Made by a program: the position numbers and the translations under genes
Shown: positions 1 to 64,000 of the stretch, piece after piece
How the letters are laid out: every line of letters begins with the position of its first letter
How positions within the stretch are numbered: position 1 is the first letter of the stretch
The notes under the pieces: model-generated
What the model was told of the DNA's origin: nothing
The model's database searches: none
Seen by the model: only the letters and a program-made list of their open reading frames with translations
NCBI GenBank assembly: GCA_943372135.1
Contig: CALRXH020000005.1
Location: 51,978-115,977, forward strand
From: Maricaulis salignorans
GTDB taxonomy: Bacteria > Pseudomonadota > Alphaproteobacteria > Caulobacterales > Aquidulcibacteraceae
DNA length: 64,000 nt
Reading direction: 5' to 3'

Positions 1-1
1 G

Positions 2-916
2 GTGGCCTATTGTGCCTCCATTGGCGGGGTTGGTACGCCCATTGGCTCGCCCACCAATCTGATCGGCGCCAAGTGGCTCGACGCAAATGGTGTGGGCTTG
101 AGCTTCCCGGAATGGATGGCGATTGGTGGCGCGATTATTCTCGTTATGGTGCCGCTAACTTGGCTGATTTTGACGAAGATCGCTTATCGTCTCCCCGCCC
201 ATTTGGGCGATGACACAGCCCGCAAAGTGATCGCCTCTGAAGCGCGCGCGTTGGGGCCCATGAGCAAAAAAGAAGCGCGTGTGATGGTTATCTTCCTTAG
301 CGTGGCGCTGGCCTGGATCCTGCGCGAGCCTTTGAGCAAATTGCCTGGCCTTCAAGGGCTAACCGATATGGTGATCGCCATTCTGGGAGCCGTCGCTTTG
401 TTTGTTGTACCCGCTGGCGATAAAGCAGACCCCAATAAGGCCTTGCTGGGCTGGGACGTCGCCGAGCGCATTCCGTGGGGTATCGCCATCCTGTTTGGCG
501 GCGGCCTGTCGATGGCCGCAGCTTTGGAAGCAACAGGCCTGTCGACATTCATTGGTAGCCATATGGCTGGCATTGGCGCTCTGCCGATTTTGCTGGTGGT
601 CTTGATCCTAGTGGCCGCGACGGTATTCCTCTCAGAGCTTGCCTCCAATGTCGCCACGCTTACCGCCATGTTGCCTGTTTTGACCGCCATGGTGGCCGGT
701 TCCGGCGGAGACCCACTCATGATCGGAGCGTCGGCGACCTTCGCGGCCAGCTTTGGCTTTATGTTGCCGATCGCGACCGCAGCCAATGCCATCGCCTTTG
801 CAACCGGAGCCCCCAAACAGGCCGAAATGTTACGAATTGGTTTTGCGTTGAACCTGTTCGGAGTGCTAACCATCGCTGCCGCTGTTGGCCTGATTGGACC
901 CTTGGTGACCGGTTAA
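2..916 (+). CDS. SLC13/DASS family Na+:dicarboxylate/sulfate symporter (5'-partial)
   Basis: Hydrophobic multi-TM ORF with GGVGTPIGSPTN, SELASNVAT and FMLPIATAANAI, typical DASS hairpin motifs; runs off the window start. Confidence 0.85.
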   Translation: MAYCASIGGVGTPIGSPTNLIGAKWLDANGVGLSFPEWMAIGGAIILVMVPLTWLILTKIAYRLPAHLGDDTARKVIASEARALGPMSKKEARVMVIFLSVALAWILREPLSKLPGLQGLTDMVIAILGAVALFVVPAGDKADPNKALLGWDVAERIPWGIAILFGGGLSMAAALEATGLSTFIGSHMAGIGALPILLVVLILVAATVFLSELASNVATLTAMLPVLTAMVAGSGGDPLMIGASATFAASFGFMLPIATAANAIAFATGAPKQAEMLRIGFALNLFGVLTIAAAVGLIGPLVTG

Positions 917-1006
917 ATCACTCGAGTGCCCTTAACAAGCTTATCGGACCGCAATAAAGTAAATTTAGATCTTTGTTCGAGTCTTTAGAAGGATTTGGTG
1001 CCGCCC

Positions 1007-2539
1007 ATGAGTGAGTCCATTCTGATCGGAGCAGGCGGGGAACCGCTCGCCTATATAGAGCTTTTGTTGAAGCGCGCTAACCGGCACGGTTTGGTTGCCG
1101 GGGCGACCGGGACAGGCAAGACGGTGACGCTGCAAGTGTTGGCTGAAGGATTTTCGCGTGCGGGTGTGCCCGTCTTTGCGGCCGATATCAAAGGTGACCT
1201 TTCAGGCATGAGCCAATCGTGGGAGCCTTCCCCCCCCTTCAAGGCGCGCGCCGAACAAATTGGTCTGACCGACTATAAAAGCGAAGCGACCCCGGTCGTG
1301 TATTGGGATCTCTATGGCCAAAAAGGCCACCCCATCCGCACCACGATTTCAGAAATGGGCCCCACTCTGCTCGCCCGCCTGATGGAAGTCAGCGACGCGC
1401 AAGAAGGTGCTTTGGCGGTGGCATTCAAGATGGCCGATGAAGAAGGCCTGTTCCTGCTCGACATGAAAGATCTCAGAGCCATTTTGAACTTTATGGCCGA
1501 AAATGATGGTGTGGTATCTAAGAAATATGGCCTCGTGACGCCCCAGTCGATTGCCGCCCTGCAGCGCAAAATCATGCAATTGGATCAAGCCGGTGCCGAT
1601 GGTTTCTTTGGAGAGCCCGCGCTGGATTTACGCGACTTCATGCGCACCGATTTGTCCGGAAAGGGCATCGTGAACATTCTGGCAGCAGACCGTCTGGTCC
1701 AGAACCCAACACTTTATTCGACATTCCTCTTATGGATGCTATCGGAATTGTTCGAGCAATTGCCCGAAGTCGGCGACATGGACCGGCCGAAAATGGTGTT
1801 CTTCTTTGATGAAGCCCATTTATTGTTCCGTGATGCGCCGAAAGCACTTCTTAACACCATCGAACAGGTGGTGCGTCTGATCCGATCCAAAGGCGTGGGC
1901 ATCTATTTCGTGACCCAGAACCCGCAAGACATTCCTGAAAGCGTTCTCGCGCAATTGGGCAATCGGGTTCAACACGCGCTTAGAGCCTACACGCCCAATG
2001 AAACCAAAGCCGTCCGCACTGCCGCTGAAAGCTTCCGCCCCAATCCGCGCTTCAAGACACAAGACATGATCACTGCTTTGGGCGTAGGCGAGGCTTTGGT
2101 TTCCACGCTCGACGCGAAGGGTATCCCTACCATGGTGGAACGAACGTTTGTCCGCCCACCCATCAGCCAAGTTGGCCCGTGTTCACCCGAAGCGCGTGCC
2201 CGCGTGATGTCGGCGAGCCCCATCGGGCCACGCTATGATGGCGTTATTGACCGCGAAAGCGCGTTTGAAATCCTGGAGCGCAAGGCAGCCGAGCTGGAAG
2301 CTCAGCAGGCCGAACTGGAACCGCCAGAACCCGCGCGTACCAAATCGACGCGCCAAACGGAAGAAAACCGCGATGATGGTGGGATTATAGGAGCGATCTT
2401 TGGTACGTCGCGTGGCCGCTCCGGTCGGTCTCGTCAGAGTTTGGCAGAGACTGCGATGAAGAGCATGGTGCGCCAAGCCAGCTCAACCATCGGGCGGGAA
2501 TTGATGCGCGGGCTGATGGGGTCGCTGCGCCGCCGCTAG
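1007..2539 (+). CDS. YjgR/DUF853 HerA-like P-loop ATPase
   Basis: ANRHGLVAGATGTGKTVTLQ Walker A, FFFDEAHLLF Walker B, RSKGVGIYFVTQNP; ATG at 1007 (alternative GTG 995). Confidence 0.88.
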   Translation: MSESILIGAGGEPLAYIELLLKRANRHGLVAGATGTGKTVTLQVLAEGFSRAGVPVFAADIKGDLSGMSQSWEPSPPFKARAEQIGLTDYKSEATPVVYWDLYGQKGHPIRTTISEMGPTLLARLMEVSDAQEGALAVAFKMADEEGLFLLDMKDLRAILNFMAENDGVVSKKYGLVTPQSIAALQRKIMQLDQAGADGFFGEPALDLRDFMRTDLSGKGIVNILAADRLVQNPTLYSTFLLWMLSELFEQLPEVGDMDRPKMVFFFDEAHLLFRDAPKALLNTIEQVVRLIRSKGVGIYFVTQNPQDIPESVLAQLGNRVQHALRAYTPNETKAVRTAAESFRPNPRFKTQDMITALGVGEALVSTLDAKGIPTMVERTFVRPPISQVGPCSPEARARVMSASPIGPRYDGVIDRESAFEILERKAAELEAQQAELEPPEPARTKSTRQTEENRDDGGIIGAIFGTSRGRSGRSRQSLAETAMKSMVRQASSTIGRELMRGLMGSLRRR

Positions 2540-2684
2540 GCCCTTTACTGACGACTCCTTCGCATCCGACCCGATAAAATTCATGTCCAGGTCCCTCGCC
2601 ATGGCGCATGGACCTTGGTATGAGAAGAACGCTACGCATAAGTTCCGATCAACGGGGCTGAGAGACACAATAAGGGAGTCTGCC

Positions 2685-4124
2685 ATGATTGAACGCAAAC
2701 AATTCTATATCGACGGCGCTTGGGTTGATCCGGTTACGCCGAACGATCATTACGTCATCAATCCGGCAACGGAGGAACCAATTGCGGTGATCTCTTTGGG
2801 TGGTGAGGCAGACGCCGTAAAAGCCATCCTTGCCGCGCGCGCCGCCTTCCCGGCTTTCTCCGAAACCAGCCATGATGAGCGCATTTCGCTGTTGGAAAAA
2901 ATCATCGCGCTTTATTCCGCAAAGCTGCCTGAAATCGCCCATGCGATCAGCCAAGAAATGGGTGCGCCCATGTGGCTGGCAACTGCCGCCCAAGCCCCTG
3001 CAGGCCTCGGCCAACTGATGGGTGCTTTGAATGCGCTCAAGGAATTCACATGGGAGCATTCGCGTGGCAATACGCGCATCCGCTATGAAGCGATTGGCGT
3101 CTGCAGCCTGATCACACCCTGGAACTGGCCGATGAACCAAATTGGCTGCAAAGTCGGCCCTGCTTTGGCCGCTGGTTGCACCATGGTGTTGAAGCCTTCC
3201 GAACTCGCCCCGCTCGATGCCATGATCCTGGCCGATATCATTCATGACGCCGGCGCACCCAAAGGCGTATTCAATCTCGTCAATGGCGATGGCCCGGGCG
3301 TCGGTAGCGTCTTGTCCACCCATGAAGAAGTTGACTTTGTGTCCTTTACCGGTTCAACCCGCGCTGGCATCGAAATCGCCAAAAGTGCAGCGCCAACCGT
3401 GAAGCGCATCGCCCAAGAGTTGGGTGGCAAGTCGCCCAACATTGTTCTCGAAGATGCCGACATTCAAAAGGCTGTTTCTGCGGGCGTGATGCAAGTCATG
3501 ACCAATTCGGGCCAGTCCTGCAACGCCCCTACCCGCATGTTTGTGCCGCGCGCAAAACTGGGCGAAGCAACCGCTGTTGCCAAAGCCACGGCTGAATCTG
3601 TTGTTGTGGCAGACCCTGCCGGCGATAAGCGCTTTGCCATGGGTCCTCTGGCTAATGGTCGCCAATTTGAGAAGGTGCAATCCTTGATCGAGATCGGCAT
3701 GAAAGAAGCCACTTTGGTGGCTGGCGGCATGGGTCGCCCTGAAGGCTTCAACAAAGGGTATTTCGTGCGTCCAACCGTGTTTGTCAGTGACACCAATGAC
3801 ACCACCATCGCACGCGAGGAAATCTTTGGTCCTGTACTGACCATGATCCCCTACGATTGCGAAGCTGATGCCGTGTCGATGGCCAATGACACAGTCTATG
3901 GCCTGTCAGGCTATGTACAGTCGGAAAACCTCGACCATGCACGCGCTGTCGCCAAGCAAATCCGCGCTGGCATGATCCACATCAATGGTGCCAGCACCGA
4001 CACGGTCGCACCTTTCGGTGGCTATAAGCAGTCGGGTAATGGCCGCGAATGGGGTGACTTCGGCCTCGAGGAATTCCTCGAAGTCAAAGCCGTCATGGGC
4101 TATGGCGCAGTCGCGGCTGAGTAA
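2685..4124 (+). CDS. NAD-dependent aldehyde dehydrogenase
   Basis: ITPWNWP, FTGST, ELGGKSP, catalytic Cys in GQSCNAP, EEIFGP, PFGGYKQSGNGRE; AGGGAG RBS before ATG 2685. Confidence 0.93.
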   Translation: MIERKQFYIDGAWVDPVTPNDHYVINPATEEPIAVISLGGEADAVKAILAARAAFPAFSETSHDERISLLEKIIALYSAKLPEIAHAISQEMGAPMWLATAAQAPAGLGQLMGALNALKEFTWEHSRGNTRIRYEAIGVCSLITPWNWPMNQIGCKVGPALAAGCTMVLKPSELAPLDAMILADIIHDAGAPKGVFNLVNGDGPGVGSVLSTHEEVDFVSFTGSTRAGIEIAKSAAPTVKRIAQELGGKSPNIVLEDADIQKAVSAGVMQVMTNSGQSCNAPTRMFVPRAKLGEATAVAKATAESVVVADPAGDKRFAMGPLANGRQFEKVQSLIEIGMKEATLVAGGMGRPEGFNKGYFVRPTVFVSDTNDTTIAREEIFGPVLTMIPYDCEADAVSMANDTVYGLSGYVQSENLDHARAVAKQIRAGMIHINGASTDTVAPFGGYKQSGNGREWGDFGLEEFLEVKAVMGYGAVAAE

Positions 4125-4145
4125 GGTTTAGGCCAAATTCACATT

Positions 4146-4335
4146 GTCATCCCGGACGGCGAAAGCCGATCCGGGACCTTGTGCTGCAAGGGCCGTTGAG
4201 GTCCCCACGCTGCGCTTGAACCCCTTCAGTCCCTTCGGGACAGCTTCCCCATGAATGGGGAAGCGGCGTGTCACCAAAGTTTCCGCTCCCGCTTCCCCGC
4301 TCGCGGTGAAGCTCCGGCGAAGCCGGTGAAGGGGT
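4146..4335. repeat. Composite palindromic REP/RIME-like intergenic element
   Basis: Serial hairpins TCCCGGACGGC-GAAA-GCCGATCCGGGA (4150-4176), GTCCC-TTC-GGGAC (4229-4241), CTTCCCCAT-GA-ATGGGGAAG (4244-4263), CCGGC-GAA-GCCGG (4314-4326), between convergent genes; first ~70 bp recur at 26777-26849. Confidence 0.75.
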
Positions 4336-4372
4336 GCTTCCGCTTGGAAAGCCCATTCAAAGGCACCACCAA

Positions 4373-5281
4373 TCACCCCACCAAAAAATCCGCCGCCGCG
4401 TGAAACACGAAGCTGTGCCGGCGCGCGACCGCGTCTACATCGTGGCCATAGCCCCCACCAAGAACCGTCACCAAGGGAATCGCCCGGCCGCGCACGGCTT
4501 CGATTACGCGTCGCTCGCGCGTCATCAGGCCTTGATCGGTCAAAGCGAGCTTGCCCAAGCGATCCTCCCGGTGCGGATCGACGCCCGCAATATAGAACAC
4601 CAAATCCGGGCGAACCTGCTCCAAAAGGTTCGGCAGATGCGTGTCCAAGGCAACCAGATAGCCTGCATCCCCCGTCTCCTTGGGCAAAGCGACATCCAGA
4701 TCAGAAGGGGGTTTTTCCAGCGGCCAATTGTCATCACAATGCATGGAGAAGGTGAAGACGCGGGGCTCAGCTTGAAAGATCAAGGCCGTGCCATCGCCAT
4801 GATGGACATCTAAATCCACCACCAGAATCTGGCTTACGCTGCCTTCTGCCAGCAGTACCGAGGCGGCGACCGCAACATCATTGAAAATGCAGAAGCCTGC
4901 GCCTTGATCGCCTCGGGCATGGTGGCTGCCGCCAGCACTGTTACAGGCGAGCCCCTCTCGCAACGCAATGCGGGCGGCCAACAAGGTTCCTGCTGTGGCC
5001 AGTTGTGCACGCAAGACAACGCGCTCCGTCAGGCTAAAGCCAATTCGCCGCACGGCCGCTGGCTCTATGGTTCGGCTCAACACCCCATCCACATAACCGG
5101 GTGTATGGGCGCGGATCAGGTCTGGCCGCGTGATCGGCTCTGGCGTGACAAAGCCATGCGGTACCAAACCATCTTGGCGCAATACCTCTGCCAGACGCGC
5201 AAACTTCTGCATCGGGAAGCGATGGCCGTCCGGCGTATCGGCCGTGTAATCGGGGTGGTGGATGATGGGAAGAACACGCAT
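4373..5281 (-). CDS. Histone deacetylase (class I/II, AcuC-like) family Zn hydrolase
   Basis: GGSHHA, GFCIFND, DLDVHHGDGT, AGVDPH...DRLG, GGGY motifs intact. Confidence 0.92.
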   Translation of the reverse strand: MRVLPIIHHPDYTADTPDGHRFPMQKFARLAEVLRQDGLVPHGFVTPEPITRPDLIRAHTPGYVDGVLSRTIEPAAVRRIGFSLTERVVLRAQLATAGTLLAARIALREGLACNSAGGSHHARGDQGAGFCIFNDVAVAASVLLAEGSVSQILVVDLDVHHGDGTALIFQAEPRVFTFSMHCDDNWPLEKPPSDLDVALPKETGDAGYLVALDTHLPNLLEQVRPDLVFYIAGVDPHREDRLGKLALTDQGLMTRERRVIEAVRGRAIPLVTVLGGGYGHDVDAVARRHSFVFHAAADFLVG

Positions 5282-5285
5282 GGAC

Positions 5286-6293
5286 TCAGCCTGCCCTCAG
5301 CCCGTCCTTGATTCTCTGAACAAGGCCCGGCCCTTCAAAGACCAAAGCAGTATAAAGCTGGATCGCATCAGCCCCTGCTTCAAACTTGGCTTGCGCATCC
5401 TCAGCTGAAGCTACCCCGCCCACGCCGATCAAAGGCATGGCATCGCCGAGTGCATTCTTGAACTCTTTTAACAAGCGGGTGGATTTCTCAAATACCGGTC
5501 TGCCCGACAGACCACCCTGTTCGCCCTTATGCTTGGCTTGCAGATATACGGGGCGGTCGACTGTTGTGTTAGACACAATCAGCGCATCGATCTTTTGCGC
5601 CACAACGGTTTCGGCAATAGCGCGCACTTCGTCTTCGTCCAAGTCAGGGGCAACTTTCAAGAACACTGGCCTGCGGCCATGGGCGCGGGTTTGTGATGCT
5701 CCGATAACCATGACCTGGCCCAGCAAATCCTCCAGCGCGGCACGGGTTTGTAGCGCGCGCAGGCCAGGTGTGTTGGGCGAGGAAATATTGATGGTGATGT
5801 AGGCGGCATGTAGCCACACCCGCCGCAGGCCTTCGCAATAGTCCGCGATGCGGTCTTCGCTATCCTTATTGGCCCCGATATTGGCACCAACAATGCCGGG
5901 CTTGTGCGCGCGGGCACGCAGGCGGTTTACAAAAGAAGTGAGACCTTCATTGTTAAATCCCATGCGATTGATAACGGCTTGATCCTCGACCAAGCGGAAT
6001 AAACGCGGCTTAGGATTGCCAACCTGCGGGCGCGGGGTGACCGTGCCGCATTCGACAAAGCCAAAGCCTGCCGCCAACATCGCGTCGGGCACTTCGGCAT
6101 TCTTGTCAAAACCCGCGGCGAGGCCGATCCGGTTGGGCAGTGTGAGGCCTGCGAGTTGAACCGAATCTTCGGGACGATCTGGCTTGGCCTTTGGGCCAAA
6201 GCCCGCTTTCAGGCTTGCAATCGTGGCTTGATGGGCGGTCTCGGCCGGCAGGACGCGCAGAGCACCGGTGGCTTGGGCATAGAGGTCGATCAT
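5286..6293 (-). CDS. pyrD: Quinone-dependent dihydroorotate dehydrogenase
   Basis: GLAAGFDKN, GTVTPRPQ.GNPKPRLFRL, INRMGFNN, NISSPNTPGLR, GGLSG; start ATG 6293 overlaps the DUF952 stop. Confidence 0.95.
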   Translation of the reverse strand: MIDLYAQATGALRVLPAETAHQATIASLKAGFGPKAKPDRPEDSVQLAGLTLPNRIGLAAGFDKNAEVPDAMLAAGFGFVECGTVTPRPQVGNPKPRLFRLVEDQAVINRMGFNNEGLTSFVNRLRARAHKPGIVGANIGANKDSEDRIADYCEGLRRVWLHAAYITINISSPNTPGLRALQTRAALEDLLGQVMVIGASQTRAHGRRPVFLKVAPDLDEDEVRAIAETVVAQKIDALIVSNTTVDRPVYLQAKHKGEQGGLSGRPVFEKSTRLLKEFKNALGDAMPLIGVGGVASAEDAQAKFEAGADAIQLYTALVFEGPGLVQRIKDGLRAG

Positions 6294-6637
6294 GGAAAGG
6301 TCAGGGGAAGGTCGTGGCTGGCGTCGCCCAGGAGAGGCAAGTCGATTACTTCTTGCACGGCGGACATGGGAATGGGGCCATAGATGTGCGGGAAAAAGGC
6401 GCCGCCGCGCGACGCCTCCCACACCACACTGTCGCCGAGCGGGGTGAGATCAATCTTGGCCAAGATCAAATTGGGCTGGTCTTTGAACCACATCGCCAAA
6501 GTCGCGCGCACTTGATCTTGCGCCGAAAGATGGATGAAGCCATCCGTCACATCGAGGGCAGAGCCAGTATAGGCCCCAGCAGTTTCAGCCCTAACCCACG
6601 CGCCGCGATTTTCAATTTTATAAGCAAAGGAATCCAT
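6290..6637 (-). CDS. DUF952 family protein
   Basis: YKI...DGFIHLS...WE.SRGG..FPHIYG pattern; usual position upstream of pyrD in alphaproteobacteria. Confidence 0.88.
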   Translation of the reverse strand: MDSFAYKIENRGAWVRAETAGAYTGSALDVTDGFIHLSAQDQVRATLAMWFKDQPNLILAKIDLTPLGDSVVWEASRGGAFFPHIYGPIPMSAVQEVIDLPLLGDASHDLPLTFP

Positions 6638-6707
6638 GGCCGTGACTTAATGGCAAAACCAGCAGAGTCGACCCCTGCCCGTCATTTTTCCGGCTGATAC
6701 GTGCAGG

Positions 6708-7370
6708 CTAGGCAGCTACCAACAGGCTTTGGAACACCAGGGCCCCGTCTGCACTGCCCAGTTCAGCTTCAAATGCACGGTCAGGGTGGGGCATCATACC
6801 AAGGATGCGCCCGGTCGGGTCCACAATGCCAGCGATCCGGCGTTGGGAGCCATTGATCTCTTCGCGATAGCGGAAGGCGACGCGGTTTTCTTGCTCAAGC
6901 GAGTCGAGCACGGCGTCCTCGGCAAAATAATTGCCTTCCCCATTGCCAACGGTCATGATGGCTTCGGATCGATTGCCAAAGGCGCGTGTGAAGGGGGTGG
7001 CTGCATTGGTGACTTCCAGCGCCACAGGCTTGCAGACATATTTCAAGCTCGCATTGCGCAACAAAGCGCCGGGTAGAAGCCCTGTCTCACACAAGACCTG
7101 GAAGCCGTTACAAATGCCCAAGACGGGGACACCAGCTTTTGCTGCATCAACCACCGCGCGGGTGACAGGCGACAAAGCCGCCATCGCGCCACAACGCAGA
7201 TAATCGCCATAGGAAAAGCCACCCGGTAACACGATCAGGTCCAAGCCGTCTGGCAGGCTGGTCTCCTTGTGCCAAACCATGGAGACGTGCGCATCGACGC
7301 TGCGCTCCAAAGCGACCTTGCAATCGCGGTCACAGTTCGATCCGGGGTAGATGATGACGGCAGCTTTCAT
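6708..7370 (-). CDS. purQ: Phosphoribosylformylglycinamidine synthase glutaminase subunit
   Basis: [47 protein letters not shown]. Confidence 0.93.
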
Positions 7371-7492
7371 CGCTTCGCACCTACGCGGTTTTGCCGCAGA
7401 GGTGAAGTCCAGTGCAGCAAGACCTGCAGCCATTGTGCAACCGACCTGCAGAAAAGAGCGTATTGAGAGGTAAGAATAGGTTAGGAGTGACC

Positions 7493-8281
7493 ATGATTTC
7501 GCGCAGAAGCCTAATGATTGGAAGTGCGGCCCTGATGACCCTAACCCCGCCTGCCTTAGACGCAGCCCCCGGCAAGACACCGCAAGCTTTGTGGGATGAG
7601 CTTTTAGGCCGTTACGTACGCCCTGATTCTACCGGCTTGAACCGGGTCGATTATGCGGCTTGGAAGGCCAGTGCAGCGGACATGCGCGCACTGGATGCTG
7701 TTGTGGCTGGGCTTGCGGGATTGAAGATCTCAAGTCTACCCAAGGCCACTCAATTTGCCACGTGGGCCAATCTATATAACGCCATCACCATTCAAGTCGT
7801 GCTGTCGCGCTATCCCATAAAATCAATCCGCGACATCAAGCCAAGTCTTTTGGCGATGGGTCCTTGGAAAGAGCCTCGCGTGCGGGTTGAGGGCAAGCAG
7901 CTCTCGCTCGACGACATCGAACACAACATCCTGCGCAAACAATGGCGCGACCCCCGCGTGCATTATGCGGTCAATTGCGCCTCAATCGGCTGCCCAAACT
8001 TGGGCCGGCGCGGCTGGCGGGCCGAGACCTTGGATGGGGATCTTGATGCGGCCGCGCGCGCTTTCATCAATTCCCCGCGCGGGGTCCGTGTGATTGGACC
8101 GCAAAAACTGCGCGTCTCGTCAATTTATCAATGGTTCAAAGTTGATTTTGGGAATAATGAAGCGGGCATTCTCACCCATCTGCGCCGCTTTGCGGCACCA
8201 ACCCTTTTGACCCAAATGACCAATGCCAGAATTGTGGGCGATGATTATGATTGGTCCATCAATGCGACGTCAGGTTCTTAA
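7493..8281 (+). CDS. DUF547 domain exported protein
   Basis: [42 protein letters not shown]; N-terminal SRRSLM signal-like sequence. Confidence 0.88.
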
Positions 8282-8283
8282 CC

Positions 8284-9012
8284 ATGCAAGCCATTAAACG
8301 TTACGGCCCGTTGGCGGCCATCGCCTTGGGCCTGATTCTTGCCATTTCGATGGGCTGGCACAAATACCTCTCCTTCGACGTACTGGCCAAGCAGAGCGAA
8401 GTCTTGCGTGACTTGGTGACAACCAAGCCGTTGTTGGTAATCGCCTGCTACATGGGAATTTATATCTTCGCCACCACGATCGCCCTGCCTGGCGCGATCT
8501 GGATCACGATTGCAGGGGGATTCCTGTTTGGACCGATGTTTGGGCCCTTGTTTGGACCGATTTTCGCGACGGCTATTGCCTCGACCTCGGCAACCATCGG
8601 TGCCACCTTTTTGTTTATGGCCACCCAATCTGCTTTGGGCGGGGGCTTACGCGCACGGGCTGGTGGCATTATTGACCGGCTGGAAAAGGGCTTTCAGGAG
8701 AATGCTTTTGGCTATCTTCTAACCTTACGACTTCTGCCCATCGCCCCCTTCTTTGGCATCAATCTGGCAGCGGGCTTCTTGGGCGTGCCGCTGCGTACCT
8801 TTTTTCTGGCAACCGCCATTGGCATTCTGCCGGGTTGCTACGTCTACGCGTCGTTGGGCAATGGGATTGAGTATTTGATCTCCCAAGGCCAAACACCGGA
8901 CTTGAAAATCATCTACAACCCCGAAGTGATGGGACCTCTGGTGGGATTGGCGGTCTTGGCGCTGCTACCCAGCGCATGGAAATTCGTCCAATCGAGACTG
9001 AAACAAGCATGA
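8284..9012 (+). CDS. TVP38/TMEM64 (VTT/DedA-like) membrane protein
   Basis: ALPGA..ITIAGGFLFG, LLTLRLLPIAPFFGINLAAG, ATAIGILPG. Confidence 0.88.
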   Translation: MQAIKRYGPLAAIALGLILAISMGWHKYLSFDVLAKQSEVLRDLVTTKPLLVIACYMGIYIFATTIALPGAIWITIAGGFLFGPMFGPLFGPIFATAIASTSATIGATFLFMATQSALGGGLRARAGGIIDRLEKGFQENAFGYLLTLRLLPIAPFFGINLAAGFLGVPLRTFFLATAIGILPGCYVYASLGNGIEYLISQGQTPDLKIIYNPEVMGPLVGLAVLALLPSAWKFVQSRLKQA

Positions 9013-10433
9013 GCCAAAAACAACTCAACGTCGATATTTGTGTCATTGGTGCGGGTGCCGCAGGTCTTTCGGTCGCCGCGGGTGCTGCCCAGCTTGGCCT
9101 CTCGGTTGTCCTTTTTGAAGAAGGCGAGATGGGTGGCGATTGCCTCAACACGGGCTGTGTTCCATCCAAGGCCCTGATCGCTGCAGCTAAGACCGCCTAC
9201 GCGATGCAACATGCCAGCCGCTTTGGTATCGAAAATACCCAAGCGGTCGTCGACTGGAACAGGCTCCGCGGTCATATCGACGGCGTGATTGAGACCATCG
9301 CGCCCATCGACAGCCAAGAGCGCTTTGAAGGCTTGGGCTGCACCGTCTTTCGTGAACATGCCGTCTTTATCGACCCGCGCACGGTTGAGAGCGCCTCTGC
9401 CATAGTCACCGCACAGAAATTTGTCATCGCCACGGGCGCAACCGCCTTTGTGCCGCCCATCCCGGGCTTGAGCGATACGCCCTTCCTGACCAATGAGACT
9501 ATCTTCGCCCTAGCAACCCAACCCAAAAGCCTGATCGTGCTGGGTGGCGGCGTCATCGGGGTGGAACTCGGCCAGGCATTTGCCCGCTTGGGCACGCAAG
9601 TGACCGTGGTTGAGGCCATGAGTATCATGGGCCCGCAAGAGCCTGAAGCGGTGGAAATTGTGCGCGCCAGCCTGAGTGCAGATGGTGTAACCATGCATGA
9701 AGGAGCCAAAGCCGTCGCGGTTTCGGGCGATCACGCAGAAGTGGCCGTCACCCTCGAAGATGGCCGCTTGCTCACCGCTGAACGCCTGTTGGTGGCCGTT
9801 GGTCGCGCCGCGCGGGTCGAGAACATCGGCTTGGACAAGGCCAATGTCACCTATAGCCGCAAAGGCATTGCGACCGATGATCGCCTGCGCAGCGTATCTA
9901 ATCCGCGCGTCTGGGCGATTGGGGATGTGGCGGGCAAAGAACAACTGACCCATGCAGCGGGCTTCCACGCCAGCGTTTTCATCCGCAATGCCGTGTTTAA
10001 AGCCCCGGCCACCGCAAGTGTTCCCTATATGCCAGCTGTGGCCTATTGCGACCCGGAAGTCGCCAAGATCGGCTTGAGCGAAGCGCAAGCCCGCGACCAG
10101 TTTGGCAGCGAAGTCACTATCACCAAGGCCGAGTTTGAGGATAATGACCGCGCCCAGACCGAACGGTCTACCGAGGGATTTTGTAAGCTTGTCATTGGCA
10201 AAGGCGGCAAGATTTTGGGGGCGACAATCGTTGGCGAAGGTGCGGGCGAAGCGATCCAGCTGGTGGGGCTCGCCATGGCCAATAAGAAGAGTGTAGGCGC
10301 GATAACCAGCCTGATATCGCCCTACCCAACTCGCAGCGAAATCGTCAAACGCGCGGCAGGTGCCTACTTCACGGCGACCTTGTTCTCGGACCGCACCCGC
10401 AAATTGGTTAAGTTCCTGAAGCTGTTGGGGTGA
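9009..10433 (+). CDS. Pyridine nucleotide-disulfide oxidoreductase (LpdA/MerA-like)
   Basis: GAGAAG FAD motif, GGDCLNTGCVPSK redox disulfide, GGGVIGVE, AIGDV; C-terminal YPTRSE rather than HPTxxE and no terminal Cys-Cys. Confidence 0.88.
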   Translation: MSQKQLNVDICVIGAGAAGLSVAAGAAQLGLSVVLFEEGEMGGDCLNTGCVPSKALIAAAKTAYAMQHASRFGIENTQAVVDWNRLRGHIDGVIETIAPIDSQERFEGLGCTVFREHAVFIDPRTVESASAIVTAQKFVIATGATAFVPPIPGLSDTPFLTNETIFALATQPKSLIVLGGGVIGVELGQAFARLGTQVTVVEAMSIMGPQEPEAVEIVRASLSADGVTMHEGAKAVAVSGDHAEVAVTLEDGRLLTAERLLVAVGRAARVENIGLDKANVTYSRKGIATDDRLRSVSNPRVWAIGDVAGKEQLTHAAGFHASVFIRNAVFKAPATASVPYMPAVAYCDPEVAKIGLSEAQARDQFGSEVTITKAEFEDNDRAQTERSTEGFCKLVIGKGGKILGATIVGEGAGEAIQLVGLAMANKKSVGAITSLISPYPTRSEIVKRAAGAYFTATLFSDRTRKLVKFLKLLG

Positions 10434-10439
10434 TGAAGG

Positions 10440-12065
10440 TTAAGGCGTAACTGCTTTGCGGGCGGCCTCTGCCTCTTTGGTACACAGCCATCGCGTTCGA
10501 TGGGTGTTGAGCTTGTTGTCCACCCAACCGGTCACACGCGGATTGACCAGAGACCGACCTGTATCAAAGAACACGGGCGCAAGGGCCCCATCCTTGACGG
10601 CAAGCTCTTCGGCGTTGCGCAAAAGCTTGGCGCGAACCGCCTCATTCCGCTCTTGGTCTGCTCTAGCTAGCAAGGCATCATAAGCTGGATTTTCATAGCG
10701 ACCGGAATTCATTTCGGCGCTGCGAGACTCGAGGATATAGAGGAAGGACTTGGCATCGTCATAATCGGCATACCAGCCCATATTGGCCAGTTCGAAGTCG
10801 CCGCGCTGGACTTGCGAGTAGTGGATCTGCCCGTCTTGGCCCAAAAGCTCAATCTTAACCCAAGGTGCGATCTGTTGCCACGTGTTCTGCAAGATCGGCA
10901 CATAACGAGGCGTGTCGCCGTTGGTGACATGCGATAAAGTCAGCAATAATGGCTTAGTCGGCCCATAACCCGCTGCGATCAAAAGGGCACGAGCGGATGC
11001 CAGCCTGTTTGACAAGTCGGCCTCGAACATGCCCGCAACAGGTCCGCCACTATAACCCAGCGTATCGGGCGGTACGATGCTAAAGGCGGGCTTGCTTGCG
11101 CCACCGATGATCTTGCTAGCAATCAAGTCTCGATCGATCGCAAGTGACAAGGCCTGCCGGACACGCGCGTCTTTCAGCTTTGGGTTCTTGAGATTGAACA
11201 GCTCATACTGAATGAGGGCATAAGGCGCCTCGCGCACATAGCCCGGCAATTCCTCTTTGAGGATATTGCGGTTCTGACCGGCAAAGGTCGCATTGGTATC
11301 AAGCTCACCGGCCCGCACACTGCGTGCTGCCGCGGCCGGATCTGTGGTTGGGAAGATCAATAGCTTGGTCAAACAGATATTGGCCGCATCGTGAAACAGT
11401 GGGTTCTTTTCCAAACGAATGTAGTCATTTGGCTGCCACTCTTTTAAAACAAAGGCACCATTGCCGACCAAATTCCCCGGCTTCACCCAATCCTCTCCAA
11501 GTTTTTCGATGACATGGCGTGGAACAGGATAAACGAGCCAATGTGACATCAACACGGGCAAAAATGGCGTGGGGTTCGTCAGTTCAATGACGAGCGTTTT
11601 TGGGTCTGGCGCGGACACCCCCAAGCTCGTCGGCGGTGCACCCTTCACATTCACCGCTTCGGAAATTTTGATCATATAAAACAAAGAGGCATAATTGGAC
11701 CGTGTCTTAGGATCCATCAGACGTCGTATCGAGAACACAAAATCTTCTGCGGTAACCGGCACCCCGTCCGACCATTTGGCGTCGCGCAACTTAAAGGTCC
11801 AAGTGAGCTTATCTTCCGAGATGGTCCAGTTTTGAGCCACGCCGGGAACGGGCTTTGCAGCAGCGTTCAAAACAGTCAGCCCTTCAAACAGGCTTTCAAG
11901 GATGCGGTCTTCGGTCACAATGGTGGCGCGGGCTGGATCTAGCGTTAAAGGCTCACCCGCATTGCCCATTCGCAAGGTAGTGGCTTTATCTGACCCCTCA
12001 GTCGTATTGCCGCAGCCGGCAGCGACGAGGAGTAGTGCCAGTAAAGCCAAAATCTTGTTTGTCAT
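10440..12065 (-). CDS. Peptide ABC transporter substrate-binding lipoprotein (OppA-like)
   Basis: Lipobox LVAAGC, EP.TLDP, LFEGLT, WTFKLRDAKWSDGVPVTAEDFVFS, GNGAFVLKEW. Confidence 0.88.
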   Translation of the reverse strand: MTNKILALLALLLVAAGCGNTTEGSDKATTLRMGNAGEPLTLDPARATIVTEDRILESLFEGLTVLNAAAKPVPGVAQNWTISEDKLTWTFKLRDAKWSDGVPVTAEDFVFSIRRLMDPKTRSNYASLFYMIKISEAVNVKGAPPTSLGVSAPDPKTLVIELTNPTPFLPVLMSHWLVYPVPRHVIEKLGEDWVKPGNLVGNGAFVLKEWQPNDYIRLEKNPLFHDAANICLTKLLIFPTTDPAAAARSVRAGELDTNATFAGQNRNILKEELPGYVREAPYALIQYELFNLKNPKLKDARVRQALSLAIDRDLIASKIIGGASKPAFSIVPPDTLGYSGGPVAGMFEADLSNRLASARALLIAAGYGPTKPLLLTLSHVTNGDTPRYVPILQNTWQQIAPWVKIELLGQDGQIHYSQVQRGDFELANMGWYADYDDAKSFLYILESRSAEMNSGRYENPAYDALLARADQERNEAVRAKLLRNAEELAVKDGALAPVFFDTGRSLVNPRVTGWVDNKLNTHRTRWLCTKEAEAARKAVTP

Positions 12066-12162
12066 CCAAATCCCCGATCGCATTCAGACTAGAGGACGGC
12101 GGTTAATACACAAGGGTTCGGAAATGAAGTTGCGAGGGGAAATGGTCGAAGCAGAGTAAAGA

Positions 12163-12188
12163 AGCCCAAGCCATTTCTGGCCTGGGCT
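12163..12188 (-). terminator. Probable intrinsic terminator of the vWA gene
   Basis: Minus-strand hairpin AGCCCAGGCC-AGAAAT-GGCTTGGGCT followed by TCTTT, just after the vWA stop. Confidence 0.5.
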
Positions 12189-12194
12189 CACATC

Positions 12195-14042
12195 TTATTC
12201 TTCGCTTTGGTTTGGCAAGCGTTCCAAGCCTTTAGCGCGCGAGACGAGATCAATGAACTCGTCCCTGAAGCCAAATCGGTCCTCGCCCTTGGCCGCCTTG
12301 GCGATGCGGGCTACGTCAGCATAGCCAAATCCCTTTCCAACCCAAGGATCTTGGCGAAGGAGTTGGGCATATCCTGCCACCGCGACCGCAAAGCGGGTAG
12401 CCTCTGGCGCGCGGTCAAAGCTGGCGCTGCGGTCAGCGTCGGTAATGGGCCGTTCAATCAAACGGGAATTGGCCTCGCCCGGTACTTTGTAGCGCAAGCG
12501 CAATAGGCCCAGCTCCTTGGCCTTACCTGTTGCAGGAGTTTCAGTGGCGGCCCCATAGCGAAGGGGATCAACACTGCCTTGTGCACCAACCGGGGTGATC
12601 TCATAGAGCGCGGTGACTTGGTGGCCCGCACCGATTTCACCCGCATCAACCGCGTCATTATTGAAGTCTTCGCGGTTAAGGGCGCGTGTCTCATAACCGA
12701 TCAAGCGCCATTCCTTGACGCGCGCTGGATTGAATTCCACCTGCGCCTTCACATCATCGGCGATGGGGAACAACGTGCCGCTGATTTGGGTATCAAACAC
12801 TTTGCGGGCTTCCTGAATGGTGTCGATATAGGTCGCAACGCCATTGCCGTTTTGGGCCAGGCTTTGCATCATCGTGTCATTATAATTGCCACGCCCAAAG
12901 CCAAACACGGAGAGATAAATCCCCTTCTTGCGCTGGTCGGTTACATAGCTTTGGAGCGCGCGGGGATCAGAAATGCCGACATTGAAATCGCCATCCGTCA
13001 TCAAGATCACCCGATTGACACCATCTTTATTGTAGTTTTTAGCAGCTGTTTCATAAGCAAGGCGGATGCCCTCCCCGCCAGCAGTTGAGCCGCCAGCTTG
13101 CAGGATTTCAAGTGCACAGACAATGTCGCGCGTCTGGTTCCCGGCGGTGGGTTTGAGCACCACGCCAGCAGCCCCGGCATAAACGACGATAGAGATACGG
13201 TCGCGTCCATTGAGGTTGGGGGCCAACAAGGCCAAGGCGCGCTTGGCCAAGGGCAAACGGTCGTCTGCGGTCATCGACCCAGATACGTCCATTAGCATGG
13301 TGAGATTTAAAGGTGGCCGCTCGCTACGGGGGATATCATACCCTGATAGCCCGACATGCACGATTTGCTTTTCCCCCGCCCAAGGGGAAGGCGCGACGGC
13401 CACGGTGGTGGAGAATGGCAAGCTGCGGTCCTTCGACTTGGCATAGCCATAGTCAAAATAATTCAGAAACTCTTCTACCCGCACCACGTCAGCTGGCGGC
13501 AGACTGCCGTCGCGGACAAATCGGCGCGCATTGGCGTAGGACGCTGTATCCACTTCCATGGCGAAGGTTGAGATCGGATTTTCCGCCGTCTGCTTGACGC
13601 TATTGATGGCCGCAAGAGGATACTTTTCCGTCGATTGGATCTGCGGGGCAGGTGAAGTCTGCGTTCCCGTGACAATAACGCTCTGCCGGGACGCATCAGC
13701 CACTTTACTCTGCGCGGCATAGGATTGAGCTGATACCCCAGCGAGCACAGGCGCTTTAGGGGGCGGGGGTGGTGGCGTTGGCGGCGGTGGGGCCATCATC
13801 ATGGGCGGGGGTGTGGGCATCCTCGCTGGTGCCGGCATGCCAACAGCCATTCGGGTGCGACGCGGATAGGCACCCCCCATCTCTTCGGACGCTGCAGGGC
13901 AGTTAAAGTCGGTTGCATCTGTGGCAGTCGTCCGGCTGACTGTCCCTGCAAACTGGGTGTAGCTAGCCGGGTTTGACCCGCAGCTTGCAACCAAAGCGGT
14001 GAGGGACAGGGCCGCAATGACCCGCTTGGCAGCAGAATTCAT
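12195..14042 (-). CDS. YfbK-like vWA domain lipoprotein (vWF_A N-domain, vWA, DUF3520-like C-domain)
   Basis: Lipobox LVASC, Pro-rich linker, STFAMEVDTASY, MIDAS DVSGSM, GGST.G..GI, LMTDGDFNVG, LIGYETR, GEIGAGHQVTALYEI. Confidence 0.88.
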   Translation of the reverse strand: MNSAAKRVIAALSLTALVASCGSNPASYTQFAGTVSRTTATDATDFNCPAASEEMGGAYPRRTRMAVGMPAPARMPTPPPMMMAPPPPTPPPPPPKAPVLAGVSAQSYAAQSKVADASRQSVIVTGTQTSPAPQIQSTEKYPLAAINSVKQTAENPISTFAMEVDTASYANARRFVRDGSLPPADVVRVEEFLNYFDYGYAKSKDRSLPFSTTVAVAPSPWAGEKQIVHVGLSGYDIPRSERPPLNLTMLMDVSGSMTADDRLPLAKRALALLAPNLNGRDRISIVVYAGAAGVVLKPTAGNQTRDIVCALEILQAGGSTAGGEGIRLAYETAAKNYNKDGVNRVILMTDGDFNVGISDPRALQSYVTDQRKKGIYLSVFGFGRGNYNDTMMQSLAQNGNGVATYIDTIQEARKVFDTQISGTLFPIADDVKAQVEFNPARVKEWRLIGYETRALNREDFNNDAVDAGEIGAGHQVTALYEITPVGAQGSVDPLRYGAATETPATGKAKELGLLRLRYKVPGEANSRLIERPITDADRSASFDRAPEATRFAVAVAGYAQLLRQDPWVGKGFGYADVARIAKAAKGEDRFGFRDEFIDLVSRAKGLERLPNQSEE

Positions 14043-14245
14043 ACAAGTCTTGCGCGAATAGAAGTAAGGGTGGTTCACGATCATGTTGCTTGCCTCCAAA
14101 CGCCTCTTTGAACGTTTGACCCGATAGAGAGGGCGCAACAAGGCCATGTTTGGAAGGCTTCAGGGCAAAATTGGGGCAATTTTAACCAAGAAGCTACTGG
14201 CGCGCAGGCTTGCCGAAGCGCACGCAGAGGCTTAATCGGGTTTTC

Positions 14246-15250
14246 ATGGTTGACCGTCCCGCATTTCTCGACTTCGAGAAACCCATTGCCGATCTTGAAA
14301 AGAAGATCGATGAGTTGAACGCGACAGCGGAAAAGAGTGGCGCGAAAGGTGTGCGCACCGAAGTCTCGAAGCTCCGGCAAAAGGCCAATCGCGCCTTGGC
14401 CGACCTGTATCAAAATTTGGATCCTTGGCGACGCACACAAGTTGCGCGCCATCCAGACCGGCCGCACTTTAAAGATTATGTCGACGAGCTGATCACCGAC
14501 TATGTCGAGTTAGCGGGGGATCGTAAGTTTGGCGAGGATGCCGCCATTCTAGGCGGCATGGGCCGGTTCCGGGGCCGCCGCGTCGTCGTGCTAGGCCATG
14601 AGAAGGGCCGTACGACCCCGCAACGTCTCAAGCATAATTTCGGAATGGCCCGACCCGAGGGCTACCGGAAGGCTGTGCGCTTGATGGATATGGCGGAGAA
14701 GTTTGGGCTCAGCGTCCTCACCTTTGTTGATACCGCCGGGGCTTATCCCGGGCTTGATGCCGAAGCGCGCGGCCAGGCCGAAGCCATTGCGCGTGCGACG
14801 GAACGCTGTTTGACGTTGGGCGTGCCAATGGTCTCGGTCATTACCGGTGAAGGTGGCTCTGGCGGGGCGGTTGCAATTGCCGCGGCCAATAGCGTGCTGA
14901 TGCTGGAAAACTCTGTCTATTCGGTGATTTCACCCGAGGGTGCGGCTTCGATCCTCTACCGTTCGGCCGATCGGGCCAAGGATGCTGCCACCGCCATGAA
15001 AATCACCGCCCAAGACCTTTTGGGCTTTGGGGTGATTGACGGGATTATCCCAGAACCGTTGGGTGGCGCACATCGGGGGCGCGCCAACGCCATCAAGTCA
15101 GTTGGCGATAGCATTGAAAAAGCACTCTACCAGCTAGAAGCCCTAGATGCAGAAGGCTTAAGGGCTCACCGCGCAGACCGTTTCTATCGAATTGGGCGCT
15201 CATTGGTGGACTTGCCTTCAGCCACCGATACACCGACCAAAGCTGGCTAA
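14246..15250 (+). CDS. accA: Acetyl-CoA carboxylase carboxyltransferase alpha subunit
   Basis: FLDFEKPI, QVARHPDRP, GDRKFGED.AI, FGMARPEGYRKA, VDTAGAYPG, GEGGSGGA, YSVISPEG. Confidence 0.97.
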   Translation: MVDRPAFLDFEKPIADLEKKIDELNATAEKSGAKGVRTEVSKLRQKANRALADLYQNLDPWRRTQVARHPDRPHFKDYVDELITDYVELAGDRKFGEDAAILGGMGRFRGRRVVVLGHEKGRTTPQRLKHNFGMARPEGYRKAVRLMDMAEKFGLSVLTFVDTAGAYPGLDAEARGQAEAIARATERCLTLGVPMVSVITGEGGSGGAVAIAAANSVLMLENSVYSVISPEGAASILYRSADRAKDAATAMKITAQDLLGFGVIDGIIPEPLGGAHRGRANAIKSVGDSIEKALYQLEALDAEGLRAHRADRFYRIGRSLVDLPSATDTPTKAG

Positions 15251-16387
15251 ATCCTGCACGAACAGGTCTGGAGCTTCCCAAGCGGCGAAGTGCCCACCAT
15301 GGGGCATGTCCGTCCAATGCTGCAGATTATAGCCGATCTCCACCCAGTCCCGGGGTGGGTTGGGGAAAATGCTGTCACCAGGGAAATTGGCAAAGCCTGT
15401 AGGCACGTCAATCCGCTGACCGGGATTGAGGAAATAGCCACCGCCCTCCTCCAAAACCCCGCGATAGAACCAAACAGAGGTCGCAAAGCAGTCGGTCAGC
15501 ACATAATGCATGATATTGGTCAAAAGCTCCTGCTTGCCAAAAATGGTGTCGAGCGACCCGCGCGAGGCGTCGGACCAGTTTTGAAACTTCTCAACAATCC
15601 AAGCTGCCTGTCCAAAAGGGGAGTCGGTTACAGCCATGGCCAGCAATTGCGGTCGCGTGGTCTGAAGTTGAAAATAAGCACCGCCCATTTGCATCATAGC
15701 TTGCGAATTCTGCGCCCAAGCGCCCCGCTCTGGCGTGTTCAGCGTCGACATGTCCGGGCGCAGCCCCAGCATATTGAGATGAATGCCGCGCACGACATCT
15801 CCATGCTCTAGACCCAGCCAAGCCGTAACCACCGACCCCCAATCGCCCCCTTGGGCGATGAAAGACCTATAACCCAAGACATCGACCATCAATTTGGTGA
15901 ACAACGTGGCCGTGGTTCGCGGTCCGATCGGGCGCGCGGGCCTGCCGGAAAAACCATAGCCAGGCAGACTGGGGATGATCAGATCAAATGCATCTTCAGC
16001 TTTACCGCCGTGCTGGCTCGGAAACGCCAAAGGGCCAATGACTTTGTGAAACTCAAATACCGAACCCGGCCAGCCATGGCTAAGCAAGAGTGGCCGCTTA
16101 CCACCAGCCTCACCCACAACATGGAGAAAGTGGATGTCTTGGCCGTCAATCGTGACCGTAAACTGGGGCAAACGATTGAGTTCTGCCTCGACTGCCCGCC
16201 AGTCATAGGTGTTAAGCCAATAATCCTGAAGCTCTTTCAACCAAGTGGTGGACGCGCCGCGCGACCAATCATCTACCCCCTCATCGGCTGGTACATCTGG
16301 CCATTGGAAAGCCGCCACCCGCCGCTGAACCTCATCCAGCTTGGCTTGCGGGATATGGATGGAGAAGGGTTTCAGACCATTGCCCAT
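15218..16387 (-). CDS. Epoxide hydrolase (EHN domain + alpha/beta hydrolase)
   Basis: LLSHGWPGS, PSLPGYGFS, QGGDWGS nucleophile, GGHFAAWE. Confidence 0.92.
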   Translation of the reverse strand: MGNGLKPFSIHIPQAKLDEVQRRVAAFQWPDVPADEGVDDWSRGASTTWLKELQDYWLNTYDWRAVEAELNRLPQFTVTIDGQDIHFLHVVGEAGGKRPLLLSHGWPGSVFEFHKVIGPLAFPSQHGGKAEDAFDLIIPSLPGYGFSGRPARPIGPRTTATLFTKLMVDVLGYRSFIAQGGDWGSVVTAWLGLEHGDVVRGIHLNMLGLRPDMSTLNTPERGAWAQNSQAMMQMGGAYFQLQTTRPQLLAMAVTDSPFGQAAWIVEKFQNWSDASRGSLDTIFGKQELLTNIMHYVLTDCFATSVWFYRGVLEEGGGYFLNPGQRIDVPTGFANFPGDSIFPNPPRDWVEIGYNLQHWTDMPHGGHFAAWEAPDLFVQDLASFGRCIGG

Positions 16388-16389
16388 CC

Positions 16390-18057
16390 CTAATTCGGCC
16401 AATAGGCAATGGTGTCATCTTTGGTGACCTTGGTTCCTAACGCCCGGTCAATGGCGATTGGACCCTCCAGCGTGGCGGGATAAAGCGGCTTGCGCCCGCT
16501 GGCCTTATGGTCGTCTAACAGCTTGCGGAGCTTAGCCACCATGTCGGGACGGGCCACAGCCAGATTGGTCTTCTCTGTCGGGTCTGTGGCTAGATCATAA
16601 AGATAAACAGTACTGGGTTTTTCGATCACTTGCAGCTTCCAATCGAGATGGCGCACTACACGGTAGCCGTCGCTTTGCCAGAAGATGGTCTCATGGGGAC
16701 GCGCATTGCCTGCCTTGCCTTGGGCATTCGGCAAGATATTGACGCCATCAATCGCAACGCCCTTGGGAAGGGCTGCCCCTGCCGCTGCCGCCAATGTTGG
16801 CATTAAATCAATATGGGCGACGGGGGCTTGCACCTGGGTGCCGGCTGGAATTTTTCCCGGCCATGACATGAACATGGGCACGCGGATGCCCCCTTCAAAG
16901 AGAGAGAGTTTCCAGCCCCGGAAAGGCTTGTTGATCTCTGGCAGCCCAATATAGCCTGGCCCACCATTGTCGCTCGAAAACACGATCAAGGTATTGTCGG
17001 CCATGCCTTGTTCTTTCAAGGTCGCGACAATCCGGCCTACACTGCGGTCTAACGACACAATCATCGCCGCATAAACCCGTTCGCGCTCGGAGCTCATCGG
17101 CCCCACCGCATCATAGTCAGACTTCGTGGCCTGTAGGGGCGTATGAACAGTCCAATGCGAGAGATTGATAAAGAAGGGGCGGTTTTTGTTAGCCTTGATG
17201 ACTTCAATCGCTTCATCGGTCCAATAATCGGCGAGATAGCCGCGCGGCTTAAACCATTCCCCGTCATTGTAGGAGGCCGCATATTCCATCCGTGCCCACA
17301 AGAATTTGTCGATCGGGTCAAAATCGAGCTTGGCATTGACGGCATTGGGATCATCTTCGGGCAAGTGAAGGCCGCTAGCCATCAACAGGCTTTCGTCAAA
17401 CCCTTGGGCATTTGCCCCAAACTCCGGGCCAAGTCCTGTGTGCCACTTGCCGATATGAACGGTGTGATAGCCGCGCGTCTTCAAGACTTCGGCGATGGTC
17501 ACTTCTGAGCCCGGCAGGCCTTGCTCGTCATACTTCGGCATTTCGGCCACGCGGTCGGCATGATAAATGGCGGGCGGCATGCCACTTTGTCCCCGCATGG
17601 AGTCCGCCACCATTTTCACGATCCGACTCATACCGTCTGGCGTCGGGGTAAATTCAAAGCCTGTGCGGGTTGGATAGCGCCCTGTCATGATCATCGCGCG
17701 CGACGGCGCGCAGCTGGCCGTGCCTGAATAGGCCTGACGGAATGCGACGCCCGAGCCGGCCAAGGCATCGATGTTGGGGGTCTTGATTTTCCCATTGCCG
17801 AGGCCGCCGCCAAAGGTCGAGATGTCATTATAGCCCAGATCATCGGCCAGAATAAAAATGATATTGGGCGGACGGTCGCCAGATGTGGTCTCGGCAGCAG
17901 CCGGGCCCTGCATCCAGGCAATAGGCTTGTTTTCAGGAATATCGGTGCGCTTTTGGGAAGCAGCCAGCGCCAGAACCAAATCCACGCGCTTCACATAGGC
18001 CAGTGCCCCTAAGCCTAAGATGGCAACGAGGCCACCCAACAGGATTTTCTTCATCAT
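16390..18057 (-). CDS. Formylglycine-dependent sulfatase, N-terminally anchored
   Basis: NIIFILADDLG, CAPSR signature (SCAPSRAMIMTGRY), GKWH, SSDNGG, EGGIRVP; hydrophobic N-terminus. Confidence 0.92.
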   Translation of the reverse strand: MMKKILLGGLVAILGLGALAYVKRVDLVLALAASQKRTDIPENKPIAWMQGPAAAETTSGDRPPNIIFILADDLGYNDISTFGGGLGNGKIKTPNIDALAGSGVAFRQAYSGTASCAPSRAMIMTGRYPTRTGFEFTPTPDGMSRIVKMVADSMRGQSGMPPAIYHADRVAEMPKYDEQGLPGSEVTIAEVLKTRGYHTVHIGKWHTGLGPEFGANAQGFDESLLMASGLHLPEDDPNAVNAKLDFDPIDKFLWARMEYAASYNDGEWFKPRGYLADYWTDEAIEVIKANKNRPFFINLSHWTVHTPLQATKSDYDAVGPMSSERERVYAAMIVSLDRSVGRIVATLKEQGMADNTLIVFSSDNGGPGYIGLPEINKPFRGWKLSLFEGGIRVPMFMSWPGKIPAGTQVQAPVAHIDLMPTLAAAAGAALPKGVAIDGVNILPNAQGKAGNARPHETIFWQSDGYRVVRHLDWKLQVIEKPSTVYLYDLATDPTEKTNLAVARPDMVAKLRKLLDDHKASGRKPLYPATLEGPIAIDRALGTKVTKDDTIAYWPN

Positions 18058-18084
18058 GACGTCAGTCTCCCCCAAAATATTGTC

Positions 18085-19131
18085 TCAGTTCGCATCGAAT
18101 AGGGCTTCACATCCTGTGCCCGACAGGATCGCGCGGCAAGCCGCGGCATCTGAGCCAGACAAGGACTTTGCATGATCTTTCAGCCAAACCAGACATTTGG
18201 CCTGATAGGCAAAAGTTGGTTGTGTCCAAGCCCGCCCATCAATCATGGTCTCAAAACTCGTTTGGCCAGCTTGGGCGGCTTGGGCATTGGCGACTAAGAA
18301 TGGCACATACACGCGGCCAATCTCAGCTAGAAGCGGCGCGAGGCGGGTTTGCGCCTGATCTCGCGTCAGCCAGTCACCATCTTTAGGGTCGAGGCCCGAT
18401 AAGTCTTCCATCCGGTCGATCCAGGCGCGCAGCCGCGGCGTCCGTTCAGCACATAGCGCTGCTGGGGTAGGATCGACGACACCTAATTGGGTCAACTGAC
18501 CATAAAGGCCGAAGTCACTGGTCCCGGGTCTTGCCCCCATCACAAAGCCAGCTGGCTGGATCAAGGCCTCCAGCACGCCAAGCAAACGCTCATAGGACTG
18601 CTCGATTGTCGCAGCCGTGACAGCATTGGAACCCACGACATAGAGGCGATCAATCTGGCGCTTGGAGATAAAGTCTGAGGCGGCCTTGGCGTCTGCGTCC
18701 GGCGTCGTGGTATCATGCCAGAACACCAATTGCGGCCCCGCATGGGCAATATCGGCTTCGCGCGCCCAGCGATAATGGAACATGGCCTTGGTCAGCCATT
18801 CATCGGCAAAGTCTTCGATCAGATGATCGAGAAACGCGATAACCGGATCGCTCGGCACCAAGCCGCGACCCGCATATTCCTGCTCAAGCCGCGCCAGGAT
18901 GGGGGTGGAATCAACTTGCGCTTCATAACCGCCATCGGCTTGAGGAAAATAGACGGTCGGCAGAAGCTTCACCTTGGCCTCTGGAAAGCCCGACATGGGG
19001 CTGCGATGACTGCCCCAATGCAGGGCATAGGGAATGTGGCGATAGCGCAAGGCCGCAATGACTTTGCGGGTATAAGGCGAGCCTGCTGCCCCTAAAACAT
19101 GGAGGCGTGACAGGGCTGGAGCATCAGACAT
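18085..19131 (-). CDS. Glutathione S-transferase family protein
   Basis: GSPYTRKV N-terminus, LLP.V..P, DSTPI, EDFADEWL, DFGLYGQL. Confidence 0.82.
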   Translation of the reverse strand: MSDAPALSRLHVLGAAGSPYTRKVIAALRYRHIPYALHWGSHRSPMSGFPEAKVKLLPTVYFPQADGGYEAQVDSTPILARLEQEYAGRGLVPSDPVIAFLDHLIEDFADEWLTKAMFHYRWAREADIAHAGPQLVFWHDTTTPDADAKAASDFISKRQIDRLYVVGSNAVTAATIEQSYERLLGVLEALIQPAGFVMGARPGTSDFGLYGQLTQLGVVDPTPAALCAERTPRLRAWIDRMEDLSGLDPKDGDWLTRDQAQTRLAPLLAEIGRVYVPFLVANAQAAQAGQTSFETMIDGRAWTQPTFAYQAKCLVWLKDHAKSLSGSDAAACRAILSGTGCEALFDAN

Positions 19132-20972
19132 CAGACAGCTTTCTTATTGCCAGAGAAGAGTGCAAGGGCACCGCGAATGAGGGCGAATAAGATCAGGACA
19201 AGAACCAGAGCAAGGCCTGCCAATTGCCAGCCATAAAAGCTCACCTGGCGCATGATGCTGTTATGCGCGGCCTGACGCTGCACCTTATAGCCCTTAGGTA
19301 AGTCAAGGACGCCATTGGCCTTCGCATAAGCGGCATAGGCACGTTCCAGATCGGCGCGAACCTCGGGCAATTGCATTGACAAGTCTGTCATTTGGCCGGG
19401 ATCCTTCACGACGTGATAGAGCCGCCACTGATTGTCGCCATATGGGGGGTTATACTTCACCAGCGTGAAATCGCCCTTGGTGATGGCGGCATTGCCAGAA
19501 ACCTCCACCCCAACCGCGTCATTGGGCCCATAAACCGCTTGCGCTTTGCCTGACAGTACCGAAGCCAGACTGCGGCCCGAAATCGGCTTGGAACCGGCAA
19601 TAGCAGGCGCACCACCCACAAGATCGATCAAAGTAGGCGTAATGTCTTGCACAAAGGCTGCAGCAGTGACGGCTTTGTCGGCGGCAATGCCAGGACCTGC
19701 CATCACCATTGGCACATGCAAACCACCGCTGGAAGTATAAAACTTGAACAAATGGCCAGGCGTAGCGACCGCACTCGCCCATTCGGGACCAATCCAGTTG
19801 TAGCTACCGCGCTCTCCGAGATTTGCCAACTCGCGCGTATAGCCATGGGTCTTCATCCATAAGTTAAAGCCGCGCTCGCCGCCGGGATTACTCGGCTCTG
19901 GCCCATTGTCCGAGGTGATGACAAAGATCGTATTCTCAAGCTCACCGGTTTTGTCCAAATGCACAACCAGACGTCCGATCTCGGCATCGGTGGCCTCGAT
20001 CATCCCGGCATAGACTTCCATCGCCTTGGCCTGCATCTTCTTTTCATCCGCGCTCAAGCTGTCCCAAGCCCGCATACTGGCGTGCATGGCAGGTGCTTTG
20101 GCGTCATTCGGCACGAAGCCCAAAGCTTTGGCGCGCTCAAACCGGTCTTTGCGCAATTGGTCCCAGCCGCCATCAAAGCGGCCAGCGTATTTTTGAGTGA
20201 AGGCACGCGGCGCCTGAACCGGGATGTGGACGGCTTGCAAGGCGACATAGGCTAAAAAGGGCTTATCGTCCTTGGGGTTTGCGTCCAGATAGGCTAGCAT
20301 CTTGTTGACGATCACGGTCGAGGAAAACTGGCCGCTGGGATACGAAGTGGGTTTATCATCCTCAAACCACGGTGCCTCGTTATAAAACGGCATATAGGGC
20401 TTATCATCCCAATTATCGGCTCCCGAAGCATCAAGCGCGAAGGATCGGTCAAAGCCGTGTGAGCCTGGCAATTGCCCAGGCCCGTCGCCCAAATGCCACT
20501 TGCCACTCATGAAGGTGTGATAGCCCGCCAAGCGCAACCGCTCTGGCAACGTGGCAACATTGGGCTCTAAATGAAGGCCATAGCCCGGCTTGCCAACATG
20601 CTCTTTCGGCAGAACTTCCTTGATCGTTGCCACGCCTGCCTGATGGTTGGTCAGGCCCGTCAGCAACATGGCGCGCGAGGGCGAGCACAAAGGCGAGGTT
20701 GAATAACGGGTAAAGCGCGCTCCCCGACGGGCGATGGCATCGATAGTCGGGGTTTTAGCCTCGCCGCCATAAATGCCCAGATCCATCAAGGCGGCATCGT
20801 CAAACAAAATGATCACAACATTGGGCTTGGCCTTTGGTGCAGCGACCTTGGGATCTGACTGCCCAAAGGAGGGCCCGGCACTTATCACCAGAGCCAATGC
20901 ACCCAGCGTAACACTGACAGAGCGCATCAATCCAAACAGGTGTCTGTTAGTTTTGCCCACGCTCGCCCCCAA
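19131..20972 (-). CDS. Arylsulfatase (AtsA-like, formylglycine-dependent)
   Basis: NVVIILFDD, CSPSR signature, SGKWHLG, HIPVQAP, YAGMIE..D..IGRL, TSDNGP; start uncertain (20972, 20963 or ATG 20927); hydrophobic C-terminal tail. Confidence 0.9.
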   Translation of the reverse strand: MGASVGKTNRHLFGLMRSVSVTLGALALVISAGPSFGQSDPKVAAPKAKPNVVIILFDDAALMDLGIYGGEAKTPTIDAIARRGARFTRYSTSPLCSPSRAMLLTGLTNHQAGVATIKEVLPKEHVGKPGYGLHLEPNVATLPERLRLAGYHTFMSGKWHLGDGPGQLPGSHGFDRSFALDASGADNWDDKPYMPFYNEAPWFEDDKPTSYPSGQFSSTVIVNKMLAYLDANPKDDKPFLAYVALQAVHIPVQAPRAFTQKYAGRFDGGWDQLRKDRFERAKALGFVPNDAKAPAMHASMRAWDSLSADEKKMQAKAMEVYAGMIEATDAEIGRLVVHLDKTGELENTIFVITSDNGPEPSNPGGERGFNLWMKTHGYTRELANLGERGSYNWIGPEWASAVATPGHLFKFYTSSGGLHVPMVMAGPGIAADKAVTAAAFVQDITPTLIDLVGGAPAIAGSKPISGRSLASVLSGKAQAVYGPNDAVGVEVSGNAAITKGDFTLVKYNPPYGDNQWRLYHVVKDPGQMTDLSMQLPEVRADLERAYAAYAKANGVLDLPKGYKVQRQAAHNSIMRQVSFYGWQLAGLALVLVLILFALIRGALALFSGNKKAV

Positions 20973-20987
20973 ACCACTTCATTGTTT

Positions 20988-21004
20988 TGACACGATGATT
21001 GTCA
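20988..21004. promoter_or_regulatory. Candidate operator TGACA-N7-TGTCA upstream of the arylsulfatase
   Basis: Perfect 5-bp inverted repeat with 7-nt spacer; a related TGACA-N7-TGCAA lies at 22174-22190. Confidence 0.4.
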
Positions 21005-21053
21005 TTGGAGGTGCGAGGGGTCAAGACAAATCCAATCACGATCACGGCCCGCC

Positions 21054-22139
21054 TCAATTGCGCAAGACACGCCGCTTGGATAGCTTGCCTTGGCTGTCCA
21101 GCGAGACCAAATCGCCATCCTCCATGATCCAGAACGTTCCCTTAAACTTCTGCTTGGCATCGCCCAAGAACGGCCCTTCCAGCGCCTTGAGTGGCAAGGC
21201 GGGCACAATATGGGTCAAGGCCACGCCGCCAACCTTGGCGGCATTGGCAATGTCGGCGATTTGGCTCGGCGTCGCGTGATAATTTTCAATATCATGGAAG
21301 ACTTGGCTAACACCCGCCTGCCCGGAATCTTTGGCTGCCTTGCCCATAATCTGGGTCAGGTTTGTCGCGATGGCCTCATGTACCAATAGATTGGCCCCTT
21401 GTGACGCCTTGGTCACGCAGTCACACGCCTTTGTATCCCCGCTGATGACAATCTTTTGCCCGCCATATTCAATTCGATAGCCCAAAGCCGGCTCAATCGG
21501 GCGGTGGTCGACACCAAAAGCAATGATTTTCAGCCCGTCCTGATCATAGACGACAGCCTCTGCCCCGATAGCAGGGGCAGCAAAGGGCTTAGCCTCAAAT
21601 CCAAAACCAGAGGGCGGAACAATCGCGGCACCATGGTGGGCAACCCGGTAACCGCGATCTTGGCTGTAGACTTGGGTAAGACCTGCCGCAATTTGCTCAA
21701 CCCCCGTCGGCCCATAAAGCGGCAGCGGTGCCTTGGCCGAACTCGACGCCCAGCGCTGAAGACCCAAAGAACCCAGTCCATCAATGTGGTCGGAATGAAA
21801 ATGGGTCAGGAACACAGCTTGCACTTGGCCCGTTGGCAAGCCCATCAGATTGAGGGTTTCGGCCGATCCCTCGCCTGCATCGAACACAAAAAGCTTGCCG
21901 CCAGCGATAATCGCCAAACAAGGGCCTGCGCGATCAAGGTCTGGCATTGGGGAACCGGTCCCGCAAAAGCCCGCATGCAGCCCGGTCTTCAACCCTTCGA
22001 TGGTCGGATTCGCAAGGGCTTGATCGGCACCACGCTCCAGAACCGCCAAAGCAATCTTGTCCCGATTTAAAATCCCGACTGCAGCCCCGCAAACAAGGAG
22101 CCCCGCTAGAATGGCTAGAATTGGCTTGGCTTTCATCAC
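21054..22139 (-). CDS. MBL-fold metallohydrolase (RNase Z/arylsulfatase-like)
   Basis: GTGSP, DAGEG, THFHSDHIDG, VDHRP....GYR, ISGDT, YHATP, THIVP; N-terminal TM. Confidence 0.88.
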   Translation of the reverse strand: MMKAKPILAILAGLLVCGAAVGILNRDKIALAVLERGADQALANPTIEGLKTGLHAGFCGTGSPMPDLDRAGPCLAIIAGGKLFVFDAGEGSAETLNLMGLPTGQVQAVFLTHFHSDHIDGLGSLGLQRWASSSAKAPLPLYGPTGVEQIAAGLTQVYSQDRGYRVAHHGAAIVPPSGFGFEAKPFAAPAIGAEAVVYDQDGLKIIAFGVDHRPIEPALGYRIEYGGQKIVISGDTKACDCVTKASQGANLLVHEAIATNLTQIMGKAAKDSGQAGVSQVFHDIENYHATPSQIADIANAAKVGGVALTHIVPALPLKALEGPFLGDAKQKFKGTFWIMEDGDLVSLDSQGKLSKRRVLRN

Positions 22140-22177
22140 GACCCCATATGCGGCTTGTTGGTAAACGCTCTATTGAC

Positions 22178-22205
22178 ACTATAAGTGCAATAATCAACCT
22201 GTCAA
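22178..22205 (-). promoter_or_regulatory. sigma70-like promoter with overlapping palindrome
   Basis: Minus strand TTGACA (22205-22200)-N16-TATAGT (22183-22178); palindrome ATTGACACTATAAGTGCAAT (22172-22191) covers the -10. Confidence 0.6.
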
Positions 22206-22244
22206 ACAGCCACGGCCTTTTTCTCGAGGCCCTGCTGCTCCCAC

Positions 22245-23144
22245 CTATCGCACATCGCGCACCAGGCGGAACCCGATGTGATTACTTGAAAAATCAACAT
22301 CTTGCGGCTGGCGGGCTTGCGGACGATACCGACCACAGAAGTTATCTGAACACAGCCAAGACCCGCCTTTGACCGTCCCCGAGACCCCGTCCAGATAGGG
22401 TGTTTCGGTCCATTCCCAGACATTGCCGATCATATCATAGAGGCCTAGTTTGCTGGGCGGAAAACAGCCGACAGGTGCCGTAGATTGAAAGCCGTCGGAG
22501 CCTTCATCCAAAAGGGGAAACAGCCCCTGCCATGTATTGGCAATCGGCTTCTTTTGGGGATCATACGCGCCAGATCGCGTGTTTGCCTGATCCGGCAAGC
22601 CGGACTGGGCGGCAAACTCCCACTCCACCTCATTGGGCAAACGCGCACCAGCCCATGCCGCATAGGCTTTCGCATCTTGGCGGGATACATGAATGACGGG
22701 CTTATCCTCTTGGCCCTCGATGGTGCTGCCGGGGCCTGAAGGTGCCTTCCATGTCGCACCTGGTATCAATCTCCAGTATCCGGGTCGGCCATTCTTGCCA
22801 CTTTCAAACACGGCCGAGCCTGCTCCACCATCTGTTCGGGTCAGCGACTTTTCGGCGTCCGTGACATAGGCTTTCGCGGCGACAAAGGCTGCAAATTCGC
22901 GGTTTGTCACTTCGTGCGCCTGCATCAGAAACCCATTTACCTGCATGCGCATGGATGGGCCTTCTTCTGGAAAGGAAGGATCCTGACCCAAAAGAACTGA
23001 GCCTGGAGGAATTTTTACCCAGCCACCCTGTTGCGCAGCAGGCAGGCCGCAGCTGACCTTTGCCGCACTCTTTTTGGCCTCTGGCGCTGGCGTGCAGCCA
23101 GAGGCGAGGAAGAATGGCAGCAGGATCAAAATAGCTCGTTTCAC
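22245..23144 (-). CDS. Formylglycine-generating enzyme (SUMF1/FGE), lipoprotein
   Basis: HEVTN.EF..FV, PVIHVS..DA.AYA.WAG.RLP.E.EWE.AA, GLYDMIGNVWEW, KGGSWLCSDNFCGRYRP.AR, HIGFR; lipobox LASGC; GTG start. Confidence 0.9.
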   Translation of the reverse strand: MKRAILILLPFFLASGCTPAPEAKKSAAKVSCGLPAAQQGGWVKIPPGSVLLGQDPSFPEEGPSMRMQVNGFLMQAHEVTNREFAAFVAAKAYVTDAEKSLTRTDGGAGSAVFESGKNGRPGYWRLIPGATWKAPSGPGSTIEGQEDKPVIHVSRQDAKAYAAWAGARLPNEVEWEFAAQSGLPDQANTRSGAYDPQKKPIANTWQGLFPLLDEGSDGFQSTAPVGCFPPSKLGLYDMIGNVWEWTETPYLDGVSGTVKGGSWLCSDNFCGRYRPQARQPQDVDFSSNHIGFRLVRDVR

Positions 23145-24421
23145 GATGTCAGTTCTTTCAAGGCGTCTTCAATCACCCATAAGCGGTCCTGCCCCCATAC
23201 GCACACATCGTTGACACGAAAACACGGAACGCCCCAATGGCCAATTTCCAAAAGCTCCAGCCGATTGGCCTCCGCCTCTTCGCGCCAGCTCTCGCGAGCC
23301 AGCTGTTCGCGCGCTTCTGGCCATGGCAGGCCCGCGGTTTCCACAATCTGCTTCATCCCGGCATCAGAGCCCGCATCGACGCCTTGCGACCACACGGCAG
23401 TCAAAAACGACTCAACAAACTCATAGCCACGCCCCTGCTGCATGGCCCAAGCCAGAATGGCGTAGCCGCGCTCAACCGGCTTGCCGACCGGATCGGCAAT
23501 ACGCCCAAACGGAATATGAAGCCGTCGGGCCTCGCGCGCATTGTCGAGCGTGAAATAGCGGCTCTTCATCGGCGGCACAGGCAAACCCCGCATCACCATG
23601 GGCAGGACATACCGCAAGCGCAATTGTGCACCATAGGCATCAGCCAAGGCTTTTGCCCGATGGGCTGACAAATAAGTATAGGGGCTGCGGAAGGATAAAT
23701 ACCAATGCAGCACTGGCTGTGCACCAGCTTGCATTTTGGCTGGTTTGAGTTCCAAATCCGGCGCAGGGAAGATCAGAGCGGAGGGTGCTCCCGAGACATG
23801 TGCGCCAACACCGCGCAAGCGGGTTTCGAGATAATGGAGGCGATCAATACCCCAATACCACTCGCCGCCATAATGCAGCATTGCGCCCATGAAATGGCCT
23901 AAACGCGCCCGTTCAGCGTCACCTTTGGCACAAGGCCCGCCCGACAAGGGCGCTGCAAGTGGCTGGGAGGTGCCGGCCCACAGCGCCTTGCTTATCGAGA
24001 GGGCGCGGGGCCAGAAGTCTTCTGCCCCTAAAGCTTGCGCAAACTGATCTTGCGCGGCGCGAACGGCCTCGGGTGCCGGCTGCACGCCTTGATCGACGAA
24101 GGTAAAGCCGGACTTCTTCGCCAAACGCGCGCTATCTTCTCGGGCATAGGCAATCAGGCGATCGCGCTCTGGTGCTGCCCAATCATCGGGCGGCCCAACC
24201 AGCCAGACGTGGAGGTCAAGATCATAGCGGCTGCGGAACAGGTCCAAGGCCTGCAGCGCCAAATGACCATAGGGATCATCAATTTGATGAAAATAGTCGA
24301 CACGGTGGCGCGCGCCTTGGCGCTGACGTTCTTTTTCGAACTTGTCGCGGGCCCCATCTTGGCGCTGCGCGCTGGTGATGGCCTCTGCCACCCGTGAAAC
24401 CACTAGCGTTTTCAGTGACAT
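23141..24421 (-). CDS. Tandem DsbA-like / GST-kappa (HCCA isomerase-like) two-domain protein
   Basis: Domain 1 DYFHQIDDPYGHL...FMGAMLHYGGEWYWGIDRL; domain 2 WYLSFRSPYTYL...WGVPCF...WGQDRL. Confidence 0.82.
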   Translation of the reverse strand: MSLKTLVVSRVAEAITSAQRQDGARDKFEKERQRQGARHRVDYFHQIDDPYGHLALQALDLFRSRYDLDLHVWLVGPPDDWAAPERDRLIAYAREDSARLAKKSGFTFVDQGVQPAPEAVRAAQDQFAQALGAEDFWPRALSISKALWAGTSQPLAAPLSGGPCAKGDAERARLGHFMGAMLHYGGEWYWGIDRLHYLETRLRGVGAHVSGAPSALIFPAPDLELKPAKMQAGAQPVLHWYLSFRSPYTYLSAHRAKALADAYGAQLRLRYVLPMVMRGLPVPPMKSRYFTLDNAREARRLHIPFGRIADPVGKPVERGYAILAWAMQQGRGYEFVESFLTAVWSQGVDAGSDAGMKQIVETAGLPWPEAREQLARESWREEAEANRLELLEIGHWGVPCFRVNDVCVWGQDRLWVIEDALKELTS

Positions 24422-24573
24422 TGCGCGCCCCCCTTGATTTTTGACCAACCTATGTTTTGGCGTACAGAATGTCAAAAAGAAGTATGCTTTCACGCCCACC
24501 GCGATCGGCCCCAATGGACCAAAAGGATTAAGCGGCTTAGGTGGGACAGGGATTATCTAAACGAGGATAGACG

Positions 24574-25665
24574 ATGCAGGTGCTCAAGCTGTTAGCCTTA
24601 TGTCTTTTGAGTAGTAGCGCGTGCGGGCAGGCACCGGGGCCGGCTGTCCCGGTACAAGACCAAACATTTTCGACCCGCATCAGCGCTTTGAGCCTGTCCC
24701 CCCAAAACATGACAGGGATCACCAGCACTAGCCCCGCTGATTTGATATATGCCCTGCAGCTCGATACCAAGCGGCAAAACCCGGGCACCCCAGAAGAATT
24801 TGGCGGTCTCTCCTCCCTCTCAGTACAAGCGATTGAAGGCGACACAATCGTTTTTGACGCTTTGACCGACCAAGGCCACCTTGCCCGCTTCTCAGCTCCC
24901 AATCCGCTAACTTGGGCAGCAAGCCCGCCTGCGCCCAGCCAAGTTCACCTCACCATACTCACCGATCCGGCAGGTAAACCGCTGCGCGGGGCCAATCAGG
25001 TCGATAGCGAGGGCCTAGCCCCCACCGACACCGGTTTTCTCATCAGCTTTGAGCGCGACCACCGCCTTCTCGAACTCGTCAAGACAGGTGAGGGCTACAC
25101 AAGTCAGATTGGCCCCACCCTGTCGGGCTTTGAGGGACTTGAATCCAATGGTGGGATGGAGGCGCTGACCCGCCTGCCCAATGGCCAGTTTTTGGCCTCA
25201 GCCGAATATGGCCCAGATCGGTTGGGCGATCCTGCTGCCAAGCTCAAAGCGCCTTATTGGATATTTGATCAGGCCAGCACCGCGGTCACCGCGCCCTTCG
25301 GCAGCTTTGAAAATCAAGGCCGCTTTGGCATCACAGACATCCGGGTGTTGGATCAGGATGTTTGGGTTCTGAAACGTTCCTATGACCCCGCAAGCAAGAT
25401 CACCTTATCTCGATTGGAAGCATGCGACGTCTCAACCGTTCTAGCAGGCAAGCCAGTCTGTAATTTGAAACTCGCCCTCTCTCCGCCCTTTCCGATGGAC
25501 AATTATGAGGGCCTGGCCATGATGAAAGACCCACAAACCGGGGGCAATCTCGTTTTCATCTTGTCAGACGATAATTTTTCTGCCGATCAAAGCACATACC
25601 TTCTCGCGTTTCGGTTAGCCACTTCCCGCCTCACCCGCCGCCTTAAGCCCGGAGCAACGCCATGA
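24574..25665 (+). CDS. Esterase-like activity of phytase family beta-propeller protein
   Basis: FGGLSSL, DSEGLA, ISFERDH, NGGMEAL, MDNYEGL, LSDDNFS; signal peptide. Confidence 0.8.
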
Positions 25666-26126
25666 CTTCCATCAAGACCAGCCTCTTCGTCGCGACCTGC
25701 CTGATGGCACCCTTTGCCCTATCTGCCTGCCAACCGGGCCCCACCAACACGGTGGCCGCAGCTGGGATGGACGGCATAGACCATAGCCAAATGAATCATG
25801 GCCAAATGGATCATAGCCAAATGGATCAGGGTAACATGATGGGGTCAGGCGATGCGGCTGTTGCCGCAACGCCCTCAACCAAGGCCTTTCAAGCGGCCAA
25901 TTCGACCATGCACCAGAAGATGGCCATCCCCTATTCAGGCGATGCCGACAAAGACTTCATCGCCGGCATGATCCCCCATCATGAAGGCGCAGTCGCCATG
26001 GCCCGCGTTGTGCTGGAGCACGGCAAGGACCCTGAAATCCGCAAGTTGGCCGAAGACATCATCGCCGCTCAAGATCGCGAAATCAGCCAGATGAAGGCGT
26101 GGCAGGCCAAGAATAACAAGCCATAG
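25662..26126 (+). CDS. DUF305/CopM-like Met/His-rich metal-binding lipoprotein
   Basis: Lipobox LSAC, DHSQM repeats, GDAD.DF...[12 protein letters not shown]...L.HG.DPEIR.LAE.II.AQ..EI..M. Confidence 0.88.
25779..25838 (+). repeat. In-frame 15-bp tandem repeat (three good units plus one degenerate; DHSQM-like)
   Basis: gaccatagccaaatg / aatcatggccaaatg / gatcatagccaaatg / gatcagggtaacatg. Confidence 0.85.
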
Positions 26127-26196
26127 ACACGGCCCACCCGACTGCCCAAGCGATGTTGAATCCAACGTCCATCTGGGCTACCGACACATCTGCGCT

Positions 26197-26273
26197 GCAC
26201 CCGTAGCTCAGCTGGATAGAGTGTTGCCCTCCGAAGGCAAAGGTCACAGGTTCGAATCCTGTCGGGTGCGCCA
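26197..26273 (+). tRNA. tRNA-Arg (anticodon CCG)
   Basis: GCACCCG acceptor stem pairing with CGGGTGC, D-arm TAGCTCAGCTGGATAGAG, anticodon arm TTGCC-CTCCGAA-GGCAA, GGTTCGAATCC T-loop, encoded CCA; 77 nt. Confidence 0.97.
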
Positions 26274-26361
26274 TTTTTCCTTGCTAAAATGCAACCCACT
26301 TGTGCAGAAGCCGCTAATGATTGCGTGACTGATCCGGTGATCGAACGGGTGAGGAAATAAG

Positions 26362-26703
26362 GTGACGGAACATGTTCGGCTATTTTCCTACGGCACGCTG
26401 CAGCTTGAACAGGTGCAGCGAGAGACGTTTGGCCGCAAGGTTGAGGGAAAAGCAGACGCGCTCTTGGGCTTCAAACAGACCCTTTTAGAGATCACGGATC
26501 CAGAGGTTCTAAAGATCAGCGGCGAGCGCTTTCACCCCATTGTTATGGCAAGTTCAGACCCCATGGACACGGTGGCTGGAACTGTCTTTTGGATCACGCC
26601 GGATGAACTCGCTGCGGCAGATCGCTATGAAGTGTCGGACTATCATCGCGTGGAAGCAGGCCTTGTCTCGGGCGGCAAGGCTTGGGTCTATGTGAAGGCA
26701 TAG
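26362..26703 (+). CDS. Gamma-glutamylcyclotransferase (AIG2-like) family protein
   Basis: LFSYGTLQ, V.GTVF.IT..ELAAAD.YE, AWVY; GAGG RBS before GTG. Confidence 0.85.
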   Translation: MTEHVRLFSYGTLQLEQVQRETFGRKVEGKADALLGFKQTLLEITDPEVLKISGERFHPIVMASSDPMDTVAGTVFWITPDELAAADRYEVSDYHRVEAGLVSGGKAWVYVKA

Positions 26704-26759
26704 CCTGCGGCGAGAGCGCCTTTAGCAGAAATAAGCTTAACTACGCTGTACCAACCCCC

Positions 26760-26849
26760 TCATCCCCGCCGAAGCGAAGCGCAGAACGGGGATCCCCAAG
26801 GACTTTGCGGCACAAGGTCCGGGACTCGGCTGACGCCGTCGGAGATGAC
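26760..26849 (-). repeat. Second copy of the REP-like element
   Basis: Reverse complement shares ordered blocks GTCATC, GACGGCG, AGCCGA, GGACCTTGTGC, TCCCC, CTGCGCTT with 4146-4217; again between convergent genes. Confidence 0.75.
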
Positions 26850-26874
26850 AGCGATTGAGGCTTTTGAGCGCCCC

Positions 26875-29800
26875 TCATTTACCCCCGATAGCTGCCTCGA
26901 TGGCGATGAGGTTGTCGTCGCTGTTGCGGTCTATCCGCTTCACATAGGGGTCTACCCCAGCAAAGCTTGGCTCGGTGCCTGCTGGCAAGGTAAGCACCAC
27001 TTGCTGGCGGCCACTGCGAATGGGTCGGCGTTCAAAGGCCAAGACATTGGCCTTAGTAAAGGCCTCATCCTCGGGCTTTTTGCTAAAAATGCCTACTTCC
27101 CAAGCTTCCGACATCGGGGCCTCGGTCTCTTTACCCTCACCATCGGCATAGAGTTTTTTGGCCTCCACCGTCAGAGTCACTTGCCAGCGACCATCGGGAA
27201 GCTTGACCCGGGTGGCCGCCGTTGTCTTGGCATCAAAGAGGGTGATCTTCTCGAATAAATCGGTAATCAATTGCTGCTTTACCGGGTCTGGCCCGACTTC
27301 TGCCCGCAAATACGCTATGAATTGGGCGCTCGTGGGATAGGGCGCAGCCTTGAAGGCGAACTGGGCGATCACTTTTCGAATGGCCGCATTCACCGGGGCC
27401 TCACCCACTTCGTTGCGCAGGAAATACATCACCAAAGCACCCTTATTATAATGGATGTAGCCTTGGTTCTCGACCCGATTGAGTGGCAATTCTTCGACCA
27501 CTTCGCTGCCGCGTGCTCCGAGATAGGAATCGAGCTCATTCTTTAGGAATTGGCGGACTTGTTCTGGCCCCAACATATCTTCCATCACCAAAAGTGCGCC
27601 ATATTGAGAGAAGCTCTCCGACAATAGGGTCGAGCCCTGCTTATCGCCACCGACAAATTGATGGGCAAACCATTGGTGCGCAATTTCGTGCGCCGTCACG
27701 AAGGTGACAAGATCGATCTTCTTGGGGTCACGATTGGCCTGTAGCCAGCCAATATCCTCGCTAAATGGGACTGTATTGGCGAACGACTGGGCAAAAGTTT
27801 CATAGGCCGGGAATTCCAAAACGCGGAACTGGCGGAATTGATAGGGCGAGAAGCGCTCTGAAAACAGCGTCAGAGACCTATGTGCCGCTTTCTCCATCCG
27901 GTCGAGGTTCGCTGTATGCTTGGGGTGATGGTATAATTCTACCAAGACCGGCTTGCCCGCCACCTGCACTTGCGACCGCTTCACGTCATAGCGGGCCGAC
28001 TGAATCGAGAAGAAGTGGTGGATCGGCGCTTCGGTTACAAACCGACGGGTGATGCGGCCATCCTGTTTCGTCTCTGAAACCTGATAACCTGGTGCGATGG
28101 GGATTTGATCATCATCGGTGCTGACCGTGATATCGGCAGTAACCCAATGGCTGTCTGGCCGCAAATAATGGTGCGCGTCACCCTTGGGGTCTTCCAACTT
28201 ATAGGGACGGCGGTCCGGGTCGAGGCCATATTTGCGCCGTTTTGACCGATCAGTCAGCCAATTGCCGCGCGAAACGCCAAGGATGGGCGTGAGCTCGAAA
28301 TTGTTCAAGAAGGTGCCATTGGCGATCAGACGGCTCTGACCGCTGCCATTGGTAAAGCCCTTACGACCATAGGTGGTTTCAAACGTCACCATACGTTTTT
28401 CGCCCGGGGCCATGGGCGTCTCGAAGCGATAAAGTGTGACATTATGGTCCGGCCAAGCCTTTTCAACGACTACGCCGGGGACCGACAGGCTGGCCCGCTC
28501 TACCGTCGATCTGTCAGGCAGTGCAGCAATCGTGCGCGTCAGGGGTGCACCCGTTTGGTTTTCGATGACATAGCTGCCAGTGACGTCGGCTTGGCGATCC
28601 TTGGGGCGTAAATTGACGCTGAGTTTCACATCCGTGATCGTGGGGCCGGGCATTTCCTCATATTGGGCCAAAGCTTTTTCGGCGTTTGCCAGGCTTTCTT
28701 CACCTGCGACACTCGACTGATAGATGTTGCGCACAGTGGTGTTATAAAAAATCCACCCGCCAAGGCCTGCGAAGACAACAATTGCCGAAGCCAAAACAAG
28801 CCCTGTCGCGCCAACCATCCGGCGCGGGAAGCGTCTGATCCGCGGCATCAAACGGGTCTCTGCCCCCCGACGCCACAGACCGTAAGCCACGATCACCAAG
28901 ACGAGACAGAAGGCCCCCCAATAAAGGTCAAACCACGTTTTGCCGATCCAGAAATGCGCCATGCCGTTAAAGGCGCTTAAGGGTGTGCCGGGGCTGCCAC
29001 CATAATTGTACAAATTGTGCTGGAAGCCCATGCTGGCCAGCGTTATCGAGGCCACAAGATAAACCAAGAGACAGCCCCAACCGACATATTTATTGGGCGA
29101 GAGCGCCTGGAAAAAGACGGCCAGAATAGCAATCTGCAGCCCAGAAATGGTTCCCGGGACAATCCACCAGAGCAAATAGCCCATGGGTTCGAGGCCGGCA
29201 TATCCTTTGAACAACTGCACGCCCATGGCGGCCAACATGCCCACCAAATTAGTCGCCAACAAAACCAGAAAGATCGCCAAGACTTTTGGAAACACAAAGG
29301 CCCAATCGCTAACCGGCGTGGAATCGATGATCTCTGCCATGCGGCGCTCGCGGTCGCGCCACACGAGATCACCGGCGTAAAAGCCCGCGATAATGATAGG
29401 GATGATGGAGAAAGAACCTTGTAAGGCCACGACCATCAGGCGCGTGACCGGCTCAATCGCGGTATTGCGTACCTCATCGGCATACAGCAGGGCACCCATC
29501 GAGTTGAAAAGGCCCAAGACCAACAGCACGAAAAAGGCTGGGCTAAAGATCACGGCTTTCACGTCAAAGGTTGTGCGCGCCCACAATTGTGCCCGGCGGA
29601 CCTGACCGCTGAGGATTGGCGCAATGACGGGGGCACTAGCCACAATGGGGGCAGCGAGAGCCTTACCAGCCTTAGCTGCCTTATCGGCCTTCGCGCCTTT
29701 ACCGCCAGGGCGATAGATGACCAAGGACAGCCCCAAACAGGCTAGAGCCACACTGAGCCAAATGGCGCGGTTTTGCACGAATGTGCCGACAAGCTCGGGC

Positions 29801-30507
29801 AGGCGCGTGTTGCGGTCTGCGGCCGTCCAATATTCAGTTTGGCGGAACAAAGCGCTGACCCCTGTTGGGTCAAAAAGGCCGGCCAAATCCTTCATGTCTG
29901 GCTTGTCGAAGATGATGCCTGTAGTCACCCAAGCAACCAAAATGGCAATCAAACCAAGATAGGCCCCCATCATCGAGCGGGTCGCGGTGGCAAAGCCAAA
30001 CAGCATCGCCCCAAACACAAACAACATAGGCAGGCCGATGATGAAATAAGCAAAGGCATAATGGGCCAAGATGAAGGGGCCAACCTTCTCTTGATCCAGC
30101 CACGGCATCAAAGAGCCGATTAGGATCGCCAGTGGCACCGACAAATAGCCCACCGCCGCAGCCAGCCAGGACCCGGCGAAGCGGCCATAGAGATAGGGAG
30201 CCTTGCCCAATTGGGTAGCACGCAGAATGGGGCCATAGCCGGTCTCATCATCCCGGGTCACCGAATTGGCCACAAAGGCCGTCACAGCAAATAGCGCAAA
30301 AATTCCCATCACCATCGTAGTTTGATTGATGGCAAAGGGGGAATTGATATTCGTATTACCCGTGCCACCAATCTGGATTTCATCCACGGTGACGGCCCCG
30401 AAAGTCAGCAGAAAGAAGAGCGTAAAGCTGACCCATAATACCGGGTTACGAAGCTGGTAGCCGAACTCAAAGCCGGCCACAGACAGGAATTGGCGCAAAG
30501 ATTTCAT
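26875..30507 (-). CDS. ABC-2 type permease fused to an M1-family aminopeptidase
   Basis: Two multi-TM permease halves followed by a soluble domain with HEIAHQWF-x-ESFSQY (HExxH-x18-E) and YIHYNKGALVM. Confidence 0.9.
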   Translation of the reverse strand: MKSLRQFLSVAGFEFGYQLRNPVLWVSFTLFFLLTFGAVTVDEIQIGGTGNTNINSPFAINQTTMVMGIFALFAVTAFVANSVTRDDETGYGPILRATQLGKAPYLYGRFAGSWLAAAVGYLSVPLAILIGSLMPWLDQEKVGPFILAHYAFAYFIIGLPMLFVFGAMLFGFATATRSMMGAYLGLIAILVAWVTTGIIFDKPDMKDLAGLFDPTGVSALFRQTEYWTAADRNTRLPELVGTFVQNRAIWLSVALACLGLSLVIYRPGGKGAKADKAAKAGKALAAPIVASAPVIAPILSGQVRRAQLWARTTFDVKAVIFSPAFFVLLVLGLFNSMGALLYADEVRNTAIEPVTRLMVVALQGSFSIIPIIIAGFYAGDLVWRDRERRMAEIIDSTPVSDWAFVFPKVLAIFLVLLATNLVGMLAAMGVQLFKGYAGLEPMGYLLWWIVPGTISGLQIAILAVFFQALSPNKYVGWGCLLVYLVASITLASMGFQHNLYNYGGSPGTPLSAFNGMAHFWIGKTWFDLYWGAFCLVLVIVAYGLWRRGAETRLMPRIRRFPRRMVGATGLVLASAIVVFAGLGGWIFYNTTVRNIYQSSVAGEESLANAEKALAQYEEMPGPTITDVKLSVNLRPKDRQADVTGSYVIENQTGAPLTRTIAALPDRSTVERASLSVPGVVVEKAWPDHNVTLYRFETPMAPGEKRMVTFETTYGRKGFTNGSGQSRLIANGTFLNNFELTPILGVSRGNWLTDRSKRRKYGLDPDRRPYKLEDPKGDAHHYLRPDSHWVTADITVSTDDDQIPIAPGYQVSETKQDGRITRRFVTEAPIHHFFSIQSARYDVKRSQVQVAGKPVLVELYHHPKHTANLDRMEKAAHRSLTLFSERFSPYQFRQFRVLEFPAYETFAQSFANTVPFSEDIGWLQANRDPKKIDLVTFVTAHEIAHQWFAHQFVGGDKQGSTLLSESFSQYGALLVMEDMLGPEQVRQFLKNELDSYLGARGSEVVEELPLNRVENQGYIHYNKGALVMYFLRNEVGEAPVNAAIRKVIAQFAFKAAPYPTSAQFIAYLRAEVGPDPVKQQLITDLFEKITLFDAKTTAATRVKLPDGRWQVTLTVEAKKLYADGEGKETEAPMSEAWEVGIFSKKPEDEAFTKANVLAFERRPIRSGRQQVVLTLPAGTEPSFAGVDPYVKRIDRNSDDNLIAIEAAIGGK

Positions 30508-30523
30508 GTTGGCTGTCCTGATC

Positions 30524-31402
30524 TCAAGCTGCGGCACGCATAGCGGCTAGGGTTGAGAAATAGACGTCCTCCAGCCCACCCTCGACGGCAATAAAGCCGG
30601 GCTCTGGCTCTTGTTCGGCCAACACATGAATAACGGTCTCGCCGCCGAAGAGGCGCGAGGAAATCACTTGCATCCGTGCTTGATAGTCGGCCAGAGCGGT
30701 GCGTCCGATGGTCTTGCGCCAAACGCGACCGGACAAAGCGTTGGTTAGGTCCTTCGGTGCCCCTTCCGCCACAATCCGCCCACCGGCAAGAATGGCCATC
30801 GCCGGGCACAAATCCGCGACATCTTCCACAATATGGGTCGAGAGGATTACCACCACTTCATCGCCAATCGCGGCGAGCAAATTCAAGAAACGGTTGCGCT
30901 CTTCAGGGTCAAGACCTGCTGTTGGCTCGTCGACGATGATCAGTTTGGGGGCCCCAATCAACGCTTGCGCAATGCCAAAACGTTGCCGCATCCCGCCCGA
31001 AAAACCAGCGATGGCTTTATTGCGCACTTGCCAAAGATTGACCTGGTTCAAGAGACCTTCGACCACTTCCTTGCGCTCTTTGGCACCAGCAAAGCCCTTC
31101 AAAATGGCCATGTGGTTCAACATGTCTTTGGCCGTCACACGCGGGTAGACGCCAAAGTCTTGTGGCAAATAGCCCAAAGTCTCTCGCAAGAGTTCTGGTT
31201 GCTGCAGGACGTCAATCTTGCCAAACTCAATGGCACCAGACGTCGGTGTTTGTAGGGTGGCAATTGTGCGCATCAAGGTCGATTTACCAGCGCCATTGGG
31301 TCCTAACAGGCCATACATGCCAGGAGAAATCGAAAGATTGATGTTATCAAGCGCCTTGACACCATTGCCATACACATGCGTCAGGCCGGAAATCTTCAAC
31401 AT
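30524..31402 (-). CDS. ABC transporter ATP-binding protein
   Basis: GPNGAGKST, FSGGMRQR, IVDEPTAGLDP, LSTH. Confidence 0.95.
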   Translation of the reverse strand: MLKISGLTHVYGNGVKALDNINLSISPGMYGLLGPNGAGKSTLMRTIATLQTPTSGAIEFGKIDVLQQPELLRETLGYLPQDFGVYPRVTAKDMLNHMAILKGFAGAKERKEVVEGLLNQVNLWQVRNKAIAGFSGGMRQRFGIAQALIGAPKLIIVDEPTAGLDPEERNRFLNLLAAIGDEVVVILSTHIVEDVADLCPAMAILAGGRIVAEGAPKDLTNALSGRVWRKTIGRTALADYQARMQVISSRLFGGETVIHVLAEQEPEPGFIAVEGGLEDVYFSTLAAMRAAA

Positions 31403-31551
31403 AGCTGTCCCCCAGTTTGTGGGAAACTAACGCGCAGATTTGAGGGCAGCAAGACCCCTAGATAATTAAATTATCGTCATAAACCTTTGGGATTAGGCAA
31501 GTTTTCTGCGATTTTTTTGCGCCCGTGAGACGCTTTGGATACGGGCCAAGC

Positions 31552-31584
31552 AAAAAGGGCCCAAACCGGTTTGGTTCGGGCCCC
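31552..31584 (-). terminator. Intrinsic terminator of flagellin
   Basis: Minus strand GGGCCCGAACC-AAAC-CGGTTTGGGCCC followed by TTTTT, ~30 nt after the flagellin stop. Confidence 0.8.
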
Positions 31585-31612
31585 TCTTTCAATAGTGGAA
31601 GTTCTAAATCGC

Positions 31613-32443
31613 TTAGCGGAACAGCGACAGAGCCGACTGCGACGAGGTGTTGGCGATTGACAGCGCCTGAATGCCAAGCTGCTGCTTGGTTTGCAGAGCT
31701 TGCAGCTTGGCGCTTTCCTTGGCGAGGTCGGCGTCGACAATGGACCCGATCCCGTTGGTCAAAGCATCTTGCAGCTTGCCAATAAAGGTTTTGTGAACTT
31801 CCAGGCGCCGTGCACCAGCACCCCAGGTCGCCAATTGGGTACCCAGAGCGGTGATAGAAGCGTTCACATTGGTCAAAGCAGTGGCTGAACTGGCAGTGGT
31901 GGTCAAAGCTTCTGCCGCAGTAACGGTCAAAAGTCCGGCCCCCAAATTCAAGTTGGTCCCAGCGATTGTGATGTTGTTCGCAACAGTACCTGCTGCGTCA
32001 CCCAAACCAACCGCGCTGCTTGGCGCGGCACCAATCATGTTGGCACCGTCGAACGAAGCGTTGGATATTACGTTGGTAATTTGATCGCGGAGCTGCACAA
32101 AATCTGCTGCCAAAGCGGCCTGGGCTGCTGTCGAATTACCGGCCAGTGAGCCGGCCAAGGCCTTGCCCTTCATTTCGTTCAGTAGTTCCATAATGCTTTC
32201 ACTGGCTGCAATCGCCGTGTCGAGAATGGAAGTAGCACGGTCGCTTGATTCGCGGACCCGGTCATAAGCCGTCACGTCTGAGCGCATTTTATTGGCAATA
32301 GCCCAGAATGCGGCATTATCTTTTGCTGAGGCAACTTTCAAACCTGTCGAAACCGCGTTCTGGGTTCTATCAAGGTCGTGATTGGTTTCAATAAGATACT
32401 GAAGCGCAACCATGGCGCCTCGATTCGTGTTTACGCTGAGCAT
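31613..32443 (-). CDS. Flagellin (short Caulobacter Flj-type)
   Basis: SVNTN.GAMVALQYL, VSTGLKVASAKDNAAFWAIA, IVDADLAKESAKLQALQTKQQLGIQALSIAN; 276 aa. Confidence 0.95.
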   Translation of the reverse strand: MLSVNTNRGAMVALQYLIETNHDLDRTQNAVSTGLKVASAKDNAAFWAIANKMRSDVTAYDRVRESSDRATSILDTAIAASESIMELLNEMKGKALAGSLAGNSTAAQAALAADFVQLRDQITNVISNASFDGANMIGAAPSSAVGLGDAAGTVANNITIAGTNLNLGAGLLTVTAAEALTTTASSATALTNVNASITALGTQLATWGAGARRLEVHKTFIGKLQDALTNGIGSIVDADLAKESAKLQALQTKQQLGIQALSIANTSSQSALSLFR

Positions 32444-32677
32444 TTCTAGCCCTCATCCATACTGGTTGTCTCTCGCTACGAGCGAGCGGTATTCATTTTG
32501 AACACCTAACCTGCTTACCTGGCAGTTATTAAGCTAGCCCTCAGAAACGTGGTAAACAAAATCTTACTAATACAGAAATGCAGCTTTTTATACATAATGC
32601 GTTTTTTGCAGTCTGGTTTCTTATTTTTAATTATAAAAATCAAACAGATAAAACAATATGGTGATTCTGTTGATTAG

Positions 32678-32693
32678 GCGATGATCCTGCCAA
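32678..32693 (-). promoter_or_regulatory. Possible sigma54 (-24/-12) promoter for flagellin
   Basis: Minus strand TTGGCAGGATCATCGC satisfies GG-N10-GC, beside an AT-rich tract; implied 5' UTR (~220 nt) is long. Confidence 0.3.
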
Positions 32694-32784
32694 TCCAGCA
32701 TGGAGACCGAGGCTTCAGAGGTAAGGGTCTTGCACGCTGGAAAAAACATCAGGTGACTACGAGTTTTTCACTTCCTGCCCAAAC

Positions 32785-33093
32785 TTAATGCTTGCGCACA
32801 AATTCCGCCCGCAACACCAGACCGCGAATGGTGTCATGCTTGCAGTCAATCTCCTGGGCATCGCCGGTCAAACGGATAGAACGAATGATTGTGCCGCGCC
32901 GCAAGGTTTGGCCCGCTCCCTTTACGTCGAGATCCTTGACGAGAACTACGGCGTCGCCGTCTTGGAGAATATTACCAACCCCATCGCGCACCACAATGGC
33001 GTTTTCCGCTTGCGTCCGCGCGGCGAGTTCTGAGGCCAGCATCCAGTCGCCGCTGGCTTCGTCATAGACATAGTCGTCGTCACTCGTGGTCAT
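32785..33093 (-). CDS. PhnA/YjdM-like alkylphosphonate utilization protein (C-terminal domain, no Zn-ribbon cysteines)
   Basis: VRDGVGNILQDGDAVVLVKDLDVKGAGQTLRRGT.IRSIRL...EIDCK...LVLRAEFVRK. Confidence 0.85.
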   Translation of the reverse strand: MTTSDDDYVYDEASGDWMLASELAARTQAENAIVVRDGVGNILQDGDAVVLVKDLDVKGAGQTLRRGTIIRSIRLTGDAQEIDCKHDTIRGLVLRAEFVRKH

Positions 33094-33166
33094 CGCGCAA
33101 TCCTTGGGTCATTACGACAGCCACGTTGACATTTTTAATAGTAGAAGGCAATTTTTAAAAATGATA

Positions 33167-33187
33167 TATGATGTTCAGGACATCATA
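33167..33187. promoter_or_regulatory. Perfect palindromic operator upstream of the XRE gene
   Basis: TATGATGT-TCAGG-ACATCATA, 14 nt before the XRE ATG. Confidence 0.65.
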
Positions 33188-33201
33188 CAGGGTCAATCAC
33201 G

Positions 33202-33444
33202 ATGCTATCGTCTGCCCAACTCAAAGCAGCGCGGGCCCTTTTGGGTATCGACCAGAGCCAACTGGCAACTGCGGCCGGGGTATCCTTGCCGACGATCCAA
33301 CGGATGGAGGCCAGTGACGGCATCGTCCGCGCCCAAGTCGACAGCCTCATGAAGGTATTAAGCGCGCTTGAACGGTTGGGCGTTGAGGTGGTCGGGCCAG
33401 AGCAGCCGAGCAGCGCGCGCGGCAGGGGCGTTAGACTGCGATGA
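33202..33444 (+). CDS. XRE-family HTH transcriptional regulator
   Basis: AQLKAARALLGIDQSQLATAAGVSLPTIQRME...GRGVRLR; stop overlaps the SulP start (ATGA). Confidence 0.9.
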   Translation: MLSSAQLKAARALLGIDQSQLATAAGVSLPTIQRMEASDGIVRAQVDSLMKVLSALERLGVEVVGPEQPSSARGRGVRLR

Positions 33445-34733
33445 CTGAGGTCCCACCTGATCGTGTGCAAACATTTAAGCCAAAACTGATTAGCGTCTTA
33501 CAAGAAGGCTATGGCCTAGTGGCGTTCCGAAAAGACAGCTTAGCGGGAGCCACGGTGGCCGTGGTTGCCCTACCCCTCTCCATGGCCATTGCCATAGCCT
33601 GCGGTTTGCCACCAGAAAAAGGCCTGATCACCGCCGTTGTCGGTGGGCTTATTGTCTCGGTAACAGGGGGCAGCCGGTTTCAAGTTGGTGGCCCGGCCGG
33701 TGCCTTCATCGTGCCCGTAGCCAGCACGCTTGCCACCCATGGGATGGCGGGTCTGATTACGGCCACGTTTCTTTCCGGCCTGTTTTTACTACTGGCAGGC
33801 ATGTTGCGCCTCGGCCGGTTTGTCCGCCTGATCCCCAAAGCCGTGGTGCTGGGCTTTTCCGCCGGGATTGCCGTCATCATTGCGGCAAGCCAGTTGCATG
33901 ACCTCATGGGTCTGCAAGTCCAGAACGAGCCTACCGAATTAGTTCACAAATTGACCACGCTACTGGCGGCGCGCCAGAGCTTTAACGCATCGGCCTTTAC
34001 AGTCGCGCTGGGCACTATGGCACTGATTTTTGCGCTGCGGCGCTGGAAGCCCGCCTTTCCGGGCATGTTGGTCGCCATAACCCTTGCGACCTACGCAGCG
34101 TTTGCTTTGAAGCTACCGGTCGAAACCATATCGGATCGCTTTGGCACCTTGAAGGGGTTATGGCCTTCACCAAGCCTGCCCAAATTGGACTTGGCATTCA
34201 TGATCACACTTTTACCCGCCTCAGCATCCTTTGCGCTTCTTGGGGCCATTGAATCCCTGCTATCAGCCACCGTTGCCGATACGATGGCCAGCCGGCAGCA
34301 TCGACCCGAAGCCGAACTCGTTGCGCAAGGCTTAGCCAATATGGCCGCAGCCCTATTTGGTGGTTTTTGCGTCACGGGCACGATTGCCCGCACTGCCACC
34401 AATATTCGCGCAGGGGCGCATGGTCCGGTCGCCGGTATTATGCATGCCGTTTTTGTCTTGATCGCTTTTCTGGCCCTGATGCCGCTGGCTGGCCACATTC
34501 CGTTCGCCGCACTTGCAGGCATTTTAATGGTCGTGGCGTGGGGCATGATCGAGCGTCACGAGATAACCCTTGTGGCGACAGGCGCGCGGGTGCAAGCTCT
34601 CGCAATGGTGGTTACCTTGGCCTTGGTGGTCTTGGTCGACCTCACCACCGGGATCGCAATGGGCTGCCTTGTGGCCGCGCTGGGCACTTGGATCAGGCGG
34701 GGCCCTCAAATCGCACGCAAGCTCCCAGACTAG
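33441..34733 (+). CDS. SulP/SLC26 family anion transporter lacking the STAS domain
   Basis: DSLAGATVAVVALPLSMAIAIACG, GGSRFQVGGPAGAF, GAIESLLSA, ELVAQGLAN, TGTIARTATNI; ends just after the last TM. Confidence 0.88.
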   Translation: MTEVPPDRVQTFKPKLISVLQEGYGLVAFRKDSLAGATVAVVALPLSMAIAIACGLPPEKGLITAVVGGLIVSVTGGSRFQVGGPAGAFIVPVASTLATHGMAGLITATFLSGLFLLLAGMLRLGRFVRLIPKAVVLGFSAGIAVIIAASQLHDLMGLQVQNEPTELVHKLTTLLAARQSFNASAFTVALGTMALIFALRRWKPAFPGMLVAITLATYAAFALKLPVETISDRFGTLKGLWPSPSLPKLDLAFMITLLPASASFALLGAIESLLSATVADTMASRQHRPEAELVAQGLANMAAALFGGFCVTGTIARTATNIRAGAHGPVAGIMHAVFVLIAFLALMPLAGHIPFAALAGILMVVAWGMIERHEITLVATGARVQALAMVVTLALVVLVDLTTGIAMGCLVAALGTWIRRGPQIARKLPD

Positions 34734-34858
34734 CCCGCAATAGTGGCAATGTAACGCCTCTGCCCCAGACTCTGCCACCGCAAAAACCGGGTTCGAGTGT
34801 GGGCGCTGAAGATGGGGCGGGTGTTGCTGTCAAAAGACTATCTACAGCGGATCTTGTC

Positions 34859-35746
34859 CTAAACTTGCGCCTGTTCGGCCAACCAAAGCGCGCCTAAGAT
34901 ACCTGCATCTAGACCTAGGCCCGCCCCAACAACTTCAAAGCCACCTTCGCCGGGTGCCGCGGTTCCATAGGGACCAATCAAGGCCTTTGCCTTGGCTGCA
35001 ACCCGCTCAACAAGGCCAACGCGCGCCATGACGCCGCCACCAAAAATCACCCTTCTGACGGCGGTAGTCAGCACCAGATTGGCCGCCAGATGGGCCAAAT
35101 AATGCGCCTCAATCTCCCAAGCTGGATGAGCATCGGGCACGTCTGCCGCATCCATGCCCCAGCGCGCGAGGAGGGCGGGTGCCGAGGCCAAGCCTTCAAT
35201 GCAATCGCCATGAAAGGGACACACGCCGGCGAACGCCAAGTCGTCTGGATGCCGGGGCGCACGCATATGGCCGGCCTCTGGATGCATGGTGCCCCAAACC
35301 GCTCTGCCACCCAAAATAATGCCGGCACCAATGCCGGTGCCCACGGTCACATAAGCCACATCGTCCAAACCTTGGCCCGCACCCCAAGCCCGCTCGGCAA
35401 AAGCAGCGGCGGTCACGTCCGTCTCCAACGCAATCGGACAGCCCGTTCCGACCGCCAGTTGACCGGCAACATCGGTACCTGACCAATGCGGCTTGGTGGT
35501 GGTAAGGATATGGCCCCAGCGCGGGCTGGCGGGATTAACCGCCAAAGGACCAAAACAGGCGATTCCGATACGGCTTACCCCAAGGCCTTGCTCTTTATGG
35601 CTGTTGAAAAAGGCTATCGCACGCGCCAAAGTCTCAGTTGGCGTAGTGGTGGGAAAGTTAGTCCGTGCGAGGATGGTGTCTTTGCCCTCAAAGACCGCGC
35701 AGCGCCACGAGGTTCCGCCCGCATCAATTCCGCCAAACTTGCTCAA
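34859..35746 (-). CDS. ROK family sugar kinase (fructokinase-like)
   Basis: GIDAGGT, GIACFGP, TTTKP.W, ETDV.AAA.AE, YVTVGTGIGAG, HPEAGH, CPFHGDCIEGLASAP. Confidence 0.92.
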   Translation of the reverse strand: MSKFGGIDAGGTSWRCAVFEGKDTILARTNFPTTTPTETLARAIAFFNSHKEQGLGVSRIGIACFGPLAVNPASPRWGHILTTTKPHWSGTDVAGQLAVGTGCPIALETDVTAAAFAERAWGAGQGLDDVAYVTVGTGIGAGIILGGRAVWGTMHPEAGHMRAPRHPDDLAFAGVCPFHGDCIEGLASAPALLARWGMDAADVPDAHPAWEIEAHYLAHLAANLVLTTAVRRVIFGGGVMARVGLVERVAAKAKALIGPYGTAAPGEGGFEVVGAGLGLDAGILGALWLAEQAQV

Positions 35747-35887
35747 GCGCCTGCCTTTCTTTGTAAACCGCTCCTATCAGGTCCCCCTCTATCGGGAATT
35801 GGACCGTTGGCAAGGGTGGCTAGCGAAACCGATCTCCTCGATCCATGCGAAGCAAAATCTCCGGCATGATTTGGGACAAAATTTGCG

Positions 35888-37126
35888 TCACGTCGAAGGT
35901 CCTTCAATGGCGATCAGACGAACATCATTCACATTGGTGCGGGTCGGACCGGTCAGGATAAGGCCGCCCAAGCGCTCGACGAGAGGATAGGTGCGGTTCG
36001 TCTCCAAAGCGTGGAGCGCCTCGCCCGGCTGCATCCAGGATGCGTGCAAATAGCCCCCGGCATTGTGCTGCGTCCCGTCAATCCCGTCTGTGTCGCCAGC
36101 AAGGGCTTCGATCTTGGCCATCTTTGGCAAGGCCGACATCAGACCCACCAGATATTCAAGATTAGGTCCGCCCTGGCCATCCTTGCGGGCTTTGGTGACC
36201 GTCAATTCTCCACCCGAAATCATCAGATGACGACCGGGCGCGCGGGCATGAATCTGGGCTCTTAAGGCATGGGCCTTGCCACAGGTCGCCGCATCGCCTG
36301 TCAAAACCTGACCGGCATCGATCACATGCCAGCCATCGGCTTGGGCGCGGCTTTCAACCGCCCTCAGTGCGTCCCCATTGGTGGCAACAACTTGCACACG
36401 ATGTTCGGCAAGGGTTGCAGGCTGATTGGCCAATATTGCGGCACGAATAGGCTCTGACACATCAACGCCCGCCGTCCGCAATACCGACAAGGCACCCCCA
36501 GGGTCAAATGTTGACGCGATACTTGGGCCAGAGGCGACAAGAGCTGGATCATCGCCCGCGACATCTGAAATCACAAAAGTCAAAAGTTGCGCGCCGCAGG
36601 CACCTGCAACAGCGCCCAAGCGGCCACCTTTTACCCGCGATAAATGTCTGCGCACCAAATTGATATCCTGGATGGGTGCCCCTGAACGCACCAAGGCATC
36701 AGTGATCGCCTGCTTCTCAGCCAAAGTAATGCCCGCTGCTGGGGCGCATAAAAGGGCTGAGCCGCCGCCAGAAGCCAGAAAAATCACGCGGTCATCGGGG
36801 CCTGCGGTTGCGGCCAGTTCCAACATCCTTGTGCCGGCCTGCACACCATTGTTATCTGGAACAGGATGGCCGGCTTCAATCAAATCAATCCCGGTGTGAC
36901 GCAAATCGACGCCATGGCCATGGCGGGTCACGGCAAGGCCCGTCACCGGCCCGTCCAAGGTTTCTGCAGCAACCAAAGCCATTTCGGCCGCTGCCTTCCC
37001 ATAGGCCAAGACCAAGGTTTTGCCTTTGACCAAGCCTTTCGGCAAAGCAGGCGGTAGCACAAGCCGAGGGCTTGCGGCTGCAATGGCTGCCGCGAAATAA
37101 TCGGTCAGCATAGTGCGATAGGCCAT
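35888..37126 (-). CDS. Glycerate kinase type 2 / MOFRL family (TtuD-like)
   Basis: YGKAAAEMA, AGHPVPD, ASGGGSALL, RRHLSRVKGG, SDVAGDD, SGGELTV, GGPN, DTDGIDG, TGPTRTNVND; start uncertain (37111-37135). Confidence 0.9.
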   Translation of the reverse strand: MAYRTMLTDYFAAAIAAASPRLVLPPALPKGLVKGKTLVLAYGKAAAEMALVAAETLDGPVTGLAVTRHGHGVDLRHTGIDLIEAGHPVPDNNGVQAGTRMLELAATAGPDDRVIFLASGGGSALLCAPAAGITLAEKQAITDALVRSGAPIQDINLVRRHLSRVKGGRLGAVAGACGAQLLTFVISDVAGDDPALVASGPSIASTFDPGGALSVLRTAGVDVSEPIRAAILANQPATLAEHRVQVVATNGDALRAVESRAQADGWHVIDAGQVLTGDAATCGKAHALRAQIHARAPGRHLMISGGELTVTKARKDGQGGPNLEYLVGLMSALPKMAKIEALAGDTDGIDGTQHNAGGYLHASWMQPGEALHALETNRTYPLVERLGGLILTGPTRTNVNDVRLIAIEGPST

Positions 37127-37430
37127 GAAGCGCATGCTCCCCTTGAGCAAAAAATGAGCTCTCATCAAGGTCGCGCTTGGAAGGAAAACGTGCAAGGCAA
37201 GACATCACTTCACCCTGCATGTTTTTGGGGCGATGGCTCTACAAGTTGTGGGTCAATCGGATGCAAATCTGGTTCGTCGGCTCAAGACGGCCCACGCCAG
37301 CGGCGCAGCCGTGTCAGCGCGAGAAAATCAGGTCTTCGCCAGCATGGTTTGAATTTGAAATATGCCCATGCTGACTATGGTGCGTGCTGCAATAAACGCA
37401 GTGGGAAACAAATTCCAGTTCTGGGCCAAA

Positions 37431-37457
37431 CCTCTGTGCCCAATGGGGTCACAGAGG
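37431..37457 (-). terminator. Terminator-like hairpin behind the fasciclin remnant
   Basis: CCTCTGTG...CACAGAGG 8-bp stem with TTT following on the minus strand, 15 nt after the stop at 37472. Confidence 0.55.
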
Positions 37458-37471
37458 TCGGGCGCTTTGGT

Positions 37472-37675
37472 TTAGCGGATATAGGGCAGGTCTGCCGGCA
37501 TCAACACGGTATCAATGGCATGGATCAGGCCATTGCTAGCGGGAATATCGGCTTGCACGACATTTGCGTTATTGACTCGAACGCCGTTGCGGCCATCGAT
37601 GGACACAGAATGCCCTTCCAAGGTTGGGCTGGTCATCGTCATCCCCATCAAGCCGGAAGACGGGACCCGGCCCGC
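37472..37675 (-). pseudogene. 3' remnant of a fasciclin (FAS1) domain gene
   Basis: AGRVPSSGLMGMTMTSPTLEGHSVSIDGRNGVRVNNANVVQADIPASNGLIHAIDTVLMP has the FAS1 H2 motif (ASNG.IH.ID.VL); the N-terminal H1 region is absent. Confidence 0.8.
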
Positions 37676-38566
37676 CTGGCCCATGCTCGCATCTTTGCGC
37701 GGGTCAGGCCGGAAGCTAAACTTAAGCTGATCTTGGCTTTTCAAGCCTTGGGCCATGTGGTGGCAATGACCGGCGACGGGGTCAATGATGCGCCAGCCTT
37801 AGAAGCCGCCCATGTCGGTATCGCTATGGGACAGCGCGGGACCGATGTAGCGCGTGAGGCGGCCGACCTTGTGTTGCTTGACGATAGCTTCGCCTCCATC
37901 ATCTCAGGCGTCCGCTTAGGGCGGCGCATTTTTGCCAATTTACGCAAAGCACTGGGCTATGTACTCGCGATCCATATCCCGATTGCTGGGCTCGCCCTGC
38001 TCCCAATTGTCTTGGGTGTACCGCCTCTATTGTTCCCGATGCATATTGTGGTGATGGAATTGATGATCGACCCTATATCCCCCCTCGTCTTTGAGGCAAA
38101 GCCGAGCGAAGCGTCTGCAATGGTACAACCCCCGCGCGCATTGAATGAGCCCCTGTTTGGCATGACGCAAATGGCTTGGGCCGGACTTCAGGGCCTTATC
38201 CTGCTCGCCGGCGTGCTGGGCCTTTATCTCTGGGTGATCAACATGGACATCCCCGAAACGGCAGCACGCTCTATTGGCTATGTCAGTCTGGTGACCGGCA
38301 ATGTGACCCTCGCGCTGGTGAATGGCTACGAGCCTTCAATCAGCCCGTTTGACCGCCGACATCGATTGTTATGGATTGTGGCCTTGCTGGTTTCAACGAC
38401 CTTGGCAGCCATTCTTTATCGACCGTGGTTGAGCCGTATCTTTAAAATGGCCCCATTGGGGGCACATGATCTCGGTCTTGCACTGGGCGTCGCATGCCTG
38501 GCAGGGGGCTGGTCGGTGAGCGCTCGACTGTTGGCCAAACGCCCCATCCCGCAATCAACAACTTGA
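37675..38566 (+). pseudogene. 3' remnant of a cation-translocating P-type ATPase
   Basis: IFARVRPEAKL, VAMTGDGVNDAPAL..AHVGIAMG.RGTDVAREAADLVLLDDSFASI..GVRLGRRIF.NL and C-terminal TMs; no DKTGT or TGES upstream. Confidence 0.85.
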
Positions 38567-38633
38567 TTGACCCCTTACCGAAAATCTGACACGATAAGTG
38601 CCAATAGGCAAAAGGCGCGAGGGGAGAGCGGCA

Positions 38634-39530
38634 TTGAAAGTTCTACGGACACCAGATGCGGCATTTGAGGCGGTTGAAGGCTTTAATTATGAGCCCCGCT
38701 ATCTGAACATCAAAGAACCAGAGAGCCAAACGCCTTTGCGCGTGCATTATGTTGACGAAGGGCCGCGCAACGCCCCGATTGTGCTGATGCTGCATGGCGA
38801 ACCAACCTGGAGCTATCTGTATCGGCACATGATTGGTCCTGTGACCGCTCAAGGCCTGCGCGCGATAGCGCCAGACCTGATTGGCTTTGGTCGCTCAGAT
38901 AAGCCAGCCTTGAAACAGGATTATAGCTATGCCCGGCACGTCGCTTGGATGCGACAGTGGCTTGAGACCCTGGATTTGACGAACATCACCTTGGTCTGTC
39001 AGGACTGGGGGTCGCTGATTGGTCTTCGTCTTCTGGCTGAAATGCCCGAGCGCTTTTCTGCGGTAGTTCTTTCCAATGGCGGCCTTCCAGCAGGCCAACG
39101 TGGCCCCACCGCCTTTAAAATCTGGCGTGCCTTTTCCCAATTCAGCCCCATCTTCCCGATTGGCAAGATCGTACAAGCCGGCACCAAGCGCACGCTGTCG
39201 CCTGCCGAGATCGCCGCCTATGATGCGCCCTTCCCCAATTCCCGCTATAAGGCAGGAGCCCGCATTTTCCCGTCCTTTGTGCCCATCGGCGACAATGTGG
39301 CAGTTCCAGACCAACTAGAAGCCTGGAAGGTATTAGATGCCTGGGAAAAGCCCTTCCTCTGCTGCTTTAGCGATGGCGATCCTGTAACGCGCGGCGGACA
39401 GCGCTTGTTCGTGGGCCGTGTCCCAGGCACAGCCAATCAACCCCACACCACGCTGCATGGGGGCCACTTCATCCAAGAAGACGATCCTGCAGGCTTTGTT
39501 TCCTCTATCCTGAAAGTAGCGAAATCATGA
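38634..39530 (+). CDS. Haloalkane dehalogenase (alpha/beta hydrolase)
   Basis: LHGEPTWSYLYR, APDLIGFGRSDKP, CQDWG nucleophile, AYDAPFP, GGHFIQED; TTG start after GGGGAG. Confidence 0.88.
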   Translation: MKVLRTPDAAFEAVEGFNYEPRYLNIKEPESQTPLRVHYVDEGPRNAPIVLMLHGEPTWSYLYRHMIGPVTAQGLRAIAPDLIGFGRSDKPALKQDYSYARHVAWMRQWLETLDLTNITLVCQDWGSLIGLRLLAEMPERFSAVVLSNGGLPAGQRGPTAFKIWRAFSQFSPIFPIGKIVQAGTKRTLSPAEIAAYDAPFPNSRYKAGARIFPSFVPIGDNVAVPDQLEAWKVLDAWEKPFLCCFSDGDPVTRGGQRLFVGRVPGTANQPHTTLHGGHFIQEDDPAGFVSSILKVAKS

Positions 39531-39940
39531 ATGTGACCAATGAAGTTTTTCCAAGCCCAGAACGTGCAAAAGCCTTCTTTGGCGGCCAAGATGATGGGCC
39601 ATTCTGTATGGTCAATCTGTTGAAGTTCAAGGATAAGGCGACCTATCCCGATGGGGCGGAGCCTGAACTGACGGGCCGTGAAGCTTATATGCGCTATGGC
39701 GTAGCCGTCGTGGCGTGTGTCGAAGCCGTTGGCGGCAAAGCGCGCTTTTCCGGCATGGTCACCGATCTGATGCTGGGCCAAGTCGAAGAGCTGTGGGACA
39801 TGGTGGCAATTGCTGAATATCCTTCCCGAGCTGCCATGTTGGCCATGATAAAAACGCCAGATTATCAAGCCATCGAAGTCCACCGCATGGCAGGCCTTGC
39901 CGGTCAGTTGAATATTCGCACCAAGATGATGGGTGGCTAA
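39527..39940 (+). CDS. DUF1330 domain protein
   Basis: MVNLLKFKD.A.YPDG....TGREAYMRYG, WD.VAIAEYPSRAA, HR.AGLAGQLNI; ATGA-coupled to the dehalogenase. Confidence 0.85.
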   Translation: MNVTNEVFPSPERAKAFFGGQDDGPFCMVNLLKFKDKATYPDGAEPELTGREAYMRYGVAVVACVEAVGGKARFSGMVTDLMLGQVEELWDMVAIAEYPSRAAMLAMIKTPDYQAIEVHRMAGLAGQLNIRTKMMGG

Positions 39941-40635
39941 ACGCCGGGTCCCGTGAGGGGCTTTAAGTCTAGAATCGTAAATGGCTGATCGCGGGCTTCT
40001 TGCTTAAAGATGGCCAAGCTTTCGAAATCATGGGGGCCGGCAAAGTCTTGGAAGTGGTCCTGCAAGACCGCCAAGACTTGGGCCCGGAGCGATTGGTCGG
40101 GGATGCGCTCCGTCAGCGTCATGTGAAAGCGAAAGTCATCAAAAATATAGGGATATCCATATTCCCGTAATTGGCTTTCATGGCGAGGATTGATGCCCGC
40201 ATGTAAGCGACGCTTGAGATCAAATTCGCTCAATGGTGCGCGGAAGCTATCAAGTCCGACCACACAATCCGTATGCAGCGCCTGCATCTGCGGCGAGCCC
40301 TCCGCCAGCACAAAAGCTAAGAATGGCCCCAGAGCCGCGACCTGAATTTCCGCTTGGAAAGGGGCATGGCGGGCTGTGAGCGCGCTAAAGGCTGACAGAA
40401 GGCCCGCCTCATCTTGCTCAGGGTGCAACTCAAAAGGGGCCTTTAACGTTGCGTGGAAGCCATAGTGACGCGCGTCTTGCGTTAATTGATCGAGATCGAT
40501 CCCATCTAGGCCGCCAAGAACTGGTCGCTCACAGACTGTGTTGGTGAACGCATCCCGCCCAAGCCAAGCAGAGGCTGCCATGGTCAGAGGGTGCGCCACT
40601 GAGGGCGCATAATAAATCGCGTAACGGGGGATCAT
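39937..40635 (-). CDS. DUF1045 phosphonate metabolism protein (2H-phosphoesterase-like)
   Basis: RYAIYYAP, YGFHATLKAPF, YGYPYIFDDFRFHMTLT (two HxT motifs); coupled to phnM. Confidence 0.88.
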   Translation of the reverse strand: MIPRYAIYYAPSVAHPLTMAASAWLGRDAFTNTVCERPVLGGLDGIDLDQLTQDARHYGFHATLKAPFELHPEQDEAGLLSAFSALTARHAPFQAEIQVAALGPFLAFVLAEGSPQMQALHTDCVVGLDSFRAPLSEFDLKRRLHAGINPRHESQLREYGYPYIFDDFRFHMTLTERIPDQSLRAQVLAVLQDHFQDFAGPHDFESLAIFKQEARDQPFTILDLKPLTGPGV

Positions 40636-41777
40636 CCCACTACTTGTCCTTCACGCCAAACCGAGCGCACAATGGGCCAACCGTTGGGCGAAAGATAGAC
40701 CCGAACCATATCAGCCCGCTGCCCAACTTTAATCTCGCCGCGATCGGTCAATCCACACACATGGGCGGGATTTTTGGCCACTGTATCAATTGCGCGTTGG
40801 ATCGGCCAATAGAACGGGGCCTCTGCCAACATGAACGCTGCCCGGATCATCGACAACGGCACATAGTCTGACGACAATATGTCCAACAAGTCTTCCGCCG
40901 CGCAGGCTCGCGCACTTAAATTGCCAGAGTGGGAGGCACCGCGTACAAAGTTTGGGCCACCCATCACATTGAGCAAGCCGAGTTCGCGGGCGCGCTTGGC
41001 GGCATCTAAACTGACTGGAAACTCAGCGGCGACACAGCCATCTTGGTGGCTTTCGTTGACGTGTTCAATCGTCGCGTCATCATGGCTCATCAATGCGATG
41101 CCATACTCTTGGGCCAAAGCCACAATCGTTTCGCGGTTTTTCGGTCCAACCGAAGGGTCGCGCCAATTGGTCTCGGTGGCGAGCATCGAGGCCACTTCTT
41201 CCTTCGCCGTACCAGCTTTTTCGAGCCGCTCTTTAAAGCGATTGAGGTCGGCCGTTTGGCGTTGGCCGGGGGTATGATCCATGACCGAAAGCAGCTTGAG
41301 CCGGGGGTTGTCGAGATGGGGCTCAACCAAGCTCAAAAGCTCAGGATTTGTGATCTCACAGCGCAAATGGAGCAAATGCTCTGCCCGCAGCAAACCTTCA
41401 GAGCCCGCCTGATCCATAGCCGCAATCATTGGTGCCAAAGCCTCTTTGCGGTCGAGACCATCTTTGCGACCATGCAGACTGAGGCTGTCAAAGACGGTCG
41501 TGATACCCGCCATGATGCATTGGCCATCATGAGCCAAGGCTGCGCCCAAACTATCCCAGCGCGCACCCGGACGTGGCTGATAATGCTTTTCCAGATTGTC
41601 TGTGTGGATATCAACAAGGCCCGGAATGAGAAGGTCATCTCCGCAATCAACCGCGTCGCTATTTGCGTCGGTCGCAGCCTCAATAGCGGCGATTGCGCCA
41701 TCTTCCACGTGAATATGACCACTGAGGACGCCTTGCGGTGTTACGATCTGCCGAGAAAAAATTGCATGGTTCGTCAT
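40632..41777 (-). CDS. phnM: alpha-D-ribose 1-methylphosphonate 5-triphosphate diphosphatase (copy 1)
   Basis: PGLVDIHTDNLE, GITTVFDSL, HLRCE, MDHTPGQRQ, SHDD, AEFP, GGPNFVRGASHSGNLSA, LSSDYVP. Confidence 0.93.
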   Translation of the reverse strand: MTNHAIFSRQIVTPQGVLSGHIHVEDGAIAAIEAATDANSDAVDCGDDLLIPGLVDIHTDNLEKHYQPRPGARWDSLGAALAHDGQCIMAGITTVFDSLSLHGRKDGLDRKEALAPMIAAMDQAGSEGLLRAEHLLHLRCEITNPELLSLVEPHLDNPRLKLLSVMDHTPGQRQTADLNRFKERLEKAGTAKEEVASMLATETNWRDPSVGPKNRETIVALAQEYGIALMSHDDATIEHVNESHQDGCVAAEFPVSLDAAKRARELGLLNVMGGPNFVRGASHSGNLSARACAAEDLLDILSSDYVPLSMIRAAFMLAEAPFYWPIQRAIDTVAKNPAHVCGLTDRGEIKVGQRADMVRVYLSPNGWPIVRSVWREGQVVG

Positions 41778-41805
41778 CGGAAGTCTCCGTTTCCGGTATA
41801 TTGAT

Positions 41806-41816
41806 TTAGTCTAAAC
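41806..41816. promoter_or_regulatory. Candidate PhnF (HutC-type GntR) operator upstream of phnM1
   Basis: TTAGTCTAAAC contains GTNTANAC, the HutC-subfamily core; related motifs at 47016 and 47057. Confidence 0.5.
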
Positions 41817-41877
41817 ATGTCACAAGACGCCGCTATGACGGTCGCAAGAGCGTGCCAACAACATCGGAGCGTCTTGT

Positions 41878-42210
41878 TCATTTCAGTGTCTCGCCGACGC
41901 GGACCAACGTCCCGTCTGGGTCCACCAGCCGAAACTCATCTGCGCCCCAGTCCATGTGCAATAATGTCGCCTCAGCTTCTTTCGCCCCTGCGGGCACGTT
42001 TTCGCCGCGCAGATAAACTCTCTGACCAACTCCTGTTTGAGGATCAGCCACAGACGCAAACTGAAGCTCTACCTGGCCAGACTGCATCAGCAATAGGTCA
42101 GGATAGGTTCGCGCCACGCTGAAACCTAGCCGACCATAGAATGCCGCCGTCGCCGCAAAGTCGAAAGATGGCAAGACAGGGCTTGCCGAAGTGGCGCGCC
42201 AAGCGCTCAC
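41878..42210 (-). CDS. VOC/glyoxalase (bleomycin-resistance protein-like)
   Basis: SPVLPS.D..AT.AFY..LGF, DWG..EF.LVDPDG.LVR; ATGA-coupled to phnL. Confidence 0.85.
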   Translation of the reverse strand: MSAWRATSASPVLPSFDFAATAAFYGRLGFSVARTYPDLLLMQSGQVELQFASVADPQTGVGQRVYLRGENVPAGAKEAEATLLHMDWGADEFRLVDPDGTLVRVGETLK

Positions 42211-42911
42211 GCAGCGGCCTTGTATTCCGACACATTGAATAAACGCGTGGCCACCGCGTCGCGCACATCATGGTCATGGAAAATGCCGACCATGGCGGCA
42301 CCCTTGGCCAAGGCCGCATTGATCAGTTCCACCACGATGGCGCGATTGGCGGCATCCAGCGAAGCGGTAGGCTCATCCAACAGAAGGACCGGATATTCGC
42401 GAATGAAGCTTCGTGCGATATTGACGCGTTGTTGCTCCCCACCAGAGAAAGTTGACGGCGGCAATTCCCAATGGGCTTCTGGCAAACGCAAAGCTTGCAG
42501 AAGGGTGATCGCCCGCTCGCGTGCTTCTTCCAGCTCGACGCCATTTTCAAGAAGCGGCTCAATGACAAGATCGAGTGTAGAGACCCGTGGGATGACCCTC
42601 AGGAACTGACTGACGTAGCCTAATGTCCGTCGTCTGATCTCCAGCACCTGATGGGGCGGTGCCTTGGTGATATCCACGGGCGCACCGTCGTGGCTGACGA
42701 AAACCCCGCCCGACGTCGGCAAATAATTGCCATAGATGGTCCGCATCAGGGTCGACTTCCCGACACCGGATTCACCTGCCAAAACCACGCACTCGCCTGG
42801 CATGACTTCCAGTTTGAGGGCCTCAAAGACGCCAATCGACGTGGCACCTTGATTATGCAGGGTGAAAATCTTGCTTAGATCATCAACGCGAATGGCGGCT
42901 TCTTGGGTCAT
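42207..42911 (-). CDS. phnL: C-P lyase system ABC-type ATPase PhnL
   Basis: LSKIFTLHNQG, GESGVGKST, GYVSQFLRVIPRV, PSTFSGGEQQRVNIAR, GIFHD. Confidence 0.95.
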   Translation of the reverse strand: MTQEAAIRVDDLSKIFTLHNQGATSIGVFEALKLEVMPGECVVLAGESGVGKSTLMRTIYGNYLPTSGGVFVSHDGAPVDITKAPPHQVLEIRRRTLGYVSQFLRVIPRVSTLDLVIEPLLENGVELEEARERAITLLQALRLPEAHWELPPSTFSGGEQQRVNIARSFIREYPVLLLDEPTASLDAANRAIVVELINAALAKGAAMVGIFHDHDVRDAVATRLFNVSEYKAAA

Positions 42912-42960
42912 GGGAGGATCGCTTCAAACAAAGGCCAAAGAGGATGGAACTAAGGGTGCG

Positions 42961-43779
42961 TTAGATTTGCAGCACACTTGAGACCAATAATTGGGTGTAG
43001 GGATGTTGTGGGTCGTCGAGCACTTGATCGGCAAGGCCTGTCTCAACCACATGACCGCCCTTCATCACCATCAAGCGATCCGCCATCAAGCGGGCGACAG
43101 CCATGTCATGCGTGACGATGATCGCAGCGAGCCCGAGATCACGCACCAACTCGCGCAACAAGTCCAGCAAACGGGCTTGTACAGACACATCTAGGCCGCC
43201 AGTCGGCTCGTCCATGAAGACAAGGCGCGGGTTGTGGATCAGATTGCGGGCAATCTGAATGCGCTGTTGCATACCGCCGGAGAAATTCCGGGGCTTATCG
43301 TCAACCCGACCCAAATCAAGCTCAACCCGGCTCAACCAATCCATCGTGGATTGGCGCATGTCGCCATAATGGCGCCGTCCGAGGTTCATCAATGGCTCAG
43401 CAACATTGGCACCACCTGACACGCGCATTCTTAGGCCATCGCGCGGATTTTGATGCACAAAGCCCCAATCTTCGCGCTGCATACGGCGGCGGTCTGGCTC
43501 AGACAAATCATAAATGTCGACCAAGCCGTGACGACGGGAGTTGAAGGCAATGGACCCAGATGAAGGGGCCAACTTGCCGGAAATGCAGTTTAGAAGGGTA
43601 GTTTTGCCGGAGCCACTTTCACCCACGATGCCTAAAACTTCACCGGGCCGCATCTCAAAGCTGATATCCAAGCAACCGGCGACATGGCCGTAATGTTTGG
43701 TCAAGTTCGAGACACGCAACAGCGGTTCCACTGTGCCGACAGATTGGGAAGAAGTCGGCCGATCCAAAACTTCAGTCAT
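42961..43779 (-). CDS. phnK: C-P lyase system ABC-type ATPase PhnK
   Basis: GESGSGKTT, WGFVHQNPRDGLRM.VS.GANV.E, FSGGMQQR.QIARNL, DVSVQARLLDL, DDPQHPYTQLLVSS. Confidence 0.95.
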   Translation of the reverse strand: MTEVLDRPTSSQSVGTVEPLLRVSNLTKHYGHVAGCLDISFEMRPGEVLGIVGESGSGKTTLLNCISGKLAPSSGSIAFNSRRHGLVDIYDLSEPDRRRMQREDWGFVHQNPRDGLRMRVSGGANVAEPLMNLGRRHYGDMRQSTMDWLSRVELDLGRVDDKPRNFSGGMQQRIQIARNLIHNPRLVFMDEPTGGLDVSVQARLLDLLRELVRDLGLAAIIVTHDMAVARLMADRLMVMKGGHVVETGLADQVLDDPQHPYTQLLVSSVLQI

Positions 43780-43781
43780 GG

Positions 43782-44723
43782 CTATACTTCCTCTGCCGCG
43801 ATTTCGGTCTCAATGTGTGCAAGCGCGTGACCAGCCATCGGTCCTGCATGACCCTTCTCACGGCGGTCTGCGCAATAATGGCTGTCGGAGCAGACAAACA
43901 TATGCTCGCCTTTGTCGTCGAGGACGACCTCGTCGAGATAGGAGTCGTTCGCGCCGCATAGGGCACAAACTTCGTCCCAGCTTTGTGTCTCAAACGGATA
44001 ATCTTCAAAGTCCAAGCTACGCACCCGCGTAAATGGCGGAACCGCATAGATCCGCTTTTCACGACCGGCACCAAACAACAGGATGGCTGGGTTCATGTGC
44101 ATTTTGGGATTATCGAACTTGGGGATGGGCGATGGGCTCATCAAATAGCGCTCATCAATCATCACCGGATAACCAGCGGTGGCCGCAATCCGTCCGTAGG
44201 CGGATATATTTTCATAAAGCGAGACATATTGCAGGCCATATTCGGCGTAAGCATGCATAGCGCGTGTCTCGGTTTCACGTGGCTCCAAGCCTCGTAAAGG
44301 TTCGGGCTGCGGCACTTGGAACACCATGATCTGACCATCCGCCAAGGGCTGCTCAGGGATGCGGTGCCGCGACTGGATGATCGTCGCTTCGCTGGTGTCT
44401 TCGGTTGTGGCTACGTCTGCCACTGTCGCGAAAAACCGGCGAATGGAGACGGCATTGGTGGTATCGTCGGCCCCTTGGTCGATGCACTTGTAAACGTCGT
44501 CAGGGCCAATGATTGCCGCGGTCAGTTGGATACCGCCTGTACCCCAACCATAAGGCACGGGCATCTCGCGTGAGCCAAAGGGAACTTGATAGCCGGGTAT
44601 TGCCAAAGCCTTCAAAATAGCGCGGCGGATCATCCGCTTGGTCTGCTCATCCAGATAGGCGTAGGTGTAATAGCGGTCTTCTGGTGCGGCATTGGCGCGC
44701 GCGGGTGCTTCAGTAGCGGTCAT
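43782..44723 (-). CDS. phnJ: C-P lyase radical SAM subunit PhnJ
   Basis: YAYLDEQTKRMIRRA, GWGTGG, DQGADDTTNA, CX2CX21CX5C (CALC...FVCSDSHYC). Confidence 0.97.
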   Translation of the reverse strand: MTATEAPARANAAPEDRYYTYAYLDEQTKRMIRRAILKALAIPGYQVPFGSREMPVPYGWGTGGIQLTAAIIGPDDVYKCIDQGADDTTNAVSIRRFFATVADVATTEDTSEATIIQSRHRIPEQPLADGQIMVFQVPQPEPLRGLEPRETETRAMHAYAEYGLQYVSLYENISAYGRIAATAGYPVMIDERYLMSPSPIPKFDNPKMHMNPAILLFGAGREKRIYAVPPFTRVRSLDFEDYPFETQSWDEVCALCGANDSYLDEVVLDDKGEHMFVCSDSHYCADRREKGHAGPMAGHALAHIETEIAAEEV

Positions 44724-45853
44724 TCCGCGGCCTCCTTCATGTGCGCTGTTTGCTCTGCCAAGGCTTTTGCTTTGGCATCAAAGAACTCCCGACGCAGACG
44801 ACGCAGGAATTGAAGGTCAGCTTGGAAGTCAACGTAATGCGGCAGTTTGAGGTGCTGAACAAAGCCTGACGCTTCCACCACGTCGGAGTGATAGAGCACA
44901 AATTCCTCATCCTGACAGGGCGCTTGGCCTTCTTCGCCCAACTCGCGGCCGCGAAGTGCGCGGTCCACAATCGACATGCTCATCGCTTTGCGTTCATTGT
45001 GGCCAAAGGTCAGACCATAGCCACGCGTGTATTGTGGTGCCTGCTCAGCAGAGCCTGCAAAGCCCGACAACATGATGCATTCTGTCATCGGCAAGTCTGC
45101 CAACTCAATTTCAAAGCCAAGTTCATCAGGTGTAAAACCGACACTGACTTCGCCCATGCGGATCTCGCCGCACAAGGGGTGGGTGGAGCCCCAACCGCGT
45201 TGGCTAGAATAAGCAAGGCTCAATAAGAAGCCTTCATCGCCGCGTGCAAGAGCTTGCAAACGTTGGTCGCGATCGGCTGGGAAGGCCATCGGCTCGCGGG
45301 TCAAGTCATAGGGTTGTGCTGAAGTATCTGTAACCGGGTCGCCTTCCAACAAGCCTTCATGGGCAAAGACTTGGGCAATGGTCGCCAATTGCGTCGGCAT
45401 AACTTCTTCAGATACTTGAGCCGGCGGGACTTCATGGCCGCCTTCGGCTGCCAGCTTGAAGTCCAACAGACGGTGGGTGTAATCAAACGTTGGCCCTAAG
45501 ACCTGCCCACCTGGAATGTCCTTGAAGGCAGCAGAAACGCGGCGCTGGACGGCCATGTTCGCAGTTTCAATCGGTGTCGAAGCGCCAAAGCGCGGTAAAG
45601 TAGTCCGGTAGGCACGCAACAGAAAGATGGCTTCTGGGAGATCGCCGCGCGATTGCTTGATCGCCAGAGCGGCCAAATCTGGATCGTAGCAAGAGCCTTC
45701 AGCCATTACACGATCAACGGCCAAGCTCATTTGTTCGCGAATTTGAGCCACGCTCAACTCTGGAACGGAGGGATCGCCACGGCGGACTTCGCCCAGCCAA
45801 GTGTGGGCGTTGGTGATTGCGCGTTCGCCGCCCTTAACTGCTACATAAGCCAT
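44720..45853 (-). CDS. phnI: C-P lyase subunit PhnI
   Basis: MAYVAVKGGE, AIKQSRGD..EAIFLLRAYRTTLPR, GGQVLGPTFDYTHRLL, SGFVQHLKLPHYVDFQ. Confidence 0.97.
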   Translation of the reverse strand: MAYVAVKGGERAITNAHTWLGEVRRGDPSVPELSVAQIREQMSLAVDRVMAEGSCYDPDLAALAIKQSRGDLPEAIFLLRAYRTTLPRFGASTPIETANMAVQRRVSAAFKDIPGGQVLGPTFDYTHRLLDFKLAAEGGHEVPPAQVSEEVMPTQLATIAQVFAHEGLLEGDPVTDTSAQPYDLTREPMAFPADRDQRLQALARGDEGFLLSLAYSSQRGWGSTHPLCGEIRMGEVSVGFTPDELGFEIELADLPMTECIMLSGFAGSAEQAPQYTRGYGLTFGHNERKAMSMSIVDRALRGRELGEEGQAPCQDEEFVLYHSDVVEASGFVQHLKLPHYVDFQADLQFLRRLRREFFDAKAKALAEQTAHMKEAAE

Positions 45854-45855
45854 GC

Positions 45856-46473
45856 TTATTCCCCTTTAGTCTGAATGCGGGTGGTACGCGGGATGGATAC
45901 AAGCGTGGCTTCAGCGCACAGCATCACATCAATCCCGAATTGAAAATGGGCTACAAGGTCGGCACGTTCTGACCAAAAGCTATCTGGTAGGCCTTGCGGC
46001 GCAATTTCGGCGATCGTTTCAATCCCTGGCCCTTCGAGCACCAAATTCAGACCCGCCTCAAGATCTGGCACCATCACAATCACGGTGGTCGCTAGGTCTG
46101 GATATTTGGCATCACCTTGGTTGAAACCTGACAACATCTGAGCCGCGAGCCCTGCATGCGACAGAACGGCAAACGCGGCCTCCTCAGCATGATCGGTCAG
46201 CGGACAGGATGTATGGAACCGAAGCCAACTCTCGATCGCGCCGCCGCGCAAGCTTCGCTCTAGCCAAACCAACGTGTCTTGGTCGGCCAAGGTTAGAAGA
46301 ACAGCTGCCGCCGCCGCATTGAGCCCCATCGGCGGAGTCAAAGCTTTGCCAACTTCTACCCGAGTGCCGGGCTGCGCCGTGGCGGTCAAAAGCGCGCGAA
46401 ACACACTTTGGCTGTCTCCGACAGGCTCGGAAAAGCCGGGGCGCAGTTCTGCAAGATTAAGGGGGGCATTCAT
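45856..46473 (-). CDS. phnH: C-P lyase subunit PhnH
   Basis: PGFSEPV.DSQSVFRALL, LLTLAD.DT, G...YPD.ATT, L.GPGI, F.FGID. Confidence 0.93.
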   Translation of the reverse strand: MNAPLNLAELRPGFSEPVGDSQSVFRALLTATAQPGTRVEVGKALTPPMGLNAAAAAVLLTLADQDTLVWLERSLRGGAIESWLRFHTSCPLTDHAEEAAFAVLSHAGLAAQMLSGFNQGDAKYPDLATTVIVMVPDLEAGLNLVLEGPGIETIAEIAPQGLPDSFWSERADLVAHFQFGIDVMLCAEATLVSIPRTTRIQTKGE

Positions 46474-46475
46474 GA

Positions 46476-46961
46476 CTAGGCCTTCCGATCTCGGACCATG
46501 GTGAAAAACTCGACCTGCGTGGCCTTTGCCTTGCGGCTGATAGCTTCGCGACGCTCATCGGCGGCTTGTCGCAAAGGCTCAATCAGACCGTCGCGCACTT
46601 GGTCATGCCAAACCGGGGACTGCAGCATCGCATCAGCAACAGCTGCGACAAAAGCATGCGCCTTATCTCGACCGGAGACATAACCAATGCCTGTCTCCCC
46701 TGTGGCCAAACGGATCGCGCATCGCGTCACCGTCATCTCGCCAAGGTTAAACGGATTACCTGCGCCACCCGTGCGGCCGCGCACCATCACCATGCCGGTT
46801 TCAGCAGGGCGCAGGACCTGGCTTTCTGGCGCAACCACATCCTCCCAGAGCCTTAGAACTTCTGATGCGGGGGCCTTTGCTAGGGTCGACAACCAGCCCT
46901 GGCGGGCGGTACTGCCCGTCAGGGCATTGTCAACAAATTCGTCTGCGTACGATTGAGTCAT
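46476..46961 (-). CDS. phnG: C-P lyase subunit PhnG
   Basis: RQGWLSTLA, LRPAETGMVMVRGR.GG.G.PFNLGEMTVTRC, FFTMVR; start ATG 46961. Confidence 0.93.
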   Translation of the reverse strand: MTQSYADEFVDNALTGSTARQGWLSTLAKAPASEVLRLWEDVVAPESQVLRPAETGMVMVRGRTGGAGNPFNLGEMTVTRCAIRLATGETGIGYVSGRDKAHAFVAAVADAMLQSPVWHDQVRDGLIEPLRQAADERREAISRKAKATQVEFFTMVRDRKA

Positions 46962-47015
46962 GGCGAACAACTTTTGAATTGATTGTAATTGGACTTGCAT
47001 TATGCTATCAGTTCA

Positions 47016-47068
47016 TTAGTATAAATTCAACAGATTAATTGTGTCATTGCTGTGACTTAATATAAATT
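47016..47068. promoter_or_regulatory. AT-rich phnG/phnF divergent control region with repeated operator-like motif
   Basis: TTAGTATAAATT (47016-47027) and TTAATATAAATT (47057-47068). Confidence 0.5.
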
Positions 47069-47097
47069 TGTTGATTATCATGTAAAAAGGCAATAAA

Positions 47098-47850
47098 ATG
47101 TCAATTATTATTGATGAAAAAAGCCAATCGACAACAAATTGGCGAGCAATCGTCCAGTGGCTCGAAGTAGAAATTTCTGAGCGTCGATTGGTACCGGGCG
47201 ACAAATTGCCAACTGAGCTACAAATCTGTGAGCGATTTTCGACAAATCGTCATACGACTCGCCGCGCGCTGGCGCACCTGCAGTCGAAGGGGCTTGTCGA
47301 ATCGACCCAAGGGCGCGGCAGTTTTGTTCGGCGACCAACCTTGATCTACAGTATCGGCAAACGAACCCGGTTTTCTGCAGGCCTGCAAGAGCAAGCCGCT
47401 AACCCTGAAACCAAGACATTGACGTTAGATACCCGCCCTGCAGAGCCACATGTGGCGGCAGCACTTGGGTTGAAAGGTGGGTCCCCGACAATCTTTTTGG
47501 AGCGCCTCGGATTTGCCAACGGCCAAGTCATCTCGGTTGCTAGACATTGGTTTGCGTTTGAACGTTTCCCTACGTTTGCTGTCTTCTATGCGCGATCAAA
47601 GTCGATCACCCAAACCCTGATTGATTGTGGCGTGCCGGATTATACGCGGCTGCGCACGAAGATCAGTTCGCGCTTACCGACCGCGCAGGAAACCCAGCTC
47701 TTACACGTGCCCAGACATATTCCTTTATTGGTGACACATGCTTGGAACGTCGATGGCCTTGGCCGACCGCTAGAATATGGCGAAGCCCGAATGGCCTCTG
47801 ATCGTGTGGAAATAACCATCGAAAACGAACGACTGCCAGACCTAGACTAA
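47098..47850 (+). CDS. phnF: GntR/HutC-family phosphonate regulator (wHTH + UTRA)
   Basis: GDKLPTE......FSTNRHT.RRAL..L...GLV...QGRGSFV, RTRFS, DYTR..T.I.SR; divergent from phnG. Confidence 0.92.
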   Translation: MSIIIDEKSQSTTNWRAIVQWLEVEISERRLVPGDKLPTELQICERFSTNRHTTRRALAHLQSKGLVESTQGRGSFVRRPTLIYSIGKRTRFSAGLQEQAANPETKTLTLDTRPAEPHVAAALGLKGGSPTIFLERLGFANGQVISVARHWFAFERFPTFAVFYARSKSITQTLIDCGVPDYTRLRTKISSRLPTAQETQLLHVPRHIPLLVTHAWNVDGLGRPLEYGEARMASDRVEITIENERLPDLD

Positions 47851-47895
47851 TCTCGCGCCAATTTCCTCTCAACCTCCAACAGTAATGAGCCGAAC

Positions 47896-49029
47896 GTGAC
47901 CATCCAACTTTCTAAAGCCAAAATCGTAACGCCCACTGGGGTGATCCAAGGAAGCCTTTCTTTCAAAGGCGCAGAAATCCAAGACATTGTCGAAGGTCCA
48001 AGCCAACATGGTGAGGATTGTGATGGGGATTGGTTGATCCCTGGCATTATTGATATTCACACCGACAATTTGGAGCGTCACTTCTTCCCGCGCGCCAATA
48101 TCGATTGGAACCCCGTTTCTGCCGCTGTGGTCCATGATGGCCTGTGCATCAGCGTGGGTGTGACCACCGTCTTCGACTCACTCTCAATTGGCTCCTTTGG
48201 CGCAGGCTCGGCGCGTACGCCCGACAATTTGATCCGGCTGACCGATGCCTTGCACGAAGCGCATGACAAACAACTTTTGAAAGCAACCCACCGCCTACAT
48301 TGGCGATGCGAGGCCCCTTCAGACGTGATGGCGGATTGGCTACCTGACTTTGCCGATGCGCCATTGACCGGCTTGTTCTCGCTGATGGATCACACGCCGG
48401 GCCAACGCCAATATCGCAACATCGATAAGTTCCTCGATATGTGGCGGCGGGAAGGACTAACCGAAGCAGCAATTGAAGACCGATTAGCAGAGCGCCGCGC
48501 CAATGTTGCCCGCCATGATGCGGCTAATCGGCGTCTCGTGGTCGAAGTTGCTAAAGCTCGTGGTGTGCCCATCGCCAGCCACGACGACGAGTCCGTCGCC
48601 CATATCAACGAAGCAGCAGATCTTGGCGCCACCATTGCTGAGTTCCCAGTGACGATGGAAGCGGCACAAGCGGCCCAGGACCGCGGAATGCATATCGTCA
48701 TGGGCGGGCCTAACCTCATCCGGGGCGGCTCTTACTCTGGCAATGTGCCGGCCAAGGATTTGATCGCCGCAGGTCTGCCGATTGGGTTTGCTTCTGACTA
48801 TGTGCCCCGCAGCTTGATTGAGTGCGCCTTTGCCCTTGCCGCTGGCCCGTGGCAATGGCCGATCGAACAAGCGGTAAACACGGTAACGGGCCTGCCTGCT
48901 CGGGCTGTTGGCCTCCATGATCGTGGCACACTGGAAGTGGGCAAACTTGCCGATGTTGTTCGCGTAAAAGTTGTCGATGGCCACGCCCTTGTGCGCGGCG
49001 TCTGGACGGGGGGCGTCCGCGTCGGCTGA
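47896..49029 (+). CDS. phnM: alpha-D-ribose 1-methylphosphonate 5-triphosphate diphosphatase (copy 2)
   Basis: PGIIDIHTDNLE, GVTTVFDSL, HWRCE, MDHTPGQRQY, ASHDD, AEFP, GGPNLIRGGSYSGNV, ASDYVP. Confidence 0.92.
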   Translation: MTIQLSKAKIVTPTGVIQGSLSFKGAEIQDIVEGPSQHGEDCDGDWLIPGIIDIHTDNLERHFFPRANIDWNPVSAAVVHDGLCISVGVTTVFDSLSIGSFGAGSARTPDNLIRLTDALHEAHDKQLLKATHRLHWRCEAPSDVMADWLPDFADAPLTGLFSLMDHTPGQRQYRNIDKFLDMWRREGLTEAAIEDRLAERRANVARHDAANRRLVVEVAKARGVPIASHDDESVAHINEAADLGATIAEFPVTMEAAQAAQDRGMHIVMGGPNLIRGGSYSGNVPAKDLIAAGLPIGFASDYVPRSLIECAFALAAGPWQWPIEQAVNTVTGLPARAVGLHDRGTLEVGKLADVVRVKVVDGHALVRGVWTGGVRVG

Positions 49030-49766
49030 TGCATGTTCTCACCCTCAATATCTGGAAAGACGAGGGCGACTTAGCAGCCCGCCTAGAGATGATCGCAGAA
49101 GAATGCCGCCTCCTGCAGCCAGACATGATTTGTCTGCAGGAGGTCTATGCGGACTCGATGATGGATGCAGGGAAATGGCTGGCCAACGCATTGGGCTTGA
49201 CCCGGGTCGGCGTCCCAGCGCGCACAAAGCAAAGATCAGGGGTTCTTTCGAGCTCTGGCCTCGCTATTTTATCGCGACTGCCGCTCTTGGCGGAAGAAAG
49301 TCTAGACCTGCCAACAAGTGCCGCCGATGGCGGCCGAAAGGCACTCTATGGTGATTTTGAAACTTCCAAGGGTCCGCTCCGCGTTGTCTCTCTCCACTTA
49401 TCTCATCTAAAGGCAGAAGAAGGTGACATGCTGCGCAGCCAGCAATTGGCGGCGATTTGGTCTTGGGCGAACCAAGGCCGGGATCACCCCCTTATTCTGG
49501 CTGGCGACTTCAACGCCACGCGCAAAGCCGCATGCTTTGACTGGTTGGCTCATCAAAGCACGATCACTGGCACCGACAGCCTTTTGCCGCAGGCGACCAG
49601 TTTGCGCCATCAGCCCAATGCTCTGATCGATCACATCGCGTTGGCAGGGAAAGGTGCCTGGCAGTTAAGCGACGCAGAGCTTAGCTTTACAGGAGTTGAT
49701 GCCAAAAGCGGATGCTTTGCCAGCGACCACTTCGGTATTCTGGCCAGCTTTGATCCAATTGATTGA
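49029..49766 (+). CDS. Endonuclease/exonuclease/phosphatase (EEP) family protein
   Basis: VLTLNIW, PDMICLQEV, GLAILSRLP, SLHLS, LAGDFNA, IDHI, ASDHFG; TGATG-coupled to phnM2. Confidence 0.9.
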   Translation: MHVLTLNIWKDEGDLAARLEMIAEECRLLQPDMICLQEVYADSMMDAGKWLANALGLTRVGVPARTKQRSGVLSSSGLAILSRLPLLAEESLDLPTSAADGGRKALYGDFETSKGPLRVVSLHLSHLKAEEGDMLRSQQLAAIWSWANQGRDHPLILAGDFNATRKAACFDWLAHQSTITGTDSLLPQATSLRHQPNALIDHIALAGKGAWQLSDAELSFTGVDAKSGCFASDHFGILASFDPID

Positions 49767-49823
49767 AGCGGACCACGATTTACTGTCACAAATCCTCTGA
49801 TTACGGCACCATTTTGTTTGGCC

Positions 49824-49841
49824 ATGTCACGGGCCTGTCGT
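49824..49841 (+). promoter_or_regulatory. Candidate Pho box upstream of the ABC exporter
   Basis: ATGTCAC-GGGC-CTGTCGT (11-bp direct repeat); another half-site CTGTCAC at 49783-49789. Confidence 0.55.
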
Positions 49842-49863
49842 GCAAGCGCCATAAGCCAATTCC

Positions 49864-51675
49864 ATGTCCCAACAAGATAATCAGGCGCGCCACTCATGGC
49901 GCGAGACCATTGGATTTTGCGCCCGCTATTGGGCGCAAGAAAGACCACTTTTGTCCGTCGTCGTCGGGCTGACGCTCGTGATGGTCGCAGCCGAAGTCTG
50001 CATCCCGCTATCAGCAGGCCATTTGGTTGATACGCTGACGAAGGTTGCAGCGGGTGGCCTGCGCGACCAAAGCGCCGGGCAAGCAGCGGTGATGGCGGTC
50101 GGCCTTATGACTGGGATTTCTGCCGTCTATTATGTGCTAGGCAATATCTCGACCCGTGTTTACCACCGGGCTGCCGCGCGCTGTATGGCTAAAGTCATTG
50201 AAGACGGTTTCGCGCGGATTCAGCATTTTTCCTCAGATTGGCATGCGAATACGTTTGCCGGCGCAACGGTCCATAAACTGACGCGCGGCCGTTGGTCGTA
50301 TGAGCATATCTCCGATATCTTGTGGCAGCAATTCTTCCCACTCGGCTTGGTCATTCTAGGCCTTGCTGGCGTGATGCTGGTTCGCTTTCCCGCAGTGGGG
50401 ATCGTGTTTTTGGTGATGGTTGTTGTCTATGTGGTCGCTTCTTTTGTGATCGCCATCCGTTATGTGCGTCCAGCCAACGTCGTGGCAGCGGCCGCTGACT
50501 CTCGCATTGGTGCGGCGGTGGCTGATGCCGTCTCCAATAATAATGCGGTCAAAGCGTTTGGGGCGGAGGCGCGCGAGACCGAGCGTTTTGAACAAGTGAC
50601 AGGCAAATGGCGGTCCTTAGCGGTCGTTTCCTGGCGCAAAGCTTTGGATATGGGCCTGATCCAGCATTTTCTGTGGTTGAGCTTACAAGCTGCCATGCTG
50701 GTTCTGTTGATCGGACTTTCAACGCGTGGACAGGCTACGCCGGGTGACGTTGCCTTTGTCATCACCGCTAACTTCCAACTCGGCGGCAGTTTGCGCAAAG
50801 TCGGCGATCACATCCGCATGCTTCAGCGGGCGAGCGCAGAGCTGGCCGATATCATCGAATTTGATCGCGCGCCGCTGGGCGTCGAAGATGTCGAGCAAGC
50901 GCCAGACTTTCAGCCGGGTCTGGGCGAGATCATCTTCGACCAAGTCCAGTTTTCCTACCCGGGCTCACAGAGCGGCAAAGCATCCCTGTATCAAAATCTC
51001 GATCTTCGCATCGCGCCGGGCGAGAAAATTGCGCTGGTTGGCCCCTCGGGGTCTGGCAAGTCTACCTTCGTCAAACTCATCCAGCGCCTATATGACCTCA
51101 AGTCCGGCACTATTTGGATCGACGGACAAGACATTGCGCAAGTCCAGCAGGCAAGCTTGCGCCGTGCCATCTCAATTGTGCCCCAAGAACCAATCTTGTT
51201 CCACCGCAGTCTGGCCGACAACATCGCTTATGCGCACCCTGAAGCGCCGATGGAGGCCATCATCCAAGCGGCAAAGCGTGCTTACGCCCATGATTTCATT
51301 GACGCCTTGCCGGAAGGCTATCAGACATTAGTAGGCGAGCGCGGCGTGAAGCTTTCTGGCGGAGAACGTCAGCGCGTCGCCATTGCCCGTGCCTTTTTAG
51401 CGGACGCCAATGTCGTCATATTCGATGAAGCAACCTCCAGCCTAGACACGGTCACAGAGCGGTTGATTCAAGCGGCCATGGCAGACCTGATGGTCGATCG
51501 GACCACAATCATCGTGGCGCACCGCCTGTCGACCATTAAGGATGTGGATCGAATTTTGGTGTTCGAACGCGGCAGGATTATCGAGCAAGGGCACCACCAA
51601 GCCCTTTTGGCGATCCCAGAAGGTGCCTATGCCCGCCTTCATGCCGTCCACGCGGAAGACCAATTTATTGGATAA
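49864..51675 (+). CDS. ABC exporter, fused permease/ATPase (MsbA/Atm1-like)
   Basis: Six-TM N-domain, GPSGSGKST, VPQEPILF, LSGGERQRVAIARA, FDEATSSLD, AHRLSTI. Confidence 0.93.
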   Translation: MSQQDNQARHSWRETIGFCARYWAQERPLLSVVVGLTLVMVAAEVCIPLSAGHLVDTLTKVAAGGLRDQSAGQAAVMAVGLMTGISAVYYVLGNISTRVYHRAAARCMAKVIEDGFARIQHFSSDWHANTFAGATVHKLTRGRWSYEHISDILWQQFFPLGLVILGLAGVMLVRFPAVGIVFLVMVVVYVVASFVIAIRYVRPANVVAAAADSRIGAAVADAVSNNNAVKAFGAEARETERFEQVTGKWRSLAVVSWRKALDMGLIQHFLWLSLQAAMLVLLIGLSTRGQATPGDVAFVITANFQLGGSLRKVGDHIRMLQRASAELADIIEFDRAPLGVEDVEQAPDFQPGLGEIIFDQVQFSYPGSQSGKASLYQNLDLRIAPGEKIALVGPSGSGKSTFVKLIQRLYDLKSGTIWIDGQDIAQVQQASLRRAISIVPQEPILFHRSLADNIAYAHPEAPMEAIIQAAKRAYAHDFIDALPEGYQTLVGERGVKLSGGERQRVAIARAFLADANVVIFDEATSSLDTVTERLIQAAMADLMVDRTTIIVAHRLSTIKDVDRILVFERGRIIEQGHHQALLAIPEGAYARLHAVHAEDQFIG

Positions 51676-51683
51676 GTCGTAAA

Positions 51684-52511
51684 CTAGTTCAGAATTCGGG
51701 CCAGTGTGCGTAACCTTTGACCGGCGCTTGGCCCTGTCAAACCATGAAAGCCTGACAAGGATGGATAGCTTACAATACCGTCTGGTCCAGAAAACTCAGG
51801 CCCACGCCCAATGCTAAGTGCGAAGCGGCGGCCGGGTTTTGGATTGAGCTTTGGCGTGATTTCGCGAACGCCATATTGGACATGATGCGAGATGTCCCAA
51901 TGATGAGACACCCCTTCGCACTTCAAATTAAGCCAACAATGCCCGGTGGACCACTGCTCACGTGGTTCGGCGATGTGCACGCCAATGATGTAGGCGGCCG
52001 GCACGCCAATCGCGCGCAAAGCCGCGACAGCTAACGTATGCATATCCACACAGGTGCCGGGAGTAAGGCCGCATTCCAAAGCGGGCATGGCGTCTTCACC
52101 CGTCCCCAAATGCGTCTCGCGTGCACCATAGGTAAAGTGGTCCCCTACATATTGGATGAGGGCGGGTACACGGATTTGTAAGGGTGCCTCCGCCACTTCT
52201 TCCGCGATTTGATCCATCAAAGCCTGCGACGGTCTTTCAAAGGCGCTTAGACCGGGCATGAATGCCTCGTCGCTTAGCCCGGGGCCGGGCTCGTCAAAAG
52301 CTATTTTGACCATGGGTTGATCGCCAGCTTTCAGAGCGAACTGATAAGCTGCAATTCGGCCTTGTGTGTCTTGCACAATGGATTGCGGTTCTGCGCCTTC
52401 AAACGTGACGCCCATAATCTTTTGCTCCCATGTGTCGGGGGCAACTGGGAAGAGGTAGAGACCTGCATCTTCAACGGGAGCTTCCAGAAACGCTTCAAAC
52501 ACACCCATCAT
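51684..52511 (-). CDS. Transglutaminase-like cysteine protein
   Basis: GTCVDMHTLAVAALRAIGVPA.Y..G, GHCW, WD (Cys-His-Asp triad); ATGA-coupled to phnN. Confidence 0.82.
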   Translation of the reverse strand: MMGVFEAFLEAPVEDAGLYLFPVAPDTWEQKIMGVTFEGAEPQSIVQDTQGRIAAYQFALKAGDQPMVKIAFDEPGPGLSDEAFMPGLSAFERPSQALMDQIAEEVAEAPLQIRVPALIQYVGDHFTYGARETHLGTGEDAMPALECGLTPGTCVDMHTLAVAALRAIGVPAAYIIGVHIAEPREQWSTGHCWLNLKCEGVSHHWDISHHVQYGVREITPKLNPKPGRRFALSIGRGPEFSGPDGIVSYPSLSGFHGLTGPSAGQRLRTLARILN

Positions 52512-53053
52512 GATGTCTCCAGGATTTCAACCAACTTTGAAACACCAGCTTCCAAGCTCGCATCATTGTTCAAGAAAAAAACGTCCGGGCCCGTCACTTC
52601 ATAGGCTGCGGCACGCGCGATGCGGTCAGCAATCTCAGAGGGTGTTTCACGGCCACGGGCCATCAAACGCTGTTCGATGACCTTACTGGGGGCTGCAATC
52701 GAAACAACGACCAAGGACGAAAACTGCTGACGCGCCTCATCCAGAATCGCGCGTGAGGCATTGACCACCACCTGCTGGCCTCGCTCTAGGCGAGCCGCAA
52801 TGTCAGCTGGAACGCCATAAGAAAGACCATGGGCGTTCCAGAAAAGCGCAAATTCACCTCTTTGACGCTTCAATTCAAATTCAGACGACTCAATGGCAAT
52901 GTGATCTTCCCCACCAGCATCCTGTGGCCGCGTGATGAAACGTTGGGGGAAGTGATAAATAGGGTCGCTTGAAAGCTCGGCCTTAGCCCCTTCAAGTAGC
53001 GAATCCTTGCCAACACCAGATGGCCCGACGATCAAGAACAAGGTTCCCGTCAT
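52508..53053 (-). CDS. phnN: Ribose 1,5-bisphosphate phosphokinase
   Basis: VGPSGVGKDSLL, RFITRP...GGEDH, WNAHGLSYG, VVNASR, RLMARGRET..EI..R..RA. Confidence 0.95.
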   Translation of the reverse strand: MTGTLFLIVGPSGVGKDSLLEGAKAELSSDPIYHFPQRFITRPQDAGGEDHIAIESSEFELKRQRGEFALFWNAHGLSYGVPADIAARLERGQQVVVNASRAILDEARQQFSSLVVVSIAAPSKVIEQRLMARGRETPSEIADRIARAAAYEVTGPDVFFLNNDASLEAGVSKLVEILETS

Positions 53054-53068
53054 GGTCTGTAACGCCGA

Positions 53069-53758
53069 TTAGGAATGTTTCTCAACAAAGGCATCGGCAT
53101 CCATATCCCTAAAATCTTGTAGCGCTTCAGCCAGCTTTTCGTGCTCCCAATCCCACCAAGCTAGGGCAAGAAGGCCGTCTTGAACCGCTTTAGGAAACCG
53201 CTCGCGGATGGGCTTTGACGGTACCCCGCCAACAATCGTAAAGGGGGCCACGTCTTTTGACACAACTGCCCCGGCGCCGACAACTGCACCCGTTCCAACG
53301 CTAACACCTGCAAGAATGGTTGCCCCGTGCCCGATCCAGACATCATGTCCGATCGTTACATCGTCTGCGCGCCGCCACTCAAAGAAGTCATCATCGTCCT
53401 GGTCGCCCAATTGATAAGAGACCGAGCGATAGGTGAAGTGATGGAGGGCCGCCTTCCACGTCGGGTGGTTGCCGGGATTAAGGCGTGTGTCGCGCGCGAT
53501 GGAGCAGAATTTGCCGATTGTGGTATAAGCCGTGCTCGAGTCCGTCACGATGTAACTATAAGCACCCATCTCTGTTTCCATCAAAGATGTGCGGGCCCCG
53601 ACGCGAGTCCAAGGACCTAAGATACAGTCGCGGACATGGGCTTCAGGCGAGATACCCGGTTCAGATTCTGCCGGCTTTTCAGCGGCTGGATCAGGCTTCC
53701 AATGTTCAAAATAGCGATAATCTGGCGGCAAAATCCGCCCAGCGAGCCTGCCCGTCAC
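53069..53758 (-). CDS. Hexapeptide-repeat acyltransferase of phosphonate operons
   Basis: IGKFCSIA...RLNPGNHP.W.A..HHFTYR, IGHDVWIGHGATILAGV.VGTGAVVGAGAVVSKDV.PFTIVGGVP. Confidence 0.9.
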   Translation of the reverse strand: MTGRLAGRILPPDYRYFEHWKPDPAAEKPAESEPGISPEAHVRDCILGPWTRVGARTSLMETEMGAYSYIVTDSSTAYTTIGKFCSIARDTRLNPGNHPTWKAALHHFTYRSVSYQLGDQDDDDFFEWRRADDVTIGHDVWIGHGATILAGVSVGTGAVVGAGAVVSKDVAPFTIVGGVPSKPIRERFPKAVQDGLLALAWWDWEHEKLAEALQDFRDMDADAFVEKHS

Positions 53759-54546
53759 GCAACAGCCTCCAAGAGCTCTTCTGCCTCGTTTCGTGCACCT
53801 GATCCCTCGATGACGTGGCGGCCGTAAATCGCGTCGACCACAGAGGCGTTGAGGTCATCAGGCGTGCCATCAAACACAATCTGCCCATCTGCCATGCCGA
53901 TAATCCGTGGACAGAACCGGCGTGCAATATCCAGCGCATGCAGATTAACCAGAACCGTGATATTGCGCTCACGATTAATGGTGGATAGCGTCTCCATCAC
54001 CGTCTGGGCATTGGCTGGGTCGAGGGAGGCAATAGGCTCGTCCGCCAAAATGATTTCAGGCAATTGCATCAAGGTCCGCGCGATCGCGACACGCTGTTGC
54101 TGCCCGCCGGACAAGGTATTGCACCGCTGCAAAGCCGTATGAGACATGCCCAAGGCGTGCAATTCCAGAATGGCGCGTGCGCGTTCTTCTGCTGGGAAGA
54201 GCTTGAGCATCGGGGCCACACCACGTTGGCGGGCGAGGCTGCCAATCAAAACATTGGTCAGGACATCGAGACGCGGCGACAAATTGAACTGCTGAAACAC
54301 CATGCCACAGGTCGCACGCCACTGACTAAGCGCTTTACCGCGCAACTCCGTCACCGGCTTGCCATGCCATGTGATTGCGCCTTCATTCGTGTCGCACAGG
54401 CGATTAATCAATCGCAGGAGCGTAGACTTACCAGCCCCGGAACGGCCAATAATGCCAACCATCGAGCCAGCAGGGATTTGTAAGGATACATCCTGCACCG
54501 CATGGGTTGAACCAAAGTGCTTTGTCACCGACTTAAGTTCCAGCAC
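53755..54546 (-). CDS. phnC: Phosphonate ABC transporter ATP-binding protein
   Basis: GRSGAGKSTLLR.INRL, FQQFNLSPRLDVLTNVL.G, LSGGQQQRVAIAR, ADEPIASLDP; AGGAGG RBS, GTG start. Confidence 0.95.
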   Translation of the reverse strand: MLELKSVTKHFGSTHAVQDVSLQIPAGSMVGIIGRSGAGKSTLLRLINRLCDTNEGAITWHGKPVTELRGKALSQWRATCGMVFQQFNLSPRLDVLTNVLIGSLARQRGVAPMLKLFPAEERARAILELHALGMSHTALQRCNTLSGGQQQRVAIARTLMQLPEIILADEPIASLDPANAQTVMETLSTINRERNITVLVNLHALDIARRFCPRIIGMADGQIVFDGTPDDLNASVVDAIYGRHVIEGSGARNEAEELLEAVA

Positions 54547-54585
54547 GTATGCCTCCTATTGATCAGTTGAGGCTAAAGCTGGCTC

Positions 54586-54603
54586 GTGAAACCTATGTGA
54601 CGG
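54586..54603 (-). promoter_or_regulatory. Candidate Pho box upstream of phnC
   Basis: Minus strand CCGTCAC-ATAG-GTTTCAC, 11-bp direct repeat. Confidence 0.6.
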
Positions 54604-54658
54604 TCGGGCCTGACTCTTACGATTAGGGTGCTGATTTGTCGGGAGCACCGGTGATTCC

Positions 54659-55522
54659 TCAGCCGTGCACTAATTTTGATCGGATATTCTCCGAGACGTA
54701 GTCGAGAGCCATAACGCAGAGCACATAGGCAATGACGATCCAAGCGACTTGGTCAAAGGCAAAGATGCGGATGCGCTCTTCCAGTTCAAACCCGATGCCC
54801 CCTGCCCCGACGATACCCAAGATGGCAGCGTTGCGGAAATTGGACTCCAGCATATAGAGCGACTGGCTGGCCATCACCGGCAAAACCTCTGGCAACAGGC
54901 CAAAGCGAATAGCCGCACGGCGCTGGCCACCTGTCGCACGAATGCCTTCTTGCGGGCGCGGGTCACTATTCTCGATTGCCTCGGCATATAGTTTAGCGAT
55001 GCGCGGGATATCGGTAAGCGCTAGCGCGATGACACCACCAAAAGGTCCAAGCCCAAAGGCGACGATCAGAATAAGCGCCCACACAAGGGCGGGAATGGCA
55101 CGAAAGACGTCAAAGCTGCGCCGGATGAGAAAGTGCAGCGCCTCGTTCGAAACAAAGGTTTTAGCGCCGAGCAACCCCAAGGGTATGGCACCCATAACAC
55201 CCAAGAAGGTCCCAGCGACCGCCATTGCAAAGGTCGCGGCCAAGGCTTGCAGGATCCGAACTTCCTCGCCAGCGGCGTTAGGCGGAAACATGCCACCCAT
55301 GAAATCAGCCAGTTTCGAGAGGCCTTTGGCAAAGGCGGCAGGCGTCATATCTACCCCGATACACAGGGCGACGAACACAGCGCTCAATCCAATCCACAGG
55401 GCAAGGCGACGCGCGTGGACAGCGAATGGCGTGTCCACCAGATGCGGTGCGATTGCGCGCGCAACCTGCATCTGATGGGCGGTGACTTGGGGAGGCGTGG
55501 CAAGGGCTGCGCTGGTTGTCAT
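54659..55522 (-). CDS. phnE: Phosphonate ABC transporter permease
   Basis: RAIPALVWALI....FGLGPFGGV.A, AKLYAEAIE, YMLESNFR.A.ILGIVGAGGIG. Confidence 0.93.
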   Translation of the reverse strand: MTTSAALATPPQVTAHQMQVARAIAPHLVDTPFAVHARRLALWIGLSAVFVALCIGVDMTPAAFAKGLSKLADFMGGMFPPNAAGEEVRILQALAATFAMAVAGTFLGVMGAIPLGLLGAKTFVSNEALHFLIRRSFDVFRAIPALVWALILIVAFGLGPFGGVIALALTDIPRIAKLYAEAIENSDPRPQEGIRATGGQRRAAIRFGLLPEVLPVMASQSLYMLESNFRNAAILGIVGAGGIGFELEERIRIFAFDQVAWIVIAYVLCVMALDYVSENIRSKLVHG

Positions 55523-56433
55523 GCCGTCGCCTCCAAGCCGATCAAACGGTGGCGGATTGCCTCAGACACAAGATCAATCAGGATGATCAGACCGATGATC
55601 AAGATCAAAAGGGCAAAATAGGTATCAAACTCGGTGTAGGTAATCGCGCGCGACAATTCGATCCCGATGCCGCCAGCCCCGACCACGCCTAAGGCAGCAG
55701 CACCGCCGACATTGATTTCCAAGCGCAGCAGCCCGTAGGACGCATAATGGGGCAAGACTTGCGGCAGGACGCCAAAGCGCACCTGCGCCCACCAAGAGCC
55801 ACCAACTGCCTTTACCGCCTCAACCGGTCGCATATCTGCGGCTTCATTGGCTTCCGAATAGAGTTTCCCGAGACTTGCCATGGTCCCCAAGGCAATAGCA
55901 ATCACACCGGGCAATGGGCCTACGCCGAAGGCTGCAACCAATATCAGCGCCACAATCAAATCCGGCAGGGTACGGATGACTTCTAGCGTGCGGCGGGTCA
56001 GCCAATAAATATAGGGCGATGGCGAGAGGTTCTTCGAAGCCAAGAGTGAGGCCCAAAAACCACCGAAAACACCAAACAGGGTCGCAACAATGGCGATCTG
56101 AACCGTCTCCCACAATAGGGCCAGCCACGTTGGCATATCATAGAACCAAGAGGACAGTGAGCCAGCAGTCCCACGATCCTCAAACAGCGCCTCGGGCTTA
56201 AGGTCTGGGATCATGATATTGAGGAGATTGGCAATCCGCCCCCAAGGGTCGCTGCCTTGGCTGCCAGAGAAGAACCCGCTGACATGGAAGCACACGACAA
56301 TCAGCGCACTGAAGCCAATCAAAACGACGACTTGCTGGGTGCGCTGGCGCAGCAGGGTCACCCGCCGCTGCGCTTCAAATTCCCGAATGACTTGCGCCTT
56401 AATCGCTTCTTGCTGCGGCACGTTAGCGAGCAC
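55519..56433 (-). CDS. phnE: Phosphonate ABC transporter permease
   Basis: ETVQIAIVAT, RTLPDLI.ALI, GKLYSEANE, LEINV..AAALGVVGAGGIG. Confidence 0.93.
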   Translation of the reverse strand: MLANVPQQEAIKAQVIREFEAQRRVTLLRQRTQQVVVLIGFSALIVVCFHVSGFFSGSQGSDPWGRIANLLNIMIPDLKPEALFEDRGTAGSLSSWFYDMPTWLALLWETVQIAIVATLFGVFGGFWASLLASKNLSPSPYIYWLTRRTLEVIRTLPDLIVALILVAAFGVGPLPGVIAIALGTMASLGKLYSEANEAADMRPVEAVKAVGGSWWAQVRFGVLPQVLPHYASYGLLRLEINVGGAAALGVVGAGGIGIELSRAITYTEFDTYFALLILIIGLIILIDLVSEAIRHRLIGLEATA

Positions 56434-57271
56434 CCCTTTGCATGGCAGCGGCCTCTGTCGGATCTAAGGCTATCCCACCGCCAAGTTTTGCGGCCAAAAA
56501 GGTCATCGCTTCCGGGCGCTCTTGATGTAGCGCGATATGGATGCCTACCAATTGATAGCGATCCGCTTCCGGCAGGTCATTTCTGACGACAAGGCCCGCT
56601 AACGCCGTCGGTCGTCCGCGCCACGCCTCAACCACATCGCCACACAAAACGACTTTGGGATCATCGCCACGGCAGAGCCTTTGGCGTGCGCCTGCCGTGA
56701 GAATCAATGCATCGCCCTGTCCGGCACGCAATGCCGCAAGACCTGCTTGCTCGTCCGCGACAAACAGTTCTGGCTTAAAGCTCTTGGTATCCGCGCCAAA
56801 ATCGGCCAAGCCTTGCAAGGGCACCTGATGGCTGGCCGCTAGTTTAGAAATGAAGATCGGTCGACTGCCAGCAAGCTTAACTGGCGTATCTCGGCCAGAA
56901 GTTTTGAGCGTCAAGGCCACCGCCAGAACACGACCGGTTATGGCGTCAGCCCGAGGTGCCAGAATTGGGCGAGCTACTTTGTTGACCGGTTCAAAAGAGG
57001 GTTGATCCAAAACAGCCAAGTCCAACTGACTTTCTTGCAAGGCAGTAGCCACTGCTTTGCCGTCTTCATAGCCACAGAGCACCACAGGCTTACCCAGTCG
57101 CCCTTCAAGATGCTTGCGGTAAGCCGCTGCTGCCGCGTCACTTGGCGTGGCGGTGCAACCTGATTCAGTAAGGCCCGCGATGCCCACTCGAAAGCCTGCC
57201 GGGGGTGTTTGTGCTGTGGCGGGCTGCATCAAGGCCAGCAGAATAAGGATGAAACCAAGCACGCGGATCAT
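56423..57271 (-). CDS. Divergent PhnD-like periplasmic binding protein
   Basis: Signal peptide; PhnD-like layout (HLEGRLGKPV, LDLAVL, LAVALTLKTSG, LAALRAGQGDA, LVVRNDLP) without STSG or GGH; between phnD and phnE. Confidence 0.65.
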   Translation of the reverse strand: MIRVLGFILILLALMQPATAQTPPAGFRVGIAGLTESGCTATPSDAAAAAYRKHLEGRLGKPVVLCGYEDGKAVATALQESQLDLAVLDQPSFEPVNKVARPILAPRADAITGRVLAVALTLKTSGRDTPVKLAGSRPIFISKLAASHQVPLQGLADFGADTKSFKPELFVADEQAGLAALRAGQGDALILTAGARQRLCRGDDPKVVLCGDVVEAWRGRPTALAGLVVRNDLPEADRYQLVGIHIALHQERPEAMTFLAAKLGGGIALDPTEAAAMQRGAR

Positions 57272-58269
57272 GGCTTAGCACTCCCATTGCTTGGCTTCTG
57301 GGCCGGGGCAGCACGGCGTTCGGCGATTTCCGTGCGACGCATTTCGACCACGGCCTGATAGTCAGCAGGTGTCATGGGTTGCATATCAGATCCCTCTAGA
57401 AGCCCGATATCGACCCATAGTTGCGGATCCTCGTAAGCCAGCGCGGCCATCGCCCCACGGGTGATGTCTTGAAAGGCTTGCGGACGGTCTGTGCGGATCA
57501 CATAGGGCGAGTTGGGCATTGGCCCTGCTGTCCAGACGATCCGATAATCAGAGACCTTCACCGCGCCTTTTCGCGCCAAAGTGTAGAGAGAGCCCGAAGT
57601 AAATCCGGTTTCTGGCGTGCCGCCACTGGCGATCAAAAAGATTGCGTCAAATTGACCGTTCGCCAAAGCCAAAACCGACTGCGTATGGCCACCGCTCATG
57701 GCGGTTTTGCCAAAGAACGTGTCAGGATTTTTCCCTTGCTGGCGCATCGCCCAGCGCGGGAACAAATAGCCAGAGGTCGAATTGAAATCGACATAGCCCA
57801 AGGACTTGCCGCGCAAGTCCTCAATCGTGCGATAAGGACTGTCTGCCTTGACAATTAGCGCTGAGTAATATCCCGAAGAGCCCTCTGCCGTGCGCAAAGC
57901 CAGAAACGGTGTTACCTTCTCACCCATCTGCTCACGCGCATTGGCATAGGCAGCGCCACCCATTTGCGCGAGCTCTAGCTGGCCAGACGCCATGGCTTGA
58001 ATAACGCCATTGTAGTCTGCAGCTTGGAAGACTTCGACCTTTAGCCCAGTGATGCGGTTGAGGTATTTTTGGTAAGTCGTCCATCGCGCCAAAGTGGTGG
58101 AACTATCTTCGCCCGACGTTGCACCGATGCGCAATTGGCCGACTTCTTTCTGCCAGCCTGTGAGCTCGGTATCTGGCTTATCAGAGCCACAAGCAGAGAG
58201 CCCTGAAAGGAAAAGCACGACGCAAAGCGACTTGAGCCAGGTTGATATCTGCACCTGCTTTACCCCCAC
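57268..58269 (-). CDS. phnD: Phosphonate ABC transporter substrate-binding lipoprotein
   Basis: Lipobox LSAC, AADYNGVIQAM, YYSALIVKADSP, DFNSTSGYLFP, GGHTQSVLALANGQFDA. Confidence 0.93.
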   Translation of the reverse strand: MGVKQVQISTWLKSLCVVLFLSGLSACGSDKPDTELTGWQKEVGQLRIGATSGEDSSTTLARWTTYQKYLNRITGLKVEVFQAADYNGVIQAMASGQLELAQMGGAAYANAREQMGEKVTPFLALRTAEGSSGYYSALIVKADSPYRTIEDLRGKSLGYVDFNSTSGYLFPRWAMRQQGKNPDTFFGKTAMSGGHTQSVLALANGQFDAIFLIASGGTPETGFTSGSLYTLARKGAVKVSDYRIVWTAGPMPNSPYVIRTDRPQAFQDITRGAMAALAYEDPQLWVDIGLLEGSDMQPMTPADYQAVVEMRRTEIAERRAAPAQKPSNGSAKP

Positions 58270-58298
58270 TATCTTTAAAGCCTTACTGCCTGAAAATC

Positions 58299-58316
58299 AT
58301 GTCAGTCGCGCGACGG
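58299..58316 (-). promoter_or_regulatory. Candidate Pho box upstream of phnD
   Basis: Minus strand CCGTCGC-GCGA-CTGACAT, 11-bp spacing. Confidence 0.45.
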
Positions 58317-58387
58317 AAAGAAACGATCCCCGCCCAACCTACAGCCGATTTGTGGGACATTGGCGGCCCCTGTTTCGTGCGATCATC

Positions 58388-58425
58388 AAAAAGAAAGGGC
58401 CTGCCGGTTCAAACCAGCAGGCCCC
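58388..58425 (-). terminator. Intrinsic terminator after TonB receptor 1
   Basis: Minus strand GGGCCTGCTGG-TTTGAA-CCGGCAGGCCC followed by TTTCTTTTT. Confidence 0.85.
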
Positions 58426-58470
58426 CAACTTTTAGATCAGATCGTCAAGCGCCCCAGAAGGGCGGCTAGA

Positions 58471-61281
58471 TTAGAAGTTGATCCGTACACCCATGATATA
58501 ACGTGGGCCGAATGTTTCGCCTTCGATCGGGAAGGCGCGGGTGTCGCCGTAGCGAATGGCCTGCTCATTGGTCAGATTGACCGCGTCGAAGAAGTATTCG
58601 ACGTTCTTGCTGACTTCATAGCGGATCGACAAGTCCATCTCGCCATCGTCATCCCAGAACACATCGCCATTGGTCACTGGCACAAGTTTGCTGTTGATGA
58701 CGTTGTAGGTGCCGACACCTTGCAACCAAGTCGTACGGAACTGGTAGGTCAAGCGAGCCGAGAGGCCATATTTCTCGTAGATCAAGGACAGATTGTAGAG
58801 ATAATCTGAGGTGCCCGGCAGGCTAACTTTGCGCGCTGGGACGACAGCGGCATTCGTGCCCGCTGGGATTTCGACTTCAGATTCCGTGAAGGTTGCATTG
58901 GCGCCAAAGCCAAAACCACCCAAGAAATCAGGCAAGCCTGCTTCTTCAACCCACTTTTCAGCATTTTGCGACACAGCGATTTCGAAGCCGCTGAGATAGC
59001 CGTTGCCGCCGTTGCGAATGGTGGTCAATGCGTAGTTCGACCGCAAATTCGTCCCAACGTCGAGATCCGTACGGCCGAATACATCGGTTTGCGTGAACAA
59101 CACATCTTTGATGTCCTTGTAGAAGGCACCAACCATGAAATAGCCGCCGCTCTTTTGATACCATTCGAAGTAAGCATCAAAGCCAGTTGAGCGCTCTGGG
59201 CCTGCATCTGGGTTACCGCCAGAGATCGTTTGGGTCACATCGTTAACAACAAAGTTTGGACGAATATCGTCAAACTCTGGCCGTGATGCACCGGTTGTAA
59301 GGCCGAAACGAAGCTTCATTTCATCGTTCAGGTCAAAGTTAACGTGAGCGCTTGGGTAGAAGAGCGTGTCTTCGGCTTCCGTTTTGACCAAGCTGAACGC
59401 GTCGGTCGTGACAGATGGCGTCAAGTCAACAAGGGCTTGACCTTCATTCTTGGTGCGCTCAGCGCGCAAGCCAACAATGACATTGCCCCAGTCTTGCTTC
59501 CAAGTGGCCATAGCATAGCCGGCCACAATGTTCTCGCTGACTTCATAAAGGTTCAAGCTTTGATCGACAAACGAACCGATATTCTTCGCCTTCAAATCTG
59601 CCGCCAAGGAGTCGACCCGTGTCTTGCCCTGATAACGGAACTGATAACCCAGTTGCAATTGGCCCAAATAAGGACGGTCAATTGCAATGTCGTTGAAGGT
59701 GATCGGTGCACGGCCTGCGGCCGCCACTTGTGCGGCTGTGGTCGTGAAGACTGTGGAGAATGATTCCTTGGTACGGTCGGTGAAAGCACCGCCGACTTTC
59801 AAGGTTGTTTCTCCACCAAACACTGTGAAGTCACGGCTCGCATCAAAGCGACCCGTCACAGCTGTGGTTTCGTCTTGAGCTTCGCGCGAGCTGATGTTGA
59901 GGAAGGTGACTGGGAAAGCCTCAATTGAGTTAACGCGCTCACCACGCGAACGAACGGCTGTTGCACCAGTACCAGTCACCACAGTCCGATACAGTTGAAC
60001 GATGTTGAAGTCATCGTCACCGAAGAAATACTCAACGGTTGGGCGATCCGTGATCGTCGAGGGGCTGGCGAAGTTTGGCGTTCCTGGCGCATTCAAGCCG
60101 TCGACTGATTCAGTGAAGTTCAAGCGGGCAGACGCGTCCCAACCTGCAAATTCGAAGTCTGCACCAAGTGTGTTGGTGAAGATCGATTGCTCATAATCGA
60201 GGGAGTTGAAGTTCGACTGGATTTGCGCACCATAAACAACGCCACGGTCGGGTGTGTTGCCGTTACAAATGTCAAACGCGCCAGAGGTTGTTTGTGGGGC
60301 GCGCACGGCTGGGCAGGCGGATGTGCCGGTTGCGGTAGCACCATTGTCCAAGCGGAAAATGAAGTTGCTGCGCAATTCAACGTCGGTGAAGTTGGTGAAG
60401 ATCGAGCTGAAGAACACTTTGGTGGTGTCGTTTACGCGATAATCTACGCGGCCCGAATAGGACTTGTTGCCACGGGTCAAGCGATAAGGCTTGTTCTCAT
60501 ACTCACGTGCCCAACGACGGTCTTCATAGCCTGCACGACGGTCAACGCTGCCACCGCCGGTTTGATAGGGGTCGGTTTCCCAATTGTCGGTGACTTGGTC
60601 ACGGCTATAGAACGAGCCTTGCAGCAAAACGCCGAGCTTGCCATCCATAAAGCGGTTCGCAACAACGAAAGAGGTGTCGATTTCAGCACCACCGCCCAAA
60701 GTCATGATGCCGGCGGATGCTTTGATATTGGCTTTGAAGCCAGGATAGTCGAATGCAGAACGTGTGCGGACGTTGACGTTACCAGCGACTGTGTCTCCGC
60801 TCATGTCGGCAGTGATCGCCTTGGTTACGATAACTTGGGCCGCCAAAACCGATGGAATATTGTCAAAGCGCGAAGAGCGACCTTCGGGTGATACAACGTT
60901 GACGCCGTCAAACGACAGCGTTGCCCAGTTGTTTGGCAGGCCGCGCAAGTTGACATAACGCGCTTGACCTTGGTCGCGCTCAATCGCGACGCCAGGCAGG
61001 CGGCCAATTGCGAAAGCAATGTTTTGGTCTGGCAGCTGGCCAATCGAGTCAGCCGAAACCACGGCGACCAAGGATGGCGAGTTGCGCTGAATTTGAAGCG
61101 CTGCGCGTTCAGAGTCCGCAATCGGACGAACACCACGAACAACGATGGTTTCAGCCGCCGTTTCTTCTGCTGGTGCAGGCGCGGTGGTTGCCGCATTTTG
61201 AGCAGTCGCTGCGGTTGCCGCAAGCAGTGCAAACGAGCCAACTGCGCCCATGAGGGCAGCGCGTGTAAACTTAGTGGTCAT
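58471..61281 (-). CDS. TonB-dependent receptor (copy 1)
   Basis: Signal peptide, TonB-box-like ETIVVRG, plug LPDQNIA.AI.RLPGVAIERDQGQARYVNLRG, C-terminal RYIMGVRINF. Confidence 0.95.
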   Translation of the reverse strand: MTTKFTRAALMGAVGSFALLAATAATAQNAATTAPAPAEETAAETIVVRGVRPIADSERAALQIQRNSPSLVAVVSADSIGQLPDQNIAFAIGRLPGVAIERDQGQARYVNLRGLPNNWATLSFDGVNVVSPEGRSSRFDNIPSVLAAQVIVTKAITADMSGDTVAGNVNVRTRSAFDYPGFKANIKASAGIMTLGGGAEIDTSFVVANRFMDGKLGVLLQGSFYSRDQVTDNWETDPYQTGGGSVDRRAGYEDRRWAREYENKPYRLTRGNKSYSGRVDYRVNDTTKVFFSSIFTNFTDVELRSNFIFRLDNGATATGTSACPAVRAPQTTSGAFDICNGNTPDRGVVYGAQIQSNFNSLDYEQSIFTNTLGADFEFAGWDASARLNFTESVDGLNAPGTPNFASPSTITDRPTVEYFFGDDDFNIVQLYRTVVTGTGATAVRSRGERVNSIEAFPVTFLNISSREAQDETTAVTGRFDASRDFTVFGGETTLKVGGAFTDRTKESFSTVFTTTAAQVAAAGRAPITFNDIAIDRPYLGQLQLGYQFRYQGKTRVDSLAADLKAKNIGSFVDQSLNLYEVSENIVAGYAMATWKQDWGNVIVGLRAERTKNEGQALVDLTPSVTTDAFSLVKTEAEDTLFYPSAHVNFDLNDEMKLRFGLTTGASRPEFDDIRPNFVVNDVTQTISGGNPDAGPERSTGFDAYFEWYQKSGGYFMVGAFYKDIKDVLFTQTDVFGRTDLDVGTNLRSNYALTTIRNGGNGYLSGFEIAVSQNAEKWVEEAGLPDFLGGFGFGANATFTESEVEIPAGTNAAVVPARKVSLPGTSDYLYNLSLIYEKYGLSARLTYQFRTTWLQGVGTYNVINSKLVPVTNGDVFWDDDGEMDLSIRYEVSKNVEYFFDAVNLTNEQAIRYGDTRAFPIEGETFGPRYIMGVRINF

Positions 61282-61340
61282 TGGAATCCCCTTTCGCAGG
61301 TGCAACACACCTGTTCCGTGGGCGGCGATACTGTTTGGAG

Positions 61341-61380
61341 GTAACAGATCGAAGTCTATTAGGATTCAGTTTTGTGAAAT
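61341..61380 (-). promoter_or_regulatory. Candidate extended Pho box upstream of TonB receptor 1
   Basis: Minus strand ATTTCAC-N4-CTGAATC-N4-TAGACTT-N4-CTGTTAC: four units in 11-bp phase, three resembling half-sites. Confidence 0.45.
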
Positions 61381-61556
61381 AATGCTCACACTTCTGCGAA
61401 TTCCGAGGCCGCTTTCCGGCGCTCTGCTTTTGGCGCGACGATTTCAATTACTTCCAGATTTGTTTAGCGCATCGGGTGGCTTGCTTGATTTGTCTGAGAC
61501 AAAAGCCGCATAAGCTAATTGCCCAAATGCCAGCTCAAAAAGAGTCGGCACCTTCC

Positions 61557-61999
61557 ATGACCGAGTTCAACACCGCCCAACCCGCTCTCCGCGTCCTTGT
61601 GATCGGCATCGGTGGCTCCGGCAAGTCGACCTTTCCGGAAAAGCTGGCAGGCGAGGCCGGGATGGCACAAGCGGAACTTGGCCCAATTAACTGGCGGCCT
61701 GGCTGGAATGATCGCTCTAGAGAAGAGATCAAGTCCTTTTTTGCCGATGTGGATCAAGTCACGTCTCAAAGAGGCTGGGTGTTGGCCGGGAATTCCGAAA
61801 CCAACCTTTCATATTACCCCGCGTCACCCATTTGGTGTGGATGGATCTGCCTTTGTGGCTGGTGATAGCGCAAGTCATCCCCCACTCGATCCGCCGTGCT
61901 GAGGCAAAAGATAGAGACGTGTTTGAGGACTGTCGTGCGGAATGGCCGCATCTTACTCGCGCCTACCACCCCATTCGCTGGGCCTTGTCTACTCATTAA
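61557..61999 (+). pseudogene. Frameshifted FlaR/adenylate-kinase-like P-loop gene
   Basis: RVLVIGIGGSGKST, INWRPGW, WVLAGN in frame 1; homology continues in another frame from ~61814 (LPRVTHLVWMDLPLW...HPIRWALSTH*). Confidence 0.75.
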
Positions 62000-62000
62000 T

Positions 62001-62131
62001 TGACCGGCCGTGAAGCCTATATGCGCTTTGCCGCCGACGGCTTCGACACACGCCACAACGGCCATACCATAGCGCATATAGGCTTCACGGCTAGTCAGTT
62101 GAACATTTGCACCAAAGTGATGCGTGGCTGA
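62001..62131. pseudogene. Scrambled relic of a DUF1330 gene
   Basis: 62023-62100 is the reverse complement of 39666-39743 (70/78 identical by manual alignment); 62094-62131 matches 39903-39940 (32/38). Confidence 0.85.
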
Positions 62132-62196
62132 GCCAAGCTTCGTTCAAAGCACTGCCTGGCCCGCTCTATGTCGGTCACATAGAGCGGGCCTGCACT

Positions 62197-64000
62197 TTAG
62201 TACTTAAAGCGAACGCCAATCATATAGCGAGGACCGAAGGTCTCATACTCAATCGGATAGAGTTCACTGTCCGCAAAGCGGCGACCTGGGCTATCGGCGA
62301 GATTAATGCCATCGAACGTCAGTTCGAAATTGTCGTTCAACTGATAGCGTGCCGAGACCGACAGGCTTTCAGAGTCGTTCCAGTAAATGTCGCCATTGCC
62401 GTCTGGAACCAGAGCACCATTGACGGTGGCATAGCCGCCCACGGACTGCAGCCATTTGGTGCGGTATTGATAGGCAATGCGGGCTGACAAGCCATACTTT
62501 TCATAGGTCAGGCCAACATTGGTTACCAGATCAGACGCACCGGGTAGATCAACAACGCGCAAGGGTGCTGTGCCAATTGCTGGGACATTGATCTCGCTAT
62601 CATTGAAATTGGCAGACAGGCGGACGCCAAAGCCTTCCAGCCAATCTGGACCTCCCATGGACTCCACCAACTCCTCAATCGTATGATTGAAGACAACCTC
62701 AACCCCCATCAACTTGCCATCACCGCCATTGCGTATGGTGGTGAAATTGTAGCCAGAACGATCGCGGTCAGGCGTATTCAGGATAGTGCTGCCGAATGTG
62801 CCGCTTTGGGTGAACAAGGCATCCTTGATGTCTTTGTAATAGAAACCGATTTGGAAGTAGCCCTGTGACTTCATATACCATTCGAAATACGCATCAAAGC
62901 CAACCGACTTTTCAGGCTTAGCCTCAGGATTGCCGCCTGTGATGAGGCCGGGAGCATCATCAATGGAGAAGTTTGCCGCCAAATCATCAAAGTCAGGACG
63001 CGCCGCGCCGGTGTTCAGGCTAAGGCGGACCTTCATCTCTTCATTCAGGTCATAATTCACATGGACGCTGGGATAGAACAGCGTGTCATCGCTTTTGAGC
63101 TGCGTTAGGACGCGCGTGCCGCCGATGATTGGCAGGGCCTTTGACGTATTCTCAGTGCGCTCAACGCGGCCGCCGATAATGACACTGCCCCAGTCCTGCT
63201 TGACAGTCGCCATGGCATATGCGGCCGAGATATCTTCTGTCACCTCAAAATACTCACCCGAGCCATCCTGATAGGAACCGATCCGGCGATCCTTCAGGCT
63301 TTGGATGAAGTCGCCAACCTTATCGCCAGAATAATAGCGGAATGTATAGCCAAGCGCATATTTGCCCTTGAAAGCGGTATCGATGGCAAAGTCATTATAG
63401 GTCGGAAGGGCCACGCCGGCAGCCGTGAAGTCAGCTGCGCGGGCACGGTATTGGGTCAAGCGCCGCTTCTTGTCGCGCGTGGTGTACAAGCCACCGACCT
63501 TTAGAGTCGCTTCAGAGCCAAACAGGCTGATGTCACGGCTGGCGTCGAACTTACCCGTCCAGGCCGCAGTCAGATCGCCACCCTCGGCATCTATGATATC
63601 GATGAACAGCATGGGGAAGGCTTCGACGCTACTGACCGCGGGTCCTTTTGAGCGGGTCGTGCCTGTCAAGACTGTGTTGAACAGACGCACCGTATTATTG
63701 GTCACATCCGTGAAGTCATAATCGACAGTTGGTCGAGATGTGATTGTCGAGGGACTCTCGAACGACGGTGTCCCGGTTAAGTCTTGGCCATCCTCGGTCT
63801 CTGTGAAATTCAAACGCCAATCGACGTCCCAACCAAAACGCGCATGCTTCCCGCCGATCGTATTGGTGAAGATGTATTCCTTGATGTCACCCGTGCGAAA
63901 ATTCCAGTTCATCCGGACGCCATAGACGGTGCCTTTGTTCGGCAGGTTGCCGGTGCAAATGTCATTGGCGGCACTGGTTACGATCGTGGTCACAGTCCCA
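62197..64000 (-). CDS. TonB-dependent receptor (copy 2, 5'-partial)
   Basis: Beta-barrel portion collinear with copy 1 (YAMAT.KQDWG.VI.G.R.ERT.N, GFDAYFEWY, YEKYGLSAR, ETFGPRY..GVR); runs off the window end. Confidence 0.93.
   Translation of the reverse strand, partial: GTVTTIVTSAANDICTGNLPNKGTVYGVRMNWNFRTGDIKEYIFTNTIGGKHARFGWDVDWRLNFTETEDGQDLTGTPSFESPSTITSRPTVDYDFTDVTNNTVRLFNTVLTGTTRSKGPAVSSVEAFPMLFIDIIDAEGGDLTAAWTGKFDASRDISLFGSEATLKVGGLYTTRDKKRRLTQYRARAADFTAAGVALPTYNDFAIDTAFKGKYALGYTFRYYSGDKVGDFIQSLKDRRIGSYQDGSGEYFEVTEDISAAYAMATVKQDWGSVIIGGRVERTENTSKALPIIGGTRVLTQLKSDDTLFYPSVHVNYDLNEEMKVRLSLNTGAARPDFDDLAANFSIDDAPGLITGGNPEAKPEKSVGFDAYFEWYMKSQGYFQIGFYYKDIKDALFTQSGTFGSTILNTPDRDRSGYNFTTIRNGGDGKLMGVEVVFNHTIEELVESMGGPDWLEGFGVRLSANFNDSEINVPAIGTAPLRVVDLPGASDLVTNVGLTYEKYGLSARIAYQYRTKWLQSVGGYATVNGALVPDGNGDIYWNDSESLSVSARYQLNDNFELTFDGINLADSPGRRFADSELYPIEYETFGPRYMIGVRFKY

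Follow-up and report, generated by a model that had tools for sequence, protein, structure and literature searches.

A conserved block of sulfatase and glutathione-fold genes in Maricaulis salignorans, apparently part of a TetR regulon with detached members

Seven co-oriented genes (G1–G7) occupy positions 15218–24421 on the minus strand of the 64,000-nt stretch of Maricaulis salignorans DNA analyzed here (the window). They encode two predicted sulfatases, a formylglycine-generating enzyme (FGE), an MBL hydrolase, two glutathione-fold proteins and an epoxide hydrolase. A sequence-only reading had taken them for one catabolic module that desulfates an aromatic or lipid compound and then disposes of reactive electrophiles. 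The locus raises the question of which of these genes belong together, how they are controlled, and what kind of compound they handle.

Gene content and layout of the block

Domains were assigned to G1–G7 by Pfam search, and junctions and motifs were read from the sequence and its translations. The seven open reading frames and their overlaps were found where they had been described: G1 and G2 share a GTGA overlap, G4 and G5 a TGATG overlap, G5 and G6 are separated by 27 nt with a preceding GGGGGAG Shine-Dalgarno sequence, and G6 and G7 lie 2 nt apart. The FGE–MBL gap (G2–G3) measures 105 nt and the MBL–G4 gap 81–126 nt, depending on the choice of start. A phytase-like gene lies divergent from G1.

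Table 1 Features of the block, operator-like sites and detached regulon members. Positions refer to the window unless a contig is named.
Feature	Position	Strand	Basis
G1, cytoplasmic tandem DsbA/kappa-GST/HCCA-isomerase-like protein, 426 aa	23141..24421	-	PF01323
G2, FGE, predicted lipoprotein	22245..23144	-	PF03781 (FGE-sulfatase), 215.5 bits
G3, exported/N-terminally anchored RNase-Z/ElaC-type MBL hydrolase	21054..22139	-	PF12706 (Lactamase_B_2) + PF00753
G4, PAS-like (S1_4-like) arylsulfatase, predicted	19131..20927	-	PF00884, 190 bits
G5, long cytoplasmic GST-fold protein, 348 aa	18085..19131	-	PF13417 (GST_N_3) + PF13410 (GST_C_2)
G6, S1 sulfatase, predicted, N-terminal membrane anchor	16390..18057	-	PF00884, 187 bits
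G7, microsomal-type epoxide hydrolase, predicted	15218..16387	-	PF06441 (EHN, 125 bits) + PF00561 (Abhydrolase_1)
Operator-like palindrome ahead of G3	22169..22195	.	PWM 23.1, genome rank two
Operator-like site in G3–G4 gap	20983..21009	.	PWM 20.3, genome rank four
Weaker operator-like site upstream of G1	24453..24479	.	PWM 17.8, genome rank eight
Operator-like site upstream of HLD–DUF1330 pair	38582..38608	.	PWM 20.4, genome rank three
HLD-I haloalkane dehalogenase (HLD), detached regulon member	38634..39530	+	NCBIfam NF002043
DUF1330 protein, detached regulon member	39527..39940	+	PF07045, 4-nt overlap with HLD
TetR-like protein, another contig	C10:86853-87476		PF00440, 19.9 bits, under the Pfam cut-off of 24

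Both sulfatases scored far above the PF00884 cut-off (25 bits) and carry, besides this domain, the C/S-x-P-x-R FGly motif and the metal- and sulfate-binding motifs of the S1 family. Their CxPxR motifs had been described as intact, and the translations agree (CSPSR in G4, CAPSR in G6), with DD, GKWHLG and SDNG also present in G4 and DD, GKWHTG and SDNG in G6. G4 matched the P. aeruginosa arylsulfatase (1HDH) over residues 33–542 at 1.5e-110. The nearest solved relatives of G6 were the S1_19/S1_16 carrageenan sulfatases (5e-77), which counts against a lipid-like substrate, carrageenan being a polysaccharide. An FGE is indeed encoded locally: the G2 translation has a lipobox (LASGC) and, together with its FGE-sulfatase domain, the active-site cysteine pair of aerobic FGEs (C-x4-C in ...WLCSDNFCGRY...). 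G3 carries a zinc motif (HFHSDH, of the form HxHxDH), and its top solved relative was 8GYG, named ‘Arysulfatase’ (5.8e-21, full length); PNGM-1 and ELAC came next (1e-16 to 1e-14). Judging from these matches, G3 is a possible S4-like arylsulfatase; it may instead be a phosphodiesterase, tRNase Z and PNGM-1 being its next-best relatives. Hydrophobic anchors were found only in G3 (residues 6–24, near the N-terminus), G4 (4–22, signal peptide; 572–590, C-terminal membrane anchor) and G6 (4–22), and a lipobox only in G2.

The tandem GST-kappa nature ascribed to G1 found support in its AF2 model (pLDDT 89): two domains of the DsbA/kappa type are visible, and the best fold matches were to HCCA isomerase and GST kappa (3FZ5, 2IMD, 1R4W); the match to the HCCA isomerase 2IMD reached 1.3e-7, and PF01323 covered residues 270–453 of the long ORF. 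The C-terminal domain, with invariant SPYT, GVP and WGQDR motifs, is the only one that keeps the Ser-Pro-Tyr of kappa GSTs and HCCA isomerases, whereas the N-terminal domain has the kappa-type fold but Asp-Pro-Tyr (DPY) in that place. No hydrophobic segment was seen in the G1 translation. G5 has the features of the cytosolic GST superfamily (thioredoxin-like N-domain, helical C-domain and G-site residues), and its G-site (S18-P-Y-T-R-K, P58 and D74-S75) was invariant across 18 homologs. Its AF2 model (pLDDT 89) consists of a GST fold and a C-terminal extension of ~100 aa. All its Foldseek matches were GSTs, the best being StyI (9QD3; E 9e-6, TM 0.51, 13–14% identity). The proposed set of three potential desulfating enzymes and two glutathione-fold proteins thus stands, with G3 as the possible third sulfatase and the G-site motifs intact. 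G7 shows the EHN N-terminal domain, alpha/beta core, HGWP motif, GGDWG nucleophile and His of microsomal-type epoxide hydrolases, and matched PDB 5F4Z at 4.5e-84.

Co-conservation across genomes and the place of the epoxide hydrolase

Positions 16390–24421 of the window make up the principal block of a conserved regulon. Genes 1–6 were strongly co-conserved in Caulobacterales, Sphingomonadales and a few other lineages, with gene orders and orientations shuffled between genera, and because the arrangement recurs in dozens of genomes it is far from chance. Among 57 GST-seeded loci, each of at least 17 kb, 35 held a G6-type sulfatase, which was directly downstream of the GST on the same strand in 31. 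These 35 loci also contained TetR (30), MBL (25), DUF1330 (25), FGE (23), G4-type (21), G1-type (19) and HLD (9) genes, whereas each partner occurred at most three times in the 22 GST loci without a G6-type sulfatase. The 40 sulfatase-seeded regions of the order held TetR (31), FGE (27), MBL (25), DUF1330 (23), G1-type (20) and HLD (19) genes, and G6 was the gene that marked the module best. HLD was present in only about one quarter to one half of the module loci.

The functional link proposed for all seven genes is supported for genes 1–6 and not for G7, since a G7-type epoxide hydrolase adjoins the module in its own genus only (1/57 GST-seeded and 2/40 sulfatase-seeded loci). The epoxide hydrolase is not one of the conserved module genes and is probably a passenger, most likely a backbone gene into which transcription from G6 would run on in this genus. 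We consider it unlikely that the seven genes form a self-contained catabolic module in which desulfation yields epoxide or aromatic electrophiles for disposal by the GSTs and the epoxide hydrolase. The 2-nt gap makes co-transcription of G6 and G7 probable in this genome, the epoxide hydrolase adjoins the module in every congener looked at (L002, L003, L084 and L085), and StyI, the top fold match to the long GST, is an epoxide-conjugating GST, but that match is weak, and in another congener (G014) an opposite-strand gene parts G6 from the epoxide hydrolase. Five genera (g1, g10, g15, g25 and g26) hold both epoxide hydrolase orthologs and the G6-type sulfatase. Against this overlap, genus g4 has the sulfatase in 8/9 genomes and the epoxide hydrolase in only 1/9, an ortholog lies beside accA without the module (L145) in a genus that yielded no hit for the sulfatase, and none of 22 loci with epoxide hydrolase orthologs in other genera had an operator (described below) within 1.5 kb of the gene.

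An operator-like palindrome and the detached regulon members

A palindrome, TATTGACAC-N5-GTGTCAATA, was found ahead of module genes across genera. Its core occurred 45 times in 2.15 Mb of related loci against 6.9 expected, and of 142 PWM sites, 121 were located no more than 400 nt ahead of a module gene. When a PWM built from other genera only was run on the 3.02-Mb genome, the five best matches fell at the TetR promoter, in the FGE–MBL gap, upstream of HLD, in the MBL–G4 gap and upstream of a long-GST paralog, which argues that the block is regulated in trans. The top match, in the TetR gap, is a perfect 6-7-6 palindrome. Against this, leave-one-out matrices from the four own-genome sites alone recovered only 2/4.

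Within the block, a near-consensus promoter (TTGACA-16-TATAGT, 22205..22178, minus strand, scan 11/12) precedes G3, and the operator-like site there overlaps its -10 box; a diverged congener (L085) has kept this operator block but not its flanks. The site in the G3–G4 gap is identical in the congeners L001, L003 and L084, and a weak promoter match (21024..20995) lies nearby. The site upstream of G1 occupies the divergent gap towards the phytase-like gene, and operator-like sites were found upstream of G1 orthologs at 26 places in other loci. The center of the fourth site lies ~39 nt ahead of the probable TTG start of HLD at 38634. The GST and the operator also occur in Caulobacter loci without a nearby sulfatase (L013 and L035), so the role of the long GST may exceed the sulfatase pathway.

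The usual partners that are absent from the block, i.e. the divergent TetR gene, DUF1330 and HLD, were found elsewhere in the genome. The HLD–DUF1330 pair (38634–39940) lies 14 kb from the block. HLD scored 422.9 bits against NF002043 (cut-off 265), matched PDB 5ESR at 4.4e-109 and has the HLD-I catalytic residues conserved in the alignment (QDWG and GGHF, with nucleophile Asp-Trp and catalytic His); it is 46% identical to the within-module HLD of other genera, and the DUF1330 protein is 55% identical to that of one such module (L010). The PDB matches of the TetR-like protein were weak (E 1e-4 to 1e-2) and comprised TetR regulators only. The regulon parts outside the block also include a membrane DUF1330-like protein and the long-GST paralog, and contig C12 carries a second pair of GST-like and G6-like genes (25% and 49% identity).

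Control of the regulon appears to lie with a divergent, ligand-type TetR repressor that has its own operator; we infer the link between TetR and operator from their co-occurrence and from the perfect site at the TetR promoter. The earlier remark that the block holds neither transporter nor regulator was correct for the block itself and not as a sign of autonomy, with operator-like sites inside the block and TetR elsewhere. The picture of the window changes accordingly, from a stand-alone block to one regulated in trans, with partners 14 kb away and on another contig and with the eye-catching epoxide hydrolase probably outside the system.

Proposed function, alternatives and comparison with known systems

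As an explanation of the whole, we put at somewhat above even chances that this is a TetR regulon handling an amphiphilic sulfated compound, with the epoxide hydrolase as a read-through neighbor. The repressor would bind TATTGACAC-N5-GTGTCAATA before G1–G2, G3, G4–G7 and the HLD–DUF1330 pair at 38.6 kb. The compound would come from outside the cell and meet G3, G4 and G6, tethered on the periplasmic face of the inner membrane, which would together take off its sulfate ester groups, the lipoprotein FGE maturing both S1 enzymes. The uncharged, hydrophobic product would then enter the cytoplasm, where HLD and the two glutathione-dependent enzymes G1 and G5, in the company of DUF1330, would remove or rearrange further leaving groups, for example halide. 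Substrate or product would release the repressor. The regulon probably strips sulfate from, and then detoxifies, a fat-like compound, and its parts suggest a sulfated, possibly halogenated, lipid-like substrate. The epoxide or aromatic electrophile chemistry proposed earlier is less well founded than this carbon–halogen link, because the epoxide hydrolase stands outside the conserved set and the haloalkane dehalogenase is conserved.

Sulfur scavenging, in which sulfate would be freed from organosulfates under sulfate limitation as in Pseudomonas ats and the other genes would be incidental, seems to us a rather unlikely alternative. The arylsulfatase of P. aeruginosa, of which G4 is a full-length homolog, is part of the sulfate-starvation response, and the local FGE and three candidate sulfatases would suit such a role. 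However, the controlling factor seems to be a ligand-type TetR that has an operator of its own, not a sulfur regulator, and sulfur supply does not account for why HLD, DUF1330, kappa-GST and MBL are constantly found alongside. No transporter family, including the ats-/ssu-type ABC transporters, was found to recur in the 80 related loci. The proteins are also not depleted in Cys+Met (30th–58th percentile of the genome's long ORFs), although this is a weak test.

It is improbable that the membrane-tethered sulfatase-fold enzymes maintain the cell's own envelope by remodeling a sulfated lipid or glycan of endogenous origin. The membrane tethering of all four exported proteins and the near-universal presence of the module in some genera (16/17 genomes of g15, 8/9 of g4) would fit this reading, but the module is patchy across the order (57/151 genomes, 13/40 genera), its rearrangement, paralog expansion and ligand-type repressor are what one would expect of an accessory catabolic trait, and no biosynthetic sulfotransferase was found to recur in the related loci. 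Phosphorus scavenging, with the FGly hydrolases and MBL as phosphodiesterases or phosphonate-monoester hydrolases, is very improbable: PAS-type enzymes are promiscuous towards phosphoesters, the window holds a large phn cluster whose genes abut the HLD–DUF1330 pair, the phytase-like gene neighbors G1, and weak NCBIfam matches to PehA and PhnP were obtained, but all phosphoesterase-model matches were far under their cut-offs and no phn, pho or phytase family recurred in five or more of the 80 related loci, so that the phosphorus-gene neighborhood appears peculiar to this genus.

A narrower version of the TetR regulon reading, to which we give little credence, would make it the physiological home of HLD-I enzymes, with which aquatic heterotrophs degrade or detoxify sulfated and halogenated natural lipids such as chlorosulfolipids. 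Chrysophytes and other algae would be the source; desulfation by the three membrane-tethered sulfatases in the periplasm would be followed by cytoplasmic dehalogenation by HLD and the glutathione-dependent enzymes, and the epoxide hydrolase recruited in this genus would open epoxides formed from vicinal chlorohydrins bared by desulfation.

The gene set is widely conserved but uncharacterized; a literature search found no described regulon that matches the operator and gene set and no publication on the gene set. Aquatic bacteria are rich in HLDs, PAS-type arylsulfatases, DUF1330 and the long GST family, and we know of no natural substrate for any of them. A conserved operator that joins all four in one regulon provides an experimental handle, as the compound that the repressor binds is expected to be the substrate itself or a product close to it, and could reveal a route by which sulfated, possibly halogenated, algal lipids are turned over in fresh and sea water.

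Among known systems, AtsA/PAS of P. aeruginosa belongs to SulfAtlas S1_4, and its physiological substrate is unknown (PMC5066984). G4 aligns along the whole of this enzyme and shares its FGly, metal and sulfate ligand motifs, but has a signal peptide and a C-terminal membrane anchor and is found in an apparent TetR regulon with HLD and GSTs rather than in an ats/sulfate-starvation context. Unlike the Pseudomonas-type ats locus, the related loci (n = 80) have no recurrent atsRBC-type ABC transporter and are apparently under TetR operator control. The S4 family of MBL arylsulfatases is represented by AtsA of Pseudoalteromonas carrageenovora (PMC5066984); G3 resembles it in the HxHxDH motif, the ElaC-type core and the best solved relative 8GYG, but the similarity is modest, tRNase Z and PNGM-1 follow closely, and G3 is anchored to the membrane at its N-terminus.

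Among the enzymes of glutathione-dependent epoxide pathways (Gordonia StyI, isoprene IsoI type), StyI is the top fold match to G5, and the G-site residues of G5 are conserved, but the match is weak, G5 has an extra C-terminal module of ~100 residues, and the monooxygenase and CoA-transferase partners are absent here. The kappa-type fold of HCCA isomerase and kappa GSTs (2IMD, 3FZ5 and 1R4W) is seen in each half of G1, and their glutathione-site motifs Ser-Pro-Tyr and WGxDR in its C-terminal half; G1 differs in being a fusion of two such domains, the first of which has Asp in place of the Ser, and lies outside a naphthalene-type aromatic pathway. A divergent TetR-like protein, a promoter-overlapping palindromic operator and an autoregulatory site recall the TetR catabolic regulons (dhaR–dhaA for haloalkanes; the PsrA/FadR types for fatty acids), although the repressor is without a close characterized relative (best PDB E 1e-4). 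The solved HLD-I enzymes (5ESR, 6F9O, 4MJ3; DhlA, 1EDB), whose family model the window HLD passes, have reportedly been studied on synthetic haloalkanes, and we know of no natural role for the characterized ones. The window HLD differs from them in its operator link to sulfatases and GSTs.

Gene layout and predicted products

Seven co-oriented open reading frames, here G1 to G7 in 5′ to 3′ order, have the junctions that a sequence-only reading had described: GTGA at G1/G2, TGATG at G4/G5, 27 nt at G5/G6 and 2 nt at G6/G7. Wider gaps separate the formylglycine-generating enzyme (FGE, G2) from the metallo-beta-lactamase-fold hydrolase (MBL, G3), by 105 nt, and MBL from G4. That reading also correctly held that both sulfatases, G4 and G6, have an intact Cys-x-Pro-x-Arg motif and that FGE is encoded locally. 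Each sulfatase also has the expected metal and sulfate ligands, and FGE contains a C-x4-C pair and a lipobox.

G4 is a full-length relative of the P. aeruginosa arylsulfatase (1HDH, 1.5e-110), which belongs to S1_4 in SulfAtlas (PMC5066984), but it has an added signal peptide and, at its C-terminus, a hydrophobic anchor. G6, an S1 sulfatase anchored at its N-terminus, has S1_19/S1_16 carrageenan sulfatases (5e-77) as its closest solved structures. G3 is an ElaC/RNase-Z-type MBL with a hydrophobic segment at its N-terminus. Three potential desulfating enzymes had been proposed for the block; G4 and G6 carry the sulfatase motifs, and a desulfating role of G3 is possible, because among solved structures it matches an arylsulfatase best (8GYG, 5.8e-21), with PNGM-1 and ELAC proteins coming next.

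The model of G1 consists of two kappa-GST/HCCA-isomerase-like domains, with the Ser-Pro-Tyr motif kept in the second domain only. No close solved relative of the long GST, G5, was found; it has the invariant G-site residues (S18, cis-Pro58 and D74-S75), and its model shows a confident GST fold with an additional C-terminal module and a weak top fold match to the epoxide-conjugating StyI. G7 is a typical microsomal-type epoxide hydrolase (EH; 5F4Z, 4.5e-84). No hydrophobic segments were detected in G1, G5 or G7.

Coordinates and assignments of the features discussed, with matrix scores of operator sites (C numbers are contigs of this genome)
Feature	Location	Strand	Assignment or score
G1–G7	window 24421..15218	minus
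G1		minus	DSBA-like (Pfam)
G2		minus	FGE-sulfatase, 215 bits (Pfam)
G3		minus	Lactamase_B_2 (Pfam)
G4		minus	Sulfatase (Pfam)
G5		minus	GST_N_3 + GST_C_2 (Pfam)
G6		minus	Sulfatase (Pfam)
G7		minus	EHN + alpha/beta hydrolase (Pfam)
Site rank 1, TetR gap	C10		29.2
Site rank 2, FGE-MBL gap	window 22169		23.1
Site rank 3, upstream of HLD	window 38582		20.4
Site rank 4, MBL-G4 gap	window 20983		20.3
Site rank 5, ~165 nt upstream of third long-GST paralog (29% to G5)	C3:~105989-107060 (gene)		20.2
Site rank 6, ~160 nt upstream of probable TonB-dependent receptor	C1:128096-130622 (gene)		18.4
Site rank 8, upstream of G1	window 24453		17.8
TetR gene	C10:86853-87476
Photosynthesis-cluster-like run	C10:81866-86222		puh/puc type
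HLD ortholog	window 38634-39530		NF002043 (NCBIfam), 422.9 bits (cut-off 265); 5ESR, 4.4e-109
DUF1330 ortholog	window 39527-39940
P-type ATPase ORF	within window 37154-38566		C-terminal part
Phytase-like esterase and DUF305 genes	window 24574-26126	divergent from G1	PF13449 (esterase)
FGE-like paralog, short	C22:16719-17600		29% identity; site 16.5
Second GST-sulfatase pair	C12:6947-9814		25% to G5; 49% to G6
Gene between G6 and EH orthologs, congener G014	L084 10650-12400	opposite	~487 aa

Conservation of the block and position of the epoxide hydrolase

The long-GST family of G5 is large and well conserved (>5000 matches); among named homologs those of Hyphomonadaceae are nearest, and Aquidulcibacter MAGs are the closest genomes. 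Eighty loci around GST homologs were searched with all seven proteins, and counts were made on the 57 loci that spanned 17 kb or more. A G6-type sulfatase was present in 35 of the 57, in 31 of these directly 3′ of the GST and co-oriented with it. The 35 loci also encoded TetR (30), MBL (25), DUF1330 (25), FGE (23), a G4-type sulfatase (21) and HLD-I haloalkane dehalogenase (HLD; 9), each found in at most three of the 22 loci without the sulfatase; G1-type proteins (19) and EH (1) were not found in those 22. Clustering of all ORFs of these loci gave further conserved partners that are missing from the window block: a divergent TetR-like protein, DUF1330, HLD (6F9O, 2.4e-96), two membrane proteins, one of them small and the other with a DUF1330-like core, DJ-1 and enoyl-CoA hydratase. 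Between genera the module genes vary in order and orientation, which argues for selection on their linkage rather than for shared ancestry alone.

A second sample, seeded with G6 to offset the bias of GST seeding, covered 151 genomes of the order; G6 matches were present in 57 of these genomes and in 13 of 40 genera. The 40 G6-seeded regions contained TetR in 31, FGE in 27, MBL in 25, DUF1330 in 23, G1-type proteins in 20, HLD in 19 and GST in 13, and the partners accompanied both orthologous (~60% identity) and paralogous (~50%) G6-type sulfatases. EH was present in two regions, both from this genus.

All seven genes, EH included, had been read as one desulfation, glutathione and epoxide-hydrolase catabolic module. 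The co-conservation expected of it held for G1 to G6, which recur in both samples, but failed for EH, and the seven-gene reading fits less well. EH orthologs occur in 57 of the 151 genomes, and outside this genus they sit elsewhere in the genome, away from the module; no copy of the palindromic operator was detected within 1.5 kb of them at 22 loci of other genera. In one genus of this family, which gave no match to the sulfatase, EH again adjoins accA, as it does in the window, and in congener G014 an opposite-strand gene separates the G6 and EH orthologs. Because of these loci, EH would most simply be a backbone gene to which the module lies adjacent. Read-through into EH from G6 is probable in this genome.

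A probable shared operator and the detached members

An imperfect palindrome is common to the promoter gaps, and it became clear only once defined on other genera. A simple inverted-repeat search of the gaps found little, a 6-7-6 pattern allowing up to one mismatch matched the genome 12 times against ~7 expected (unconvincing alone), and leave-one-out matrices from the four sites of this genome recovered only two of them. The motif TTGACAC-N5-GTGTCAA, allowing up to two mismatches, occurred 45 times in related loci totalling 2.15 Mb, against 6.9 expected, and the extended palindrome including flanks was TATTGACAC-N5-GTGTCAATA. Of 142 matrix sites in related loci, 121 lay no more than 400 nt upstream of a module gene, typically 20–60 nt before its start codon; the others mostly precede HLD, whose start was misplaced in the query.

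A matrix of 39 sites, all from other genera, was scanned against the whole 3.02-Mb genome and scored at least 18 at only seven positions. The sites in the window are 27 bp long. The one in the FGE-MBL gap overlaps the -10 element of a promoter close to consensus and is kept in a diverged congener whose flanks differ. We infer that TetR, a protein weakly TetR-like in sequence, binds the palindrome, from their co-occurrence and the perfect site at its own promoter. The long-GST paralog on C3 is probably a further regulon member. The probable TonB-dependent receptor on C1 (780 aa) is a possible importer for the regulon, but no counterpart of it is conserved across the related loci. The FGE-like paralog on C22, with a weak operator-like site upstream, adjoins another TonB-dependent-receptor-like ORF. 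The phytase-like gene, which lies beside G1 in congeners only, might also respond to the repressor, because the weak site upstream of G1 sits in their shared gap.

Orthologs of the missing partners are dispersed in this genome. HLD and DUF1330 lie within the window and overlap by 4 nt, and TetR, on C10, adjoins a membrane DUF1330-like gene. A run of genes beside TetR resembles photosynthesis-cluster genes when the translations are read. An ORF with the C-terminal part of a P-type ATPase lies directly upstream of the HLD operator; gene stumps noted in the sequence-only reading suggest a rearrangement there, which may have split HLD-DUF1330 from the main block. On C12 a diverged long GST-like gene is immediately followed by a G6-like anchored sulfatase, with no other module partner nearby and no operator site; its neighbours are HipA-like and ATPase genes.

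Possible substrate and comparison with known systems

In the proposed mechanism, the three hydrolases and the maturase would be tethered to the membrane at its periplasmic face, with the remaining partners in the cytoplasm. An amphiphilic sulfated compound would be desulfated at the membrane, and the product would then pass to the dehalogenase and the glutathione-dependent enzymes in the cytoplasm. Tethered hydrolases, cytoplasmic partners, a repressor of ligand type and recurring accessories of lipid type (enoyl-CoA hydratase and, in five loci, an acyl-CoA synthetase) together point to this substrate class. All parts would be consistent with a sulfated lipid that is also halogenated, such as an algal chlorosulfolipid, although this is speculation.

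Other roles fit less well. Remodelling of the cell's own envelope is at odds with the patchy distribution across the order. Against sulfur scavenging, control appears not to be of the sulfur type, and the Cys+Met depletion that is a signature of sulfate starvation was looked for and not seen. Phosphoester scavenging would draw on a P-gene neighbourhood that is found in this genus alone. A reading of the sulfatases as phosphonate-ester hydrolases resembling PehA and associated with the phn cluster was rejected on model scores far under the cut-off, and related loci without P genes also disfavour this assignment.

A literature search found no published description of this sulfatase-GST-HLD-TetR cluster; what is new is that its parts are dispersed in this genome and brought together by one operator.

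Follow-up and report, generated by a model that had tools for sequence, protein, structure and literature searches.

The 64,000-nt window (the whole stretch of DNA analyzed) quite probably harbors, from 39.94 to ~62.1 kb, a 22-kb insertion with a complete C-P lyase pathway, which constitutes a distinct monophyletic variant of the phn locus. As part of the same best explanation, this variant is rather likely to be shared among freshwater Caulobacterales (Aquidulcibacter and its relatives) and Sphingomonadales (Sandarakinorhabdus and Polymorphobacter), partly by horizontal transfer. Judged from its genes, the locus is a working-looking C-P lyase island with conserved extra enzymes and a transporter in a small lineage of lake bacteria, and its C-P lyase pathway is probably under phosphate-starvation control. 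Pfam and NCBIfam profile searches recovered all 23 genes proposed for the locus by an earlier sequence-only reading, each at the same coordinates, and PhnG, H, I, J, K, L, N, C and F, both PhnE and both PhnM scored above curated cut-offs. The extra genes, which that reading described as embedded and mostly translationally coupled, are real, co-oriented and conserved with phnJ, and coupling is evident from overlaps of 1-11 nt at eight gene junctions of the locus.

The core pathway is well supported by sequence comparison. The genes phnL, phnK, phnJ, phnI, phnH and phnG (42207-47000, minus strand), which encode the C-P lyase core and its two ABC-type ATPases, exceed curated cut-offs and show dN/dS of 0.01-0.13. 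PhnJ shares 72% identity with its E. coli counterpart and retains both the glycyl-radical glycine and the radical-SAM cysteines (E. coli Gly32 and Cys241/244/266/272, here G44 and C253-X2-C256-X21-C278-X5-C284). Because the family scores are above the cut-offs and these catalytic residues are conserved, the core is judged intact, as had been claimed together with the CX2CX21CX5C motif. The remaining components are PhnM1, an RPnTP diphosphatase (40632-41777, minus strand; NF011984 469.5 bits, TIGR02318 426 bits; 41% identity with E. coli PhnM), PhnN, a ribose 1,5-bisphosphokinase (52508-53053, minus strand; TIGR02322 210 bits), the phosphonate ABC importer genes phnC, phnE2 and phnE1 (53755-56433, minus strand; TIGR02315 311 bits, TIGR01097 253 and 243 bits), and the lipoprotein phosphonate-binding protein PhnD1 (57268-58269, minus strand; TIGR01098 193 bits, PF12974 172 bits), which has a lipobox as well as NSTSG and GGH motifs that can be aligned with those of E. 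coli PhnD. By family membership, a phosphonate would be imported by PhnD1/PhnE1E2/PhnC and ribosylated with ATP by PhnG, H, I and L, and pyrophosphate would be removed by PhnM1; PhnJ with PhnK would then cut the C-P bond by radical SAM chemistry to release an alkane (methane from methylphosphonate), and PhnN would make PRPP.

Neither phnP nor phnO, both reported as absent from the window, was found in the whole genome (99.98% complete), either by profiles (best scores of 28.3 bits against the TIGR03307 cut-off of 272 for PhnP, and 22.5 bits against the NF007530 cut-off of 142 for PhnO) or by tblastn with the E. coli proteins. A DUF1045/RcsF-type 2H phosphoesterase gene (39937-40635, minus strand; PF06299 165.6 bits) overlaps phnM1 by 4 nt; its product scores 238.3 bits with TIGR03223, slightly below the cut-off of 248.95, and contains two HxT motifs (FHATL and FHMTL), with dN/dS of 0.10-0.13. 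This family occurs in 20 of the 30 other alphaproteobacterial phn loci sampled and in 78 of 223 operons (PMC3266647). E. coli grew on methylphosphonate with a cluster that contained the 2H-esterase but no phnP (PMC3840354), and in Phaeobacter DUF1045 is induced by phosphorus stress alongside PhnI, J, L and M (PMC10132767). The DUF1045 protein is thus, by sequence and published analogy, a likely and well-supported stand-in for PhnP, the 5-phosphoribosyl 1,2-cyclic phosphate phosphodiesterase, and would open the ribose 1,2-cyclic phosphate in its place.

The borders indicate that the phn locus, 22 kb in length, was inserted after a DUF1330 gene (39527-39940), because three phn-less congeners show an empty site and a 36-nt direct repeat stands at the borders. 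The left repeat (39903-39938, plus strand), which forms the left border, is the final 36 nt of the DUF1330 gene and is 86% identical, in direct orientation, to 62094-62129; the latter lies within scrambled DUF1330 pieces at the right junction (62001-62131). The phn-less congeners have one copy of the junction-repeat sequence, directly adjoining the TBDR2 region, and homology with these genomes restarts at 62090-62156. Next to the right junction is a frameshifted and truncated P-loop kinase-like pseudogene (61559-61997, plus strand; frame shift near 61800), whose intact homologs adjoin TonB receptors in G015, Sandarakinorhabdus and L086. Horizontal mobility is suggested because the congener G004 has a different version of the island, with a PfkB-EamA insert resembling that of Sandarakinorhabdus, and because the L087 locus adjoins an IS66 element and an integrase.

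Eight loci that bear a phnF-phnM2-EEP-transporter arm, from Aquidulcibacter, other Caulobacterales and two genera of Sphingomonadales, group together as a single clade in a tree of PhnI+PhnJ (support 100/99). L018-L023 share an identical gene order, and the arm is retained in L086, L087 and G017. The EEP gene, the transglutaminase-like gene, phnD2 and the VOC gene were each found in 0/30 of the other alphaproteobacterial phn loci compared. The description of the locus as a new system holds in part. Published clusters that lack PhnP and PhnO already include a 2H phosphoesterase, a hexapeptide transferase and a second PhnM (PMC3266647; PMC3840354), and the present locus has DUF1045/RcsF, the TIGR03308 transferase and the second PhnM in common with them; on the other hand, we found no published description of the arm with its ABCB-type transporter, of the divergent second PhnD, of the transglutaminase-like protein or of recurrent TonB-receptor linkage of phn loci.

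The AT-rich divergent phnG/phnF region (47001-47097) is a putative control region, in which sigma-70-like hexamers are clustered and 47041-47058 resembles a Pho box (10/14 match). Downstream lie phnF, encoding a GntR/UTRA regulator (47098-47850, plus strand; TIGR02325 233.9 bits), and phnM2, encoding a second canonical-type PhnM paralog (47896-49029, plus strand; NF011984 433 bits, TIGR02318 398 bits; dN/dS 0.03-0.05). PhnM2 keeps every residue that is invariant between E. coli PhnM and PhnM1, and forms a separate clade (100/100 support) whose topology parallels that of the PhnM1 clade. By a 1-nt overlap, phnM2 is coupled to the gene of a cytoplasmic EEP-fold phosphoesterase (49029-49766, plus strand; PF03372; dN/dS 0.19-0.27), in which the catalytic residues N7, E38, D160, N162, D201 and D233-H234 are invariant in 31 homologs. 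By its AF2 model (pLDDT 93.4), this enzyme could act on substrates of several classes: the fold neighbors are Tdp2, nocturnin, Bt3783 and neutral sphingomyelinase, a group that includes nucleases, sugar phosphatases and sphingomyelinases. The ABCB-type half transporter (49864-51675, plus strand; PF00664 and PF00005; dN/dS 0.03) has a transmembrane domain fused to an ATPase domain, and its closest half transporters in the PDB are ABCB6, Atm1 and ABCB7. The protein scores under the cut-offs for MsbA and NdvA. Pho-box-like 11-bp-phased repeats (49824-49852, plus strand; 11/14 match) end ~12-22 nt before its start codon, and matches of 11-12/14 occur at the equivalent position in G012, L020, L086 and Polymorphobacter; three lineages share such repeats at this position. 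The background chance of at least 11/14 within 78 nt is 0.0024, and in a window-wide scan allowing three mismatches such sites were no commoner than expected by chance; the Pho-box signal is modest.

For PhnM2, EEP, the ABCB-type transporter and the transglutaminase-like protein, we infer possible functions. PhnM2 and EEP may form a second couple of PhnM and phosphoesterase that mirrors PhnM1 and DUF1045 and whose substrates would be 5-(tri)phosphoribosyl intermediates. These might belong to a different class of substrate, or else the couple might serve as a salvage valve when PhnJ is unable to cleave a ribosyl-phosphonate. The Pho-box-preceded transporter would carry a product or by-product through the inner membrane. 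Alternatively, the extras may be a separate phosphate-starvation module that shares the Pho-regulated island without a part in phosphonate catabolism, for example one that remodels membrane lipids or scavenges organophosphate esters and includes a flippase for lipids or metabolites. Such a module would explain why the transporter gene is set off by a 97-nt gap and a Pho-box-like element of its own, why the transporter best matches MsbA-like and Atm1-like families, why further phosphatases (an alkaline phosphatase and Y_phosphatase3) join the arm in G017 and L087, and why the transglutaminase-like family also occurs outside phn contexts. However, PhnM2 is of the canonical type, and PhnM enzymes are, to our knowledge, known to use only a C-P lyase intermediate as substrate; in 7/8 variant loci, the coupled pair phnM2-EEP immediately follows phnF; and members of the EEP ortholog clade (at least 39% identity) lie in a phn locus in every case examined, the first relative outside one having only 36% identity. 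A separate module therefore seems doubtful, and a role of the arm in phosphonate use is preferred.

The sequence-only reading had proposed that the locus is specialized for large or substituted phosphonates (esters, phosphonoglycans or phosphonolipid headgroups), with TonB uptake, de-esterification by EEP, acylation/deacylation by the hexapeptide and transglutaminase-like proteins, C-P lyase cleavage and ABC export of the residue. A TonB receptor does adjoin every variant locus examined, and translational coupling in the order TBDR-kinase-PhnD1 is seen in Sandarakinorhabdus. Of the two receptors attributed to the locus, TBDR1 (58471-61308, minus strand; TIGR01782 555 bits, Xanthomonas/Caulobacter type; 51% identity with TBDR2) lies inside the insertion, but it is strain-variable, being missing from the island of the congener G012, and is separated from phnD1 by a strong terminator-like hairpin (58395-58426, minus strand; 14 base pairs, including 9 G-C pairs, with a T-run after it). 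TBDR2, represented by its C-terminal 600 residues (62197-64000, minus strand), is 94% identical to the G012 copy as protein, and its DNA is 82-93% identical to the gene directly after DUF1330 in phn-less G005, G014 and G015; since it is also present in these congeners, TBDR2 is by this comparison a resident chromosomal gene outside the island. The receptors beside different variant loci are non-orthologous (29-51% identity), and the genome encodes 39 TonB-type receptors. In the preferred explanation, passage through the outer membrane may occur via a neighboring TonB receptor.

Specialization for large phosphonates would also accord with the altered pocket of PhnD2 and with the presence of neutral sphingomyelinase and a sugar-6-phosphatase among the EEP fold neighbors, as well as with the phosphatases added in G017 and L087. 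PhnD2 (56423-57271, minus strand; PF12974 50.5 bits), previously termed degenerate, indeed lacks the S-T-S and His phosphonate-binding motifs, but it has a signal peptide and four conserved cysteines and is under purifying selection (dN/dS 0.06-0.09); in the preferred explanation, this secreted protein may add a second ligand specificity. However, signal peptides are lacking in both EEP and the transglutaminase-like protein, so that any de-esterification would be cytoplasmic, and the PhnCDE-type importer carries small phosphonates, so that a bulky conjugate would need periplasmic trimming, for which the locus encodes no hydrolase. The hexapeptide-repeat transferase (53069-53758, minus strand; dN/dS 0.02-0.04) belongs to the phn-specific family TIGR03308 (287.5 bits against a cut-off of 201.65), is 83-85% identical to the copies of Sphingomonadales and occurs in 8/30 of the other alphaproteobacterial loci; marine clusters with such a transferase conferred no growth on 1-aminoalkylphosphonates in E. 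coli (PMC3840354). The transferase resembles xenobiotic acetyltransferases (next-best matches, Vat and CatB); in the preferred explanation, it may modify a substrate or a toxic analog. We consider specialization for large phosphonates unlikely.

The transglutaminase-like Cys-His-Asp protein (51684-52511, minus strand; PF01841; dN/dS 0.10-0.13) is predicted to be cytoplasmic, its gene overlaps phnN by 4 nt, and its residues C154, H191 and D206 are invariant; the AF2 model (pLDDT 95.6) best matches 3isr and TgpA. Its ortholog and phnJ occur in an identical set of 9/41 related genomes. Rhizobiales homologs (~50% identity) adjoin uvrB with no phn genes nearby; therefore, its link to phosphonates may be recent or incidental. 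The small protein called VOC (41878-42210, minus strand; dN/dS 0.14-0.21) matches bleomycin-binding proteins only below threshold and only with its N-terminal half (NCBIfam E 6e-9; PDB 1ewj E 5.6e-10), and its gene, a lineage-specific insert between phnL and phnM1, is absent from the L020, G012, Sandarakinorhabdus and Polymorphobacter versions of the locus. Both proteins may be later, lineage-specific additions. The variability of the VOC gene and TBDR1 and the decay of the kinase-like gene at the right end might suggest that the extras hitch-hiked with the island as passengers without function or as decaying genes, a disfavored explanation that we regard as highly improbable. All extras show dN/dS of 0.03-0.27, indicative of purifying selection, and because PhnM2, EEP and the transglutaminase-like protein also have invariant catalytic residues, the extras are predicted to be functional. 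Their reading frames are intact, and the same gene order is kept in two orders of Alphaproteobacteria at 46-85% protein identity.

The C-P lyase locus of the island (a 22-kb insertion at approximately 39.94-62.1 kb) is arranged in three divergent/convergent units (minus, plus, minus), and ORF listing and profile searches of the window reproduced exactly the gene map proposed in the sequence-only reading. In window order, the first unit (minus strand) comprises DUF1045 (39937-40635), PhnM1, a 110-aa bleomycin-binding/VOC-like protein, PhnL, PhnK, PhnJ, PhnI, PhnH, and PhnG. The second (plus strand), hereafter the arm, comprises PhnF, a second PhnM (PhnM2, 47896-49029), an EEP phosphoesterase, and an ABCB-type half transporter. 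The third (minus strand) comprises a transglutaminase-like protein, PhnN, a TIGR03308 hexapeptide transferase, PhnC, PhnE2, PhnE1, PhnD2, PhnD1, and the TonB-dependent receptor TBDR1; it is followed by a further receptor, TBDR2 (62197-64000), which runs out of the window. Genes overlap by 1-11 nt at eight junctions. PhnG, H, I, J, K, L, and M form a complete set scoring above the curated Pfam and NCBIfam cut-offs. PhnJ is 72% identical to E. coli PhnJ, and its C253, C256, C278, C284, and G44 align with C241, C244, C266, C272, and G32 of the latter; by this alignment, the three [4Fe-4S] cysteines, the thiyl-radical cysteine, and the glycyl-radical glycine are kept, which bears out the earlier claim of an intact core including the PhnJ motif. 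Read from family membership, the canonical steps would be import, ribosylation, pyrophosphate removal, C-P cleavage, and PRPP formation; the island core is thus predicted to constitute a complete phn pathway with alkane release. In the genome as a whole (3.02 Mb, 99.98% complete), a check of the phn genes and extras outside the ABC-ATPase and receptor families found a second copy only of a phnDE-type importer, on contig 22.

PhnP and PhnO, which had been reported as missing from the window, were not found genome-wide by profiles or tblastn, and no supply of them from elsewhere was found. For PhnP (TIGR03307, the metallo-beta-lactamase-fold PRcP phosphodiesterase), the best score was 28.3 bits against a cut-off of 272.25, and tblastn of the E. 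coli protein on this genome returned only metallo-beta-lactamase proteins at 25-28% identity; for PhnO (NF007530, the GNAT aminoalkylphosphonate N-acetyltransferase), the best score was 22.5 bits against 142, and tblastn gave no match at E up to 0.01. Such an absence is the ordinary state for DUF1045-type phn clusters. The DUF1045 protein scores 165.6 bits with PF06299 (cut-off 24.3) and 238.3 bits with TIGR03223, slightly below the cut-off of 248.95, and carries two HxT motifs (FHATL and FHMTL). By well-precedented analogy, this DUF1045/RcsF 2H phosphoesterase would open 5-phosphoribosyl 1,2-cyclic phosphate in place of PhnP, a role predicted from its fold class, its gene context, and a functional fosmid: a marine fosmid with RcsF and without phnP enabled E. 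coli to use methylphosphonate, and RcsF (that is, DUF1045) was proposed as the PhnP replacement (PMC3840354). Among 223 phn operons, 78 contained DUF1045 (PMC3266647), and in Phaeobacter the protein is induced under P stress (PMC10132767). The hexapeptide transferase (TIGR03308, 287.5 bits against a cut-off of 201.65; 4-nt overlap with phnC within the C-P lyase locus) was considered as a replacement for PhnO and downgraded. It is not a simple PhnO substitute, because marine clusters containing the transferase gave E. coli no growth on the 1-aminoalkylphosphonates aminomethyl- and 1-aminoethylphosphonate (PMC3840354).

Like the E. coli phnCDEFGHIJKLMNOP operon, the locus contains the phnCDE transporter, the phnF regulator, the core phnGHIJKLM, and phnN; unlike that operon, it lacks PhnP and PhnO, is split into three units, carries two each of PhnM, PhnD, and PhnE, and includes seven extra genes. 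It also resembles the DUF1045/RcsF-type clusters of alpha- and beta-proteobacterial and marine origin, including Agrobacterium CHLDO, which share the 2H phosphoesterase in place of PhnP, the lack of PhnO, the hexapeptide-repeat transferase, the second PhnM-like hydrolase, and the second PhnE (PMC3266647; PMC3840354; PMC11494704; sources for such clusters include Huang, 2005, as cited in PMC3840354). The extras of these clusters were reported earlier as embedded genes without an assigned role (PMC3266647; PMC3840354; PMC11494704), and the transferase, the second PhnM-like hydrolase, and the second PhnE were already listed among their unknowns in 2013 (PMC3840354). In 40-kb phnJ neighborhoods from 30 further alphaproteobacterial loci, each from a different family, DUF1045 occurs in 20/30, the hexapeptide gene in 8/30, and a second PhnM-like gene in several. 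By contrast, the EEP enzyme, the ABCB-type transporter, the transglutaminase-like protein, PhnD2, and the linkage to a receptor, all of which the present locus has, were found in 0/30, as were the VOC gene and related receptors. The literature searches found no phn locus described with an EEP enzyme, an ABCB-type transporter, a transglutaminase-like protein, or a divergent second PhnD, nor was a description of the arm found in work on Aquidulcibacter or Sandarakinorhabdus phosphonate use or on phnJ with transglutaminase. The claim of a new system is therefore upheld for a conserved five-protein accessory set, which was not found described, but not for DUF1045, the hexapeptide gene, the second PhnM, or the lack of PhnO, which were already published. 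More generally, the observations of that reading (gene map and absences) were confirmed, and its interpretation was supported only in part.

The closest loci belong to Aquidulcibacter and to Caulobacteraceae/Hyphomonadaceae MAGs, which places the window in a freshwater member of the Caulobacterales. Of 41 related genomes, nine carry phnJ, and precisely these nine also carry the orthologue of the transglutaminase-like gene; eight belong to the genus, which is represented by 16 genomes (the present one is among the eight), and the ninth belongs to another genus. The full gene order also occurs in two Sphingomonadales, Sandarakinorhabdus sp. AAP62 and Polymorphobacter, at identities from 46% (EEP) to 89% (PhnK). 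Their loci, which are not annotated as such a variant, match the present one in gene order from DUF1045 through PhnD1, with PhnM2-EEP-transporter and the transglutaminase-like gene in place; unlike the present locus, they have no VOC gene, carry a PfkB kinase and an EamA transporter between phnE and phnC, and have an intact P-loop kinase that is coupled in place between phnD1 and the receptor. Three more distant versions, from a Hyphomonadaceae MAG (L086), a metagenome contig (L087), and genus G017, retain the arm (phnF-phnM2-EEP-transporter) together with DUF1045, the hexapeptide gene, and a TonB receptor nearby; L086 also retains two PhnD. The transglutaminase-like gene is absent from L086 and L087; in G017 it directly follows the transporter on the same strand, and a PhnN-transglutaminase fusion considered there from a 465-aa open frame was rejected because the ORF map shows none. 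G017 has an alkaline phosphatase between phnM2 and EEP and a Y_phosphatase3 protein after the TonB receptor (L101 5288-6814 and 14312-15544), and a second, independent locus has Y_phosphatase3 after its TonB receptor (L087 15945-17030); phosphatases seem to accumulate in the arm of other variant loci. In a PhnI+PhnJ tree, all eight arm-bearing loci form one clade (support 100/99).

The accessory genes are under purifying selection. Against three congeners, dN/dS was 0.02-0.05 for PhnM2, the transporter, and the hexapeptide gene, 0.06-0.09 for PhnD2, 0.10-0.13 for the transglutaminase-like protein and DUF1045, 0.14-0.21 for the VOC-like protein, and 0.19-0.27 for EEP; PhnG, PhnH, and PhnN, for comparison, gave 0.06-0.15. 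PhnM2 exceeds the equivalog cut-offs of NF011984 (433 bits vs 260) and TIGR02318 (398 bits vs 390.55) and retains all 85 alignment columns that do not vary among E. coli PhnM, PhnM1, and four PhnM2 sequences. PhnM1 and PhnM2 share 41% identity, and each is 40-41% identical to E. coli PhnM; both fall within the canonical PhnM group as parallel six-member clades, which places their duplication before the origin of the variant. The common second "PhnM-like" gene of Rhizobiales belongs to another, deeply divergent paralogue clade in the same tree. All EEP catalytic residues are invariant in an alignment of homologues, and the EEP model, a confident one (pLDDT 93.4), is about equally similar to Tdp2, nocturnin, a mannose-6-phosphatase, and neutral sphingomyelinase. 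In the transglutaminase-like protein, a Cys-His-Asp triad is invariant; its model is likewise confident (pLDDT 95.6) and is matched best by uncharacterised "cysteine proteases" of bacteria, 3isr, and TgpA. Fold searches with these two models found generic superfamily neighbors only, PDB sequence searches with EEP, the transglutaminase-like protein, and DUF1045 found nothing informative, and a signal peptide is lacking from both EEP and the transglutaminase-like protein. Homologues of the latter (~50% identity) are also encoded convergent to uvrB in two Rhizobiales genomes (L015 and L017, ~10001-13441) with no phn genes beside them; that neighborhood is a conserved housekeeping context unrelated to phosphonates.

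PhnD1 is a lipoprotein with E. coli-type binding motifs. In PhnD2, a secreted protein with four conserved cysteines, the Ser-Thr-Ser and His phosphonate-contact motifs of E. coli PhnD are replaced and are unconserved even among PhnD2 orthologues, and the TIGR01098 score is 23.6 bits against a cut-off of 112. PhnD2 had been described as degenerate; this is correct for its binding motifs, but the low dN/dS and the conserved cysteines speak against a decaying gene. As to the VOC-like protein, E. coli yjdN (formerly phnB; L088 13299-13742) is a small PF06983 protein adjoining phnC, PF06983 being a family with a glyoxalase/VOC-like fold, and may provide a loose precedent for a VOC-type passenger beside phn genes.

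In three phn-less congeners, the DUF1330 gene (to 39938) abuts the TBDR2 region (62090/62156 onward). On both sides, the inserted 22.2 kb is bordered by copies of a 36-nt direct repeat that corresponds to the DUF1330 3′ end, and the right junction also holds an inverted 78-nt scrap of the DUF1330 gene. No integrase was found within the 22 kb; in L087, IS66-family transposase genes and a phage-type integrase directly follow the variant locus (17175-20747). The island differs among congeners: that of G012 lacks TBDR1 and the VOC gene and abuts TBDR2 directly, and that of G004 (L104 1-6447) is a diverged version in which, as in Sandarakinorhabdus, genes for a PfkB kinase and an EamA transporter separate phnE2 from phnC; its transglutaminase-like protein is 57% identical to that of the window. 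Two versions of the island therefore circulate in one genus, and the strain-variable forms together with the mixed host orders indicate horizontal spread. According to references in PMC11089705, Aquidulcibacter and Sandarakinorhabdus were both isolated from cyanobacterial aggregates of a eutrophic lake.

The empty site also bears on the proposal that two TonB receptors head a transport arm. Since the phn-less congeners join DUF1330 directly to the TBDR2 region, TBDR2 is a resident gene and not part of the locus. TBDR1 (51% identical to TBDR2) lies within the inserted stretch, but its case is weakened by its absence from the G012 island and by a terminator-like hairpin of its own (14 bp) between it and phnD1. 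Every variant locus has a TonB receptor beside it, and the present genome encodes 39 receptors overall. However, the receptors concerned are non-orthologous and differ between strains; dedicated outer-membrane uptake at the variant loci is plausible but unproven. Three TonB-dependent receptor genes stand in a row at and beyond the right window end (C5:112758, 116460, and 121577), which places the island at the edge of a receptor-rich stretch. Within the insertion, the reading frame of a P-loop (AAA_18-like) kinase pseudogene (61559-61997, plus strand) shifts near 61800, and the junction scrap cuts the gene short. Intact homologues adjoin TonB receptors in the congener G015 and lie inside the phn loci of Sandarakinorhabdus (coupled TBDR-kinase-PhnD1) and L086, which points to a conserved receptor-kinase pair.

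Upstream of the transporter, Pho-box-like repeats in 11-bp phase match the two 7-mers of a Pho box, an element expected at the promoter -35 position, at 11-12 of 14 positions in this genome and its congeners, L086, and Polymorphobacter, that is, in three lineages, at a similarly short distance 5′ of the start codon in each. The chance of a match of at least 11/14 in 78 nt is 0.0024, and four other intergenic regions contain 10/14 matches. The intergenic region before the transporter is ~95% conserved between congeners, and the flanking genes have dS of ~0.4. However, a simple scan of the whole window gave no enrichment, the count equaling the chance expectation; Pho control of the transporter is therefore only suggested by these motifs. 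In the phnG/phnF intergenic regions, TTGTTG/CAACA-type repeats recur by eye and are at most a candidate operator.

Bacteria obtain phosphorus from phosphonates mainly through C-P lyase, which is also the source of the methane formed aerobically from methylphosphonate in lakes and oceans. The present locus is a monophyletic, mobile, freshwater variant of this known pathway; its core chemistry is not new, and the real novelty of the variant is its conserved five-protein accessory set. The two PhnM copies each have a phosphoesterase as their translationally coupled partner (DUF1045 for PhnM1, EEP for PhnM2), and this pairing favors a second PhnM-plus-esterase step, in which PhnM2 and EEP might act on 5-(tri)phosphoribosyl intermediates and the Pho-box-preceded transporter might move a product; this specific chemistry of the arm is proposed tentatively. 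It is tempting, if more doubtful still, to speculate that the arm under PhnF control, PhnD2, and the TonB receptor (with the transglutaminase-like protein in some lineages) form a hitherto unrecognised branch of the C-P lyase pathway. Such a branch might be a valve that strips phosphate from ribosylated phosphonates that PhnJ cannot cleave and then exports them, or a feeder that frees phosphonate headgroups from larger natural conjugates in lake cyanobacterial aggregates. Aquidulcibacter and Sandarakinorhabdus inhabit Microcystis bloom aggregates, in which phnJ transcripts from such bacteria rise by day (PMC11089705). The five accessory proteins are defined candidates for determining substrate range, the fate of dead-end ribosyl-phosphonates, and outer-membrane uptake, and the variant provides a marker for tracking the island in freshwater metagenomes.

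Elsewhere in this genome, the second phnD/phnE-type importer lies at C22:30444-32233; its PhnD is 39% identical to E. coli PhnD, a value above the 30% of PhnD1. A YjdM/PhnA-domain zinc-ribbon protein (32788-33108, minus strand; PF03831, E 1.5e-26), 37% identical to E. coli YjdM, is encoded ~7 kb upstream of the island, outside the insertion.

Follow-up and report, generated by a model that had tools for sequence, protein, structure and literature searches.

A complete C-P lyase island is present in the window analysed here, a stretch of 64,000 nucleotides whose host is an Aquidulcibacter-like freshwater alphaproteobacterium, and the gene behind phnN in this island encodes a transglutaminase-like (TGL) protein. 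This raises the question what such a protein does among genes for phosphonate utilization. Most accessory genes in C-P lyase clusters lack an explanation, and the same is true of the way in which phosphate-starved cells with broad phosphonate importers cope with arsenic mimics. The initial annotation knew of no described role for the TGL fold in phosphonate catabolism, and a literature search that covered few subscription journals likewise found no publication connecting the fold with C-P lyase, Pho boxes or ars operons. The annotation proposed that the hexapeptide-repeat enzyme encoded between phnC and phnN N-acylates aminoalkylphosphonates, as PhnO does, and that once the C-P bond is cleaved the TGL protein takes the acyl group off or passes it on. 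Our analysis indicates that a role in handling arsenic mimics of phosphonates is more likely for the TGL protein than one in deacetylation.

Organization of the C-P lyase island

PhnJ of the island was identified with an E-value of 3e-142, and the closest loci show 91-96% identity to the window island. The features of the locus are as follows.

39937-49766, both strands: remaining C-P lyase island, with DUF1045, phnM and phnL-K-J-I-H-G (minus) and phnF, a second phnM and an EEP hydrolase gene (plus)
49864-51675, plus strand: MsbA/Atm1-like ABC exporter, convergent with the TGL gene across an 8-nt gap
51684-52511 (probable start 52508), minus strand: three-cysteine TGL protein, assigned from PF01841, conservation, fold and gene contexts
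Within the TGL gene: codons for C147 (52071-52073), C154 (52050-52052), H191 (51939-51941), C192 (51936-51938) and D206 (51894-51896)
52508-53053, minus strand: phnN, ribose 1,5-bisphosphokinase (TIGR02322, 210.4 bits, cut-off 156)
53069-53758, minus strand: hexapeptide-repeat acetyltransferase, TIGR03308, with a CatB/Vat-like fold (287.5 bits, cut-off 201.65)
53755-54546, minus strand: phnC, ATPase of the phosphonate ABC importer (open reading frame; follows the phnD/phnE genes)
54586-54603, minus strand: Pho-box-like direct repeat of two 7-mers with an 11-bp period, 57 nt upstream of phnC
54659-63993, minus strand: uptake arm with two TonB-dependent receptors, two phnD-like genes and two phnE genes

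Analysis of the open reading frames placed phnC, the hexapeptide gene, phnN and the TGL gene in one coupled unit on the minus strand. The junctions described earlier were all found in the reading frames: a GTGA overlap between phnC and the hexapeptide gene, a 15-nt gap between the latter and phnN, and an ATGA overlap between phnN and the TGL gene. The TGL reading frame opens with ATG-ATG. Because homologues of 274 amino acids align from the second Met and a ribosome-binding motif (GGAGA) lies 7 nt ahead of the second ATG, the true start is probably 52508, which would give a 1-nt TGATG overlap with phnN. With either start codon, phnN and the TGL gene are predicted to be translationally coupled. 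A scan for sigma-70 promoters and terminators gave signals at chance level only.

The hexapeptide gene appears to be an ordinary TIGR03308 copy, a catalogued phn accessory. Of 301 Caulobacterales genomes, 17 have TIGR03308, and PhnJ is present in exactly these 17. The nearest solved relatives of the enzyme are the CatB/Vat O-acetyltransferases, followed by the N-acetyltransferase ApmA, and it has a His-bearing motif that aligns with CatB. PhnO is a GNAT protein; a GNAT gene is absent inside the island, and 21 GNAT matches were found elsewhere in the genome.

Several other genes of the locus deserve mention. The arm at 47098-51675 (plus strand), consisting of phnF, the second phnM, the EEP hydrolase gene and the ABC exporter, recurs in almost every related island. 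The exporter gene carries a Pho-box-like site of its own (12.2 bits), adjoins the TGL gene in both island arrangements and is duplicated in some Caulobacteraceae islands. A cysteine-free, bleomycin-binding-like VOC gene (41878-42210, minus strand) lies between phnL and phnM; it is also found in L002 and L003 and is absent from L004-L006. ArsI was considered as an identity for this VOC gene and was ruled out by its bleomycin-binding-like character and its zero cysteines. In the uptake arm, the TonB-dependent receptor genes stand in tandem ahead of the two phnD-like and two phnE genes (receptor genes at 58471-63993, minus strand), and the second phnD (56423-57271, minus strand) is strongly diverged, with a TIGR03431 score of only 15.5 bits.

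Distribution of the TGL gene and its tie to phosphate starvation

Close relatives of the TGL gene were found in 26 genome loci. Eleven of these have the gene after phnN, and the other 15 are without any phn gene within 10 kb. In an island tree built from phnF, phnM and phnH, the TGL-bearing islands form one clade (support 0.98). In G059 the gene is lost, and a 22-codon stub resembling the TGL N-terminus directly after phnN (L056:11120-11185) marks its deletion; in L079 the gene follows the ABC exporter and is part of the opposite operon. In other islands, SbtA/SbtB or DUF6886 genes fill the slot behind phnN, or it is empty. Because of the single island clade, the loss in G059, the move in L079 and the varying contents of this slot, the adjacency of the TGL gene and phnN is traced to one inherited event. 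Since 10 of the 17 TIGR03308-bearing Caulobacterales genomes are without a close TGL gene, the acyltransferase works without the TGL protein, which is not specifically tied to either phnN or the hexapeptide enzyme.

In a separate lineage (L095), a quick TGL tree being used for the assignment, the gene adjoins a genuine phnM. Detached copies have unrelated genes as neighbours, and those of Acetobacteraceae face two PuuE/deacetylase-like genes. In L016-L021, a strong Pho-box-like site on the opposite strand precedes these two PuuE/polysaccharide-deacetylase-like genes upstream of the TGL gene, and a TRAP transporter converges on the TGL gene both there and in Pannonibacter. In the islands L060 (12893-14181) and L065, the genes behind phnN encode an SbtA bicarbonate-transporter-like protein and a PII-like SbtB protein, and a PfkB-family kinase gene together with an EamA transporter gene recurs between phnE and phnC in L058, L060, L062 and L067. 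L007 is labelled an acidobacterium; its TGL sequence nests among Hyphomonadaceae-type sequences and is accompanied by an island-type PhnJ, so that the label may be wrong.

Among the genomes with a close-family TGL gene, phn genes were present in 26 of 26, and the searches turned up no copy of the close family in a genome that lacks them. A genome-wide search found PhnJ elsewhere in all 15 genomes with detached copies, a count that includes kin, which are not independent, and two partial hits at contig ends. As background, PhnJ occurs in 6% of Caulobacterales genomes, in 14% across the class and in 55% of Acetobacteraceae. Because of the kinship, the two partial hits and the Acetobacteraceae background, the co-occurrence of the TGL gene with PhnJ is suggestive, not conclusive. 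A class-wide sample of 400 genomes yielded only two further TGL members, too few for statistics. A dependence on C-P lyase would hold only for the close clade, since G467, which contains a bsnMN-type cluster, has a TGL member and neither a PhnJ nor a PhnI match.

Promoter signals are stronger evidence than PhnJ co-occurrence for the tie of the TGL gene to phosphorus starvation. Half of the lineages with detached copies (7 of 14) have a Pho-box-like site of 10.8-18.1 bits ahead of the TGL gene, compared to 2.4% of 166 control upstream regions at a threshold of at least 10 bits; the binomial value for this enrichment treats lineages as independent and is for that reason overstated. The matrix was trained only on upstream regions of phnC and phnD, and the Acetobacteraceae boxes on the opposite strand, which may serve the divergent genes, were counted as negative. 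When the matrix is trained on islands that are less than 85% identical to the window, the site at 54586-54603 scores 17.8 bits, and a Pho-box-like site before phnC is conserved in related islands. A Pho box is an 18-bp direct repeat with an 11-bp period located upstream of a transcription unit (PMC4415409), a description that the window site fits. This site is a probable PhoB-dependent promoter element of the phnC-hexapeptide-phnN-TGL unit, and phosphate starvation appears to induce the TGL gene, PhoB control being suggested by the Pho-box-like sites. Taken alone, the 15 detached copies would speak against a phn link; the genome-wide PhnJ search and the boxes point the other way. The finding which the initial annotation had named as refuting its proposal, a TGL gene lacking association with phn loci elsewhere, was thus not encountered in the close family.

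The three-cysteine TGL family and its arsenic contexts

The TGL protein passes the PF01841 (Transglut_core) profile with 47.9 bits (cut-off 23). All of 37 close homologues have C154, H191 and D206 (numbering starts at the first Met). The model predicted for the protein (pLDDT 95.4) has 3ISR as its best structural match (Z 14.2, rmsd 4.1, 231 aligned residues, 15% identity) and also matches the folds of TgpA and PeiW. By profile, triad and fold it is assigned to PF01841, and an amide-cleaving or acyl-transfer activity is putative. Querying the sequences of solved structures with the TGL protein alone gave no significant match, no NCBIfam model covers it, and a plasmid collection contained no match to it or to two distant members. 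The gene is under purifying selection, as its dN/dS in comparison with five relatives is 0.07-0.13, similar to that of phnN. The N-terminus is acidic, lacks a basic n-region, and the sole hydrophobic peak is the catalytic helix; this hydropathy proxy, used in place of a signal-peptide predictor, agrees with the earlier statement that no signal peptide is present and with a cytoplasmic protein.

The earlier account of the TGL motifs is borne out for the Cys-His-Asp residues; it missed the conservation of two additional cysteines as well as the arsenic-related gene neighbourhoods of more distant family members. A profile search delineated a family of about 120 clusters (121 at E up to 1e-10), with proteins of 270-300 amino acids and approximately 30% identity. 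C147 is present in 60, C154 in 69 and C192 in 67 of 70 members, and a WDxxHH motif is also conserved. The window protein has all three cysteines and WDISHH. Of the 37 close homologues, 3 lack C147, as does P0058, a member from a phn island, and neither TgpA, which has HAW, nor 3ISR has a Cys at this position. C192 alone is not diagnostic because animal transglutaminases also have a Cys after the catalytic His. The alignment further contains invariant Arg and His residues.

Nine distant members have a readable gene context; five are arsenic-linked, three are found in phosphorus-scavenging settings and one is uninformative.

L107: arsR(CC)-TGL-arsP; arsenic context
L099: arsR-arsP-TGL facing the arsenite oxidase genes aioBA; arsenic context
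L038: arsI/cadI-TGL; arsenic context
L103: operon of aroA-like, N-methyltransferase, iPGM-like and TGL genes; arsonopyruvate-type context
L109: TGL-AroA fusion beside ArsM-like, ArsO-like and iPGM-like genes; organoarsenic context
L105, L075 and L104: phosphorus-starvation settings, with a 15-bit box in L105

Homology of the window protein to the arsenic-linked members extends over the whole length: it shows 32% identity over 249 amino acids to P0084 (E 3e-35), and hhalign aligned it with the TGL domain of P0100 with a probability of 99.9 over 243 columns. By sequence, it is placed in the three-cysteine family of ars operons and organoarsenic clusters. Its own gene sits in a phn island, not in an arsenic cluster, and no member of the close clade lies in an ars operon among the loci read. 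The host genome has Acr3 and ArsC matches, with the acr3-arsC locus on another contig, and gave no match for ArsP, ArsI or ArsH.

Three of these loci have further features. The operon in L103 (6458-10822), from an alphaproteobacterium without C-P lyase, encodes the aroA-like protein, a glycine/sarcosine N-methyltransferase, the iPGM-like protein and the TGL protein and faces pstSCAB; it is a candidate pathway that could yield a methylated organoarsenical, for instance arsenobetaine. The NRPS-like cluster in L109 (1-15070) also has lanthipeptide-dehydratase-like and MFS genes and is a candidate for an undescribed organoarsenic natural-product cluster. In L105 (3848-13519), the Pho-boxed operon consists of a sugar-type ABC importer, the TGL gene, a phosphodiesterase gene and a peptide-type ABC importer.

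Possible functions of the TGL protein and comparison with known systems

Thiols can reduce arsonates, whereas a reduction of phosphonates by thiols is not plausible, and arsenic in its trivalent state is bound by two or three cysteines. Because of the three cysteines, the organoarsenical efflux and synthesis genes next to family members, and the broad phosphonate importer in the same, probably PhoB-controlled unit, we favour a TGL protein that acts as a thiol enzyme and reduces or traps organoarsonates imported by PhnCDE, with a probability of roughly 45%. During phosphate starvation, PhoB would turn on phnC-hexapeptide-phnN-TGL and the rest of the island, as the Pho-box-like sites suggest. 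PhnCDE, with its broad specificity, would also admit arsenic analogues such as methylarsonate and arsonoacetate through mimicry of phosphorus by arsenic. Cys154, together with Cys192 and Cys147, may then act as thiol reductase or trap and convert R-As(V) to thiol-bound R-As(III). Arsenic would in this way be kept away from C-P lyase by a protein recruited from a family used in organoarsenic metabolism, and the adjacent ABC exporter is a candidate exit route. The role would be that of a protective accessory, neither a C-P cleavage step nor a partner of the hexapeptide enzyme. Several observations speak against this arsenic-directed function. The close clade may have changed function, because it shares only about 30% identity with the arsenic-linked members and its genes lie outside ars operons in the loci read. 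Trivalent methylarsenic is more toxic than the pentavalent form, so that reduction would need another exit in a genome without ArsP, ArsI or ArsH matches. In addition, the full hydrolase triad is invariant, and C147 is missing in a few close members.

The invariant triad would instead fit an amidase or acyltransferase that makes additional phosphonates usable and has no need of the hexapeptide enzyme. Such an enzyme could, for instance, liberate aminophosphonates from phosphonopeptides or from N-acyl phosphonates ahead of C-P lyase, or acetylate them in the manner of arylamine N-acetyltransferases. The fold is common to pseudomurein endoisopeptidases, the amide synthase GdmF and arylamine N-acetyltransferases (Z 7-8), the invariant Arg and His residues could bind a phosphonate, and both the presence of phn genes in every close-family genome and the deacetylase-like genes facing the Acetobacteraceae copies are in line with such an activity. 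We nevertheless regard it as rather unlikely: Z-scores of 7-8 fall in the background range, the high PhnJ frequency in Acetobacteraceae weakens the co-occurrence, and the extra cysteines and the five arsenic contexts are left unexplained. Those contexts, and the AroA fusion in particular, are equally unaccounted for if the TGL protein is a general phosphate-starvation protein, such as a peptidase or isopeptidase without a phosphonate or arsonate substrate, that entered the island once through shared PhoB control. The best fold match to an uncharacterised putative cysteine protease, the unrelated neighbours of detached copies and the single event behind island residence agree with this explanation; we consider it improbable, as no close-family copy was found outside phn-bearing genomes although PhoB is far more widespread.

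The cycle of protection and deprotection put forward in the initial annotation is very improbable. In its favour, the hexapeptide and TGL genes form one coupled transcription unit both here and at 11 genome loci, the island contains no GNAT gene, ApmA demonstrates that a hexapeptide fold can N-acetylate, and an Agrobacterium gene between phnL and phnC is labelled phnO, a label that does not imply TIGR03308 membership. Their adjacency, as described above, goes back to one event followed by a loss and a move, most TIGR03308-bearing genomes manage without a close TGL gene, and the GNAT proteins encoded elsewhere in the genome could supply acetylation. The closest solved relatives of the hexapeptide enzyme being O-acetyltransferases likewise argues against an aminoalkylphosphonate N-acylase, though ApmA has the same fold. 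The hexapeptide-repeat transferase is an already known, uncharacterised phn accessory, and two marine C-P lyase fosmids carrying one failed to support growth of a phnH-P deletion strain on the PhnO-dependent substrates aminomethylphosphonate and 1-aminoethylphosphonate, a result obtained in a heterologous host with genes that do not necessarily belong to TIGR03308 (PMC3840354). Deprotection after C-P cleavage would serve no known need, as the phosphorus is by then already on ribose and the leaving product is N-methylacetamide (PMC10574752).

Reduction or trapping of organoarsonates thus remains our preferred function for the TGL protein. A slightly more tentative generalization is that freshwater alphaproteobacterial C-P lyase islands possess a dedicated, PhoB-controlled organoarsonate reductase or trap which was drawn from organoarsenic metabolism and protects phosphonate scavenging. 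If true, phosphonate catabolism would have an accessory function that is new, and a protease fold would play an unusual redox role, the transglutaminase fold serving as thiol oxidoreductase and linking phosphonate use in lakes to arsenic speciation. If false, the TGL family would still be a Pho-linked enzyme family with amidase activity as the alternative. In either case, one small family spans phn/Pho settings and organoarsenic clusters.

Compared with known systems, the TGL protein shares the Cys-His-Asp core and the whole-length fold with the soluble two-domain PF01841 type represented by 3ISR, a putative cysteine protease of Cytophaga hutchinsonii, and adds the conserved Cys147 and Cys192, the WDxxHH motif and the phosphorus and arsenic gene contexts. 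The hexapeptide enzyme is a member of the TIGR03308 phosphonate metabolism hexapeptide-repeat transferases, with nothing unusual in the window copy. Like PhnO of E. coli (PMC3463581), it is an acetyl-CoA transferase within a phn cluster, but it has a CatB/Vat-like left-handed beta-helix instead of the GNAT fold, and equivalence of the two is putative. In Streptomyces lividans, AroA and iPGM homologues constitute the bsnMN module, by which arsonopyruvate is made during bisenarsan biosynthesis, and the papers describing it make no mention of a TGL protein (PMC12159101, PMC4943196). TGL relatives in L103 and L109 adjoin or are fused to genes of this type, whereas the window lacks such a module and the genome has a housekeeping aroA only. 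Distant TGL members are co-transcribed with arsR/arsP or arsI (L107, L099, L038); the window gene, in contrast, lies under a Pho box in a phn island, in a genome with neither an ArsP nor an ArsI match. BamD, a TGL protein of a related streptomycete methylarsenate pathway, reportedly reduces arsonoacetate using three cysteines. If this is correct, the case for an organoarsonate reductase or trap gains and the novelty of its chemistry drops, while the novelty of its location in a phosphonate island stays.
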